Assembly: GCF_036588685.1 (NCBI RefSeq)
Contig: NC_086379.1
Coordinates: forward strand, 4,464,001-4,528,000
DNA: 64,000 nt
Direction of reading: 5' to 3'
Origin: Mytilus trossulus
Taxonomy: Eukaryota
The notes under the pieces are model-generated. The model had not been told where the DNA came from. It worked only from the letters and a program-made list of their open reading frames with translations, and searched no databases. The translations under genes were made by a program, and so were the position numbers. How positions within the stretch are numbered: the stretch's first letter is position 1; each line of letters opens with the position of its first letter. Shown here one piece after another: positions 1-64,000 of this stretch.

Positions 1-602
1 CTACGTAAAGTGTTTTATAGCAAATAAATATATCAAGTTCAGACAAATCTTTCTGTAAAGAACTTTATTAATAAGTGTTATAAGTATCAATTTTATATAA
101 AAATCGTTTCTTTTTTTACGTATAAATGGAAAAATTACAGTTCGGAATGCCTAGTTTTGTGTACACTGAACATACACAAGGCCTACATCGACTATCGACT
201 GCATGTAGGCAAAACATGATTTAAACTACATGTAAACATTGAGTTTTATCAATGGGAACGTAATTATGTTTAGTTTATGTGTGAGTTACACTAACATAAC
301 ACCGAGTTTAGGTCAATGTGAACACGGCCTAAGTTAACTACAACACAACAGAGACACAACACCGAAATGTAACGCACACAGAAACGAACTATAATGTAAC
401 AATGGCCATTGTCCAGTCTTGGTACAGGGCATTTTATGAAGAAATGGTGGGTTGATCCTGGTTTTGTGGCATGTCAAATCTCCCGCTTAAAAGACAGTGT
501 TAATTATAACATTGAAATGACAACAATACACGACAGGGTTACAACAAATAAACAGATAAATTTGAAAAAATAGGACAAAGAAACAAACGAACAATAGCCA
601 TC

Positions 603-900
603 AAAAGGTACCAGGTTAACACATATTTGTATACGCCAGACGCGCGCTACGTCCACACAAAACTATGCTAAGATGTAAAAAGTTTGAAAGCCATAACAAC
701 TACAAAATTGAAGATCGCCGAGGACCAAAAGTTCCAAAAAGTTATTAGGTCAGGGTAAGTCGCCTGTGATAAAAACATCATGATTATCAAGAATAATGCA
801 TAGTTTTGCAAACAGTAAATTTTATAAAATGACTATATAAAAGATATACATAATTAAACTGACTAGCTATAGGAGAAAAACGAATACATTACAAAATCAC
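603..900 (-). mobile_element. Degenerate copy of the hammerhead-bearing Penelope-pLTR/retrozyme-like repeat
   Basis: Reverse complement aligns by eye with 34100-34450, including gcgcgcgtctggcgtata and cctggtacctttt; ribozyme core decayed; ends approximate. Confidence 0.6.
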
Positions 901-3675
901 AGCCCTGTAAACCATAGTCAATGCAACACCCAAAGTGACGTCACATTTAAATTTTTAAAACGTGTTCCGAAAATTATGAAAGAATTTGGATGAAATTCAA
1001 GATTAGATTTGTATGACTTATCTAACTTATATTAATAGCAGTAAAAATTACAATACTAATTAATATTTAATTGCAGTAATAATAATATAATTAATTGTAT
1101 TATCTTTCTTTAGAAAACCTAATCGATCTTTGTTAAAACTCAGAACCATAAGTCAAATTACTACTTTTGAACTTTTCGTCCACGAGAGTTTAACAATCCC
1201 AGTTAGACATCTTGTACTTTAAAAAATATAATTATTACAATAATTTCCTTTAAATACTATCATTAAGCCTTAGATAAATTCGATGTGAAAGCCCTGGAAA
1301 AGATGGCTTGAGATACATGCGTCTGCAACTTAACGTTAAGCCTGGTGTCTTAAACTACGACAAATTCATTAGCTTACCATTAATCTAACTTATATCACAC
1401 GTCGTACTTGTTACATTTAAAATACACAAATGAATAAGATACGTGTATCTAGTACACGATTAGTCTTCGGGCTTCCTTTTTTTGAAAATAACTTTGGCCA
1501 AATATGACATTTTGACTGAGTGTGAACTTGCATGTCGGGGTAATGCTGCATGTCTTGAGAAGGAGAGGTTCACCATACTTAACATGTTCCTCAAATTAAT
1601 GTCTGACCCTATATTGGTATTAACATTATCAATTAACAAGACTTAAAACCTCTCGAACTACTGTCGTCCTAATGTATAGTAATGCTTGCGGTCATTAAAA
1701 CCATGCACACCATAAAATTCATAAAGTAACCAAAACAGGAGCATACAACTGAAATGAAAACATCAAAGCAAAAGATCGCAACACGCGTCTGTTACAATGT
1801 ATTGACAACAATGATATCGAGGCATTGATATCATCTGTATTGACCGCTGACTCAGTAAAACCAGAAAGAAGCAGTTTGAATTTCAAAACTGAATTCTCAG
1901 GAACAAATCAGTTAGAAGATACTTACACCTTTATTATAAATGAGTTCCGTCTTCAGATACAATCCTTTAATCTCATGTGTGAAATGCCTCCTGTATTTTC
2001 ACTCATAACTAGCGACAACAGAGAATTTACATCCATGACAAAAAATGATTATAGAATAAGAACATGTATAAGAACTATATAAACAATAGATAAACAAAAC
2101 ATATGAACAAGCCGGTGGATGGACAGAGGGACACAGATGATGACTTTTATTTCTGTCTCCCTGCACAACATCATTGGAAAAAAAAATTAATAAATATTGA
2201 TACACGGCTCATAAAATAATTACATAAAATAAAACAAATACAGAAACACAGTAATAAAAATGACGTATTCTGTTTTGATTTCATTACTACCCCTCTGAAA
2301 TTACTAAAATGTTTCATATTCCAACATCGAATACAAAAACAAACTTTTGTTTGAAGATTCCACATACATGATATACATAGTATTTAGTTGTAATTTCTAT
2401 ATGACGTTATATATACATTAGGGTTAGAATATCATTAAATACACGTCTACCCTTCTCCAACAGAGGAACGATAGAAATATTTCTGGTAAATTAAAGAAGA
2501 AAGGCGCCAAATATGTGTGTACTGTATCGGTGTGTAAAAACTATATTTAACTATATAAAACCTATGAAGATCTGGCAAAAAAAATCAGGAAAAAGTCTAT
2601 AGACAACTTGAACTACACACTTGACGTCACCATTTCACCAAAATGAGAAGATAATTAAAACCTATATGTAATTGCGTCGGTTTTTTTATATATCTATATT
2701 CATAGAAACAATATGGAAGTTAAACACGAGTTATCTTTCAACCGAATTCAGGATGTTAATTGACTGTTTTTCCCTAGACAAAGCAACGTTGTAGCTTAAA
2801 AGGAAATAGTCTTAAAAAACCTATATCACACTATTCGGAATTCAACTAGGGTTTTTGTTCTAATCTTTAATATTCTGAGGAAGATTTTTCAAATTTTAAT
2901 TTTAATTCTTGGCTTTTTCCAGTCGTGGATCTGACTTCACATGACCATTGTACTATGCGACCATCAAGGTGCTGCATTTCAAAATGGAGGAGTAAAACAC
3001 TCTCCTCATTCTGACGATTTGTTGGAAGGGGACACGAACTCTACAAAAACTTTATATTAGCTTCTATCGCCCAATTCTAAATCCTTTTTGTAAAAAAAAA
3101 AAGGACGACAGCAATTTTTTTTCTGCTTTAAATATTCAGGATAAAAAAAGTTTTGATTCAACTTTTAAAAATTATTTATCATCTATTCTTTAAATTGTCA
3201 GTATTATATTTAATTAAGACATTTTCATATTTATTACCGATTCAAAGGCTTAAAATACTTTAGAATTCTATAGACATACATCCAAATAATTCCAAAATTT
3301 TCCAGGATTGGATTTTAATAGATTTATAAGTGTCAACATGCTTTTGGGGACCGCATTATTTAATCTTTTTCAAACTTGGGAATTTGTCCCACTTCGCACA
3401 AAATAGTAACAATGAAATCGACTGTTTGCATACAACTCAAGATAACAGCATTTATACCTTATTCTAATTTCAATGTTATAAAGATTTTAATTCATCCTAA
3501 AGGAATACATATTGTGTAAAATTGATTTAGAAAATCGTGAAAATGATAGTCATAAAGATATCAGAAATTTGATATTATGTTTTGTAATATTTGAATATGA
3601 AGCCTAACTTATTAGTCGATTTTTAAATATATTACTTTCGATGTCATCAAAATTTTTATGGTTAATATTATAATG

Positions 3676-4095
3676 CTATAGATATAGGAAGATGTGGTGT
3701 GAGTGCCAATGAGACAACTCTCCATCCAAATAACAATTTAAAAAGTAAACCATTATAGGTTAAAGTACGGCCTTCAACACGGAGCCTTGGCTCACACCGA
3801 ACAACAAGCTATAAAGGGCCCCAAAATTACTAGTGTAAAACCATTCAAACGGGAAAACCAACGGTCTAATCTATATAAACAAAACGAGAAACGAGAAACA
3901 CGTATATATTACATAAACAAACGACAACTACTGTACATCAGATTCCTGACTTAGGACAGATGCAAACATTTGCAGCGGGAGTAAACGTTTTAATGGATCC
4001 AAACCTTCTCCCTTTTTCTGAAACAATAGCATAACATCACAACATAGAAAAACATACGATAAAATATCAATTGGCAGACTTAACTCAATCAACAA
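3676..4095 (+). repeat. Young interspersed repeat (SINE-like or retroelement end)
   Basis: Near-identical inverted copy at 27377-27648 and a ~50 bp piece at 60170-60220; class not assigned. Confidence 0.8.
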
Positions 4096-4400
4096 ACTTA
4101 TGAGATGAGATGTCATGAGATGTCACTTTTTATGTCATATGTATATTCAAGACACCAAAAGAGTTCCAAATACCAAACATGCAAAATTATATAATATATT
4201 TACATCACACATATATTTTATTTAAAATTTAAGAAGAAATAGTTAAATGGTATAAATAAATAGGAAAAATACAACGTGTGTTTTATATAATTAGATTCGG
4301 TGAAGTTAAATAGCATAACACCATTCATTGTTCACTTTCTGCCAGCCAAAAAACCCACTAACCCCATAACAATTAACCATATGAGTTATGTTGGTTTTTA

Positions 4401-4468
4401 CGTCTTGTGTGTACGAAACGCGCGTCTGGCGTATTAAATTATAATCCTGGTACCTTTGATAACTATTT
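4401..4468 (+). mobile_element. 5'-truncated hammerhead-repeat fragment
   Basis: acgaaacgcgcgtctggcgta...cctggtacctttgataactatt, matches 34399-34453. Confidence 0.7.
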
Positions 4469-5089
4469 ACGACAGACCCCATACACTGGTATTCAAGAGA
4501 TAATGGTAACTGCAATTACGATTATCCCAATATGGCGACGGTAGATATAGGTAAAATCTTTACACTCGTTTTTCTTAAATGTAGCATGTATTTGTCAATA
4601 GTTACTCAGCTGCAAGGTTGATCTATACCATTTCATCATATTTGAATCGTAACGGTGCACTGGAATTGTCTAAGCGCTGTGAAAATAGTCGTTGAAAAAT
4701 TCGGGATGATAATCGTAACTCGGAAAAAAGATGATCGTAATTATGGTATTTAAAAATAAAAAAGATAATCGTAACTGGAAACTGTTTTATTGATTTTGAC
4801 ACTAAAAACGTAAATCTGATAGCATATTATGAAAGTATGGCGATGAATTATTAACGAAACGTACCAACATCTTATGACATTTCTTGTTATGCATATATAA
4901 TTAATAGTTCTTATGAAAACAGCTACATACTAGTATATCATAAAATTGGAAGGGTGAACAAACTTCAAGAAATTTGGAAATGGGAAAACACGAACTTTGT
5001 TAATTTATAGAAATTTCCAAACACTAGGTATGCCACAAAATATGTAAATGAGCGATGGAAATTATGATACATGACAATAATTACATTAG

Positions 5090-5435
5090 ATGTAAGTTTC
5101 ATTATAATACGTTATTCTGATTGGCTAACATGTTATTCCGTGGACAATTGCATCAGACAATAACATTTATCATGCATGATGACACGAGGTCCCACAAAAA
5201 AGTGCACAGGTGAATTAAATAAAACTGGATAAAAATCGTGTTTTCATGATTTAAGCTAAAAAATGTAATTATAAGTATTGAATACTTCTTTTTGAAACTT
5301 TATAGGGTTGTAAAAGCGTTGACCGTGCGTACATTTTTAGAATGAAGCGCTTCCGCGCTTCATACAAAATGTACTTCGGTCAACGCTTTTACCACCCAAT
5401 AAATTTACAAAAAGAAGCATTCAATTCTTAAATAA
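5090..5435. mobile_element. Hairpin-ended non-autonomous element (Crypton-like)
   Basis: TTCTGATTGG motif plus ~160 bp imperfect palindrome 5270-5430 centred on gaagcgc-ttcc-gcgcttc; superfamily is inference. Confidence 0.5.
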
Positions 5436-5964
5436 TTGTCAGGCGACACGCATGTGTCACCTTATATCAGATTTCTGATTAAGACAGTAAACACAAATTA
5501 ATTTATCCTGAAGTAAAAAGTAAATATAGTTAATATTGTTTGAATTCATTTATTGCAGGTGGTTATATGTGCTATTTCTGCCCCCGGGAAGCCACTGCTG
5601 ATTTAATTATAGAACATACCCAGTAAGGCTAATAAAAACAAAAAAAACAAAAGTAACAATAAACAAAAGTAACAATAAACAAAAGTAAAAAAACCAAAAC
5701 AAAAGTGACAATAAACAATAGTAACAATAAACTGGTAACTATTCTAGATCCTTTACCATAGCACTGTTTAAAGAAACGTCCTAAACTACATGGGTATAAT
5801 TTGATCAAAACATTTGAACTTAATTTTTAAAATCATATATTACATCAGTATAAATAGAAAAAAGTGAATCCAAGGGAAAAATATGGACGGCTGAATTTAT
5901 TGAATTATAAGGAAAAGGGAGATATGGGGGATCAGATATGAACACTAAATCCGATAATGCAGTT

Positions 5965-6245
5965 TTATAGATTATCGTTGATTATCTCAACGAGATTGAT
6001 TTTCTCGCTTGAGCTGGTACAGCGAAAGTGAGAAAAGCAATCGAGTTGAGATGACCAATGAGAATCTGTTTATCGCTATTTTATTTATGACGACGTTGTC
6101 AATTTCAATGTTTATTTCGTTAGCAACGCCACGTGGCCTCCTTAGTTTCTAGCGATAATTTTTCCATCTCAAGCGAGAAGCATGATATGAAAATTATCAC
6201 AAAAAAGATCAAAAGAAAAATGCACAAAATAGCGATAAATAAAGT
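5965..6245. mobile_element. Hairpin-ended non-autonomous element, same family as 14394-15232
   Basis: Palindrome 5968-6068 followed by tttatcgcta; shared end gatatgaaaattatcacaaaaa...aatagcgataa. Confidence 0.55.
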
Positions 6246-6575
6246 TATTGACGGAAACTTGTTCATTTCGCACAGAATTTTAGTATAAACGTGATATAAG
6301 AGGAAAACAACATATGACATATGTAAATGTGGTATACGTGACTTTCATTTTGAGCAATGAATTGAAAGGATTGCTTTTTTGGAATATGGGATATAGCTTA
6401 TCTATCCTTTTTCTCATCAAATAGAGATATAAAGGTAAATTTATCCTAGATATTAACCTGTAAGTTTCTTCATTTATTTTTTTATACGTTAATGTCATCG
6501 TTAAACTGGGCATTTACATTTTTAACACACACAATACCATTGAAATGCTGAAAGACACATTTATTATGTTTCAGT

Positions 6576-7240
6576 TACTATTATCTTGACTTACATCTAG
6601 AAATTGACAATGAGGGTCGGTTGAAGACAAAACTTTACGACAAAAGAGATGATTTCAGCTTTCCAATTGTGAACTTTCCATTTCTAAGTAGCAACATTCC
6701 AGCAGCACCTGCATACGGGGTATATATCTCCCAATTGATACGATATTCCCGTGCTTGCATTTCCTATCATGATTTTCTTGATAGAGGGTTACTGCTCACA
6801 AGGAAGCTATTAAACCAAGAGTTCCAAATGGTGAAGTTGAAATCATCCCTTCGTAAATTTTACGGACGCCATCACGAGTTGGTTGACCGTTATGGAATAA
6901 CCGTTTCACAAATGATATCGGATATGTTCCTTACGTCGTAACTACAATCCCCTTCCCTTTCATGAATTTGACCTACCGAATTAGACTATTTACCGGATTT
7001 GTTATCACATAAGCAACACGACGGGTGCCGCATGTGGAGCAGGATCTGCTTACCCTTCCGGAGCACCTGAGATCACCCCTAGTTTTTGGTGGGGTTCGTG
7101 TTGTTTATTCTTTAGTTTTCTATGTTGTGTCATGTGTACTATTGTTTTTCTGTTTGTCTTTTTCATTTTTAGCCATGGCGTTGTCAGTTTGTTTTAGATT
7201 TACGAGTTTGACTGTCCCTTTGGTGTCTTTCGTCCCTCTT
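6576..7240 (+). mobile_element. 3' fragment of Penelope-like retroelement (RT C-terminus/thumb plus 3' region; Naiad-type inferred)
   Basis: YLDLHLEIDNEGRLKTKLYDKRDDFSFPIVNFPFLSSNIPAAPAYGVYISQLIRYSRAC; ORF stops at 6941 with no C-terminal endonuclease; 3' part repeated at 52506-52683. Confidence 0.75.
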
Positions 7241-7957
7241 TTATCCGATTAAGAAAATTACGATTATCAAAGAAGAAAAATACCATAGAGTTACGATTAT
7301 CATCTCGAATTTTTCAACGGCTATTTTCACAGCGCTTAGACAATTCCAGTGCACCGTTACGATTCAAATATAATGAAATGGTATAGATCAACCTTGCAGC
7401 TGAGTAACTATTGACAAAAGCATGCTACATGTAAGAAAAATGAGTGTAAAGATTTTACCTATATCTACCGTCGCCATATTGGGATAATCGTAATTGCAGT
7501 TACCATTATCTCTTTAATACCAGTGCCATAGTTCCTTGCGCCATTAGATACGAGGGCAAATCTACTAATATATTTTTATCATTATTGTAGACCATACGGT
7601 GATCGATGCATTAAAATTGTCTCATTGTACCTTGATTATAAAAACTTTTGTGACTTGAATACTAATGTTCTGTTAAATGCACTTCTAAAACGTTATTAAG
7701 ATTAGACGTCATTTTAAATATTAAAAAGAGATATACAAAAAAAAATTAACTTTTAATTTTGTTATTTGTAAAGAATGTAATGCGTTTCGCGTAAATTAGA
7801 TAAAGAATGTATCCGGTCCTAATGGAGAAAACGTTGTTACCCATGTGATGAACGTATAAAGCCAATACACGACAAATATCGCTTCAATGAATACAAATTT
7901 ATTGACATACGTTATACTTAAAATAATAAGAATTCAAAATGTAACCTTTTAGAAAAG

Positions 7958-7967
7958 TATATATAAA
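7958..7967 (+). promoter_or_regulatory. Candidate TATA box of gene 1
   Basis: TATATATAAA ~85-95 nt upstream of ATG 8052; weak in AT-rich background. Confidence 0.4.
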
Positions 7968-8051
7968 CATATCTTCGTATATGAGCTATTGATGTAATAA
8001 AGAAAATAAACCAACATAAAGTGTCAAAGAAACAACATCATCAAGTCGCTT

Positions 8052-8112
8052 ATGTCGCATCTAATGTTTGCAGTGTATTTGGTATTAATTTGTTTCCCAA
8101 CATATACCAGTG
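8052..8112 (+). CDS. Gene 1 exon 1, signal peptide MSHLMFAVYLVLICFPTYTS
   Basis: Hydrophobic leader; donor G|gtaaga, phase 1. Confidence 0.8.
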
Positions 8113-11100
8113 GTAAGATCCGTATTTTTATATGCATACTTAATTGTCTTATCTATTTATGGAAATTAGTTTATTATCAAATTTTGACATTTAGTTTCCA
8201 TATCAAACTCATCGTGTCCTGTTTCAATTGTAATATAGACCCTAAGTTAAAATGGCGGATCCAGAAGTGGGAGCCAACTGGCTGCCTTAGAGGGTGGCCC
8301 GCTCCTTTCATGCTTCAGTGATTATCAATATAATCAACAAAATTTGTTCCAGAAAAGGGGGAGTGCTCTCATATTATCTGAGGTTCTTTTTAAAAGACTC
8401 AAGTTTTTGAGGAAAACCTACTCTTTGACAAAAAATGTTACAAGTATTAATCTAATTTCTATCAAATGCCCTCAGTAAATCATGATTGTTCCAAAGGACT
8501 TCATACTGGAACAACAATGACCGACGGGACTGTTAGTTCATCAAGAGTGGTATCTATGCTTATTGAAGCCTTTTGACTATAACAAATGACTAAGTCAAAC
8601 CATCAGGATTTTATTATGTACACTTATCATTATCAACATCAATCTCACATTTTCACCAATATTCCCATATCGACACGAGGAGTCATTCGAGGATTTGATG
8701 GATCTTATTCATTAGAAAATTGATATGCAATTACTCTTTATCGTTTATTTCAGGTGAAAAACAAGAAATTCCCACTAAAATGTCCGTTTAATTTCAACTA
8801 ACATTCTATTTAAATACAGAGAAAAGACGTGTCACAGTACTTGTCTATCCCAAATTCATGTATTTGGTTTTGATGTAATATTTGTTATTCTCGTGGTATT
8901 TTGTCTGATGCTCGATCCGTTTCTGTGTGTGTTACATTTTAGTGATATGTCGTTGCTCTCCTCTTATATTTAATGCGTTTCCCTCGGTTTTAGTTTGTTA
9001 CCCCGATTTTGTTTTTTGTCAATGGATTTATGAGTTTTGAACAGCTATATACTACTGTTGCCTTTATTTAGCCGCATATTATGTTGTTATATATGTCATG
9101 GTTGCTTCCGGGAATTTAGTTTAAGTATATGCAATGATGCATTTACGCTAAAAAGCAATCTAGAAGTAGTTTCTTTTTTAAATAATCAGCTGTGGCATGT
9201 GGTGTAAAGACAGTTGGTGGCAGGAATTTAGGAGGAGGGACATACACGAACTGGGATAACACCACAACTGGTAAGTGAGATTCATTATTATATAGTTGTT
9301 TTGTGATGTTCTGCTTCATTTTCTGATTGTATATGAACTGTTCGTAATTCTAATTTTAAATATATCATATTGTCCATCTTGGTATGTAAAACTGTGGACA
9401 ATAAAACTAATTCTTTACAAACAATCAACAGAATTGGTTAAGAAGTTATTCCATTTATGTTAAACACAAACATTAAAATTCCCTACCATTTCTTCCGGGT
9501 TTATAAAGAAGACGACGATTAAAAAACACTTAGCACATACTTACAACTTCTCGTCCAATCAAATTGCTTGAATTTGCCTTCTAACTTTCACTAGTTCATA
9601 CTTTTTCTGTTTACTAAGTAAATACGCATGAATGACCACAAGGGTAAGATTTCATTGTATTGTAATCAAGATATTGAAATAAACATTGCCAATGGCTATT
9701 TTGAAAAAATGATGTGTTCTAAATTAATCATCTTCGTTTTTATACATGTTATAAGTAGTTTGTAACTAGTTTTTGAATTAATTTTTAAACACACCACTAT
9801 TTAATCTTTGCATCTAAAAATGTTTTTGACAATAAAAGATTATTTCAATTAAATAAAAACTAACACATATAGCTATTTTTAACTTGATAAGGGTGCAATG
9901 CCATCTAAAATTGTAATCATAATAACTATTATAGTACTTTGTACCCCAAAATAGAGTGAACCATGAAACCTTCACTACAGCAATTTGATCTATTTTGTTA
10001 TGAATTGATTGATTATTGATTGCTTAATGTCAAGTGATAGATATTTCATGCATGTAAACTATCCAATAGACTACCTATGGGTACATACATACAATGTACC
10101 AGGGGCAGGTACATCTAGTTTTAAAAACAAGCCCCTCGCTCTAATTTTCATAGTACATTGTATATACCTTTCTATACAATAACCGACACAAAGTAATCAA
10201 ATTATTTCCAGCACCGGAGTGATGAGGCAAAAATACAAACTTGACCTCTAGATTTTTCTGTATAAATACACTTACATCCCAGCTCATTTGTTCTAACAGG
10301 GGTGATCTGAGCCGGATCATCCCTACCAGATCACCCCAGTTGGAGTTTCTTTGTTATGTATGCTTTCCTTTGTTCTGTAACATTTTGATGTCAAATCCAC
10401 TATAAAAAACATATAATTAATTATACGGAAAAGACTATCTATCAAAATTCACGCAGAAAAAAATCCAGTGTATATGCTGGGATTTGAACGCAAGACCTTC
10501 AGCATATCTATCAAGCTGTCTATCGACATGTACCACTACACCAGGACGACTGCATACAAATTAATACCAATTTGACAAACTTAAAGGAAGCAAGATCATT
10601 TTATAAGTGGGACGAATTGTCAGATCTTTATTCAGTGGGGTTTAAAACTTTTTCGTTAATTAGTGAGTTTTTAGACTGATTGTTCAATTTGATCTTACAC
10701 TTTTTCAAAAGTGGGGCGAGTCGGTAAACAAGAGTGGGGCGATTTTTTATAAAGTGGCGATATAGTGTGGGCCGATTGGCAAGTGGGGCGAGTTGACATT
10801 GTTTGATATCTACTCATCGTGTTTGGGGGTCATAAAGGGTATACATCATATAGTAGTATATATACAGTATATTGTATCTGTATCTGTAGTGGAACGTGTA
10901 GAATCCTGTTTAGGCTTTTATACACGGTGGAGAAGAGCGCCGTTGGTATGGGCGGTGTTCTTGTAGAGCGGTCTTAAATGCCTCTACAGAACCTGCATGC
11001 ACAACTTTATCTGGTAGTTGGTTCCAGTGAATAGTTGTTTCCACAAAAAATGAATGTTTGTACTGTGGTTTGTAGCTATTTGGTACTTTAAGTCCTCTGG

Positions 11101-14100
11101 TGTTATTGATAACTTGACGTTCGATGATATTGTCAGTTTCACAGTTTGAATAAGTTTTGGCTTTTATTGTACGTTTTGGTCTTGCTGGTATGACAAAATT
11201 TTCGGCTGGTAGAGCCGGCACCAAACCCTCAACCACCTTGTAAATCCGGATAAGACGAAGGCTGTGTCTTCTTTCCTCTAGCGTCTCCATTTCAAGCTGG
11301 CGTCTCATATTAGTTATGGACCCTGTTTCTCGACTCCTGTAGTTTTTCTTGATGAATCGTAATCCTCTGCTTTGGATACGTTCTAGTTTGTCAATATCCC
11401 CTTTCATATATGGGTTCCAGATCGTTGCGCCATATTCCATTGTTGATCTTACAAGGGATATTTATGCTACTTTCCTACATGCTTCTGGTACGTTCCTCAA
11501 GTTCCTCCAAAGAAAGCCCAAGGTGGCGTTGGCTTTCTTCCTGATATTATTTATGTGGAAGCTCCGTTTTAGATCGTTTGAGATTTGGAGTCCTAAGTAG
11601 GGGTTCACTTGTACTTCTTGTAGGATGTGTTTATTAAGCGTGTAGAATTTGTCTGCTTTTATGTTTATGGATAGAACATAGCACTTTTTGGCGTTGAAAC
11701 GCATTCCCAATTTGTCGGTCCAGATTTCTAGTTGTTCAAAATCTGTGTGTAACATTTGTTGGTCTTGGCTATTTTTAATTGTTCTGTATAGTAGGCAGTC
11801 GTCAGCAAATAGTCTTACTGATGATGTTACACTGTCTGGTAGGTCATTGATGTGGCACAGGAATAGGATTGGTCCTAAGACTGTGCCCTGGGGGACCCCA
11901 GAGTTGACTGTTGTTTCGCCAGATAATTCGCCTTCCACGATGGTTCTCATTGATCTTGCAACTAGGAAGTTCTTAAGCCATTTGTGTGTATTTCCTTTAA
12001 TTTCATACTGATCTAATTTATGTAATAATTTGTTGTGTGGTACTGTGTCGAAAGCTTTTGAAAAATCTAATATGCCTACGTCGATTTGATGTCCCTTGTC
12101 GTGTTCTTGTAAGAAGTCGTTGATGGTAGTTATGAGTTGGGTTTCACATGAGTATCCTGACCTGAAGCCGTGGTTTAAGTTGTAATGGTTATGTTGCGTT
12201 CTAAACTAGATTTTATGAATTGTAAATGGTTTTTCGTCTAATCTAAAACAGCTGGGATGTAAAATAGTTATCCCACTCGGACTTAGTGTGTCAGTGTAGG
12301 ATTACTATTAAAGCCACCTCCTGTCGGAATGGGGTGTTAAATCCCTTGTAGACAGACTGTCACGATCTCTACACGTTAATTCTGAAACTCTTGCAGTAAC
12401 TCTATAAGAGCTCTAAAGGTGACTTGGTGCAAAGCAAAATCTCTGTCCCTTTCTAACTTTCTCTCGTTTTCAGTGGCAGTCCAAATTTCCGGCGGCTTCT
12501 GTGTTTTTAGAACCTTTCTATGATAAGTTAAAACTGTTTGTTTTCGTCCTGATTATGCATGAACTACTAATGGGGTGTTTTGTTCTCTTAAATGGTAAGA
12601 TTAGGGCCTTGATTTTGATTATTTGTTTTAAAAACGTCAATGCGTAGTTTTACACCTTATACTGATTTGTCCTCCCATGCATCAACAACTACGAATTCTT
12701 ACTTTTTAGAAATATAACTTCATCTGGGTTTGCAATACAGTGAGGCACAATTTCAGTGTCATCTATTCTCCAACTTGTGCGCCGGAAATTAATATATATT
12801 TAGAATTTTATGTAGATACTAGTATACAAAATATTCGTCATTTTCAATTGATAACATTTGGTGAAAGTTAACTTAAAGCGAAGGAGAGAGGATAACATCC
12901 GATTTTTTTAAATATGAACAGCCAACCACAATGACAAAAAAGAAGAAGAAGAAAACCTAAAGAAATTAGATGTATCAAAGCGACACGAATGGCCCGTCCC
13001 AAAAAAATTTGAAAAATCTAACTTTTTTAAATTCGTATTCACAAAAGCGTATTTCTAATGCGAATAAAGATAATTCGAATTCGCCAATTCGAATCAATTC
13101 GAATTAAAAAAGAAGAGTGTGTAAACGCGATTTGCGAATTCGATTCGCATTCGTTTGGAATTCAATTCGAATTATATTCTCATTCGTCACATAAAACGTA
13201 TATATTTTTTTTGTATTTATAAAATAAAAACAAACACTTTTTTCATAGAAATAACTCGCCAGCATGTACAGCTCACTGTTATATTTTATTAAATCAAAAT
13301 ATTGAGTTCCGATGTCTTGATATCGGCAACACCGCTGCGTAGTACACGACAGCCTACAAAATAGAAAAACAAAATCAGAAATCATATATACATATATACA
13401 TGTATCTTAATAATCATGGAATAAACAATGTCCTACTGATAATACAAATATCTATCTATCTATGCTTGAAAACAGGGGGAGGGGGTCTTTACCTAAACGA
13501 AGCTGCCTTACTAAACGGTATACGAGCTTCGAATGACAATATATCTTGAATTACTCAAACAAGACAACTATTCGCGCTTTAAAAATCCCGTGCTATTTAC
13601 ATAACAAATATTATACTCAATATATTTACGCAATGCGATAAATATTGATCAATCCGAAATATCATATAACACAAACCTGTTTATCTAATATAAACACGAC
13701 ATAATAGAAAACACGTGTATACTCAACTTTAATAATAATCTAATGTCTGTGTGAATTACGAGGCTTTAAACGTGATCTGTAATTCATCATGGTTAACTAA
13801 CATACCAAAAATTAGCCCAATATCTGAAGGCATTTAGAAAAAAAACTCCGTATAATGGTTTATTGCTGAATGACGGAATGACGGAATTACGGAATTTCGG
13901 AATTTCGGAATTACGCAATCACGGAATTTCGAACGAGGGTAAAACTATATGGCACCGACAACTTTGCAAAAATTTTACAGAAAATTCGAAAAATTGAACA
14001 CCACCAACTTTTAATAGGACAATAGCACACTGTTTGTCGTGATACCCTTTAACCCTTTGGAATATATTTTTTTTAGTAACGGAAAGTCCGGTATGTATAA

Positions 14101-17100
14101 CTTATTTAGTTAACTCAGTATTAATAAATTGTTGTGATTATCTTTATAGGAGCTGGATATTTAGCAAAAGCCTACATTCTAGATTGCTGTGGGCTTTTGA
14201 GTGGATTCAACGTGGAAATAGTTGGACTGGGCACAATATACCTACAAATATGGCGTCAGGCCGGGTCAACATATATACTGGTTCACTCTTCACAATATAA
14301 TTTCAGTACTGGTGAGAGAACATTAAAATGTTCTTCGTTTATATGAAGAATGAAAATTAAATAAGTATTCATATATATTTTAAAAATAAATTATTTATAG
14401 ATTATTTATGTTTTTTTAAACGAGATGCATTTTCTCATTCTCATCTCATCGAAGGGCGGAGCCCTGAGATGAGATGAGATGAGAAAATGCATCGAGTTTA
14501 AAAAAAAAATTATATAATCTATTTATCGCTATTATTTGTATTTTCGAAAATCATTTAATTCAAATTTCAGTAAAAAAAAAAGTATCTTATACGATGATAA
14601 TGCATTTTCTTTTGTGGTACTATTTTTTTGGCGTAGGCTTATTTGATATAAATATGTAGTCGATCAGGTAGTTCATTCATTGAAAAAAAGATGTCTCATC
14701 TGACTACCCGGCGTGTTCAAATATTGCGAGGATCTTTCTCACTGTTGATAAGCTGTAATTTGATGTTTCAACGTATCAAAATGAAGTCAACAGTTGAATA
14801 TATGATGTATTTTCAAAGTAGACGAAAAAATATACATGCAGACAGACCTACGATGATTTGAAGTAAACCAGAGACATATATTATACGTCTCTGAGTAAAC
14901 TTATGTAAAAAAGGATATTTTTTATCTGTTTAAAACATGATTTGATTACTTTTATGAACTTCCAATAAATTATTTAACGGCGAAATTCACGGTAAAATAT
15001 TAAAACGAGAAATCATCTTTGACATTTCATCGCAGTCATCCGATAACTTTTTTTTTATAGTTCCGGCTAATCTTTTCTGATTGGCCGACACTCTAGCGCA
15101 TGAATTAGATTAATACGCTGTTGCTAAGGACCTTAGAAACTAGCGATAATTGTCATTCTCACTCTACACGAGTGATATGAAAATTATCACAAAAAAACAT
15201 CAAAGGAAAAATACAGATAATAGCGATAATAAAAATTATTTAAAAGAAAGTAGGGGTTTAGGTTTTCTATATGAAATGACAGGCGACACATGTTTTGCAT
15301 AAGAGAAAGATTGCAACAGTCGAAAAAATTCAAGACGCAGATATGAAAGCTACTTTTAAATTATTAAAAGCGTTGTCTTTAAAATGCCAATTCAATATTT
15401 TTTTAAAACAACCAAAATTAATCAATCTGTGCAAAAATATTAATAAAAATAAGTTATATTCTTATAAATTGGTTCTTTTAAATGAAAATTCAAATTAAAT
15501 ATCTGTATTCCCGCATCAAATTGTGCTAGTTTGATAGAAAATATGAGGAAAGACACCCATACCACCTTAAAGCACAAATTACAACCATAAGAGGGCCAGC
15601 TATTGTACAGTTTCCTGTATTTTGTATGAATGAGTTAGTTGTTTGTTGTTTTTATCTCAAAGACGACAAAACACATAACAATAGCGTTTATAAAACAAAT
15701 GAGGGGGAGAATATGTTTTATGTGCGAACAAAATTTTTAATAAAGAAAAAAGTGTGAATGTTATAACGCCTTTAAATACAAACTAGTGAATATTAGAAGC
15801 AATCATATAATAATTGAGTTTAAACAGTTTACGCTAAAACACCTTAATGGGGATAACATTTTGTTTTTAAATCCAAATACAGAAACATATGAAAATACGT
15901 ACACGAGGGATGGGAGTATAACTTTTCTTGTAACTATTTCGATTCTTACGTGTTTTATCTTTGTCTTTAGTAATATTAAACTGTATATATCAATCAATCT
16001 TTTTTTGTTGTTGGTAGAATTCTATGTGTGGGATATGTTATTCTATACATTTATCCAATAATTATATAAATGAAATAAAAATATGTATATGATAATTTTA
16101 TTTTTTCAGCTGATGCACTCACAGTTCACTCTCTACCAATAGATGCCGCAGATCAACCAACTATATTGGAGAACGACATGCTAGGATGGTAAGATTCACT
16201 ATTGAACAAATAATGAGCTTCACTTTATGATAAGATTTGAACCTTAACTCTACGATATGATGTTAAGCTTTCATATATGATAGGACAATAAGCTTTTCTA
16301 TAATATAGGATGGTAATTTAGCTTCACTAAATGATGGAACGGTAAACTTCACTATCTGATAGGATGTCAAGCGTCACTATCTGATAGGATGTCAAGCGTC
16401 TCTATCTGATAGGATGTCAAGCGTCACTATCTGATAGGATGTCAAGCGTCACTATCTGATAGGATGTCAAGCGTCACTATCTGATAGGATGTCAAGCGTC
16501 TCTATATGATAGGATGTCAGACGTCACTATCTGATAGGATGACAAACTTCAATATCTGATAGGATGTCAAGCGTCACTATCTGATAGGATGTCAAGTGTC
16601 ACTATCTGATAGTATGTCAAGCGTCACTATCTGATATGATGTCAAGCGTCTCTATCTGATAGGATGTCAAACGTCACTATCTGATAGGATGACAAACTTC
16701 AATATCTGATAGGATGTCAAGCGTCACTATCTGATAGGATGTCAAGCGTCATTATCTAAAAGGATGGTGAGCGTCATTGTCTGATATGATGTCAAGCGTC
16801 AGTATCTGATAGGATGGTAAACGACATTATCTGATAGGATGTCAAGCGTCACTATCTGATAGGATGGTAAGCTTCATTATCTGATAGGATGGTAAGCTTC
16901 ATTATCTGATAGGATGGTAAACGACATTATCTGATACGATGGCAAGCGTCATTGTCTGATAGGATGTCAAGCGTCACTATCTAATAGGATGACAAACTTC
17001 AATATCTGATAGGATGTCAAGCGTCACTATCTGATAGGACGTCAAGCGTCATTATCTGATAGGATGGTGAGCGTCATTGTCTGATATGATGTCAAGCGTC

Positions 17101-20100
17101 AGTATCTGATAGGATGGTATACGACATTATCTGATAAGATGTCAAGCGTCACTATCTGATAGGATGGTAACCTTCATTATCTGATAGGTTGTCAATCGTC
17201 ACTTTCTTATAGGATGGTAAGCGTCATTGTCTGATATGATGTCAAGAGTCACTATCTGATAGGATGTCGAGCGTCACTATTTGATAGGATGTCAAGCGTC
17301 ATTGTCTGAAAGGGACGTCAAGCGTCACTATCTGATAGGATGGTAAACTTCACTATCTGATAGGATTTTAAGCGTGACTATCTGATAGGATGTCAAGCGT
17401 CATTCTCTAATAGGATGTCAAGCGTCATTGTCTGATAGGATGTCAATCGTCACTATCTGGTAGGATGGTAAACTGCACTATCTGATAGGAATTTAAGCAT
17501 GACTATCTGATAGGATGTCAAGTGTCACTTTCTGATAGGATGGTAAGTGCCATTGTCTGATAGGATGTCAAGTGTCACTATCTGATAGGATGTCAAGCGT
17601 CATTGTCTGATAGGATGTCAAGCGTCACTATCTGATAGAATGGTAAACTTCACTATCTAATAGGATGGTAACTTTACTATCTGATAGTATGTCAAGCGTC
17701 TTTACCTGATAGGGGGAGATCTAAAAATATGGTTAACCCCGCCGCATTTTTGCGCCTGTACCAAGTTAGGAGCTTTTGGCCTTTGTTAGTCTTGTATGCT
17801 TTTTAATTTTAGTTTCTTGTGTATAATTTGGAGTTTAGTATGACTTCCATTATTACTGTGCTAGTATGCATAATTTTTAGGGGCCAACTGAAGGACACCT
17901 ATGGGTGCGATAATTTTTCCTATATTGAAGACCCATTGGTGGCATTCGGCTGTTGTCTGCTCTATGGTCGGGTGGTTGTCGCTTTGACACATTTACCATT
18001 TCCTTTCTCAATTTTATTCACTATCTAATAGGATGTCAAGAGTCACTATCTACTAGGATGTTAAGCTTCATTATCTGATAGGATGGTAAGCTTCCTTATT
18101 TGATAGGATGGTAAGCTTCATTATCTGATAGGATGTCAAGCGTCACTATCTGATAGGATGGTAAGCTTCATTATCTGATAGGATGTCAAGCGTCACTATC
18201 TGATAGGATGGTAAGCGTCACTATCTGATAGGATGGTACGCGTCACTTTTTGATAGGATGTCAAGCGTCACTATCTGATAGGATGACAAAATTCACTATC
18301 TGATAGGATGGTAAGCTTCATTATCTGATTGGATGGTAAGCTTCATTATCTGATAGGATGGTAAGCTTCATTATCTAATAGGATGGTAAGCTTCATTATC
18401 TGATATGATGGTAAGCTTCGTTATCTGATAGGATTGTAAGCTTCATTATCTGATAGGATGGTTAGCATCATTATCTGATAGGATGGTTAGCTTCATTATC
18501 TGATAGGATGGTAAGCTTCATTATCTGATAGGATGGTAAGCTTCATTATCTGATAGGATGGTTCGCTTCATTATCTGATTGGATGGTAAGCTTCATTATC
18601 TGATAGGATGGTAAGCTTCATTATCTAATAGGATTGTAAGCTTCATTATCTGATAGGATGGTTAGCATCATTATCTGATAGGATGGTAAGCTTCATTATC
18701 TGATAGGATTGTAAGCTTCATTATCTGATAGGATGGTAAGCTTCATTATCTGATAGGATGGTAAGCTTCATTATCTGATAGGATGGTTCGCTTCATTATC
18801 TGATTAGATGGTAAGCTTCATTATCTGATAGGATGGTAAGCTTCATTATCTGATATGATGGTAAGCTTCATTATCTGATATGATGGTAAGCTTCGTTATC
18901 TGATAGGATTTAAAGCTTCATTATCTGATAGGATGATAAGCTTCATTATCTGATAGGATGGTTAGCATCATTATCTGATAGGATGGTAAGCTTCATTATC
19001 TGATAGGATGGTAAGCTTCATTATCTGATAGGATGGTAAGCTTCATTATCTGATTGGATGGTAAGCACCATTATCTGATAGGATGGTAAACTTCATTATC
19101 TGATATGATTGTAAGCCTCACTAGATTATTGAATGGTGAATTTCTCTTCATGATAGGGAGGTAGGCCTTAAACAATTCTGTGGTCTATGCTTGGAGCTAG
19201 AAATATTATTTTTATATAGTAGTGTTGTTTCTGACTACCCAATATTGGTTTTGTTCATTGTAAAAGGCCTTACTGTGACATTTATTGCTTATAGAAAAGA
19301 CATCGGATAAATAGTTGTCTCATTGGCAATCATATATCATCTTCATATTTTTATATTTAAGAAATATTTTGTCAAGAAATATGCGGAAACAAGAATGTGT
19401 CCACAGTACACGGATGCCCCACTCGCACTATCATTTTCTATGTTTACTGGACCGTGAAATTGGAATAAATTCTCTAATTTGGCATTAAAATTAGAATGAT
19501 CTTATCGAAGGGAACATGTATACTAAGTTTCAAGTTGATTGGACTTCAACTTCATCAAAAACTACCTTGACCAAAAACTTTAACCTGAAGTGTAACAGAC
19601 GGACGAACGAACAGACGGATGGACGAACGAACGGACAAACGGACGCACAGACCAGAAAACATAATGCCCCTCTACTATCGTAGGTGAGGCATAAAAATAA
19701 TGATAAATATTTTCCAAGGAGAAACATCCAGCGAGAAAAAGTAGCACACTTATGTATTGTGAAAGATCTTTGATCTGAAATCACGTCAAAAGTCAGAAAG
19801 GGGCTCCTTAAACCTTAAAAATTAATCAAGTAAACGTTATCATTTTAGCTATTAAGAATATTGCATGCTGACTTCACACATAGGATGTTTCTATTATTAA
19901 AGGTATACTAGTGGAACGGACATGGTACCATACGACAATGGAGCAGGAGCTGTAAATCAGAATTACCGAGTAGATGCCGGATCAGCATCTGGTCCAACGC
20001 CCTTTAATTCTGGGTCTCTTTTAAATGGAAGATCATATGCCATCAATTTTGTAACCGCTGTTAGTGAGTATATATATTTATTGTTTGGTATATCGACAAC

Positions 20101-23100
20101 ACCCCCAAGATCGTGTAGGACCCGCCAGTTTTTAATCTTCAGGCTTTTTGACAGGACAGTTTTCATCAAAGCTAGCTGAAAAATTAATCTTTTATGGTAA
20201 AAATTACTAAAGAATGTACAGTCTTAAACAATAAATTGTTTGAAAACTATAAATAATAAAAAAAATAATCCACGTGTCGCACTTTGCTTTACTTTATATG
20301 ACTTTAAATGACAAAAAAAAAGAATAAATATATATATATATATATATACACCAGTACTTTAAATTATTTAACCCTTGTTGCTGGAATCCGACATTTTTGT
20401 GTACTTTCTGATGACATTATGAAATTACCTGCGCAAACGAGCATACACGGGGGCTTTATTTTCTGTCAATTCTGGGCTTCTATTACATGAAATACACGGA
20501 AGACCAAACAAGAAGCGCAAAAATGACTTGCGCGAGCTTCCATTTCATTTGATAAAACTGTAACGTGATCAACTTCCAAAGCTAGTTCAAGGTCTTTGAA
20601 ACGGGCCTCTTGAAACTGTTAATTATTTTGTTTATTTTACTAATTTTATATACCATGTGTCTTACTCATTAACATATTTAAACAAACTCCTTCGGATTCG
20701 TTTGTTTAAATATGTTAACTCGTAAGAACCATGGTGGAAAGGGATTAATATAAGTTGCAAAACTTGTTTCCCAATCCACTATAAATAAATATGTTTTAAC
20801 TAACCGTGGTAGACCCCCCCCCCCCCCCCCCCCCACATGGTAGATATAGTACTTCAGGGGCAAAATTATCACGTAAATTAAGACGGGTACATGATTGTAA
20901 TATTATAAAGACACACTATTCTAACACCGAACCAAGCGGTATTTGACTTTAGTTATAAATGCCTGCCTGCATAGGTGAGAAGCAGCATACGCCAATTTTC
21001 TGCTTATAGTCTGTTTATATATGACCCGGCGATGGAAGACACCCGAAATCTCCTGGACATGTAGATCATTTAAACATGATCTGTAACCAATGTTTCTTCA
21101 TCTCTTGATCTTTCAATCGATTAAATAACAAAAGGCAGAACGAAGAACGCAAAATAAAAAAATTCAATTAGAAAATACTAGATAAAACTTTATTGAAGAA
21201 TGCTGTCATTGATACATGATAGGTTGAACGAATTACTTAAAATTGATAAAGGAAATAGGGAATGTGTCAAAGCGACAACAACCCGACCATAGAGCACACA
21301 AATGCCAAAGACAACCAATGGGTTTCAATGTAGCGAGAATTCCCGCACCCGTAGGTGTCCTTCAGCTGGCCCCTAAAATATCTATACTAGTACAGTGATA
21401 ATGGACGTCGTACAACACTCCGAATTATACACAAGAGACTAAAATTAAAAATCATACAAGACTAACAAAGGCCAGAGGCTCCGGACTTGGGACAGGCGCA
21501 AAATTGCGGCGAGTTAAACATGTTTATGAGATCTCAACTCCCCTCTATACCTCTAGCCAATGTGGAAAAGTAAACGCATAACAATACGCACATTAAAATT
21601 CAGCTCAAAAGCAGTCCGAGTCCGATGTCTTAGCCTACATTGTACGTTTTGGCAAGACTGTCATGGCAACATCGTTGTCATGTTCATATTACATATCCAC
21701 ACAATTTCCACATGTCAATAGAAAAAGACATATTACTTTGTGTAAATATCAGCGAAATGAGACTGTTACATATCCTCCCATATTTCAGATTCAGCACCGT
21801 ATTTTACGAACGGAGGTACAAAGGTTTCATTTTTGGACACAAAAACTGTATCATATCAGATAACATTATACCAGATGAGTTTTACAGACGACAACAAAGA
21901 TGATACTGCTTTAACAGTTGAAATGACAAACGCGGCAGACACTACATTTATAAGTGACCAAAGACGTAAGTTGTGTAATCGATTTAATGCACATCCATTA
22001 CTACAGAAGTAAAATGTATATTATTCCAATGGTTACTTTTATATTTTACGAATGGACACACATGATATGGTCTGAAACTGTGGACACATTTATCAACATA
22101 AAATACGCATTAAAAAAAAGCTGGTCAACATACAATACAGTCTTAAACAATGTATATCTAGATCAGCATACAATACAGTATTAAACATTAGACAGCTGAC
22201 TAACGTACAATACAGTCTTAAACAATAGACAGCTGGCTAACGTACAATACAATCTTAAACAATAGACAGCTGGCTAACGTACAAAACAGTCTTAAACAAT
22301 AGACAGCCGGCTAACGTACAATACAGTATTAAACATTAATAGACAGCTGACTAACGTACAATACAGTATTAAACATTAGACAGCTGACTAACGTACAATA
22401 CAGTCTTAAACAATAGACAGCTGGCTAACGTACAATACAATCTTAAACAATAGACAGCTGGCTAACGTACAAAACAGTCTTAAACAATAGACAGCCGGCT
22501 AACGTACAATACAGTATTAAACATTAGACAGCTGGCTAACGTACAAAACAGTCTTAACAAAAGACAGCTGGCTAACGTACAATTCAGTCTTAAACAATAG
22601 ACAGCTGGCTAACGTACAATACAGTCTGAAGCAAAAGACAGCTGGCTAACGTACAAAACAGTCTTAAACAAAAGACAACTGGCTTACGTACAATACAGTC
22701 TCAAACAATAGACAGCTGGCTTACGTACAATACAGTCTCAAACAATAGACAGCTGGCTAATGTACAAAACAGTCTTAAACAATAGACAGCTGGCTAACGT
22801 ACAATACAGTCTCAAACAATAGACAGCTGGCTTACGTACAATACAGTCTCAAACAATAGACAGCTGGCTAATGTACAAAACAGTCTTAAACAATAGACAG
22901 CTGGCTAACGTACAATACAGTCTCAAACAATAGACAGCTGGCTAATGTACAAAACAGTCTTAAACAATAGACAGCTGGCTAACGTACAATACAGTCTCAA
23001 ACAATAGACAGCTGGCTAACGTACAATACAGTCTCAAACAATAGACAGCTGGCTAATGTACAAAACAGTCTTAAACAATAGACAGCTGGCTAAAGTACAA

Positions 23101-26100
23101 AACACTCTTAAACAATAGACAGCTGGCTAACGTACAATACAGTCTTAAACAATAGACAGCTGGCTTACGTACAATACAGTCTCAAACAATAGACAGCTGG
23201 CTAATGTACAAAACAGTCTTAAACAATAGACAGCTGGCTAACGTACAATACAGTCTCAAACAATAGACAGCTGGCTAACGTACAATACAGTCTCAAACAA
23301 TAGACAGCTGGCTAATGTACAAAACAGTCTTAAACAATAGACAGCTGGCTAAAGTACAAAACACTCTTAAACAATAGACAGCTGGCTAACGTACAATACA
23401 GTCTTAAACAATAGACAGCTGGCTAACGTACAATACAGTCTCAAACAATAGACAGCTGGCTAACGTACAAAACAGTCTCAAACAATAGACAGCTGGCTAA
23501 TGTACAAAACAGTCTTAAACAATAGACAGCTGGTTAAAGTACAAAACACTCTTAAACAATAGACAGCGGGCTAACGTACAATACAGTCTTAAACAGCATA
23601 CAAAACAGTTTTAAACAATAGACAATTTTTATAGCCTGTTGTTTTCACAAAATACTAAGCATCTGAGTAACTCTAGACAACACAAGCTACATTTGAGAAA
23701 AACGACTGAAAAGATTTATATCTGCGACCTATTGGGATCGTCGTAATTCAGGTTACGATTATCGGTTGAACAACAGTGAATATACGGGAAAAGGATTTGA
23801 GGATATTTATTATAAAAAAAACATACTTAATCCTCTTCGTGCGCATTTGCACATGAGGCCACCAAAAAAACATGCCCTGGAATAAAAAAAGGAAGAAAAA
23901 AAAGACTATGAATAAACATTTTTTTTTATAAGATTTCAAGATATTTATTATAAAAAAACATGCCCTGGAATAAAAAAAGGCAAAAAAAAGAAAGACTATG
24001 AATGATCATCTATGCCTATATTAGTGAATTCTCAAATCGCATTACACTGACAATGTAACGTTAATGTCTTTGTTTAGATCGGATTAAGTCAGACTCATCA
24101 GACTGGAAAGTTGGAGAGTATACACTAGAATACAGCGTGAAGGACCAGTGTTTGAATGAGGGCACTACATATGTAATGATTGGTGTTAAAAATACGGTTG
24201 GTAACTTAGCTATAGAAAATGGAAGATTTTATGGTATAATTAAAAGTTAAATTAATTATTTACAAATAAAATATTCTGGTTTAAAATTGTAGATCTCGGG
24301 AAAGGTTGATAAGTCTTTTAATTGTAATACATATATGTAACAGTCACTTTCAGCAATGCATATGAATAACCTTTCAATTAATACAGAATTTGAAAATTAT
24401 GTGTTTAGCACAAGATAGGAAATGATGTAAGTTATTAACATGCACCGTGAAACGTTGCATTGCTTTTTAAGCGTTGAATTCCGAACCTGGTCATATCTTT
24501 TAAATGTAACTACTAGACCACGAAGCTCGGTACAATCAAATACTCGTTTTGCAATGATACGATATTGAGCTTTCAATCTTGTGTTTTACGCTAAAAACTG
24601 TCAATGTTTTTGTCATAGGCTAGGCGGGCCAAAAGCAGGTGGGCTGAGGTGCCCGGGCTTCCCCTTTCTTGGGAAAATTTGGTTATTTACACATGAAGGG
24701 AAACACTTTAGCGAGACTGGAGCGACTCTCCCTTTAGGCCAATCAAAGAACCCCCTTACAAAAGTTATGGGTTCTCCAATAATTGTAATATCTTTGTTTA
24801 GAACGAAAAAAGTCGGGTACACCTAACTGGAAATGTTCTGTACAGTCAAATGTGTGTTTGTATTTTTATAAAATTGCTAGATTTATCATGTTTATAGAGA
24901 CATTAGCCCTAACAATGAAGAAGAAAACAAAACAAAATACGATGGCTGTTACAAAATAATGCTAAATTGCATGTAGCATTTCTAAAAAGAAACTATACTA
25001 TTACAAACGAAACGTCATAAGTATTCTTTGAAACGTTTCAATTATAGGCACCAGAGATAAAGAATACTATGATATCTCATAACATAAAAGAAAATAACAA
25101 TGACGAAACCCAAATTATGTCGCTAACGGTGACAGATAAACAGACATACAGGTGTAACCTTGGAACAGTCAGTCCGAATGATGGGATATTTATCATCAAA
25201 CAACCAACTGGAACTGATCGTGAGTTGTTTAAATTTAAAAACAGAATGTTTATTAAGGTGGTACCTAATACTACAAGGAGATAAAGATCAAGAACAATTT
25301 TCTGAAAATCATAATTGTTATCATGATAGTGGAAGAAAACAAAAATGAATTGTTTTAAAAAAGAATAACATGACCAGAAATACAGAGAAGGGTGCTCAGA
25401 AAATTACTAAAGATTCACTTATTTAATAAATAAAGTAATTGCTGGACGAATTCGTGAAAGCGCCAGTTAGGATTTAAATATCTATCTAGGTACAGTGTTT
25501 GTGATCTCGTCATTGAATATCTATCTAGGTACACCGTTTGAGATCTCGTTATTGAATATCTATCTAGGGACACCATTAATGATCTCGTCATTGAATATCT
25601 ATCTAGGGACACCATTTGAGATCTCGTTATTGAATATCTATCTAGGGACACCGTTTAAGATCTCGTTATTGAATGTCTAGCTAGGTAAATCATTCGAGAT
25701 CTCGTCATTGAATATTTATCTAGGTACACCGTTTAATATCACGTTATTGGATGTCTAGCTATGTACAACATTCTAGATCTCGTCATTGAATATCTATCTA
25801 GGGACACCATTTGCGATCTCGTTATTGAATATTTATCTAGGTACACCGTTTAATATCACGTTATTGGATGTCTAGCTATGTACAACATTCGAGATCTCGT
25901 CATTGAATATCTATATAGGGACAGCATTTGAGATCTCGTCTTTGAATATGTATCTATGTACACCGTTTGAGATCTCGTCATTGAGTATCTATCTAGGGAC
26001 ATTATTTTATATCTCGTTATTGAATATCTATCTAGGAACACCGTTTGAGATCTCGTTATTAAATGTCTAGCTATGTACAACATTCGAGATCTCGTCATTG

Positions 26101-29100
26101 AATATATATTATCTATGTACAGCATTTGAGATTAAATACAGCACAATAATAGGTAGTGGCATTTTATGTTTAAAAGGAATTTCATAATCTGTGTTATTAT
26201 TTTTAATATATGACGCCTTTCATATTCTGCTTTTCATGCCACGTTAGAAACGTCAATAATACTTTTACTATGATTTCAGCTTTTAATCTTTATCTGAAGG
26301 GTGGTTCAATGAAAGATATAGACTATGCTGCCAAACCTCAGTATACAGTTACTGCAGTGTGTACAGATGACTACGGACTAGCGACAGAAAAAATATTTTA
26401 TGTCAATGTTGAGAAAAATATTGAACCCGTCATAGATGTTTTGCCAAGTAAGTGTTGTTGAATTTTTTTTTTTTTTTAAAACTTTTCACACGTATTACTA
26501 TCGATCGTGTGAACATACCAACCCTTTACAGTGAAAGTTAATCAACATAGGAAATATTCAATCAATCGTATTTACATAACAAAGTTAATAAGCAAAAATC
26601 ACCAATTAATCAACGTAGGATTTGTTTTATCGATCGCATGAACACCAAAACAAACAAGTATATATCACTAGTTCACCAGTGTGGGATATATTCTATCGAG
26701 TGTGTGATCCATACCAATACCAAAACAAACAAGAATATATCACTAGTTCACCATTGTGGGATATATTCTATCGAGTGTGTGATCCATACCAATACTTAAA
26801 CAAACAAAGTATTATATATCACTTGTAAATATGAAAAAAATGTTATATAACCCAATTAAAAACATTCATTTTCAAAGCAAATGCAATTGATTAAAAGAAT
26901 CTGACCAAATTGGAAAGTTAGAAAAGAACGCGATATTGTTTGATTGATTGATTAATTGTTGGTGATTTAACGCCACTTTTAAGTGTACCTCTTTCGTGGA
27001 GATAAGTTTTTATAGGTGGAGGAAACCTCAATGTTGGGGAGAAAACCACCGAACTTTTATAGGAAAACTGTCAATCCTAGTCAACTAAGATTGGAGTCGA
27101 GTGCAACCCGAGTTATTGAACACACGAATCATTTTTTTTTTCCAGTGAATGATGACAAAAGTCAGCACCTAATTTTGGATATGAGAATTAAGTATATTAC
27201 AATCTGCAAAGACATTCAAAGTTTTAAGCAGGCGTTTTAAAGTTTAAAGTTTAAGTTTTAATACAACTTTTTAAAATTGTTGGGTGTAGATACCAGTTAG
27301 TAAATAACAAAAGTTCCAACCATAAATTCTAGTTTCTGTCTTTAATCCATGGTTGAAATGAGAACATAGCAAAAAAGGAATCTGATGTACAGTAGTTGTC
27401 GTTTGTTTATGTAATATATACGTGTTTCTCGTTTCTCGTTTTGTTTATATAGATTAGACCGTTGGTTTTCCCGTTTGAATGGTTTTACACTAGTAATTTT
27501 GGGGCCCTTTATAGCTTGTTGTTCGGTGTGAGCCAAGGCTCCGTGTTGAAGGCCGTACTTTAACCTATAATGGTTTAATTTTTAAATTGTTATTTGGATG
27601 GAGAGTTGTCTCATTGGCACTCACACCACATCTTCCTATATCTATAGCACTCTGTAAATATTAGACCAGTAATTATTTACCTCGGTACAGTGTATCTAAT
27701 AGTATTATATATTGGAAATGCAGTGCCTTGTATCGTTTCTTTTGTTGACTAGTATATCAAGCTTCTGTCAATATATATAGCTCATAGTATAACTCATGGC
27801 ATGAATGTAGCACTCAGTCAAATGTTTTAAACTTACTCTTTATTTATTAACTTGTTTGATTTTATATCTTGCATTTAAAAAGTGACTATAAGTTTGGACC
27901 TCTCTTGGTAGTGGTGGTTTGGGGGTGGGGAGGGTTTGTGAAGATGTTTCATTAAATTTTCTTTCAATTAAGTTTTCCATGTTCTAATCCATATAAACTT
28001 AAAATGAAAACAAAATTTACAAACACATCAAGAGCTTTTAATGAACTGACACATATACTATCAGCAAATAAGTTTCGATATGAGTTAAATTGGTTCTATT
28101 CTTTTTAAATGCAATACGTGATATAATCACGGGCTTCATTCGGTTTTGTGATTTTTTTTTATATAAAATTGTTTGTTTTAAGATTGTAACACAGTGATGA
28201 CTGCTGTACCAATATTTTGACTATTTTATTTATTATGCCTTTTGTTCACGCATCGTTGTAAATATAACGGAAATTAATGAGAATTTTGTACAAGTTAGAA
28301 GTTTAGCGCTATAAAACCAGGTCGAATGCATCATTTTCTACATTTGAAAATGCCTGTACCAAGTCAGGAATATGACAGCTGTTTAATGTGATTGTCATTT
28401 GATTTTGCCATGTGTTTAGAGACTTTCCGACTGAATGTCCTCATGCAAAGTTCAGTATTTTTCTGATTTTACTTTTTTTCGAGAGAAATTATCGTGAAAC
28501 AATATCTAGCGGTGGTCAAGTATTTGCAGGACGATTGTGAAAGCTCTTGTACCGGATCGTGAAAGAAATCAAATCAAGAATATTAAAGGTCATTAAATAA
28601 TATAAAATAATTAATTACACAGACAAATTAATACTGCCTATCAAAATGGTTTAACATTCTGATCAGTTTGTGAGAAAATCCAGTTTTAGTAATATATATA
28701 ATTTACAAAACAACAAAAGGCTCCTCCACATTTCAATGGCATCAAAATTGTATACAAACTTGATTTTTTTTAAATTCGAATCAAATAAACTATTCTATCT
28801 GCAAATTTGTTTAATGAAGTACATGGTTCTCATAGTTTTTATTGTCCAAACATAATCTAAAACATTTTGAAATGAAATATTAGCACAAAATACATATTTC
28901 GGATCGTCAAAGATCACATACCGTTTTACGAGGATCGTGAAAGATATGATGCTACGTAGACGTTCAAATTATTCCTCAAATATTTGATTATTAATATTGA
29001 AACTTTTGTTTAAATATGGACCTCGAAGAAGAGACAAAATAAACTGTTACGCAAAAGGACATTCCATATTATCGCTTACTCAAGATATAAGTAGGTTAAC

Positions 29101-31147
29101 AGTAGATTTTTTGTATACAAGGACAAATTATGAAAATATCAGAGCGTATTTGACACTTCTAGTAAAACCATTGATATTACAGACGTTCAACCAATATACT
29201 ATCATAAGTGAATTTTACAAGACATTTCAGCTTTTGCGCTTTAATTGGTATTCTTTCGTCTGTAATATCATGAATATGTTGTTCTCTCATTTGAAATCAT
29301 TCCACATCTGCTACGTTGTATAAAGAGATACATATAACTTAAGAAAGTACTGTTGCACAAAATGTTGGTTATAATTCAATCGCAAATGTACCAAATGTGG
29401 GAACTGAATTTTTTACACTGATTTAAACTTTTAAAAGTTATCTTTTAACCTTCGATGTGAAATTGTTAAATTTAAGAAAAAAATATCAACATTCGTTCTT
29501 TTCACAATAGTTACAGGTATATCAAGTGGTAAAAGAAATATTGATTTCTGATTATTAAGTCTGGTCACGCATTATCTTTAACAATCAAAATAATTGGTTG
29601 TCTGATCAAGTTTTATGAAAATTTCGTAATGAACGGTTTTAATGGAATAACATACCTGGATTTTGCTGTTCTTTCGGACACACCAAAGATTTAATTTAAA
29701 ATATATCATGATTAATTGATTTTTTAAAAATTAACTCCATAGACATGTATTGTGGATTTTTTTCATAAAAGACTGCATATTTTCTTAATCATATTGAATA
29801 TATAGTTATGTTGAGGAAATTGAATCATTTTGACAGACATATTTTTTTTCGGATTCGATCCGCGTTTCGAAAATTCCGTCATTTTATCACAAACTCTTGG
29901 TTAAAATTTGCAATTAATTACATTCACGATCCGGAACCGAACTTTCACGATCTGCTACCAGAACTTTCCCGATCGTCCGCAATACTTTACCACCGTTAGA
30001 TATTCTCTCACGATCATTTCTCTCGGTAAACCAATTGACACACTTATACTTTTTTTGTTATCTATTTTAAAATAAATTACTTGACTTATAATTTAGGTTC
30101 ATTATGAATAAAACAATATTGGTATGCAAATTATTTCGAGGTGTTATTACAGATGCTGTCATATTTGGATTAGTTGGCGGAGTTACAGGATTGTTTGTTG
30201 TTGTTGCACTCGTCATTGTGTTCATCAAGTAAGACATATTTCAATAATCTATATACAAGAATATTATCATACATTGAAAATTAAATAGCATGTACAAAAA
30301 TTGTGAAAATTAAAAGCGCATCACTCAAGTAAGGTATACAGCAATTAACTTGTAAAGTACAAATATTATCAAATGAGTGTCTGAGGTACTAAGGACATGT
30401 ACCAACAAGAGTACGAAAACCATATTAAGATAAAAGTTCGAAAAAAGAGAAAAACGCGCGTCGGACGAAGCATATCCATCAACTCGGCTACTTAAGTAAG
30501 TTAACAAAACATCAACTCCTAAACTACGATATAATATGGATATTTCAGTTTCTTACTTTTTAAAATTATTTCGTAACATTGGTTGCAGGCGATCGTCGTT
30601 TTTTAAGAGGATCCAGGACAGTACTCAACAGCAACAAGTCTATCAGGATCTTAATCCAGTCAGAGAAGACATTAATTCACCATATGATGTAATGCATACA
30701 AATAATTTGCCAATGAATGAAAATGATATCGGATTGGAGAACCAAGTCTATCAGGATCTAACTCCAGACAGAGAAGACAATAATTCACCATATGATGTTA
30801 TGCATACAAATACTTCGCCATTGAATGAAAATGATATCGGATTGGAGAACCAAGTCTATCAGGATCTAACTCCAGACAGAGAAGACATTAATTCACCATA
30901 TGATGTTATGCATAAAAATAGTTCACCATTGAATGAAAATGATATCGGATTGGAGAACCAAGTCTATCAGGATCTAACTCCAGACAGAGAAGACATTAAT
31001 TCACCATATGATGTTATGCATAAAAATAGTTCACCATTGAAAGAAAATGATATCGGATTGGAGAACCAAGTCTATCAGGATCTAACTCCAGACAGAGAAG
31101 AAAACAATACCCCGTATGATGAACTCCACATTAAAAATACGTTATAA
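8052..31147 (+). CDS. Gene 1: single-pass type I membrane protein (signal peptide, CCG domain, cadherin-like repeats, TM, tandem ITAM-like tail), 604 aa
   Basis: join(8052..8112,9190..9270,14150..14311,16110..16188,19903..20063,21789..21965,24078..24196,25048..25219,26280..26447,30153..30228,30589..31147)=1815 nt; all GT-AG, phases 1,1,1,2,1,1,0,1,1,2, no internal stop; cadherin-like linkers NSAPYFTN, NTAPEIKN, NIEPVIDVLP. Confidence 0.75.
8825..9070 (+). repeat. Interspersed repeat fragment
   Basis: 3' part recurs at 34705-34800, 5' part inverted near 38815-38860. Confidence 0.55.
9190..9270 (+). CDS. Gene 1 exon 2 (AVACGVKTVGGRNLGGGTYTNWDNTTT)
   Basis: cag| acceptor, |gtaagt donor, 81 nt phase 1-1. 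Confidence 0.8.
10866..12181 (-). mobile_element. 5'-truncated non-LTR retrotransposon (CR1/L2-group RT), decayed
   Basis: LDFSKAFDTVPH, SGVPQGTVLGPILF and LFADDCLLYR motifs; stop near 11462; (CAGATA)n-like 3' tail. Confidence 0.92.
13775..13970 (+). mobile_element. Helentron-associated (Pearl/MgE-like) non-autonomous fragment
   Basis: (CGGAATKA/TT)n microsatellite followed by gggtaaaactatat. Confidence 0.45.
14150..14311 (+). CDS. Gene 1 exon 3 (…ILDCCGLLSGFNVEIVGLGTIYLQIWRQ…)
   Basis: tag| acceptor, |gtgaga donor, 162 nt phase 1-1; within ORF 14134-14346. Confidence 0.85.
14394..15232. mobile_element. Hairpin-ended non-autonomous element (Crypton-like), related to 5965-6245
   Basis: ~125 bp palindrome 14397-14521 centred on agggcggagccct; TTCTGATTGG at 15075; shared termini. 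Confidence 0.55.
16110..16188 (+). CDS. Gene 1 exon 4 (ADALTVHSLPIDAADQPTILENDMLGW)
   Basis: ttttttcag| acceptor, TG|gtaaga donor, phase 1-2. Confidence 0.85.
16182..19130 (+). repeat. 24-bp satellite (CTGATAGGATGGTAAGCTTCATTAT / …GATGTCAAGCGTCACTAT), ~110 units
   Basis: Visible tandem array starting at the exon 4 donor, degenerate at both ends, interrupted at ~17710-18015. Confidence 0.97.
17725..18016 (+). mobile_element. SINE-like repeat inserted into the satellite
   Basis: Inverted diverged copy at ~21240-21570. Confidence 0.65.
19388..19697 (+). mobile_element. Helentron-associated non-autonomous element (Pearl/MgE/HINE-like)
   Basis: Starts AACAAGA, (GACG/GAAC)n microsatellite, short terminal hairpin, ends ATAAAAA. 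Confidence 0.75.
19903..20063 (+). CDS. Gene 1 exon 5 (YTSGTDMVPYDNG…GRSYAINFVTAV)
   Basis: aag| acceptor completes the TGG codon; |gtgagt donor; phase 2-1. Confidence 0.85.
21240..21635 (-). mobile_element. SINE-like repeat, same family as 17725-18016
   Basis: Reverse-complement similarity seen by eye. Confidence 0.6.
21789..21965 (+). CDS. Gene 1 exon 6, cadherin-like repeat 1 N-half (NSAPYFTN…FTDDNKDD…)
   Basis: tttcag| acceptor, |gtaagt donor, 177 nt phase 1-1. Confidence 0.85.
22115..23625 (+). repeat. 37-bp minisatellite (TAGACAGCTGGCTAACGTACAATACAGTCTTAAACAA), ~40 units
   Basis: Direct tandem array in gene 1 intron 6. Confidence 0.97.
24078..24196 (+). CDS. Gene 1 exon 7, cadherin-like repeat 1 C-half (…GEYTLEYSVKDQC…IGVKNT)
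   Basis: tttag| acceptor; phase-0 donor |gttggt required by the next exon. Confidence 0.8.
25048..25219 (+). CDS. Gene 1 exon 8, cadherin-like repeat 2 N-half (APEIKNTMISHNIKEN…)
   Basis: tag| acceptor, |gtgagt donor, phase 0-1. Confidence 0.85.
25476..26132 (+). repeat. 39-bp minisatellite (GAGATCTCGTCATTGAATATCTATCTAGGTACACCGTTT), ~17 units
   Basis: Direct tandem array in gene 1 intron 8. Confidence 0.95.
26280..26447 (+). CDS. Gene 1 exon 9, cadherin-like repeat 2 C-half (…IDYAAKPQYTVTAVCTDD…NIEPVIDVLP)
   Basis: tttcag| acceptor, |gtaagt donor; IDY…Y…C-TD resembles the cadherin LDYE…Y…ATD pattern. Confidence 0.85.
26640..26825 (+). repeat. ~75-bp tandem duplication (~2.5 units)
   Basis: aaacaaacaag…tatatcactagttcacc…tgggatatattctatcgagtgtgtgatccataccaatac repeated. 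Confidence 0.85.
26859..27815 (+). repeat. Intronic segment paralogous to 56206-56882
   Basis: Colinear similarity (roughly 75% by eye) over ~680 bp once the 27377-27648 insertion is removed. Confidence 0.9.
27377..27648 (-). repeat. Young insertion of the 3676-family repeat
   Basis: Almost identical to the reverse complement of 3676-3946; absent from the paralogous site near 56710. Confidence 0.85.
28180..28478 (+). repeat. Abundant interspersed repeat
   Basis: Related copies at 46570-46815 (+), 39945-40070 (-) and 47875-48065 (-). Confidence 0.7.
28480..30025. mobile_element. Non-autonomous TIR DNA element with ~85 bp imperfect TIRs
   Basis: cgagagaaattatcgtga… at the left vs …tcacgatcatttctctcg at the right; internal GGATCGTGAA motifs. 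Confidence 0.7.
30153..30228 (+). CDS. Gene 1 exon 10, transmembrane helix (AVIFGLVGGVTGLFVVVALVIVFI)
   Basis: tacag| acceptor, AA|gtaaga donor, 24 uncharged residues followed by KR. Confidence 0.85.
30589..31147 (+). CDS. Gene 1 terminal exon, cytoplasmic tail with 108-bp/36-aa tyrosine-motif repeats
   Basis: gcag| acceptor phase 2; ORF 30536-31147; repeat starts at 30635 and 30743 (period 108). Confidence 0.9.
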
Positions 31148-31880
31148 AAATCAATTAACACATGAAATCCTGAGGATATACTGAAGAAATTTACGATACA
31201 TTAGAACTAATAATATTGTTGTTACTTCATTCTATTATTGTACCCGTTTATTATTTCAGTAATTGTACTATGACTTACATGTTGAAAACAATTATACTAA
31301 CTTTAACGGTGCAATATTTTTTATGGATATAAAAATCGACCCCTGGCGTTGCTCTTACTTATCTCAACATAAATTTCATCCACAATCAAAAAAATATAAA
31401 TAATACTTCAAACGTTATATACCACGCTGCAAAATAAGGAACAATACTGCATTATCAAAATCAAGATTAATTGTTCATTAGAAGCAGCTTTTTATACCAC
31501 GTCTTGAGGTGCAAGCTGCACGTTGATCCTTAGACAAAATAGCTAATCAAGAATTTGATTAACAATGAATTGAACCTGGACTTCACTATATGTACAAAGT
31601 GCAAAAAGAAAAGTTAATGAACTAAATGACTACAATATATATGATTTCAGGTGTCGTTGTTGATTTACAATAGGGTTTTTTCAAATCTGATATTATTGAC
31701 TGTTTAGGACTATAACATGTATTATGCAAAACGTCGCTTCACAACGATCATGAATGTGAGAGGCAGAATAGAGAGACACGTAATAGCATGATGATCTGTA
31801 AAACACATCCACTATTTTCCCGATCCTAACTTATATTAGTTCGCAGTGATCTTCTTTTTTAATTTATGTACTCTCTTGAA

Positions 31881-31886
31881 AATAAA
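31881..31886 (+). terminator. Candidate polyadenylation signal of gene 1
   Basis: AATAAA ~730 nt after the stop, followed by T/G-rich sequence. Confidence 0.3.
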
Positions 31887-33510
31887 TAAACGTAAGTAAC
31901 AGAGTTTATTATATGTCTGTTAAATACATTTTAAACTTTTTGTGATTGTGTTATATTAATCTGAAGGTTAAACCCTTTCTTGAAATAAATTGATTGGAAA
32001 AGGAGGAGTTGAAATACGTGTTTTTATATATTAATTATATAACATCAACATACGAATTACATTTGTTTCTTACCAATGTGTGTTACAATCAGTTATAGAC
32101 AATTTACTTTAGTTTAGATCTCAGAGCTAAAACTACTTGCAAGTAATAATTATACATTAAGTACAAAAACAAAGGTGTATTCACCTACAATGCTTTGATT
32201 TCAAATAAAATAAGAAAGCGTTATTTGTAGAGGGAAATCGCGAGACAAAATTATATTTCGGTAACCTGAAAAATCACAAGTGACATCAATACAACAATAA
32301 ACGAAAGAAATAAAAGTACACGAACCTTACACATTACAATAAATGAAAACAGGAGGATATTCAAGTGGTACCTTTCGGGTAAACAATAACCACCTCGTAT
32401 AAGGCAACCACTGCGTTGATATAGATTTTGGCGAACAAAGAAGAAGAAAGGTCTGGGCATTCAACATAGTGTCATTCGGGAAAATCTTTTATTTATTTAG
32501 TATAAAAGGTGAATTAATATAAGATTGCAAACTCCTAATGAACAACAAAAGAATTTGAATTGACTGCTTGTTTGTTATCTCTCAATTAGTGCTCATTTAT
32601 GATATTTGCGGGTGTTGGATTTGAAATTAAAACGACTGCGGTGCATTCGATATGGTTAAACCTTTAACCTGTCTTAAACCTTAAATGTGTTTTCTCTCTC
32701 ATTTTAATGAGAGAGAAAAACCAGAAGTAATGAGGCAGTAATAGGAGAGAATAAATAAATGTCGTATAAAACTTGCAATTATAATTAGCTGCTGAAATCA
32801 GATAGATCTGTAAACATATTTGATTTTTATCCAAAGTATGAAACAACACGATCATTTATTAAAATATCCCTTTGTTCTATTTGTTCATTAAGAATATACT
32901 TTCATAGTCTTCACACATTTGATAACACAAGACTTATGTTACGGTATTCACGGAAAATATATCCTAATGCACGTAAGAAGCATGATACATTTACACATCG
33001 TGATCGTGAAAGTCAACACTAGGGGAGATATATTGATTATGGTAATTTAGTTAAGATCTATGATGACGATGAAGATGATGATCTCTTTAGCATGTGTGAC
33101 CTATTATGGTCTATTTTTACACAGTATGAATTAGACGTAGTGTTGTTTTCAAGGCCTTTATACCGCATTTTCTTATAAAAAACAATATTTGTAAACTTTC
33201 ATACCTCCCTCCTTCCCTTCCCAAAATTGTTGGTATTCCTTTTAGACATTAATTGCTTACCTTTAATAACAGAATTGTTCTGGTATATTTAAAAATGATA
33301 GTGTAATGCCAAAATCCATAAAGATCACTGCACATTCCATGTAATTGATTTTTTAATAACACTTTATACAGTTCTTTGATCATTGATTTATTTGAAATTT
33401 AAAAAAGATATAAAAAATCCTCGAATTTGGATTCAATTTTATATGAAAAAAGCGATCATTGTAAATTTCTAGATTTCGATATTTTTGTGTAACAGAATAA
33501 ATTGTATAGG

Positions 33511-33630
33511 AATAAAGTCATCATAGATACAAGGATTACAATTGTATATTTACGCGAGACGCGCGTTTATCCTTCACAAATTTCATCAGTGACGCTCGAA
33601 AAAAAAATGTTAAAAAGGCCAAATAAAAGA
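33511..33630 (-). mobile_element. Hammerhead-repeat fragment (second subfamily, as at 63400-63540)
   Basis: Minus strand gcgtcaCTGATGAaatttgtgaaggaTAAAcgcgcgtc; stem II and GAAA mutated. Confidence 0.7.
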
Positions 33631-33644
33631 AAATTTGTTGGATG

Positions 33645-34455
33645 AGCTAATATTTAGTTCCTCATTGTTGATGTCCCTATCTTTTACGATGATGTTCCCT
33701 TTCTTGTGTGTTAATTCGCCATCACCATTTGCCTTGTCCTTGGATGTAGTGACGTCTTATGATTCAGTGAATGTTATTCATATGTACGTGGTATGATAGT
33801 TAGTCAGACTACCAATTAGATCAAATTTTTATTGCAATTTGTTCATAGATACAAATATTTGGTTTTGAACTCTAACTGCATCTTTAAAACCCTTACTTCA
33901 AACGAGATACAACACCTTTTGTTACAATGGTGTTGCTTTTAGAGTTTTGAACTAACATAACATTAATTCCACCTATCTATCTTAGATTCAAGTTCGATAT
34001 TTTACTAGCTTATAATTTTTTGTATTGCTCAATATATACTTAATCTACTAATAATTTGCACGTAAGACGTACTGAATTAGAATCATGGTACTTTTGATAT
34101 CTTTTTACACCACTGGGTCGATGCCACTGGTACACGTTTCGTCCCCGAGGGTATCACCAGCCCAGGAGTTAACACTTCTGTGTTGACATGACAATCAATA
34201 AATAAATGTGGTCTTTTTTATAAAAATCCTGTTTACAAAACTTTGAATTTTTCGAAAACTAAGGATGTTCTTAGTCTAGGCATAGATTACCTTACTTAGC
34301 CGTATTCGGCACAGATTTTTTTGAATTCTGGATCCTCAATGCTCTTCAACTATTATATAAATATTCTGATATGAACGTCGCTAATGAGTCTTATGTAGAC
34401 GAAACGCGCGTCTGGCGTGCTAAATTACAATCCTGGTACTTTTGATAACTATTTG
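33645..34455 (+). mobile_element. Decayed Penelope-like 3' end followed by a 348-nt hammerhead-containing pLTR/retrozyme-like monomer
   Basis: Faint RT-thumb similarity 33650-33940; direct repeat tggtacttttgata at 34086 and 34434 bounds the monomer. Confidence 0.6.
34375..34418 (+). ncRNA. Type I minimal hammerhead ribozyme, core variant CUAAUGA (probably inactive)
   Basis: ACGUCG-CUAAUGA-GUCUuauguAGAC-GAAAC-gcgc-GUC(34412)-UGGCGU; stems I-III pair; G5 replaced by A. Confidence 0.75.
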
Positions 34456-36599
34456 GGTAAAGGTAAAGAAAAAGGCTTGTATGTTATGTCTTGATAGCTT
34501 CATGTAGTCTAATATTAACGAGGGGTTTCACTTCTTAGTAATGGGTATATGTGGATATGCCAACAATATGGTTCATAGTTTTTCGAGACTATGTGACACT
34601 ACTTTTTAATTTATTATTGACATTGTATATCGATATGCATCGTTATTTCATAATGCTATATTGATTTGTGGTATGTTCTACATATCTTATATACATATGG
34701 GATACGTTTCCCTCAGTTTTAGTTTGTTATCTGGATTTGTTTTTTTCTTTATCAATTGATGCATTTTGAACAGCGGTATACTATTGTTGCCTTTATTTAT
34801 TGGAAATCAAATATAAATAACCAATTGTCATGATTGTGCTTTTTAAACAATTCATGGACATTATATGCAAATAAATATTAAGTCCCTGAATCTGTGCATT
34901 TACAAATCAAAATATTTTGTAAAAGTAGAGGTAATCATGGTAATTATTTGCTATTTATCTATAAATTGTGGAATCAAATATAAATGAATGCTAATGTCTA
35001 AATTTAAATATTCATTTGGTGTTATGTACTACATGTATGCAGTACATGCATTTATTATTTTATATTGCTGAAAATGCAGATGAGCATCGATATTTACAAT
35101 GAAAGCAATCACCACCAAAAAGTAAAGTAAAACACAACTGAGGTACACTGTTTACCCGAGAGTCCATAAAACTAAAAGTCACGATGTTCTCTGTTTATAG
35201 ATTCACTAGGTCAATGAGGGTCGGTAATATGAGGGTTGGAATAAATTTCAAGATTAATGTTGATAATACTAAGACTATTGTTAATAATTCCAAGAAACAA
35301 TATCCTTCTTTTTCGTTGATACCGCAACATAATTCGCAAAATGGTTTTCTTGTTTGCCTAAAATGAAACAAAGACCTTTCAATTGATAAATCAGGCCGCC
35401 TATCTTTTGATAGCAGACGACAATCTCTCATTTTCAGTAGCACTATTTTTAATAAAGGATCTGTCATCTGAATATTAATAACGGTCATCATTTTAATTTA
35501 AAAGAATAATAAAAACAATTATTTTAGGGTCATGTCAAGTCCATGCAATTAAAGTATTTTAGGTTGTTTATAATGAAAGGCAACAGAAGTATAGAAAGTA
35601 CTATTTTTACTGGCAGTTATTTCAAAGTCAATAACAGCTAAATAACAAATCATGCATCTCTAACTAAACAGAACAAGTTGAAGAGCTTTGTGAGCAAAAA
35701 AACGACATCAACATATGAAACGTCTATCGTCAACTTTACTTGATTGAGTTCAAAACATACCTTAGTTGTTGCTTAAAATTAATGAATTTATAAACACCCT
35801 ATTTCAGATTTTTTTTTATAAAGCATGTCACTAAAAAGATACACTAAATACTAATCGGATAATACACTAAGGCACTAAGTCCACCAGCAGCCTATTAAAA
35901 ATTAGAACAACACTTTATTAACTACATGAGGAAAAGTACCTAAAAAACAAAATCTCAAACACTTCCATAATAGCAAGTGCACATTTTCAACATGTATTGA
36001 AGCATTTATGATGGCTTTATGAATCTTGTTTGAAATTTAAATGAGCAAATAACAAAAACATAGAACAATCTGCTCTCTGTTTCAATCATTCTAACGCTGA
36101 TCTTTGACCGCTAGTTATCGATATCATACAAAGCGATTTAGATCTTCGTCTACACGACTAAATGTTTTTGTTCATTTACCTATCTAAACAGAAATAAATG
36201 TCTGAATTACATAGGACTTTAAATAGCTGTTCTGCGGAAAGTCAGATAATTTCCCCACTCGGAATATAACCCGAACGAAGGATGTAAATGAAAATCATAA
36301 AATCTATATTTTTTACAAACGTAATGAAATTTTCTATAGTGAATATAATTATGTAGTTTGAAACAAAAATACTACTTCATAAGTCCGTGTTGGTGTCCGT
36401 GTAACTTAAAATGACGTAAAGTAACGTTCTTAGTCGTTTTTCCTCGTATTATGTAGGACAGAATATTTGTGTCAAAAGCGTTGTTTAGAAATTCCGATAC
36501 GTCTGATCATACATAACAAACATAAAGTATTAATTGTGATATATTTACGCAATTCGAAGGTAATAGTGGTGCTTTTGAATTCTGCAAACGGGATAATTG

Positions 36600-37006
36600 T
36601 TTTGTACATACGTGTTTTATAACATATCTTATTTAAAAGTCCTTACATAAATTCTTATTACAGTATAAGAAACCAATGTTGCAACTACTGCCGCAAAAAT
36701 ATACCTTATATTGGGTTTTTCTATCATTGTTACATGTATGTTATACTTATAGATCGTAGTATCGATAAGTATTACGGTACTTATGCATGTTATACATCGT
36801 TCGCGTTTAAATATAAATTTCATAAAAAAAAATAAGTGCGATTTTCACGGTTTTAAGTACTTTAATATGTTTAAATACGAATATTTAAATAAGGTTTGGA
36901 AAGAGAATGACTGAAACGGTTACCTCACAATGGTTTCTTATACTGTAATAAGAATATATGTAAGTACTTTTAAATAAAATATGTTATAAATCACGTATGT
37001 ACAAAA
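36600..37006. mobile_element. Fold-back/MITE-like element upstream of gene 2
   Basis: ~80 bp inverted repeats 36600-36680 and 36928-37006. Confidence 0.65.
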
Positions 37007-37221
37007 AAATACTACTGATATACTGATGATGCATGTATATATATATGTGTGTTTTAAATTTTTACTTTAACAAGACACTTATTTATTTATACTTTCTTAT
37101 TTCCTGTCAGAGTGATGTCGTACAACTTGTAATTGTTTCACAGAAGTATGGTGTGATTTATTATGAGTGAACGCATATTAACTTCCTCGTTTTATTTCTT
37201 ATATGAACATGTCCGCCTGAG

Positions 37222-37285
37222 ATGGCCTCAATGATTCGTTCGGAGACATTGGTTATTGTTATTTTATTCTCAGTAAAAATAAAAT
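37222..37285 (+). CDS. Gene 2 exon 1, signal peptide MASMIRSETLVIVILFSVKIK
   Basis: Hydrophobic core, T|gtaagt donor. Confidence 0.75.
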
Positions 37286-40200
37286 GTAAGTATGATTAAA
37301 TCATTCCGTATTTTTTTCATGACTTAAATCGACACTTTGTTTATGTTACGATCGTCATCAGCATCTTGTGTATTTATACGATGTGTTTGTGTTATACGAA
37401 ATCAGAAATTACACCAGGTTTATCATTTATAACGCCAGTCACTTGTTTCGTGACTTTACTGTGACTGAAACTTTATGAGAACAACAGCAAGGTTCTTAAA
37501 CAGTCGGAAGGTAAATATTTACACATTAAAACATATAACGACGGCATACTAGAATATTTTCGTGGTCATAATTAGCATCTTGTTTACATATATATGATGT
37601 GCTTGTGTAATATGAAATCAGAAATTGCACAAGGTTTATCATTTATAACGCCAATCACTTGTTTCGTACACAAAATACTTTACTGTGGCTTGAAGTTAAT
37701 GAAAACAACAGCAAGGTTCTTGAATAGCCGGTATGTAAATATTTACACCGTAAAACATGTAACGACGACATACTAGATTCTTCTTCTTGGTTGATTTCTA
37801 AAAAATGACAGGCCAAAGCATAACAAACTGAAAACCTAATTTGGAATGTAGTCCCTCCAAACTCATGAAACTATACGAGAACAATTTCATGCCAACATTT
37901 AGTTTGTGCTTTAATTGGTTTTCTATGTAAGATTAATTTCCACCATCAAATTATTGAAAATACGTAAAAATAATCTAAAACACATAAAACATGTAAAAGG
38001 TGCTTAATTTTCTGCATGTATTTGCTCACAAATATAATCAGTGCTTTCTTTGTAAGTAAAAATATCTGTTGAAAAATAGGGCTTCCACCCCAATTTCTTA
38101 TATTGATTGAAATGTCGTCTTTGCATATTCAGTTAAATAAAAACAAAAATATAATTTTGAACTGTATTGCCATATTTTCAGGATATTGTGCACAACATTC
38201 TTCATCATTTAATTTATGAATTGTAGCTTTAGCATTTTCAACGAACGTCGCTGCATTTGAAAATGCTAAACCACTGTGCTCTTCAGACTACCAAGTTGCC
38301 GGTAAAGATTTATTTAACAGCTGTCAACCCAAAAATTGTGGAAAAATAGACTTAAAGGGGCATACAATCAACCGCTCAACGGTTAATGACACAACGCAAG
38401 TTGTATGGATTAACGCATACGTAGTCCATTCATCAGTTATGGAATATAAAGGTAAATATCATTACCAACAATGCAGTGATTTAATTACGGGACACTTGAT
38501 TTTTAAAAATGGGAAATACAGTTTCCCCAAAAATGTATCTGTAACGTTTCATATTTCGTATACACTAAAGAAGAATTATTTGAAACAAATTTGTTAAACA
38601 ATCTGCATCATAGATAGATAGTTTATTTCTCATAAAACCATGCAAGTACAAAGGTTACAGAGAAGTTGAAAAATAATAGACATAAAAAACAAAAAATGCA
38701 TTTAAAATGTATACTTAGTCGCACGGCAAAACGTTAAACATAATAATCCCAATAAAAAAGCAACAAAGATACCAAGCTTTTAATTTAAAACTACTACAAA
38801 TCCAACGAGAATAACAAATTACATGTATTTGAGTTAGACAAGTACCGTGACACGTCTTATCGTAAAAAGAATTTACACTAAAAAATAAGAGAAATAAGGC
38901 AGAAGACCATTAGTTAAGGAAGAAAAGAATCTAAAAATATTGATAGTTCAAGGAGCTCCTCTTCCAGATATTTCATTTTGAAATATGGCAGGAAAAAGCT
39001 TACTCGGACTTTAACGTTATATTTGTATTGGAATTATTTGGGTTTTAAATAACAAAATAAAATGAAGAATCTGCTTAAATTTTAACAAACGACCTTTTAT
39101 TAGATGATAAGTCTTATATAGAAAGATAAATGGGTGGAATAAGGCAAACATATTTCACATTGAATTGTTTGAAAAGAAGCCAAGAAGTCTGGCCATCTGA
39201 CACAATTGCCAAAAACTCAGCTAAGTACATCCTAAACATGTTTAATAATTTTTAATTTTTGAAAAGCATGAAAAACGTAGTAATTTTAGCAAAAAATTGT
39301 CTGAAACGCTTTTTTTTTATCGCTTTCAACATATCAAGCTTTGCATGACAGAAACTCACTTTGTCCAGTAGAGAATCAGTTTACAATTGACAATAACAGA
39401 TTTTTGTAAAATGTTTTTACTAATAGGATCAAATCGTTAAAAGAAATTTAAGAGCAATAATGAACCATGTCATAGCTTTAGATTACACATGTTTTGGTTG
39501 TTGTATCAAAATAAAAAAGTAGCTATTTTAAGATTTATTCAACTTTTCATTCCGTAGTTATTATTACTAGATATAATACTGCCAAAGGTAAGGCTAGCTA
39601 TTGATTACTTGAGAGGAGATGATTATGTCAGATGTTGAATTAACTATTAAAACATTGAGCTGCTTTGTTAATAAGTCATTACAGACATTTAAATAGTAAA
39701 CAAATTGTAGACCAGTCATATTTATTAATCTAGCTATGATGTTGATAGTGCTTACTCCTTGCCCTTAAATTATTAACAAAATTTCTAGCATTACGTTGTT
39801 CTATTGATAGTCATCACTATATATAACAGTGAAGTTATTGTTTCCGACCAAGTTATATCAAACACTCTTTTATTAAAATTGTTATCCATTTTTTTTTTAC
39901 TTATTATCTATTTAAATAAGACCCTATATTTAAGGTTTAGATAGAAAGTAAAATCACAAAAATACTGAACTCAGAGGAAAATCAATTCGGAAAGTCCATA
40001 ATCCATGGCAAAATCAAATAACGAAACGCATCAAAAACGAATGGCCAAGAACTGTCATATTCCTGACTTATAGTATAGCAGATTTCTTTTCAAAACTACA
40101 ATCATAACATTCTTATTAACGATCGAACCAACAATTTAATTTATACAACACATAAATGAAATAGCAAAGTCAGTTCAATTTCATCCAAAGTATAAGGGAC

Positions 40201-43200
40201 GTTTTCAATTCGATGTAAATTTGTATAAGGGACGTTTTCAATTCGATGGAAATGTGAGCTAAGAAGCAAGTGTTTAAGCAAAAGTTTTTTTTTCTAAATA
40301 AAACATGGAAATTCCAACTCATGTTTTTCTTTCAGTTATCTTTTATATGTTTTTTTCATATCTTGAAGCAAACTAAACGGAGAATCACGAAAGATGAAAC
40401 AGGGTCAAATGATTTAAATTTGATAGATTCGGAAAAGTGTATATTGTATATTTTTAGTTTATAAAATCTTAAATATTAATTTGTAGATTTCGATGATTAT
40501 TTATGCTGATATTAAAAGATATCCAAATGTAAAAAAATATATTTTAAATATAAATTTCAATTTCAGCTCAAAAACCGTTTTACTAAATGGAATCGTACTG
40601 TGTTTCCCAAATTTCGATCCTGACCGGTTTGATTTACCATAAAATAAATAAAACTAAGTCCTATAGTGCTACAAAAGCTGAAAAGGTAAACAAAAGCGAA
40701 TGCTTTATATAATGAGATGATCTGAGGTATCTTTGAAAAACAAATGGCATTAATAATTTTTTTTTTAAAAGCGAAATTGTATGTTAATATCACTAAATAG
40801 ACTTTAAGAAACACTCTTTACTATTGAAATCAAATCAATTCTGTTTATATTTTTTTTTATAAAAAAAAAACTCACATCTTCCTTTCAACGAAAACAACTC
40901 CGAGGCCATTTTACATGTTGTTTTCTAATTTTAGTTTTGAAATATCATTGGCATGTTTTAGGTTGTTATAACGTAAAAGTACAAAATGAAACTGTCCACC
41001 AGCTGAACCAACATAAGAATGATACAGATAATGATGTACTGAAATGTTCAAGGTTTTGTAAAAGTAAAGGTTATGCACAAAGAGGATATGTTATTTTACT
41101 TCAGGTAATTATTTTTTTCCTACAATTTAAAACCTAGGAAACCCAAATAAAACCAATACAAATGTAAGATAAGAGTTCTAGTCAGACCTTTTCAGACCTT
41201 TCCCGTCATATTTTAAAACTCAAATACTCCAAATAGAATCTCAGTATCCAATCAATATTATTAGCTTTTTGTTCCTTAACAGAAGCTTTTCAACTTAAAG
41301 AATTAAATTTGATTTCTTGGTTTATAAAATTTCATTTTGTTCATCTACTACCCACAAAAGACTAAATGACACAAACATAAAAACTATAGATCACTGTACG
41401 GTCTTTAACAATGGGCAAAGCCCATACCGCATAGTCAGGAATTTAAAGGCCCCGAAATGAAAATGTAAAACAATTCAAACGAAAAAACTAACGGCCTATT
41501 GCATGTACCAAAAAATGAACAAAAACAAATAATAACGATAGGAAACACTGAATTGCAGGTACCTGACTTTGGACAGGCACGAACATACAGTCTGTGGCGG
41601 GGTTTATCGTGTTAGCGGGATCCCAACCCTGCCCTTACCTGGACATTGATGTAACAGTATATTATAAGGAAAAGTTATAAAAATCAGTTGAAAAGGGTTT
41701 AACACAGATATAGATACAATTACACGAGGTGAACATGACCGGGTACTTGTATTTCTCAACAACAGAAAGACATTAAGTACAGATCTGAGTGTACCCGCAG
41801 TTTCTGAATGCTAGTTCAGAGCCACTAAAAACTATTAGAAAAAATAATGCATCTAACACTAAATTATCAATCAATACACATCCAATGGATTGAGTGTAAT
41901 AACGTTATATAAAAACACGATCTTATGCAATGCGAAGGTATAGGAATCGACAGATTATAGGTCAATGAATGTATATGTATATATAAAATTAATACTAAAT
42001 ATGCTTTTAATTTTCTGATACCCAAATAATTGTTTATACCAATAAAATCAATATTCAATGATCTTATTACAGTGTTGAATGTGTAGGCTTTAAGAATAAG
42101 TTTATTTCAAGAATTGATAAGTTTACCAGGAATATTACTAAACTTTCGTAAAAATGACGATGTGTTATCTCGTTTAAAATATGTTTAAGGTTCCACTAAA
42201 GTCAAAATATAGGACACTTCATAAACATCTAAACTTTGCCTGTATTTTTCCACCTATAAGGAATAAAGTCATAAACTATGAGAACATATTATGTTCATTT
42301 AAGCATACTTTACATATACACACTGTATAAATTGTAAATAAACTTGAAATTGTTATGTTGTGGCCAAACCGGTTCTTGGGGGTAAACAATAAATTTTCAA
42401 AAAAATCTGGAGGTCTGCAAGACGACTTAATTTGCTTAAAATTGGTATGAACGAATACTATTACATGGAATGCAGGGCAAGCGCATGTTGATTTTTTGTA
42501 AAATGTATTGATTTTCAAGTTTCAGTTAATTTTATGTATCTAAGTGAACGAATATCGAAGGTACAATACAGAAATTGAACAAATATGCCATTAAAACATA
42601 TGTATGTGACAAATCAGCTTCCGCTTGCCTTGCATTACATGTAACAGTTTTCGTCCATACCAATTTTAAGCAAATTAAGTCGTCTTGCAGGCCTGTAGAT
42701 TTTTTTGAAAATTTAGTGTTCACCCCAAGAACCGGTTTGGCCTCAACATAACAATTTCAAGTTTATTTACAATTTACACAATGTGTATATATAAAGTATG
42801 TTTAAATGAACATATGTTCTCATAGTTTATGACTTTATTCATTATAGGTTGAAAAATACAGGCAAAGTTTAGATGTTTATGAAGTGTCCTATATTTTGAC
42901 TTTAGTGGAACCTTAAACCAAACCAAACTTCAAAATAAAATCTTTTTATCTATGGAAGAATTTAGTAAAGGTTTTAAGTAATTTGTAGTACCTTAATCTA
43001 TGGCTTGATTATATACAAGTTATTCATAGTCAAAATCTAAAACGTAAATGCAGAAATTGGCATAGCGAACGAGTTGTGAAATATAAACACCATTAGATAT
43101 TGCCAAAGGAATATCACCAACCAATTAGGGAAAATTAACAATAGAAAAATTGTTCCTTTTGTCGTTAATTTTAATGTGGAGTGTTCCGTGTAAAACCGAA

Positions 43201-46200
43201 GTGCCTAAAACTAGGAAAGTACAGCTTTAATTTAAAGTAAGTTCCTTTTGGTAGATTTCAGCAGGATATTTAGACAATTTTTGATTATTCAACAATAATT
43301 ATTATGATCAAGATTCGGTAAGTTTTGTTTAATTTATCAATAAAATGCAATTTAGACGGGTCTGTACTGAGTTTATTTAAAAACATTGATTCATAACAGT
43401 ACAGAGTCTGGTATATAAACAATTAGTGCCCATAGGAATATTCACAACCTGCCGATAAACTTTGGTGACGAAACATACATTTTTATTTTCAAGAAAATTA
43501 GCAGCTAAAATTATATCATCACACCTCCAGTAAATTTATATAGCATATTTACCTCTCGCGTTAGAGAAGAATGCTTTGAATGAGTTGCAGCAAATATATT
43601 TCATTCAGATTTCCATAACAACCATGTAATGAAATAGGAAAACTTGTGTTTGTTAAGATTTCGTGGAAGTGAAGTGTAACAGTAAAAATGTCAAAACTGT
43701 CAACAGAATCAAAATGACCGTCAAAAGCACGTATTTTTATCGAAATTATCAAAAGAACTTTTTTCACTCCATAAACAATTAATTCCACTATTTTCATGTA
43801 TTTTATTACAAAAGTTTATGGTAACCTCTTTGGAAGTAGTTAAGGAAATTGCTAAAAGCACTGACAGATTAGTTTTAGAACACTTACTAGCCGCCGAGAT
43901 GAAACCATGTTTGAATGTGTTTTGTGTAGTTTTAGGTAACCGATACATATACTATCGTTGTTTCCTACAGAAAATAATGCTGTCACTAAGCGTACCAATA
44001 TTTAAAGATCGTAAATCGATTAAGAAGCGACATATCAAGGAACTAGGTACAGCATAAAGGTATTTTAAATAATATGATATCGACGTATAAAAAAATGTGA
44101 TAATTGAAATCAAAGCAAGCAGTAATGAAAAGTTATTTAGTTCTGAATGTAAAATCCTTGAACTTGATTTACAAAAATAAAATTAAATGTTTTATAGGGT
44201 TTTAAATGCTACTGTGCAAAAAGATCATTAGGCAAATGGACGAGTTTAGGACAAGTGGATGAAGTGTCTACTAGTGAATGTTCAAAAGATTGCCCTGGTG
44301 ATGAAATCGATCGCTGTGGAGGGACTACTATTAAGATTGTTGCTGCATATGAATTCAAGGGGGATAAAAAAGAAGGTAGTGTTAATTGTTATAAGTACTC
44401 CCGTTTACAAAATGTTATTCATCAAAGTACTGTTTACCACTCTACTAACAGAAAGAGAGATAAGATTTTTCGTAATCAATTTGAAATCAAGTTTTACATG
44501 TTTTATGAATCCTGTTTTTTTTTTTTTTTTTGTAAAATCGAAATAAAGTCTTGCTGATAAAAAAAAAAAAAAAAAAAATACAGTTTGCATTGATTCTGTT
44601 CCCTTCTCAAAATAAATGTAATCGTACTGTTGACATAAGCGTTAATTGTATCGTTTACTATGATAAATCGAAGTCAACAGTTTCGAAACTTTGTTTGACC
44701 CGTTGTATCTTCTATGAGGGCGTACAGGGGTATCTGCATGGAAGAACGCGAAATAAAACTGCCATCCCACGATGAATGAACAATTAAATTGCCTTGCACA
44801 CACAACAGGGAGGATTGACGCTGCTTTGCTTTGGAGAAAAAGTAAAGTCACATAGACAGTAATGTTTCGTTGTTTCTTAAAATGTACCGAAAGATAGTAT
44901 CGTTGTTGGTTGCATTCCATCAAATATGGTTCATTACTAATTAACGTAATTTGTTTAGTGATGTTAAATATTACGAATGTTTAAAAATAGTGTGTTATTT
45001 ACTCTAATGCTAACAACTGTTAAGCCATGGTGTCAAATAAAATTAGACGGTCTTTGAATGGTGCATGAGCAGAAAAATTTATTGAAAAAAAATCAAATTG
45101 TATTTTACATAAGCCTAAAATTATTTTTATTTTTTTTCTATTAGCAAAACAATAGATATCTGCCTTTAAAACATTTTAATTGAAACTATACGCTGTTAAA
45201 ACTTTTTGTATTGTGATACTATTTTAACTGATACTTTTCGTAAACTTTTAGATGAAGATATACACCTTGGAAAAAAATGTTTTTATACAGCCCCAAACAG
45301 ACGAGCGCCATCAACACTAATGCCTGGGAACTGTCTCCAGAAATTGAAGTTTAAGTGTCAGATGGTTGATATTTCAGGTATATTAAATCCTTTGATTAAA
45401 ATCTATAGTTTAAATCAATAGTATAAGGAAATGAACATTGTGTACTGATCATGATGTATGTAAACTGTATGCTATCAAAAACACTTGAAAAGAAAACTCA
45501 GACAACTTACAAACTAAACAGCAAAACTATGTTGTGTTTTTATAACAAACATCTAATTAAAAGTATAATTATATTCCTGGTACCTTTGATAACTATTCAC
45601 ACCGTTAGATCTAAGATAAAGCCAACACATCATGTTGAAGCTTCTCGCGATGAATTTAATGATACCGACAGCTGATTTATATGAACAACTTGAACTTATA
45701 AAAATCAACATAAATTTGTAAAACAAAAAAATATCCAAACGAAAAAAGTATGCCATATTTTAGCAGAACCGTCAGTGTATTACTATTAATTGTTAGCGTT
45801 GTTTAACATCTTATTGAATGGCGAAAAGATTAAATAACTGAGAATGCTTTTGCCATTTGTTTATGGCAATGAACAAATACATTTCACTAAACTTATCAAA
45901 ATTATTTTTATGTCAAGGTGGTTCGAAAAATGTGTTAACCAAACGATGTTATTCCATACGTTTAAATTGGTACGATGCACAACAGACGTGTTTACAAGAA
46001 AAAAGTTATCTTCCAACGTATACACCATCAAACGACATATGTTTTGCAGAAAAAGACGTTGACGAGATGAACAATTGGCACAATGCTTTCGTAAAAGAAA
46101 GAATTGTTTGGGAAACAGGTAAGAATGTCTAGGATTAATAAATGCTACTAAAAAGTGAAGAAAAGCACCCAATCTGAATAAATGTGAGCACAATGAAATA

Positions 46201-49200
46201 GGTTTCTAATTCACTTGCTTTGTTTTTACCGAAGATGTATGAATGTATTTTTAATTAAGGAAAACTTTCATTCAGTGGGTCTTGTCATTGATTTCTATCA
46301 AATTTTGTATCCAGATGCGATATAATGATTTTTCGGTCTAAACATCTAAAAAATATTCACTGATCACTAATATTTGTTAAAAGTAATAACATAATATAAG
46401 ACAAAAAATGGAAACATATATATTACAATCGCATAGTTTTTTATGTTTTATATTGATATGCTGCTGGTTTTTAACTTTTTGCTGTACTATAACCAAATAC
46501 AATGTATACGATAGCACGTTGTGGGAAAAAAAATGTAAATGATTATGTTATAAAATTGAGAATGGAAACTGTTTTATTTATTATCATGTCTGTTTGTTCA
46601 CGCGTCGTTGTAAATATAAATTTGATGAGACTGACATACAAATGAGAGGTTTAGCGCTATGAAACCAGGTTCAATTCACCGTTTTCTACTTTTGAAAATG
46701 CCTGTACCAATTCAGGAATATGACAGTTGTTGTGTTTTGTCATTTGATTTTGCCGTTTAATTAGAGACTCTCCGATTAAATTTTTCTCGGAGTTCCTTTT
46801 TTTAATGATTTTACCTATTATGCTTATGTCTCTGTTCAATGGTAATTTTGTCATTGAGAACAATATTTGTTGTTGATGTTTACCTAAACTACGTCCTAGT
46901 ATTCGTTGACCCTTTGAACATGTTTGATAGTTATTATTATTTAAATATTCAACATCACAATTGTGTGACAGAACCCATTTTTTCTGTAACTTGACTTTGA
47001 TTTTATAGTGTCTAAAAATATTTTGTGCACGAAAATGACATATGGACATGCTGTGACTTTATTCCCTTACTTCTTTTGTTTGGAATTGTAGATCATAATG
47101 AGACTGACTTTTTATGAGATAAACAATACGTTTACATGGCGTAGCCATGCGTAAAATGTTCTTCAGCATTTCTCTTCGAAAACAAGGACCTATTTAATGG
47201 AATAAAACGTCTGATTTGGAAACCTTAACTATAGGTGTCACACCACCAATTACTCCCTCCAATTCAGGACGTATGTGAATGTAGGCCTACTGGGACAAAA
47301 ATAGTGCATTTGATGTCATTGTTGACTTAAACTAACCAACAAATTGGCAGAAATGAAACTTTTGTGAAAGAGAAATATATTAAGACCATTTGGAGTTAAA
47401 ATTTACTTGTTTATGAGTTTGCATTCAAAACTGAGGATTAATGCACTCCATTCTATACTAATTTAAGATTTCCAGAAAACCAGGGGCTATTGTTAGTGGT
47501 ACCTCTATTTGGAAGACCTCTTCTTTCTTATATAACTATAAAAATCTGTTGAAAATTGAGATGTAGAAAGCTAATACATGTACGATTCAGGATACACCTG
47601 GTTTCTATGAAATTAAACTTAAGGTAAAATATTCAGAAAGCTGTGAAAATGCAAAATTTGGTTGAACACATAGGGACTTTTAATTGGTGATATGACACTT
47701 ATAACCTCCGGATAGAACAGGCTAATATAAAGTATTTACTTTAAATTTGTTTTAATCAATACACTTGCATAGCAAAAGCAAACAGTTTGAAGGTAAACTA
47801 ATTATTGATCAATCCATTCAAATTGCGTAAGATCCACATCATAATATTTTATATGGGGTAAATCGGGTAGGGCGAAAAAGTAAAATCACAAAAATACTGA
47901 ACTCAGAGAAAATCAATCATTTTAAAAGGTAAAATATGGTGGATTAAATCTGGTTTTATAGCGCTAAACCTCTCACTTTGTACGACAGTCTCATCAAATT
48001 CCGTTATATTTACAATGATGCGTGAACTAAACAGACATAGTAAATAAAATAGTCAAAATATGGGTAACAATTTTAAGAGAAACAATTTCGCGTGTCTGAC
48101 GTCAGAAAATTTATACGTCACATATTTTCGTCGTTCAATGTTTATACTAAAATAAATGACAGATGTTTCCAAGTAAATTTTTTCAAATGTTTTGCAATAA
48201 TTTCAAAAATATATCGTTCTGGATTGGTTTTGTTTTCGGATGCTTCTGTAGTGTATTTGAAGCAGAACAATGTTTGGGCTTCAAGAGTCTACATATTGGT
48301 TGTCTGTGAACAGAAAATGTACAATTTTACAATATCAATTGTTTCACAAATGATAACTAGTCTACAAAGTAAAATCATTTCTTTAAACTTTAAAAAAAAA
48401 ATGCAAAATAAACACATTCCGCTTCAAGGTGGGTAAGTTTTTTAATGCGTGAAACGTTCTGCGTTAGTGATTTGGTCCTGACTAGTGCTGGTGATCAATA
48501 AATATATATGTAAACAAAGACAAAACTGATGATTTGTGACGTTTTCTCCCATACAAAATGAAAGGAAACAGTTCAGATGTTTTGATTTTGTTTCTAATAG
48601 GCTCATAGACAAACAGTGAAGAAATGTCACATCTCTAAACTGTTTCAGTAAGCGTAACACAAACGTTCTCATATTTAAAAATCTCGAACTGAAAAAAATA
48701 TATATAATATGTTCATGGAGTCCGCTTTCCATACCAAAATCCACACAACAAAATTATTTTGTGAAAACCCTGCGGAATTTATTAAAATTGTGCATTTTCT
48801 CAGTAAGAGATATCCTGATTCTGTGCTGGTGGGTCCTTATACGATGCTGGTGACTTTTTGTAAAAAGTTTGTCCTATTTTAAACAAACATAACAGATTCA
48901 ATAAAATTGGGTAGATTATTGTATCAATTGGATTTGTGACTCCTATTTCTTCTTTTTTCCTACCATTCGGCCGTCAAAAAGCGTTTTCAAATAATTGTTA
49001 CAGTTATTTATATAAAGTAAAAGAGCAACATCGTCCGTCAAAAATCAGATGAAAATATATCTAATTAGAATAGTCTTACATAAATTTAATGCCGATCAAT
49101 TGTTGATTATCTACAAAATATGCTAACTAACAAGTAAAAGGTGTTTGAGGTTAAGCGACTTTTATAACGAAAAAAACGTTTGACTAGTTTATTTCAATTG

Positions 49201-52200
49201 AATACACAAGGTAAGCTAATCTAACTACTAGTGTCTCTATTTCTTCCTTAATATATACACTGTCTCCACAGTACATTTTGACAAGATAAAAAAAAAGGAA
49301 CATTGCTTGCTTAAACAACCAGCTAAAACAATAACCAATCCTAGCTTCCAAAATGTAAACGATTAAAAAATGAAAAGGTTTGGCCTGGTTTAAAATTTAA
49401 CTTTGAAAAAAACAAATAAGACAAATTGCAATCATCACTCAAGTCGCTCCTCGTACCCTCCCCATCCCAACACAACCATCCCCTCCTCCATTCCTCCTTT
49501 ATTTGTACGTTTATGCAAAAACACAACACTAAAATTGAGAATGGAAATGGGGAATAAGTCAAAAAGACAAAAAAAAAAAGAGCAGACAACTAAGCACACA
49601 AAATGATAACATAAAGACACAAAATTGGTTAAGAAGAATTTTAAAACTGTGCAGTGTATCTTGTGCTCAAGAATGTAATTGTCATAATATGCATTCATCA
49701 TACATAATAAAGGGCATGTGGAAGTAGTTTTAATTTTATTGTTACCGATGTATCGAGCATTGTAAGTTAAAATACAACGATGATGGAAGTTTTTAAAGAC
49801 ATTGACCTTGACCTTATGTGATAAATAAAACAACAAAAACTTACAATACAAGCGAGTATTTTTTTTATTGAAATCATTATCTTTCAATATGTGATCTATG
49901 CATAGAATATGTAGAATTGAGAAAGAAATAGTATTTATCTCAGATTTGAAATTATTATTTTTTTATTTGTTTTGGTTTGGGAGGGGAAGGGGCTGAAAAC
50001 GGTAGGATAAAAAGAAAATTCTTAACTGTATTGGACAATTTTGTTAAAAAAAAACCTAACTATATCCAGAATGGTTCGGCTACCCTGACTTTATTAACTG
50101 AACTCACATCTTTCAATCTGTTTAATTCAGGTCTTGAGCTGTCATGAAAATAACTGCTAGTAGTCCATTGTAATACTTTAGTTTTCTATTCTAACACGGA
50201 CTAGGCTTTCATTTAAGGTGAATTTACTGTGCGTATTTCTGTTTTCGTGTTTATTCTAAATTGGCTAGAGGTATAAGGAGGGCTGATATATCGCAAATTA
50301 TAATCTGAATGCATTTATTTTATATGTATCTTTATATCTGCGTTTCTTTTATATCATCAACTCGTTATTGAATGTGTCTGTACTCATCGTAGATATTGTA
50401 TAGATGAAATTTCCATGTGAGGTAAAACCCAGTTGCATACAGCTAAAGATCACTTCAAATTATAACACAAAAAATCCGTTGTTTCATGCCAGTACCGAAG
50501 TATTGTACAATCTGGGATTTGCAATAGATTTATGAAAAAAATTATGTTCAATCCCAAGTAACAAATGAAATAGTCAATCTTTAAAATGTATTTTAAAATA
50601 GTAGCTGTGTATACACACATTATATTCACAACTGTCAAACATACTTTCAACTGACTTTTCCAAGAATGTACACACTATTACATATTTTTGATAAAGTTAG
50701 TTTTATTTTATCATTAACTTCTTCCTTTCACAATCAAGTATTTCAATTCATAGGGAAATAAATATTCAGCAGCGATCTTTCGGTGACCAGTCAGCGGTCT
50801 AAGGTTTACGTATTCCTTTTTAGCTCACCTGGCCCGAAGGGCCAAGTGAGCTTTTCTCATCACTTGGCGTCCGGCGTCCGGCGTCGTCCGTCGTCGTCGT
50901 CGTCGTCCGTCGTCGTCCTGCGTCCGGCGTTAACTTTTACAAAAATCTTCTCCTCTGAAACTACTAGGCCAAATTTAACCAAACTTGGCCACAATCATCA
51001 TTGGGGTATCTTGTTTAAAAATTGTGTCCGGTGACCCCGCCAACTAACCAAGATGGCCGCCATGGCTATAAATAGAACATAGGGGTAAAATGCAGTTTTT
51101 GGCTTATAACTCAAAAACCAAAGCATTTAGGGCAAATCTGACATGATGTCATATTGTTAATCAGGTTTAGATCTATCTGCCTTGAAATTTTCAGATGAAT
51201 CTGACATTCCGTTGTTAGGTTGCTGCCCCTGAATTGGTAATTTTAAGGAAATTTTGTTGTTTTTGGTTATTATCTTGAATATTATTTTAGATAGAGATAA
51301 ACTGTAAAAAGCAATAATGTTCAGCAAAGTAAGATGTACAAAAAAGTCAACATGACCAAAATGATCAGTTGACCACTTTAGGAGTTATTGCCCTTTATAT
51401 TCAATTTTTAACCATTTTTCGTAAATCTTAGTAATCTTTTAGAAAAATCTTCTCCCCTGAAACTGCTGGGCCAAATTATTTGAAACTTGGCCACAATCAT
51501 CATTGGGGTATCTAGTTTAAAAATTGTGTCCGGTGACCTGGCCATCAAACCAAGATGGCCGCCACGGCTAAAAATAGAACATAGGGGTAAAATGCAGTTT
51601 TTGGCTTATAACTCAAAAACCAAATAATTTAGAGAAAATCTGACATGAAGTAAAATTGTTAATCAGGTCAAGATCTATCTGCCCTGAAATTTTCAGATGA
51701 ATTGGACAACCTGTTTTTGGGTTGCGGCCCCTGAATTGGTAATTTTAAGGAAATTTTGCTGTTTTTGGTTATTATATTGAATATTATTATAGATATAGGT
51801 AAACTGTAAACAGCAATAATGTTCAGCAAAGTAAGATCTACAAATAAGTCAACATGAACGAAATGGTCAATTGACCCCTGTAGGAGTTATTGACCTTTGT
51901 AGTCAATTTTCAATCTGCTTCCTTTGTTTAATATTCACATAGACAAGGTGAGCGACACAGGCTCTTTAGAGCCTCTAGTTTTTAAAGCAAGTTGTTTTGT
52001 GTATCCCTAATGACTTAATTCTTCGAATCTTTTCTTTAAAACTAAAACAACAGAAAAGTTAAGTTCAGATAATACAACAGAATTATCACGTGTGTGTGTA
52101 ACTGTGAAGTATAATAAGGATTATATCTCAATAAATGAATAAGAGCAACAGTATTACACCGCTGTGTTTTGTTTGAAGCATTACTGTAATGAATATCATT

Positions 52201-54167
52201 GACAACACATACAGTTTATTATAAATTTACTTTTACAGTATTCGATGGTCCAATAATTTCCGAAACGATTACATTTATCAATGATTAATGTGATCATCAT
52301 ATGCAACATATAGTTAAACCATTAACAAACAAAAAACAGACTTGTAATGTTATGGAAATTGGATTGCTTCCGTTGTAATCACGATAAACATTTCATGAGA
52401 AGTTTTTTTTGTATATCCAATGTATAAAATTAAAAGTTATCTTTATTATAAAGTGCAGTTTATTCAAACATTTGACAAAAGGTTGCCCTGAAGTATAAAC
52501 GCACAGCACCTGAGATCACCCCTAGATTTTGGTGGGGTTCGTGTTGTTTATTCTTTAGTTTTCTATGTTGTGTCATGTGTACTATTGTTTTTCTGTTTGT
52601 CTTTTTCATTTTTAGTCATGGCTTTGTCAGTTTGTTTTAGATTTATGAGTTTGACTGTCCCTTTGGTATCTTTCGTCCCTCTTCTACTAAGTGCATGTGC
52701 AGGTAGATATGTAAAATCTGAGGTAAACGCCCCTTAATTACTCAAAAACGTACACAAAGTAAACACGTGTTTACGCGGATAGACATTAAAAATATTTTAA
52801 CTGCTTTAAGTTCATAAAATAAACACAAGTTTACTAAAAACGCAGATCTTTGTGTAAACAAAAAATGTGTACGAGTGTATACGTTAAATTCTTTTAGTCT
52901 GCACCCAAATGTACAAACACGTGTTATAGCATTTTAATAACTGAAGACTTCAAATTTAACCTCCGTGTTGCACCAGCGCTAGTTCTTTATTTATATATTA
53001 ACTGGTTGGCCATATTATTACTGCAATGCACTGGTGTCCTGAACATTTTCAATAATACTTTACTGCTAAATGGGATATTCAAAGGCCTAAACAATTCTGA
53101 GCCTAAATCTATAATTTTAAAACACAAGTAATGTAAAATACTGATGTATTTAGAGAAGAATTATGCCAGGTAATCGGTTTGACGTGGAATTAAAAACTAT
53201 TTTCAAATAGATAAAGGTTGTGAGGTCGTGTTTTTTACATTTCAGTTTTCAACCATCTATTGCATATATGTATATATCAAGATAAAACCCGTCGAACCAC
53301 CAACGACCTAATAAAGTAATATACCTAAGGACAAATTTATTTTGAAAGGTTGCGTCGTTGGATTTGTGACTAGAGGTCAGTAAAAAAGCAAATGAAAGCT
53401 AAATGGCACTAAATGCACTGAGTAAACAATGATATTCGATGTGATATGATTGCCATTGGGACAACTGACTTCAGTTCAAAGGTAATGGTATATAAGCCTC
53501 TATAGAAAGCATGGCCATTAAAAATAGAAAAAAAATACCGGGATGATTCTAGTGAAGGTTGTATCTATTTGTTATAGTTTCACCATTTATTTGTTAATTG
53601 TTGGTTTTTACTTCAAACATTTGTTATTTATTAAATAGTATCACCATAATTTTTTTACAATTGTCTTTACAGAAAATAGACCTAGATTTAGCCCTAAATG
53701 TTTAGCGGTAGAGTTGAGAGAGGATAAAAATTATACATTGCTGGCTGTTAACTGCACAGACAAATATAAGGCACTATGCGTTTTGAAATCAACAATAGGT
53801 AATTAAAAAAATAATAAACCTGTTTCAGTTTAGTACAACGGTATTAACAAAGACAAATTAAATGATTTCAAAATTGTTATTTCATTATCAATATGATGTT
53901 TGTCATAACACTTTAACAATATACTTTTACCTATGCATATGTTCTGAGATATTTAAAACATAATTCATAGTAGACTTGAACCGAACCCTGTTCTTATCGA
54001 ATCCTTAAACATTTTATTTATTGGTGCATAGAGGTTTGGTTGGATATTGAATATCAAATATCGTCGTTTTATATAAAAAAACAAACATTATATTACAGAA
54101 CCTTCAACTCATTTGAATGCACAACAAGGAACTACTTACCCAAATGATACTGCTGAAATAACAACGG
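37222..54167 (+). CDS. Gene 2 (3'-partial): WSC and C-type-lectin-like domain protein, probable type I membrane receptor
   Basis: join(37222..37285,38227..38451,40962..41104,44198..44375,45252..45377,45918..46118,53673..53798,54099..54167)=1132 nt; GT-AG, phases 1,1,0,1,1,1,1,1; no stops; WSC motifs YKGCY…C-x3-C…GFKCYC…C-x3-CPGD…CGG; CTL-like NWYDAQQTC and C-x17-C-x7-C. Confidence 0.82.
37345..37780 (+). repeat. Diverged ~215-bp tandem duplication in gene 2 intron 1
   Basis: gaaatcagaaatt…ggtttatcatttataacgcca…acaacagcaaggttctt…catactaga occurs twice. Confidence 0.85.
38227..38451 (+). CDS. Gene 2 exon 2, CTL-like N-half (AFENAKPLC…VVWINAYVVHSSVMEYK)
   Basis: tgtag| acceptor (in-frame alternative +6), |gtaaat donor, 225 nt open. 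Confidence 0.8.
40962..41104 (+). CDS. Gene 2 exon 3, WSC N-half (GCY…CSRFCKSKGY…LLQ)
   Basis: tttag| acceptor, CAG|gtaatt donor. Confidence 0.85.
42189..42912. mobile_element. Kolobok-type fold-back MITE
   Basis: TTAA|GGTTCCAC…GTGGAACC|TTAA; ~300 bp near-perfect TIRs. Confidence 0.88.
43400..43965 (-). pseudogene. Decayed Penelope-like RT fragment (N-terminal part of RT)
   Basis: MYRLPK…FISAASKCS…FCNKIHENSGINCLWS…FDSVDSFD with frameshifts. Confidence 0.7.
44198..44375 (+). CDS. Gene 2 exon 4, WSC C-half (GFKCYC…CSKDCPGDEIDRCGG…)
   Basis: tag| acceptor phase 0; classic WSC cysteine spacing. Confidence 0.88.
45252..45377 (+). CDS. Gene 2 exon 5, CTL-like C-half (KKCFY…GNCLQKLKFKCQ)
   Basis: 126 nt phase 1-1; same length and Cys spacing as exon 7. 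Confidence 0.82.
45918..46118 (+). CDS. Gene 2 exon 6, second CTL-like N-half (RLNWYDAQQTCLQEKSYLP…W…IVW)
   Basis: 201 nt phase 1-1; |gtaaga donor. Confidence 0.85.
50817..51982 (-). mobile_element. Helentron-associated non-autonomous element (HINE/DINE-like) with a tandem ~502-bp core
   Basis: TTTTTAGCTCACCT…AGGTGAGC subterminal inverted repeats, terminal hairpins, (CGT)n microsatellite, core units at 50941 and 51443. Confidence 0.85.
52506..52683 (+). mobile_element. Short 3'-terminal copy of the 6576-7240 element
   Basis: Near-identical to 7062-7240. Confidence 0.85.
53673..53798 (+). CDS. Gene 2 exon 7, second CTL-like C-half (PKCLAV…LAVNCTDKYKALCV)
   Basis: tttacag| acceptor, |gtaatt donor, 126 nt. 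Confidence 0.85.
54099..54167 (+). CDS. Gene 2 exon 8, Ser/Thr-rich stalk (EPSTHLNAQQGTTYPNDTAEITT)
   Basis: tacag| acceptor, G|gtagat donor, 69 nt phase 1-1. Confidence 0.7.
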
Positions 54168-54531
54168 GTAGATATACAGTCACTTTCGTTATTTTAATGA
54201 CAATATTTTTCAATTATTTCGAAACCAGAGCAATTTTGCTTATGTGTCCTGATTAAGTTCACACCAGGTCCGTCTTTGATTATTTAATTGACAGGAATTT
54301 AAGAAAAAACTTAAATATCTATAGTTCTTTGTTGTATCAATTAATTAATTTCACCTGCATGGATTCAATAAATATTGTATGAACCTCGTCATTGGGAGTT
54401 GTTACAGAATATACTGAAATAAATGTATGGTGCGTTTAAAATAAATTTCAACGACCAGTCATTATATGGAAAACATGTAATAGCAATATTCTAAAGGAGT
54501 TTTGCTGCATTAAAACAAAATAACACATTAA

Positions 54532-55097
54532 GGGGGCTCCTGGGTATCAATCTTTTTTTTTTTCTAATCTAGGATTTTGCTATATTTTCCCCTTATTAAA
54601 CTTTATCCTATACCTTAAAGAAAAATTAAATAAAAATGTGGGGTCACCGTTCATTTTAGCTCACAATCTGCCATCGAAAAAAGCATGCATTTTTGTTTAG
54701 GTACTTTTTTTCTGTTAAACTAATAGGAGAAAAAAAGGTAAAATCGAAATGACAAAGAACCTAATATAAGAAATTGCTTAAATTTTACAATTGTTTAGTT
54801 TATATTCAGCTTATTTGAAAAAAATAATAGAAAATATAGGTCACCGATGAGTTTAAAAAGATATTTTAATTTTAATGCCAAAAAATCTCCTTTTTTCACC
54901 AAAGGGAGACAATTTGGAGCTTTTTCAATGATATCAAAAAAAATTTTAAAATCATTTGGGGCTAAAACGCCTTGATTTTTAGGGTTGATTTTTTTAACCA
55001 TATCATAATGTTACAACTAATAATGTAATGCATAAAATTTGTTATGAAAAAAAATAATGTTTAAATATTTGCTATTTTTTTGTACCCACGAGCCTCC
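54532..55097. mobile_element. Kolobok-type MITE
   Basis: TTAA|GGGGGCTCCTGGGTA…TACCCACGAGCCTCC|TTAA. Confidence 0.75.
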
Positions 55098-56205
55098 TTA
55101 AGACCCCGAAACTGTATTCCAAAAGAGTGTAATGAGTAAAAACACCCCGAAGTCATAAAAGCTTAAGTTTAACTTTCACTCGATTTTAATCGTAAGATTT
55201 ATTCGCATGAGATCTAATCATTTGCTAATAGCTACATGCATAGACACATTTTTAGTTTTAAAAATAGTTAAGTTCTTAGAAAATAAATCCAAACACGATT
55301 TTATCTACAACCATTATAGAAATTAATGGCTTACTTTGACCGACATTTTAAAGGTTTTAAAAATGTTAAAAGTGCAAATGTTTCATGCATCTTCATCAGA
55401 ATTTACTATAGGATTAAACACATTATTCTAGAGGTTATTGATGTGTAAACCGGGGCGATTAACTCACAACCTGAATAAAAGTCCGAAGGACTTTTATGTT
55501 GAGTTTGTTAGTAAGAGCCTTATAACTCTTCAGCCAAACATTTGTGATATTTAATAAACATTGTTTTTTATGGATACTATATACATTTATCAACAAAGGC
55601 ACAACGGCAAGTCGCACCTAAGGAGTATGCCGCCATCTTGACCTCATAAAAACCATAAATGTCCGATAAATACAACGGAATCTTAAATTGAATAGCACCT
55701 ACCTCAAAAACTTCATTTTCATTAAATGTTATCCGAATTTGAAATGTTCAAGTGACGAAATAATCTTTCCCTTGAAAATTTCTATTCGTATGACGTCGTT
55801 TTTTGCCATTACGTAAATTCGCCTAATCCCTCATGAAATTTCGCGTTTTTTTCAAAGTTTATTTTTATACATTTTCAAAGCTTTAGTGCATTAAAACATA
55901 TTTCTTTTTTTGTTATATACGCACTAGAATAGTCACAACAAATCTCAATTTGCTGAAAATCCTGGGATCACTGCAAGCTTGTGTATCGCGCATGAATAGA
56001 TTACAAAAGTAGTTTCGGAAACATGGTTTATCGAAGTGTAAACTTAGAATCTTAGAGAAAAATTCTCATTGACCAATCCAATTCAAGTATTCATAGATAT
56101 GCAAATCATATAAGAATTATTTAACATTGTTTGTTGCATCGCGGTTGAACTCCAATCTATCTTGAAACTTTTGAAATATAATAAATAAGAAATCTGTTAA
56201 ATTAC

Positions 56206-56882
56206 AAACATTCATTTACAAAGCAAATTCAAATGCTCAAAAGCATCTGACCAAATTGGACAGTAAGAAAGGAACGCAATATTGATTGATTGATTGATTT
56301 ATTGTTGCTGTTTTAGCGCCACGTTTGAGCGTCACATTTTCGTGGCGATCATTTTTATAGGTGAAGGAAACCTGATTGCCCGGAGATAACCAACGACCTT
56401 TTGTAGGAAAACTGACAGTCCTAGTCAGTTAAGATTGGAGTCCAGTGCATCCCGAGTAATTGAACACATGGTTCAAATCTTTTTTGTGGTAAATGACGAC
56501 ATAGATCGGCACCTAATCACGGAAATGAGAATAAGTATTTTAATATCTGCAAATACATTAAAAAATCTAAGCAGACCATGGTTAAGTTTAAGTTCTCATA
56601 CCTTTTTTTTTAATTTTCGGGTGGAAATCCGATTTTGAAATAACAACAATTCCTGAACAAAAAAACTCCAGTTTTTGCCTTTTATCCTACATGATTGAAA
56701 TAGGGAAATAGCAAATTAGACCATTTTTTTTTTACCACGGTACAGTGTGTCCAATAGTATTATATATGGAAAATGCATGGCCTTATATCATTTCTTTTGT
56801 TGACTAGTATATCAAGCGTCTTTCAATACATAATAGCTCAGAGTACACATGTAGTTTAACAAATGGCATGAATGTAGCACAG
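56206..56882 (+). repeat. Intronic segment paralogous to 26859-27815
   Basis: Colinear similarity including a shared embedded SINE-like fragment and both of its flanks. Confidence 0.9.
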
Positions 56883-56928
56883 TTTTAATTAGTACAATTG
56901 AATCAAGTGGATTTAAACAAATGTTGAT

Positions 56929-57499
56929 TGTGATGTTACATGACCCAAAATCAAAGAACACTATAAATTTAGATATGTTTATTCCTCCTTCTACTGAGGG
57001 TAAAAGACTACAAAAAAGAAAATAACACAATGTAAATGACAAGCAAACATACATGTATCAATCATAAGTCATTTATAACAAACAATCAATATCAAACATA
57101 AAAATATTGGATGAATAACGCCGACTTTATACTAATAAAATCTTGAAAAAAAAAACTTATTACGATTCACACGTTCCATACAGTGAAAATTAAAAAATCT
57201 GACATGACCCATGTAATCAACTCATTTGACGATTCGCACTTTTCATACAGTGATTTGAACAACGTGATTTGTGTGTGAAATAATTCAAAGCGCATACTTT
57301 TTAATCAGTAAAAATACTTATGTAAACTTTATCTAACAATAGTTTTAAGATAAATAAATGTAAAGAACTTACTCTATGGCACTTATAACCAGCAAATATA
57401 AGTGTTGAAAGCAGAACAAATTTGACAGGAAATGTGTCTGACATTACAAAAAATACTAATAAAGGAAACAAATCGGAAATCCGTTCCGGTAACATTACA
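56929..57499 (-). repeat. 3' LTR (571 bp)
   Basis: TGTGATGTTAC…GTAACATTACA terminal inverted repeats; adjacent polypurine tract on the minus strand. Confidence 0.92.
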
Positions 57500-57760
57500 C
57501 TTTCCTTCCGATATTTCTAACTGAAAATCGCTTTCAAAAATTAACTCGTTTATCTTTAATTACATGATAAAAAATTATTACTTCTATAGCATGTTAAACT
57601 TGAAAAACTAGAGAAAAGATGTGTGATACATTGTTACTCACAATACACATACATTAAAAAAATGACAATGAATGAACATAGAAAAATCATACTAAATTTC
57701 TTAAAAATCTCAATATTTATCTATAATATAAACCACTTGCAATTGTCGAACTGAAGAGTT

Positions 57761-60700
57761 TTAAGATGCTTCAATCAATCGAACCAATTCGCGTATTGGT
57801 CTCACATACGACTCCCTTTGTCCATCATCGACTATAGACACTTGGACCTTTCTAACTTTAGAATCATCACTTTCAAATACTTTGTCAATAACACCACTTC
57901 TAGAAAGCTCGGTCTTCCGCATGAGAATGACATCACCTTCAAGGAAATTATCACCTCCAGATTTCCATTCCGGACGAGCCTGAAGGCTATCGATGTACTC
58001 TGTTTTCCAACGAGACCAGAATTGATCGGCTAGATACTGAACAAGTTCCACTGGCTTCGCATCGCAACCTTTGTTCCGAATTCGACTTGTCCAAGAGATC
58101 CACTTGACGACGCAGGCTTCTGAGTTAAAAGAAGAGATGGCGAAAGAACTGACGGGTTTTCAGGATCACTAGAAACTGGAACCAATGGCCTCGAATTGAC
58201 AATGGCACTGACTTCGCAAATTAATGTTGAAACTACTTCATGTGTTAAATCCTTGAACTTATTTTGCAATAACAATGAATCTAGAATACGTCTACATGAG
58301 CCTATCATGCGCTCCCACACACCACCAATCCAAACTATTTCATTGTCTGATAAAAACTGCTTCATCGGAGTGTCTTCAACGAATTCTGATACAATATTAA
58401 GCTCCTTCGCAGCACCCAACGTTTGTTTGAAGAACTTGCTGCACGTGCTCGACGGACAATAACTTGCCATGGACCGAAAACATCTGAACCTATATAAGTG
58501 AACGGTGCATCAACTTGTAACCTGTCAGCTGGCAGGTCTGCCATTTGAGTCCAACCTAACTTGACACGTAATTTCCTGCAAAGTACACAATTATGAATGA
58601 CACTATTGACTTTTCGCTTAACGCCTTATATCCATAAACCAGCAGAACGAATTGCGCCTTCGGTCATTGTCCTGCCCTGATGTTGAACTTTCGCATGATA
58701 ATGTCTTATGAGAAGAATTGTGACATGGTGGTTTCTCGGTATGATATACGGATGTTTGTCTAGTGGCAAGTCTGCAGTATTATCGCCCTTAGTAAGCATA
58801 GGTCTGATACGACCTCCAACTCGCAAGACACCATTGTTATCTAAGATTGGGTTGAGTGATATTAACGAACTATTCTTCGGTAAATTCTGACCAAATCCTA
58901 TTGCCTCAAGTTCCGTGTGAAAACCTTCGTTTTGCACATGTTTTAAAGCCACAAGTTCAGCTTTCTCTGTTGTAACAGCTGATGTGTCGCCACTTTTTCT
59001 ACACATGCAACCTTTCAGAAGTCGAACCAAACAAACTAATTTTGACCACTTAGAAAATTTATCAATACTGTTACATAACAGACAAGATGTAGATACATGT
59101 AGAGTTGATTTAGCCGTTGAAATAACAGTCCTTACTTCCTTATCAATATCGGGATCCACTAACGGGAAATTCAGATCATCGGTAGTTTTTAAATTCGTTG
59201 TTAGGCAACTCGGACCTCTTATCCATTTGCTTGATGGTAAATCACTAGCAGAGAACGGGCGTGTTGCAAGATCAGCTGGATTTTCTTTAGTCGGGATATG
59301 ATTCTATTGTTTGGGCATACTAAAAGCTCTGATTCGGCCTACACGGTTTGCGACATACACAAAAAAATCTTTTTTCATCGTTTGAAATATAGCCAAGTAC
59401 TATTTGGCTGTCAGTATAGAAATGAAAGTCTTCATCGTCTATGTCTAATTGATCTTTAATAATATCTGCTATGTCTATTCCAAGCACAGCAGCACATAGT
59501 TCAAGACGGGGTATAGTATGTCCGTGCTTCGGAGCAACCTTCGTTTTTTCCAATAAGGAATCCTATATCACTAGTTTCTCATGAGAAAACCTTTAAATAC
59601 GCAACGGCGGCTACAGCTTCCTTTGATGCATCACAAAAACATGATCTTCTAACCTACTTGCATTCTCAACTGAATAAATACAATACAGTCTTGGAATACA
59701 CAAATCACAAAGGTTCTTCAACGAGTCAACCCATAATTTCCAGCGTTTATGAAAATCTTCCTCTAGCGGATCATACCAGTCGGTAGATGAAGAGCATGAC
59801 ATAATCTAGCGTAGCAATAACTTTCCTTCTAGAGTTACTGGTGCGGTAAAACCAATGGGGTCGAATAAGTTGTTGATAGTAGAGAGCATCCCACGCCGCG
59901 TGAATGGCTTCGGTTCTGTATCGACACTAAATACAAAGGCATCTAAATTAATGTCCCATGATATGCTTGGACTTCTTTGCAACGGTAAACTTTCTTCGTC
60001 AATGTCAATGTTTTTCAAGTCTTTCGCAAGATCATCTTTAGCAAATTGTTTAAGTACTTCTGTTGAGTTCGACGCGATTTTGTGTAGTCTTAATCTGCCG
60101 CCTTTCATCAATTCACTTTGTGTATTCTTCACTAAATCAACGACTTCGCACACACTTGAACAACTTATTATATAGATATAGGAAGATGTGGTGTGAGTGC
60201 CAATGAGACAACTCTCCATCATTATTAGTCCATCATCGACGTAGAAGTTCTTAGATACAAATTTCTGAACGTCTAGAGATGCGATTTGACAGATCTACGC
60301 AAACCATATGTGGCAACAGCTGGTGAAGGGTTGTTGCCAAATACATGAACTGTCATTCTAAACTCCTCCAGAGGTTTACTTAAATCACTATTTGGGTGCC
60401 ATATATAAGAAACGAAGATAGTTGCGATGATCGGTCTTAACACGGAAGTTATGAAACATTTGTTCAACATCAGCGGTTACTGCAACGCGTTCACGACGAA
60501 ACCTAAGCAGAACTCCTTGAAGACTATTCGACAAGTCTGGACCCGACATTAACACATCATTGAGGTCTACACCTCTAAATTGAGCGGACGAATCAAAAAC
60601 AACTCTGATAGATTCTGGATTTCGAGGATGGTATACCCCGAACATGGGCAAATACCATCGCTTATCATTCGGTTATAGACTTGGTGCTTTTTCAGCATGA

Positions 60701-63323
60701 CCACGTTCAAATATTTTGTCCATAAACAACTTCACATGTTCCAACTTAGTAGGAGTACGGCGCAAATTCATGTTAAGAGAATTGGCGCGTTTTAACGCAA
60801 GAGCTTTATTATCTGGCAATGGTTGAATATTCTTACGAAATGGCAAAGGTGCGGTCCAATGCCCATCAGTATCTTTTTCAAACTCGTAGTCCATTAACCC
60901 TTAGAAAACGTGTATCGTCCACTGAAAGTCCTATTTTGTTATCCTTATCTATTTTTATGAATAAATCGGTTTCAACCTTAATTTTACTTTGACAAGGTTC
61001 TAATAATGTTGGTCGACCGCTTTTGTTGATGTATGTTTTGTATACAGTTATTTCAGGCATATGTGCATTTCCAAGGCAGACTTGTCCAACAATGACCCAA
61101 CCTAAGGATAACTTTTGTGCAAATGGGAGCCGGTCTCCCTCAGTTCTCTGATCTAATACATAATGCACTGCAGATATGTCTCGACCAATTAATAGCTCTA
61201 TTTCTATGTCTTCCATCACTTTAGGAATATATTGGGATATTGGTTTGAGATGGGGATATTGAAAGGCAATTTCAGGAGACGGAATCTCGTCTCGGTTGCA
61301 AGAAATGTCATTACATTCTATAATGTTTGGCAATTTAAACATACAACTTCCATTTAAAGACTGATCAAAATATCCAGTTCCTTCCCTACCACTTGCTTGA
61401 ACCTTACCAGCACAAGAAATCAACGAATAATTAATAGCAGGTCCATGATCCTGGAATGCGTTAAAGAGATTAGATGTTGCTAATGTATGCGAACTCTGAT
61501 CATCAATCATTGCGTAGACAATACGATGTTTTTCAGGCATGTTGTGATTTACAATTTTTACCGGAATAATTTTGGCGCAAGATTTGCTTGTATTTTCAGG
61601 ATACCCTTAAAACCTGTGTACACGTCACCTTAACATCATCACCAGAGTCTTTGGTCCCCTCCCCTTCTTGGACTGAGACCTCCACATGAAGTGCTGTGGG
61701 ATGTGATTGACTCTTACATATAGCACATTTAATATTGTCACATTTACAGTTTGCAGCCCTATGCTTTGTTGGACCACAACATTTGAAACAAATACTGTTT
61801 GTTAGAATAAAGTTTCGTCTTTCCGATAAGGGTTTCTTCCGGAATGCCGTACAATCATTAAGAAGATGATTTGTCTTGTGTATCGGGCACAAATTTGCCT
61901 TGTGTTACTCATTGTTTCTTTTTCTTTCCTCAATTGTTTCTGTTTTATGAGTAGAATTGTTCACATTTCTGTACGATTTCCTACACGTGCGATCTTGTTC
62001 GCTTGCACTACTTGTTTTCTCATGAGTACCAGTGAGTTGAAAACTTGGGTCATTCTTCATTTTGGCGATTCTCTGTAAGAATTGTTCGAAAAATGTAAAC
62101 GGGGGATAGATAGACACATTGATCTCGTTCCTTGTATCTTGTTGCATCTGTTGTCCATTTCTCACGGAGATTCCATGGCAGTTTGGAAATGAGGAGTCAA
62201 AATACGAAAACAGAATGTTATATTGAGGTTGACATTTTATTGAAGCTATTTCAGAAGCAAGGTCTGCTTACTCATATAAGCGTTTTGGGTCTTGTTTGTC
62301 GATGACCTTGAATGACGAAATTCTTCTTTTTAAGCATGTCTCTATGACTTCTGGCGAACCGAACCTTTGTTCTAGTCGTTCCCAAATTTTCTCAACTGCT
62401 AAACCTGGATTTATCGCATTACATGCACGAATGGTTGACGCCTGTTTTGATGACTCAGGCCCCAGCCAACGTACTAATAAATCGAATTCTTCTGTAGAAG
62501 AAATGTCTAATTCTAGCATGATGCCCTTAAAACTTATTTTCCATGAAACATATAGCATGGGATTATCGTCAAGTGTCGATAGGCGATTTAAGATGAGATC
62601 TTTCTTAATCAAAAAACGACTTAGTCCAGCGGCAGATTGTAAGGTTGAATCATCTATTGTTTTTGGTTTAAATGCTGAAGCAGGTGCATTTAGCATTGAC
62701 ACTGGTTCAATATGACTTGGTTGTTCATAATTATCACTTGTGAACTTTTGGCTAGCCTTGCCATATGGAGTACTAGATGAAAAAGTTACATGGTTGTTGT
62801 TATTAGAATCTGTCTTTGTGTCACTACAAAATCGTTCATCAGAATCTATTTGTTTAACTAAAGTCTGATCATGATCATCTAAACTTAACAGATAGTCACT
62901 TTGAGCACTTTTCAACTCTAACAGTGCCTCTAACTCTGCTGTTTGCTTCCGAATCTCAATCTCAGTTTCTAAACACTTTAATCTAATACGTTTGGCTTCA
63001 AGTTCTTTTGATTGTCTTTGTTGGGTAGCTGTACTAGCTAATGTTACAGAATCTGTACTCACAGATGGTTGTTGTGGCACAGGAGAACCTATGCAACAAG
63101 ATTGTTGCACAGGTAGACTTCTATCAGAAGAAGCCTGAACAGATGAACTTCTTTGTGGAGATGGCTTATTACTAGCATAAACTTGATCAAAGCATTCATC
63201 AAAGTCTGAAAGTAATTGTTTAACCAATTGAATGTTTTTGTCCAATGATTTATCGTAATCATCTCTACTTTCACAAAATGACTGTAATTTGTCTGAAAAC
63301 GCATGTCCTTCAGCTTGACTCAT
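57761..63323 (-). pseudogene. BEL/Pao gag-pol, broken into many ORF fragments
   Basis: ORFs 62268-63323, 61596-61892, 60878-61540, 60388-60651, 59806-60222, 59320-59553, 58626-59159, 58030-58470, 57761-58051 in gag-PR-RT-RH-IN order. Confidence 0.92.
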
Positions 63324-63352
63324 CTTTGCTGTTGCTGTATGAGATCTTTTAC

Positions 63353-64000
63353 TGTGATGTTACATGACCCAAAATCAAAGAACACTATAAATTTGGACAT
63401 ATCTTCAACATGTTCAACTTCGTACTTTTTTTGGCCTTTTTAACTTTTTTGGATTCGAGAGTCACTAATGAGTCTTTTGTAGACGAAACGCGTCTGGCGT
63501 ATATACTAAATTTAGTCCTGGTATCTATGATGAGTTTATTTATTCCTCCTTCTACTGAGGGTGAAAGACTACAAAAAAGAAAATAACACAATGTAAATGA
63601 CAAGCAAACATACATGTATCAATCATAAGTCATTTATAACAAACAATCAATATCAAACATAAAAATATTGGATGAATAACGCCGACTTTATACTAGTAAA
63701 ATCTTGAAAATAAAAAAAACTTTATTACGATTCACACGTTCCATACAGTGAAAATTAAAAAATCTGACATGACCCATGTGATCAACTCATTTGACGATTC
63801 GCACTTTTCATACAGTGATTTGAACAACGTGATTTGTGTGTGAAATAATTCAAAGCGTATACTTTATAATCAGTAAAAATACTTATTTAAACTTTATCTA
63901 ACAATAGTTTTAAGATAAAAAAAAATGTAAAGAACTTACTCTATAACCAGCAAATATAAGTGTTGAAAACAGAACAAGTTTGACAGGAAATGTGTCTGAA
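63353..64000 (-). repeat. 5' LTR (partial) with a ~140-bp hammerhead-repeat insertion at ~63400-63540
   Basis: Matches 56929-57441 apart from the insertion, about ten substitutions and small indels. Confidence 0.92.

Follow-up and report, generated by a model that had tools for sequence, protein, structure and literature searches.

A probable chimeric membrane receptor gene in Mytilus trossulus, with a cadherin-like ectodomain on the transmembrane and tail exons of a neighbouring receptor array

Genes and exons at the locus

The window, by which we mean the whole stretch of 64,000 nucleotides of Mytilus trossulus DNA that was analysed, carries gene 1 (LOC134726114), which RefSeq labels just "uncharacterized protein" and on which our literature searches found no paper. 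The exons, paralogous blocks and junction described here lie on the plus strand, and positions beyond the window end are marked ext. Exon 1 (8052-8112) holds the start codon and signal peptide, matches the N-terminus of the M. edulis protein P0006 and ends in the donor G/GTAAGA. Exon 2 (9190-9270, phase 1-1) was placed by its splice sites and by a tblastn match to P0006 residues 17-44 (96% identity), and exon 3 (14150-14311), an N-terminal domain of unknown family, by tblastn matches to P0001 and P0006 (86-88%). The internal Met at which the RefSeq model P0007 begins, without the signal-peptide exons, lies in exon 4 (16110-16188). It is followed by exon 5 (19903-20063, matched by P0007 and P0001 in tblastn), exon 6 (21789-21965), exon 7 (24078-24196) and exon 8 (25048-25219), the last of which is 100% identical to P0007 and encodes the N-terminal half of the final complete cadherin-like repeat. 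Exon 9 (26280-26447) ends in NIEPVIDVLP at the phase-1 donor CCA A/gtaagt, and exon 10 (30153-30228), also present in P0007, opens at a phase-1 acceptor and encodes the transmembrane (TM) segment (N)AVIFGLVGGVTGLFVVVALVIVFIK. Finally, exon 11 (30589-31147) encodes a cytoplasmic tail of five 36-aa units and the stop codon. The exons were searched singly, with the database proteins P0001, P0006 and P0007 standing for joined models; the coordinates of the 11 exons add up to 1815 nt, that is, 604 aa and a stop, in agreement with the open joined frame originally proposed.

Likeness of the ectodomain to cadherins is found at sub-threshold level. The Pfam Cadherin profile (PF00028) stayed below its gathering score of 28.8 bits in all gene 1 models and in the parental gene on contig C11 described below, reaching 22.8 bits in P0007 (exons 8-9), 22.0 in P0001, 15 in P0006 and 23.8 in the last C11 exon, with each match spanning nearly the full profile. 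The top phmmer matches in the PDB were all to cadherin-23 EC1-2 (E 0.006-0.09), and a protein atlas pointed to cadherin-like/Big_9 clusters at 0.87, which we take as a lead only. The linkers retained in gene 1, VKNTAPE and VEKNIEP, are degenerate when compared with the DxNDNxP-type Ca2+-binding motif that separates the ~110-aa repeats of cadherins. An AlphaFold2 model of P0006, computed from the single sequence without an alignment, had a mean pLDDT of 33. Word-indexed protein searches with P0001, with residues 1-392 of P0006 and with P0009 returned four proteins each, all from Mytilus.

In the tail of gene 1, four units read YQDL-x10-YDVM and one reads YQDL-x10-YDEL; near its start the tail exon is specific to gene 1 (about 30627-30700). 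A single canonical ITAM (YxxL/I-x6-12-YxxL/I), YQDLTPDREENNTPYDEL, is present in gene 1, in gene 2 and in the M. edulis orthologues, and the M. coruscus protein P0003 has two. Judging from these motifs, the tail may signal through phosphotyrosine and a tandem-SH2 (Syk-type) kinase.

Downstream lies gene 2 (LOC134724508), onto which P0002 and P0009 map with 100% identity as CTLD, stalk, TM and tail. Its WSC/CTLD-type ectodomain exons occupy 38220-54167, among them 45320-45379, ~45936-46117, 53673-53798 and an alternative stalk exon at 54099-54167, and comparison upheld the view that this ectodomain is unrelated to that of gene 1. The Pfam Lectin_C profile remained under its gathering score in P0002 and P0009 (17.4-17.7 bits versus 22.6), as did WSC in P0003 (24.5 versus 27.8), so the C-type lectin and WSC receptors discussed here are best described as family-like and not as certified members. 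The original prediction was that gene 2 would continue past the window into an AVIFG-type TM exon and a YQDL tail. Both were found ~4.5-5 kb past the window end: the TM exon at ext 68520-68595 is 96% identical to that of gene 1 over 159 nt including flanks, and the tail paralogue lies at ext 69055-69321, on the same strand and downstream of gene 2. The TM exon does follow the intron that resembles that of gene 1, as expected, but a 63-nt stalk mini-exon (ext 64575-64637) intervenes. In the third array member, gene 3, no such TM/tail module was found within 70 kb.

The last long intron of gene 2 houses an LTR retrotransposon on the minus strand (56926-64000, on to ext 64058), with minus-strand gag-pol-like ORFs, LTRs at 56926-57499 and ext 63350-64058 that are 94-95% identical, and the target-site duplication TTGAT. 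That this element had delivered the 1.29-kb segment with the stalk mini-exon was considered and rejected, because the element has a TTGAT duplication of its own and the segment is single-copy.

Homologies on the two sides of the junction

The starting observation was a colinear match of ~680 bp between two phase-1 introns, one before the TM exon of gene 1 and the other in gene 2. Alignment reproduced it, with both introns in phase 1: positions 26854-27373 match 56200-56715 with 77.6% identity (E 6e-110), and 27660-27813 match 56715-56880 with 81%. Between the two segments, gene 1 alone carries a young repeat insertion (27374-27659), 99.6% identical to c11rc 18849-19120 (c11rc denoting coordinates on contig C11) and absent from the copy in gene 2. 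The match marks the left-hand end of a colinear duplication of >12 kb, in which 26833-39907 corresponds to 56150-56880 and then to ext 65301-82845; besides intergenic DNA, this duplication contains the exons for the TM segment and the YQDL tail and the opening exons of the WSC/CTLD gene that comes next. We divided it into blocks. T1 (26833-31147), the 3′ part of a WSC/CTLD array unit (intron, TM, intron, tail), is colinear with 56150-56880 plus ext 65301-69559 (T2) at a non-exonic K2P of 0.167. I1 (31148-38200) is intergenic and has its paralogue in the stretch that separates genes 2 and 3 (I2); it aligns with ext 69322-78600 at 0.154, and E2, the gene 2 ectodomain exons, with the gene 3 exons at ext 78603-95637 (E3) at 0.155. 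The order along the array is thus Cad, T1 I1 E2, T2 I2 E3, where Cad stands for the cadherin block. A genome-wide search of 1.3 Gb found exactly one close paralogue of the tail exon, that of gene 2.

Paralogy of the two introns had been argued from the fact that the match spans a SINE fragment together with both its flanks. The conclusion is right, because colinearity is kept for >12 kb, past TM, tail and intergenic sequence and on into the gene that follows; the argument is unsafe alone, because the flanks themselves belong to a dispersed repeat, TE-X (89 candidates, 69-81% identity). The SINE core is dispersed as well, with >1700 first-look candidates in the genome. When the 680-bp segment was checked for being a high-copy repeat, its parts proved to be dispersed, but the composite of TE-X and nested SINE occurs in two copies genome-wide, both here; the copy in gene 2 (56150-56880) forms the left edge of T2. 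We regard as practically negligible the explanation that the likeness of the introns is shared transposable-element debris between unrelated neighbours: the dispersal of SINE core and flanks favours it, and it is refuted by 12 kb of colinear single-copy homology with two coding exons and by the restriction of the tail exon to two copies.

Upstream of the TM exon the homology is of another origin. The cadherin block (2413-26830) is a partial copy, ~24 kb long, of a long cadherin-like gene that lies on contig C11, on another chromosome than gene 1. It is colinear with c11rc 9000-40372 in blastn at 66-90% identity and comprises ~5.6 kb of 5′ flank, exons 1-9 and the first 383 bp of the intron that follows. 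Outside the exons, K2P over 5314 nt amounts to 0.121, and the nine exons are open in both copies with a dN/dS of 0.39. The sole close paralogue of exon 9 genome-wide is in C11 (93% aa identity). Because gene 1 ends its ectodomain abruptly at NIEPVIDVLP, the original prediction took this stretch for the first strand of a next cadherin repeat and called for a parental gene extending past it. Both expectations were borne out. In C11, whose exon structure and splicing we read from sequence, NIEPVINVLP begins a further cadherin-like repeat that is completed in the next phase-1 exon (c11rc 40515 onward), and past NIEPVINVLP there are in all five more open exons, a TM segment of its own, a tail and a stop. 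The distal phase-1 exons bear the linkers DINDRPV, VTDVNE and EEINDNPP; the TM segment is AWFIPAMIALAVMAALIGYMIY and the short Cys-rich tail of 20 residues is RCCRVPGFCARLFSDTCGCL. Gene 1 therefore lacks the parent's ~four distal repeats, stalk, TM and Cys-rich tail. No annotated C11 product was found among proteins in the searched length range.

The two homologies abut at 26826-26838, 380 bp past the phase-1 donor 26447, with C11-type intron on the left and, on the right, WSC/CTLD-array intron inside the TE-X copy. C11 homology stops at ~26828-26830 and TE-X/gene 2 homology begins at ~26833, without filler and with a few A/T-rich bases that are ambiguous; it is because both parent genes survive that the join can be mapped to ~ten bases. 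A reading of the ~25 bp at 26830-26854 as filler, with the edge of the T block as the repeat end, was rejected, because other TE-X copies extend leftwards and the repeat is here cut at ~26830. The TM acceptor at 30153 is in phase 1, as is the next exon of C11, and exon 9 would splice in frame to a foreign TM exon because all the introns involved are in phase 1. These findings agree with the proposal that recombination within introns exchanged ectodomains on a shared module. The wider proposal of a modular, domain-swapping receptor cluster is not supported: it has one swap to build on, and in the 1.3-Gb genome the TM/tail occurs in two genes and the WSC exon in two.

Order of events and competing explanations

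The K2P values of the T1/T2, I1/I2 and E2/E3 pairs (~0.154-0.167), set against 0.121 for the cadherin block, suggest an order. Tandem duplication of WSC/CTLD receptor units in the array would be the oldest step (K2P ~0.16), and later the ~24-kb partial C11 copy would have been placed in front of the 3′ portion of an array unit, with the join falling inside an intron of phase 1. Because the T1/T2 split predates the cadherin copy, T1 had another 5′ partner earlier; its original ectodomain exons were presumably lost from upstream of T1, and no remnants of displaced ectodomain exons were found within 58 kb upstream. Both events would precede the split of M. edulis and M. trossulus, after which the M. 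trossulus tail probably expanded from 2 to 5 units. The predicted product has a signal peptide, the N-terminal domain, cadherin-like repeats, the TM segment and a dual-tyrosine tail with one unit forming a canonical ITAM. From the sequence comparisons, we consider it highly probable that gene 1 is a chimeric type-I membrane receptor that arose through DNA-level exon shuffling, with a C11 cadherin-like front and an array-derived TM and tail.

An explanation of reverse polarity holds that the TM/tail is native to gene 1 or to a third gene, and that gene 2 is the chimera, formed where the copies meet in one tandem duplication of a segment made up of TM-tail, intergenic DNA and WSC/CTLD ectodomain. 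The order of the array, with gene 3 lacking the module, could be explained by such a single duplication with intronic breakpoints, and the T, I and E blocks are equal in K2P. Nevertheless, the 5′ half of gene 1 is a truncated copy of a gene having its own TM and tail, so the module is not native to gene 1, and we rejected gene 1 as its native owner. Moreover, the separation of T1 and T2 is older than the copying of the cadherin block, and the M. coruscus protein P0003 pairs a WSC-type N-terminus with a 72%-identical tail, in a model without TM. We consider reverse polarity unlikely; it can be partly true for gene 2, with the chimeric origin of gene 1 unaffected. It is plausible that the tail originally belonged to the WSC/CTLD family, a reading which rests on gene 2 and the odd M. 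coruscus model because gene 3 lacks the module.

A second explanation is that a dead partial cadherin duplicate lies beside relic TM/tail exons and that gene predictors joined the two through fitting phases, which match by chance in one case of three. The RefSeq model starting from an internal Met, with the signal-peptide exons missing, fits this view, as does the lack of a junction read among those listed. Against it stand the eleven exons (604 codons), open despite a dS of ~0.19 and with a dN/dS of 0.39, and a tail repeat that grew in frame. Where exon 9 meets the TM exon, P0007 agrees with the window in every letter, and the M. edulis proteins P0001 and P0006, from two annotation pipelines, show the same exon join and architecture at 93-98% aa identity with gene 1. 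These two independent models and P0007 also show that the junction is no misassembly. We aligned RNA contigs from four runs over 25900-31300. Exon-limited contigs cover exons 9, 10 and 11, leave unique intron sequence uncovered and respect the acceptors 26280 and 30589: the alignment of contig X3#17 starts exactly at 26280 and leaves 47 letters on its upstream side unaligned, and contigs X3#23 and X2#14 are near-identical to the tail exon. Reads joining 26447 to 30153 had been expected; no such joint was among those listed. The contigs on the TM exon carry in all four runs the gene 2 letters 30193A/30196A/30197T and are therefore unassignable to gene 1; as the M. edulis orthologue of gene 1 has the same letters, these contigs do not tell which gene they come from. 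The predicted join in gene 1 rests on the three gene models. We give very little credence to the dead duplicate; the absence of stops and frameshifts, the dN/dS and the M. edulis orthologue show that gene 1 has been maintained by selection.

Gene 1 among known chimeric genes and receptors

Gene 1, read as a chimera, is a clean new case of an already known process, exon shuffling. In Drosophila, young chimeric genes arise by partial duplication and illegitimate or repeat-associated recombination, for example Hun Hunaphu (PMC1463047); repeat-mediated cases have been surveyed (PMC2211543), and tandem-duplication chimeras are described in D. yakuba (PMC5460883). Gene 1 resembles them in that part of a parent gene, its 5′ region included, was copied and attached to the exons of a gene unrelated to it, that the fusion point is non-coding (for gene 1, within a copy of a dispersed repeat) and that the two parents have been retained. 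Gene 1 differs in being a type-I receptor of a bivalve in which a whole TM and signalling tail were exchanged, with the donor on another chromosome and a tandem receptor array as acceptor.

Phase-1 exon shuffling is the textbook origin of modular animal surface receptors, and the Gilbert/Patthy model, in which extracellular modules are shuffled by way of phase 1-1 introns, has mostly been inferred from ancient events. The C11 exons near the break, the gene 2 stalk exons and the TM acceptor are all in phase 1, in line with this model, and for that reason the swap stayed in frame. Unlike the ancient cases, gene 1 has a junction mapped to ~10 bp and introns that are alignable with both donor loci. 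Vertebrate paired or variant immune receptors of the KIR, Ly49 and CLEC types exchange ectodomains and tails by recombination within a cluster. Genes 1 and 2 are likewise neighbours that share a TM and a tyrosine-motif tail under different ectodomains, and a tract of high identity surrounds their TM exons, but they are not related in sequence to the vertebrate families, the module is in two genes only and the source of the new ectodomain is a different chromosome. ITAMs are also borne by Drosophila Draper and by engineered chimeric antigen receptors; like them, gene 1 would be a single-pass protein whose recognition domain is coupled directly to its own YxxL-x10-YxxL tail, whereas 4 of its 5 units end in YxxM, off the ITAM consensus, and its signalling is putative.

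The surviving donors, the breakpoint mapped to ~ten bases in a repeat copy, the relative timing from neutral divergence and a product conserved in at least two species make gene 1 useful for teaching and for studies of mechanism. It is also a candidate for studying whether bivalves employ ITAM-type signalling in receptors confined to one lineage, be it for immunity or for recognising cells. A tentative, rather doubtful further reading is that gene 1 is an activating receptor restricted to the Mytilus edulis complex, in which a cadherin-like ectodomain for recognition or adhesion sits directly on an ITAM-type tail, the rapid in-frame expansion from 2 to 5 units in M. trossulus tuned signalling strength, and gene conversion or selection kept the TM exon near-identical to that of the donor family. 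If this were true, nature would in gene 1 have produced the equivalent of an engineered chimeric receptor.

The parental cadherin-like gene and the junction

Exon 9 of M. trossulus gene 1 (LOC134726114; window C7:4464001-4528000), which joins a cadherin-like ectodomain to a transmembrane (TM) exon and tail, has exactly one close paralogue, located on contig C11, with 93% amino acid identity and the same donor. C11 has all nine ectodomain exons, each with an open frame, and the DNA homology is colinear, 2413-26830 matching 9000-40372 of c11rc, the reverse complement of C11:48305001-48385000. Beyond the homology boundary phase-1 exons continue on C11: the first finishes the repeat opened by NIEPVINVLP, later ones carry the linkers DINDRPV, VTDVNE and EEINDNPP, and a final frame of 282 codons encodes a stalk rich in Thr, Asn and Gly, followed by the TM AWFIPAMIALAVMAALIGYMIY and, before the stop, the tail RCCRVPGFCARLFSDTCGCL. 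The long parental gene expected to continue past NIEPVI(D/N)VLP was therefore located, and since it runs on with its own repeats, TM and tail, we consider the C11 gene the likely complete parent and gene 1 a truncated derivative. The copy brought 5.6 kb of 5′ flank with it, which points to a promoter that the chimera received from the parent. The large satellites in the introns of gene 1 (16182-19130, starting at the donor of exon 4; 22100-23600; 25400-26200) are older than the copy, because the parent has them too (c11rc 24235-25774, 34083-35844 and 39424-39607). The second intron also holds reverse-transcriptase-like ORFs on the minus strand (10913-12205), a non-LTR element fragment.

Homology to C11 stops at about 26828-26830. 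Alignment with other copies of TE-X, a dispersed repeat, showed that TE-X runs on leftwards in gene 2 (LOC134724508) and is cut at about 26833 in gene 1, which places the crossover within 26826-26838, without filler, 380 bp past the exon 9 donor and 3.3 kb ahead of the TM exon acceptor, both phase 1. With homology to two sources meeting at this point, the proposal that intronic recombination swapped ectodomains on a TM/tail module is supported. In the M. galloprovincialis model P0008, the NIEPVIDVLP exon runs straight into a LINE endonuclease ORF. This model is probably erroneous; it also shows that transposons target the intron after this exon in a third species.

Immediately past the junction, the original prediction had matched 26859-27815 to 56206-56882 in the intron of gene 2. 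Alignment bore this out, with 77.6% identity between 26854-27373 and 56200-56715 and 81% between 27660-27813 and 56715-56880, the gene 1 copy containing a young insertion (27374-27659). The argument that a SINE matching together with both flanks implies paralogy is unsafe alone, because the pieces are themselves repeats: the SINE core gave more than 1700 first-look candidates genome-wide and the TE-X flanks 89 (69-81% identity), some of which, on C11 and C3, lack the SINE. The composite segment occurs only at these two places in the whole genome. The very young repeat at 27374-27659 and 3676-3949 is 99.3-99.6% identical to C11 copies and very deeply covered in all four transcriptome-like runs.

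The WSC/CTLD array and the origin of the tail

The intron match lies at the margin of a large duplication, and colinearity was unbroken when the comparison was carried beyond the window end (ext, window numbering continued past 64000). The segment 27814-30309 matches ext 65301-68676, with the TM exon (30153-30228) matching ext 68520-68595 at 96% identity over 159 nt; 30306-31374, containing the tail exon, matches ext 68778-69559; and, beyond colinear intergenic DNA, the first exons of gene 2 (37566-38605) match its next WSC/CTLD paralogue, gene 3, at ext 77988-78991. The two share ectodomain exons up to 54175 and ext 95637, gene 3 (ext 78603-95637) being colinear across both the CTLD and the first stalk exon. 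A YQDL-type TM/tail for gene 3 was searched for over 70 kb and none was found; further downstream are an Ig-like ORF (ext 106720-107301) and a TM-like ORF (ext 114286-114396), possibly parts of a different gene. From the colinearity and the lack of such a TM/tail in gene 3, the locus order is therefore Cad / T1 I1 E2 / T2 I2 E3, where Cad is the cadherin block and T, I and E are numbered copies of the TM/tail, intergenic and WSC/CTLD ectodomain blocks.

In the 1.3 Gb of the genome, a single close paralogue of the tail exon exists; it lies on the same strand, downstream of gene 2 (ext 69055-69321). Together with the TM exon at ext 68520-68595, it provides the AVIFG-type TM and YQDL tail predicted for gene 2, and the RefSeq proteins P0002 and P0009 use both, mapping at 100% to its CTLD, stalk, TM and tail exons. 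Relative to gene 1, gene 2 is interrupted by a clean minus-strand LTR retrotransposon insertion (56926 to ext 64058; LTRs 94-95% identical; target-site duplication TTGAT) inside a single-copy 1.29-kb segment (56881-56925 plus ext 64064-65303). The element has long gag-pol-like ORFs and inserted later than the array duplication. The segment, which also contains a 63-nt stalk mini-exon of phase 1-1 (ext 64575-64637), has no counterpart in gene 1 at 27813|27814; a deletion in the gene 1 lineage is the simplest explanation. Genes 1 and 2 are 90-100% identical over a tract around the TM exon (30057-30292) that extends about 95 bp into the intron upstream and 60 bp into the one downstream. Aligned intron nearby is about 85% identical, a contrast that points to gene conversion or to strong constraint on splicing or the TM.

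Since the parent carries a TM and tail of its own, this tail cannot have originated in the cadherin lineage. It lies within the colinear array of WSC/CTLD genes, and in the M. coruscus model P0003 a 72%-identical tail is joined to N-terminal exons of WSC type; the tail is probably native to that family. No trace of the displaced ectodomain exons was found up to 58 kb upstream. K2P divergence over non-exonic positions is 0.167 for T1 and T2, 0.154 for I1 and I2 and 0.155 for E2 and E3, against 0.121 for the cadherin block and C11, values that place the array duplication, one event or several coeval ones, before the cadherin block was copied. Before that, T1 must have had a different 5′ partner. 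The nine cadherin-derived exons show a dS of 0.186 and a dN/dS of 0.39, with neither copy disrupted.

Gene model, transcripts and predicted product

The RefSeq model of gene 1 (XP_063446582.1, P0007) agrees with the window at every letter, from an internal Met in exon 4 through VLP-N-AVIFGLVGG to a five-unit tail, and M. edulis P0006 supplied the signal-peptide exons (8052-8112 and 9190-9270). By arithmetic on exon coordinates, the eleven exons total 1815 nt, or 604 aa and a stop. P0006 and the separately annotated M. edulis RefSeq model P0001 have the same architecture, with ectodomain identity of 93-98% and a TM identical to that of M. trossulus gene 2. Of the 36-aa tail units (30589-31147), M. 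trossulus gene 1 has five, a recent in-frame expansion; gene 2 and the M. edulis orthologues each have two. P0001, isoform X2, has an alternative first exon matching 12528-12626, a start that seems unavailable in M. trossulus because Lys replaces the initiator Met. Contigs from four transcriptome-like runs lie on exons 9, 10 and 11, with unique intron sequence almost empty; one match begins exactly at 26280 and another 7 nt ahead of 30589, and none of the contig matches listed bridges 26447 to 30153.

The product would be a type-I protein combining cadherin-like repeats with an N-terminal domain of unknown family. Scores against the Pfam Cadherin profile are 22-24 bits, under the 28.8-bit cut-off, and the best PDB matches are to cadherin-23 (E 0.006 and weaker). 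Its tail comprises four YQDL-x10-YDVM units and one canonical ITAM, YQDL-x10-YDEL. As far as sequence can indicate, a likely consequence of the swap is that the cadherin-like domain, sensing a ligand or adhesion, would act through phosphotyrosine signalling instead of the parent's short Cys-rich tail. The broader claim of a generally modular, domain-swapping receptor cluster was not demonstrated. A full-text literature search found no paper on gene 1; chimeric genes arising via partial duplication and illegitimate or repeat-associated recombination are well documented elsewhere (PMC1463047, PMC2211543, PMC5460883), and gene 1 is a well-resolved new example of this known evolutionary mechanism.

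Follow-up and report, generated by a model that had tools for sequence, protein, structure and literature searches.

Gene A, located in a 64,000-nucleotide stretch of Mytilus trossulus DNA (hereafter, the window), is predicted to encode a chimeric single-pass receptor, in which a cadherin-like ectodomain is followed by a tail of five tandem dual-tyrosine modules. The reading that we favor, at slightly better than an even chance, is that this tail was amplified from two to five modules and that the modules are extended ITAMs docking a tandem-SH2 Syk-type kinase.

Structure of gene A

Gene A consists of 11 exons with an intact frame and encodes a predicted type-I receptor of Mytilus with 604 amino acid residues. 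Its features in the window are as follows.

8052..26447, + strand: nine ectodomain exons, all GT-AG, with an open frame and the exon phases of the C11 gene described below
8052-8112, 9190-9270, 14150-14311, 16110-16188, and 19903-20063, + strand: ectodomain exons 1-5
21789-21965, 24078-24196, 25048-25219, and 26280-26447, + strand: ectodomain exons 6-9
26826..26854, no strand: fusion junction in intron 9, where C11 homology ends and copy B homology begins
30153..30228, + strand: transmembrane (anchor) exon, phase 1 in and phase 2 out, common to copy B
30589..31147, + strand: terminal exon (basic juxtamembrane stretch, five dual-tyrosine modules, stop), with an AG acceptor before 30589 and a TAA stop at 31147
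30629..30736, + strand: unit 1, first-type, the orthologue of unit 1 in the two-unit tail; 6/108 nt differ from copy B unit 1
30737..31060, + strand: units 2-4, hybrids by informative sites, with a 5′ part of last-unit type and a 3′ part of first-unit type
31061..31147, + strand: unit 5, last-type; 1/75 nt differs from copy B unit 2

The ectodomain contains a signal peptide, an unnamed N-terminal domain, and about two cadherin-like repeats. PF00028 scored 22.8 bits in the chimera, under the cut-off of 28.8, and 57–85 bits in the donor proteins. The signal-peptide exon lies upstream and the anchor exon is spliced to the tail exon, which places the tail in the cytoplasm, as the sequence-only reading had proposed. 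The absence of a catenin-binding region, also proposed there, held: no Pfam family for a catenin-binding or cadherin cytoplasmic domain was found in P0001-3, P0005, or the donors.

The RefSeq model XP_063446582 (M. trossulus, P0001) has an identical tail. Five NCBI models from three species join a cadherin exon to a gene A-type anchor (P0001, P0002/4/5, P0003, P0007, and P0006), with P0002/4/5 counted as one gene. The predicted structure of the chimera had a mean pLDDT of 33, from the single sequence and with a 10-row alignment alike. Matches in the Atlas were limited to unnamed eukaryotic clusters at 0.90 and, as a lead only, a lectin-like bacterial family at 0.84; look-alikes of the tail were all below 0.9. 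The introns of gene A were full of minisatellites.

Five modules of the tail exon

Tandem Repeats Finder detected a repeat at 30635-31101 with a period of 108, 4.3 copies, 96% matches, and a score of 836. The translated tail has 185 residues, including ten tyrosines and 38 D/E versus 12 K/R, with YQDL-x10-YDVM occurring four times and YQDL-x10-YDEL once. The repeat finder and the translation thereby confirmed the acidic tail of five tandem YQDL-x10-YD(V/E)(M/L) modules that had been read from the letters. The 108-bp repeat is not due to chance. Since the ten tyrosine motifs are copies of one module, they do not amount to ten independent pieces of evidence; when a single 36-residue unit was shuffled 20,000 times, a Yxx[LIM]-x6-12-Yxx[LIM] pair appeared in 1.2% of the shuffles and the strict L/I pair in 0.8%. 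Pfam matches on the tail (LptD and GPHR_N) were dismissed as repeat artefacts.

The inner units 2-4 differ from one another by 1-5 nt per 108, and unit 1 differs from them by 11-13 nt. In each of units 2-4, all six informative 5′ sites were of the last type and 11 of the 12 informative 3′ sites were of the first type. These units are hybrids of first and last units and therefore point to unequal crossing-over, a process that, as judged from the sequence, probably enlarged the tail from two modules to five; the earlier suggestion of a recent expansion stands. Changes within the inner units were mostly non-synonymous (2 non-synonymous and 0 synonymous in 75 nt). RNA contigs of 138 nt carrying the same 30-mer at both ends (X2, X6, and X24) fit at least three units and also fit a two-unit tail with a converted first unit.

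Origins of the tail and the ectodomain

The anchor and tail exons are common to gene A and the downstream WSC/C-type-lectin-like receptor W1, which has two modules. W1 was obtained as an open model of 513 residues, and RefSeq XP_063443630/1 covers its 3′ part. Coordinates beyond the window are given as window equivalents.

37222..54167, + strand: W1 ectodomain exons (signal, C-type-lectin-like halves, WSC, stalk)
64575-64637, + strand, beyond the window: second stalk exon of W1
68520-68595, + strand, beyond the window: W1 anchor
69054-69324, + strand, beyond the window: W1 two-unit tail, copy B
26854..46532, + strand: tandem segmental duplication, copy one (anchor, tail, next ectodomain), in blocks of 68-87% identity
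56200-56880 plus 65301-91126: tandem segmental duplication, copy two, in blocks of 68-87% identity

Judging from these homologies, the tail is native to the lectin/WSC receptor cluster and the ectodomain came from another contig. The module was also compared with the longer multi-tyrosine tails of neighbors (the upstream gene, W2, and C7:2.72 Mb), and homology was unsupported at 24-33% identity in alignment.

By exon-by-exon comparison, gene A is a chimera whose exons 1-9 appear to duplicate the 5′ half of a cadherin-like gene located on that other contig (G000:C11:48.345-48.372 Mb). The C11 gene has nine matching exons and phases, followed by at least three further cadherin repeats and its own anchor; its own tail is Cys-rich with 0-1 Tyr. 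The donors are 965-977 residues long and annotated as "protocadherin Fat 3/4-like", and the part common to chimera and donors is 85-94% identical. Upstream and intron homology to the C11 donor spans 7526 to 26826, where it stops, and homology to copy B runs from about 26845; about 500 bp 5′ of the start codon was copied along with the donor. The idea that two misassembled haplotypes gave rise to the C11 and C7 halves was rejected, because a separate ectodomain belongs to copy B and the C11 gene is whole, down to an anchor of its own.

In the tree, the chimera-type ectodomains formed one group (99/97), which clustered with donors of the edulis complex to the exclusion of M. coruscus (99/97). 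From such comparisons, we infer the direction and timing of the cadherin-anchor fusion. In M. coruscus, the long donor (P0012) occurs alongside a two-unit tail on a WSC-type protein (P0018), which suggests that the WSC-linked tail is older than the chimera.

Conservation and module number among tail relatives

The anchor exon of gene A is homologous to that of an M. californianus LRR protein, which carries the same anchor and a one-unit tail (55% identity over 74 residues, E 6e-23); this LRR fusion is known from one gene model, and a search of 50 kb within the related cluster of LRR genes in the M. trossulus genome found no matching tail. A paralogous tail at C3:29.197 Mb has one unit, for which an anchor exon and an ectodomain were looked for and not found. 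Among models of chimera orthologues, the module count was 0, 2, or 5. The M. galloprovincialis model P0006 ends just before the first module, suggesting that one allele or more can do without the tail.

Across the homologous tails, the tyrosines, the +3 hydrophobic residues, and the spacing were conserved, and in an alignment of four divergent tails, both module tyrosines, D+2, L+3, D+1, and one upstream Tyr were invariant. Loss of the tyrosines among paralogs had been named beforehand as a result that would count against the sequence-only reading; the paired tyrosines were kept in the homologues found, which were collected by similarity, with a bias to tails that retain tyrosines, and scanned in motif columns chosen by pattern.

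The Met position of the second box is Ile in all four units of the three more distant tails (two units in M. coruscus, one in M. californianus, and one in the C3 paralogue). In the edulis-complex tails, each last unit has Leu there. Met is a derived variant at a conserved hydrophobic position.

Motif class and candidate partners

The spacing between paired tyrosines is 10 residues in every unit, outside the classical 6-8 and inside the extended range of 6-12 (as defined in PMC6994640; Fc-gamma-RIIA-like). Every first tyrosine is in YxxL. Two YxxL/I boxes occur strictly in one of the five units, unit 5, which alone fits YxxL-x10-YxxL, and in all five when Met is allowed; strict YxxL-x10-YxxI was found in all three units of M. 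coruscus and M. californianus. D/E at −3 of the first Tyr had no matches across the five tails scanned, and units 2-5 have an acidic residue at −4 instead. Individual exons with best PDB matches to the N- and C-SH2 of Syk are present in the genome. A tandem-SH2 locus at C4:57.23 Mb, tried as a Syk candidate, turned out to be Csk-like.

The earlier ITAM-like assignment is partly supported, in an extended form that would fit the spacing range and the Syk-like SH2 exons; the single strictly matching unit, the −3 position, and the spacing of 10 weaken the case for a canonical ITAM. Its companion proposal, that YxxM binds PI3K p85, is weakened by the Ile residues of the distant tails: Met is Ile in older relatives while Tyr, the +3 hydrophobic residue, and the spacing are kept, which favors an extended ITAM over a PI3K YxxM site.

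RNA evidence and selective constraint

The anchor-to-tail splice (GT..AG, 360 nt skipped) was present in RNA contigs of three of the four runs, as was stalk-anchor-tail splicing of the lectin gene W1 in RNA contigs. The runs were taken as RNA on the strength of this splicing. The join of the cadherin exon to the anchor was absent from the RNA contigs, and in both contigs with sequence 5′ of the anchor, that sequence was the lectin-gene stalk exon; in a wider RNA alignment of 12 kb, intronic repeats crowded out exon joints. From the gene structure, the cadherin exons are predicted to be spliced to the anchor. Run X2 contained a 3′-UTR piece 96% identical to copy A.

About five nonsense changes were expected in a neutrally evolving ectodomain and none was present (P(0) 0.007). 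Amino acid branch lengths were 0.04-0.08 versus 0.19 expected. The pairwise dN/dS of chimera versus donor was 0.43 (95% 0.29-0.66), a value that by itself still allows for relaxed selection along a single branch.

Proposed mechanism and alternative explanations

Ligand binding or clustering of the ectodomain would bring a Src-family kinase to the acidic tail, where it would phosphorylate both tyrosines of a module. Syk could then bind the phosphorylated pair and initiate ERK/phagocytic signaling, and five modules may provide higher avidity or a lower threshold than one or two. Phosphorylation, the Syk partner, and the copy-number effect are all predictions of this model.

Several other explanations were weighed. 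It is rather unlikely that the modules dock the tandem-SH2 phosphatase SHP2 as a bis-phosphotyrosine platform, or act as a mixed SH2 scaffold, and so dampen or diversify signaling. An SHP2 orthologue is present in the genome (E 3e-35 to PTPN11), SHP2 tolerates long spacers, the second tyrosine fits an ITIM (SxYxxI) once each in the tails of M. coruscus (unit 1) and M. californianus, and a Grb2-type YxN site lies beside the module in copy B, M. edulis, M. coruscus, and M. californianus. However, none of the five gene A units matches ITIM/ITSM ([SIVL]xYxx[IVL], TxYxx[VI]), the YxN site was lost in the gene A allele, and the YxxL at the first tyrosine of every unit also speaks against SHP2. We also regard as unlikely the explanation that the chimera has no real product or is a decaying duplicate, with the tail working on the lectin gene only and the extra units being a neutral coding minisatellite. 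The unseen cadherin-anchor join and the two lectin-gene contigs, the tail-less M. galloprovincialis model, a model (P0010) in which a LINE endonuclease frame is joined to these cadherin exons, and the minisatellite-rich introns are compatible with decay; the intact frame over 11 canonical exons, the amino acid rates well below neutral expectation, the chimera models in three species, the upstream sequence that came with the donor copy, and the 3′-UTR piece in run X2 argue against it.

Recruitment of PI3K p85 by the YDVM sites, with the expansion multiplying PI3K docking, is improbable. p85 prefers YxxM, and the expansion took the YxxM sites of the gene A tail from one to four, but Met is derived at a position held by Ile or Leu elsewhere; a secondary gain of PI3K binding at these sites may have occurred. 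The least probable explanation is that the motifs are Yxx-phi sorting signals for AP-2-dependent endocytosis and not phosphosites. Lectin receptors are often endocytic and all ten tyrosines fit Yxx[LIMFV], but divergent homologues preserve the fixed ten-residue spacing, the flanking acidic residues, and a YEN tyrosine that goes with the module, features that single sorting signals would not need. Extended ITAMs that dock a Syk-type kinase are the reading we retain.

Comparison with known systems

With its predicted cadherin-like ectodomain repeats, the chimera resembles classical cadherins and Fat-like protocadherins. A cadherin cytoplasmic domain is absent from both the chimera and its donor, and about two of the repeats remain in the chimera. 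The sequence-only reading had remarked that a tail of this kind is unusual on a cadherin-like protein; exon shuffling, with a tail from the lectin/WSC cluster and an ectodomain from another contig, explains it. Tandem tyrosine repeats in one tail, whose number or sequence shapes signal strength, are also known from CagA EPIYA and Chlamydia Tarp.

Oyster CgIgR is reported to bind CgSyk and to drive ERK and phagocytosis (PMC6994640). Like the gene A product, it is a bivalve receptor that spans the membrane once and has a YxxL-x(n)-YxxL tail with a TPY-xx-L-like motif at its end. CgIgR has one motif with a spacing of 8, an acidic −3 residue, and an Ig ectodomain, whereas the mussel tail has a spacing of 10, up to five modules, Met for Leu/Ile in four of them, and three unrelated ectodomains. 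Human FCGR2C is a chimera formed by unequal crossing-over that combines the ectodomain of one gene with the ITAM-like tail of another, and FCGR2C/Fc-gamma-RIIA has a non-canonical ITAM with 11-12 spacing that was gained as a separate exon (PMC6563257). FCGR2C joins close paralogues, whereas in the mussel an unrelated gene from another contig supplied the ectodomain and the motif was also amplified in tandem.

The Drosophila Draper-Src42A-Shark axis offers a mechanistic template of an invertebrate single-pass receptor acting through an SFK, an ITAM, and a Syk-family kinase, but Draper has one ITAM plus NPxY, and the gene A tail had no NPxY match and its ectodomain is unrelated (PMC4503800). Hydractinia Alr genes are likewise clustered invertebrate receptors with diverse tails, some with ITAM/ITIM, in a genome with Syk/Shark/SHP; they combine one ectodomain type with many tails, whereas the mussel combines one tail with several ectodomain types (bioRxiv 10.1101/2022.03.04.482883). 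CD3-zeta also has several tandem tyrosine modules whose number or sequence shapes signal strength, but its three divergent ITAMs are fixed, whereas the mussel modules are near-identical and vary in number between related genes/alleles (PMC11779709). A literature search over titles and abstract openings, with most subscription journals outside its scope, did not find such a tail described in Mytilus, which is weak evidence of novelty.

Biological significance

A wider interpretation is offered tentatively, as one we consider possible but doubtful. The anchor and tail may be a portable two-exon cassette with phase-1 entry, placed behind LRR, lectin/WSC, and cadherin-like domains, with 0-5 modules serving as a heritable gain dial. 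On that view, a contact of the cadherin type would be converted into multivalent activation of Syk by gene A, a young and expressed "chimeric antigen receptor" of natural origin, and alleles differing in copy number would segregate in wild mussels.

Gene A provides a base-resolved, datable example of a route by which new signaling receptors could arise in an invertebrate that lacks adaptive immunity: the recognition half is swapped, the signaling cassette is kept, and the motif is amplified. The Ile-to-Met change offers a test of ITAM box drift towards PI3K binding, and because naturally occurring forms of one cassette carry 0, 1, 2, or 5 modules, ITAM multiplicity becomes directly testable outside vertebrate lymphocytes.

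Structure of the predicted chimeric receptor gene

When the M. edulis homologue P0005 was mapped to the window, eleven exons were obtained between 8052 and 31147, all GT-AG, which formed a single open frame of 604 residues. The frame encodes a signal peptide and an unnamed domain, followed by approximately two weak cadherin-like repeats and then by an anchor and a tail. The anatomy of this gene, and its origin as a chimera of two unrelated genes, are highly probable as reconstructed here. Its 3′ end comprised the following exons.

30153-30228: transmembrane exon of 76 nt
30589-31147: terminal exon, entered in phase 2

The terminal exon contained a tandem repeat with a period of 108 bp, 4.3 copies, and 96% matches (score 836), and its translation gave an acidic tail of 185 residues with ten tyrosines, in which YQDL-x10-YDVM occurred four times and YQDL-x10-YDEL once. 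Both the translation and the repeat exactly matched the five-unit dual-tyrosine tail described at 30589-31147 in the sequence-only reading. RefSeq XP_063446582 from Mytilus trossulus has an identical tail and lacks the first 124 residues of the chimera. Non-LTR retroelement fragments were observed upstream of the gene (6552-6941) and in intron 2 (10910-12205).

Origin of the cadherin-like ectodomain

The ectodomain appears to be borrowed. Exons 1-9 were also present, with identical phases, in a long gene of the source genome (G000:C11:48.345-48.372 Mb), which continues beyond the shared exons with more cadherin repeats and ends in an anchor of a different kind and a Cys-rich tail. This donor gene encodes 965-977 aa in full-length models, with 0-1 tyrosines in its tail, and is recorded in M. 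edulis, M. galloprovincialis, M. trossulus, and M. coruscus, together with one 55% identical record. The DNA homology extended from 7526, about 500 bp upstream of the start codon, to 26826 and took in intronic minisatellites, which lie in the window at 16349-19123, 22119-23595, and 25477-26132 (25, 37, and 39 bp). In the M. edulis model P0007, the 39-bp repeat is translated as coding, probably an annotation artefact.

In an ectodomain tree of 12 rows, none dropped and with a root that depends on one distant row, the chimera-type ectodomains from three species formed one group (99/97), and these grouped with the edulis-complex donor ectodomains, with M. coruscus outside (99/97). We infer that a single duplication probably occurred once M. 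coruscus had split off and while the edulis complex was still undivided. The C11 donor of this genome had a long branch (0.088 vs 0.01-0.03 in its relatives), many changes in its N-terminal domain, and ATC in place of the first ATG. In the M. galloprovincialis model P0010, chimera-type cadherin exons break off at the same exon boundary and a LINE endonuclease frame follows, reflecting either mis-annotation or a haplotype without the anchor exon.

Origin of the anchor and tail

The tail is apparently native to the neighbouring gene W1. Similarity to a second, downstream copy of the region (copy B) began within approximately 30 bp of the end of the C11 homology, and the two copies represent a tandem segmental duplication with blocks 68-87% identical. 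The second copy, with the same anchor and a tail of two units, completes W1, an intact gene of 513 aa. The ectodomain exons of W1 (37222-54167) encode WSC halves and C-type-lectin-like halves with weak Pfam scores, and the 3′ part of the gene is covered by RefSeq models. A counterpart of the pre-anchor stalk exon of W1 was absent from the intron of the chimera. The intron separating the two stalk exons of W1 holds an LTR retrotransposon (56978-64055; broken gag/pol frames, terminal repeats 94% identical), which we take from its motifs to be BEL/Pao-like.

A phmmer search with the two-unit tail against 1.84 billion representatives matched four proteins.

Proteins matched by the two-unit tail
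W1
M. edulis chimera
M. coruscus WSC-type protein: two units; model without anchor exon
M. californianus LRR protein: same anchor, one unit; single gene model

This tail is shared by W1/WSC, cadherin, and LRR proteins, so a single cassette is used with three ectodomain types that are unrelated to one another, the LRR type being known from one gene model. A homologous one-unit tail exon was found at G000:C3:29.197 Mb (L007:1501-1692), with no anchor exon within 20 kb; a LINE element lies upstream of it.

Other receptor genes were observed nearby. Directly upstream of the window, a gene with a WSC-like exon and a related anchor exon (L011:3540-8273) has a tail of another type, in which there are seven tyrosine motifs. 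The gene W2 (L013:3850-5134) has an ectodomain 73-98% identical to that of W1, exon by exon. The anchor of W2 is of another kind, and its tail carries 12 tyrosines and its own YDQS motif repeated threefold; W1 itself may be a crossover chimera. A relative lies at C7:2.70-2.72 Mb.

Expansion of the tail units

When compared with the two-unit tail, unit 1 differed from the first unit there at 6 of 108 nt, and unit 5 from the last at 1 of 75 nt. Units 2-4 were hybrids, each of the last type at 6/6 informative 5′ sites and of the first type at 11/12 3′ sites, a pattern that unequal crossing-over of two ancestral units would leave. Unit number varied among chimera models, and the YEN tyrosine ahead of the first module was lost from the window allele and kept in others.

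Units in chimera models
This genome: 5
Two M. edulis assemblies: 2
M. galloprovincialis model ending just upstream of the first module: 0

Selection and RNA evidence

Comparison of the chimera and donor ectodomains over 391 codons gave dS 0.178, dN 0.077, and omega 0.43 (0.29-0.66), and that of the anchor and tail ends with copy B gave omega 0.39 over 101 codons. In a neutrally evolving copy, one would expect approximately 5 nonsense changes (P(0) 0.007). The amino-acid changes expected per codon would be 0.19, and those observed were 0.04-0.08. These values suggest that the chimera has been constrained during most of its life.

In three of the four RNA runs mapped on 30000-31330, contigs spliced 30228 to 30589 over a GT..AG intron. 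Both contigs that reached upstream of the anchor carried the W1 stalk exon, and none carried a cadherin exon, which counts against the chimera. Wider mapping gave exon-bounded cover on a cadherin exon, whose source could be the donor or the chimera. Runs X2, X6, and X24 contained 138-nt contigs with an identical 30-mer at start and end, 0-1 letters off the window and 11-12 off copy B, and X3 contained the same unit type in two pieces; hybrid units therefore also occur in further animals, whose records bear three organism labels. The 138-nt contigs fit tails of at least three units, and a converted two-unit tail would look identical.

Motif conservation and candidate SH2 partners

Four divergent tails, a set gathered by similarity and so biased to retained tyrosines, were aligned with MAFFT. 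Both tyrosines of the module were invariant, as were D+2, L+3, D+1, and the YxN tyrosine upstream, and the spacer residues differed. Since the modules of all four units in the distant tails ended in Ile, conforming to strict YxxL-x10-YxxI, and Met was restricted to edulis-complex units of the first and hybrid types, the conserved element is an extended ITAM-like pair, not YxxM. The dual-tyrosine part of the earlier reading was supported, and its YxxM part was weakened. Because its spacing is not the classical one and its -3 position is not acidic, the module is not classed as a classical ITAM, though it likely acts in an ITAM-like manner.

In a PDB comparison covering 6 of 54 SH2 hits, Syk N-SH2 and Syk C-SH2 were the best matches of exons at C1:86.37 Mb and C9:15.64 Mb, respectively; the genome also has an SHP2 orthologue. 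A Csk-like kinase gene (L058:809-8635; G000:C4:57.23 Mb) has two consecutive complete SH2 exons, both matching CSK best, which may be either tandem domains or alternative exons. SH2 exons clustered at G000:C11:33.98-34.43 Mb (8 hits) and C7:77.52-77.57 Mb (5 hits), which suggests expanded SH2-protein families.

Comparison with known systems

The closest precedent for the origin of the chimera is FCGR2C, and those for the proposed mechanism are CgIgR and Draper. Oyster CgIgR reportedly recruits CgSyk via a comparable motif (PMC6994640), an activating role is ascribed to molluscan Syk (PMC13344425), and Fc-gamma-RIIA is functional with 11-12 residue spacing (PMC6563257). Docking of Syk by the mussel tail, with an effect of dosage, has about an even chance of being correct. 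Unlike in FCGR2C, CgIgR, and Draper, the donor of the mussel chimera is unrelated and lies on another contig, the cassette is reused behind three ectodomain types, and the module is tandemly amplified.
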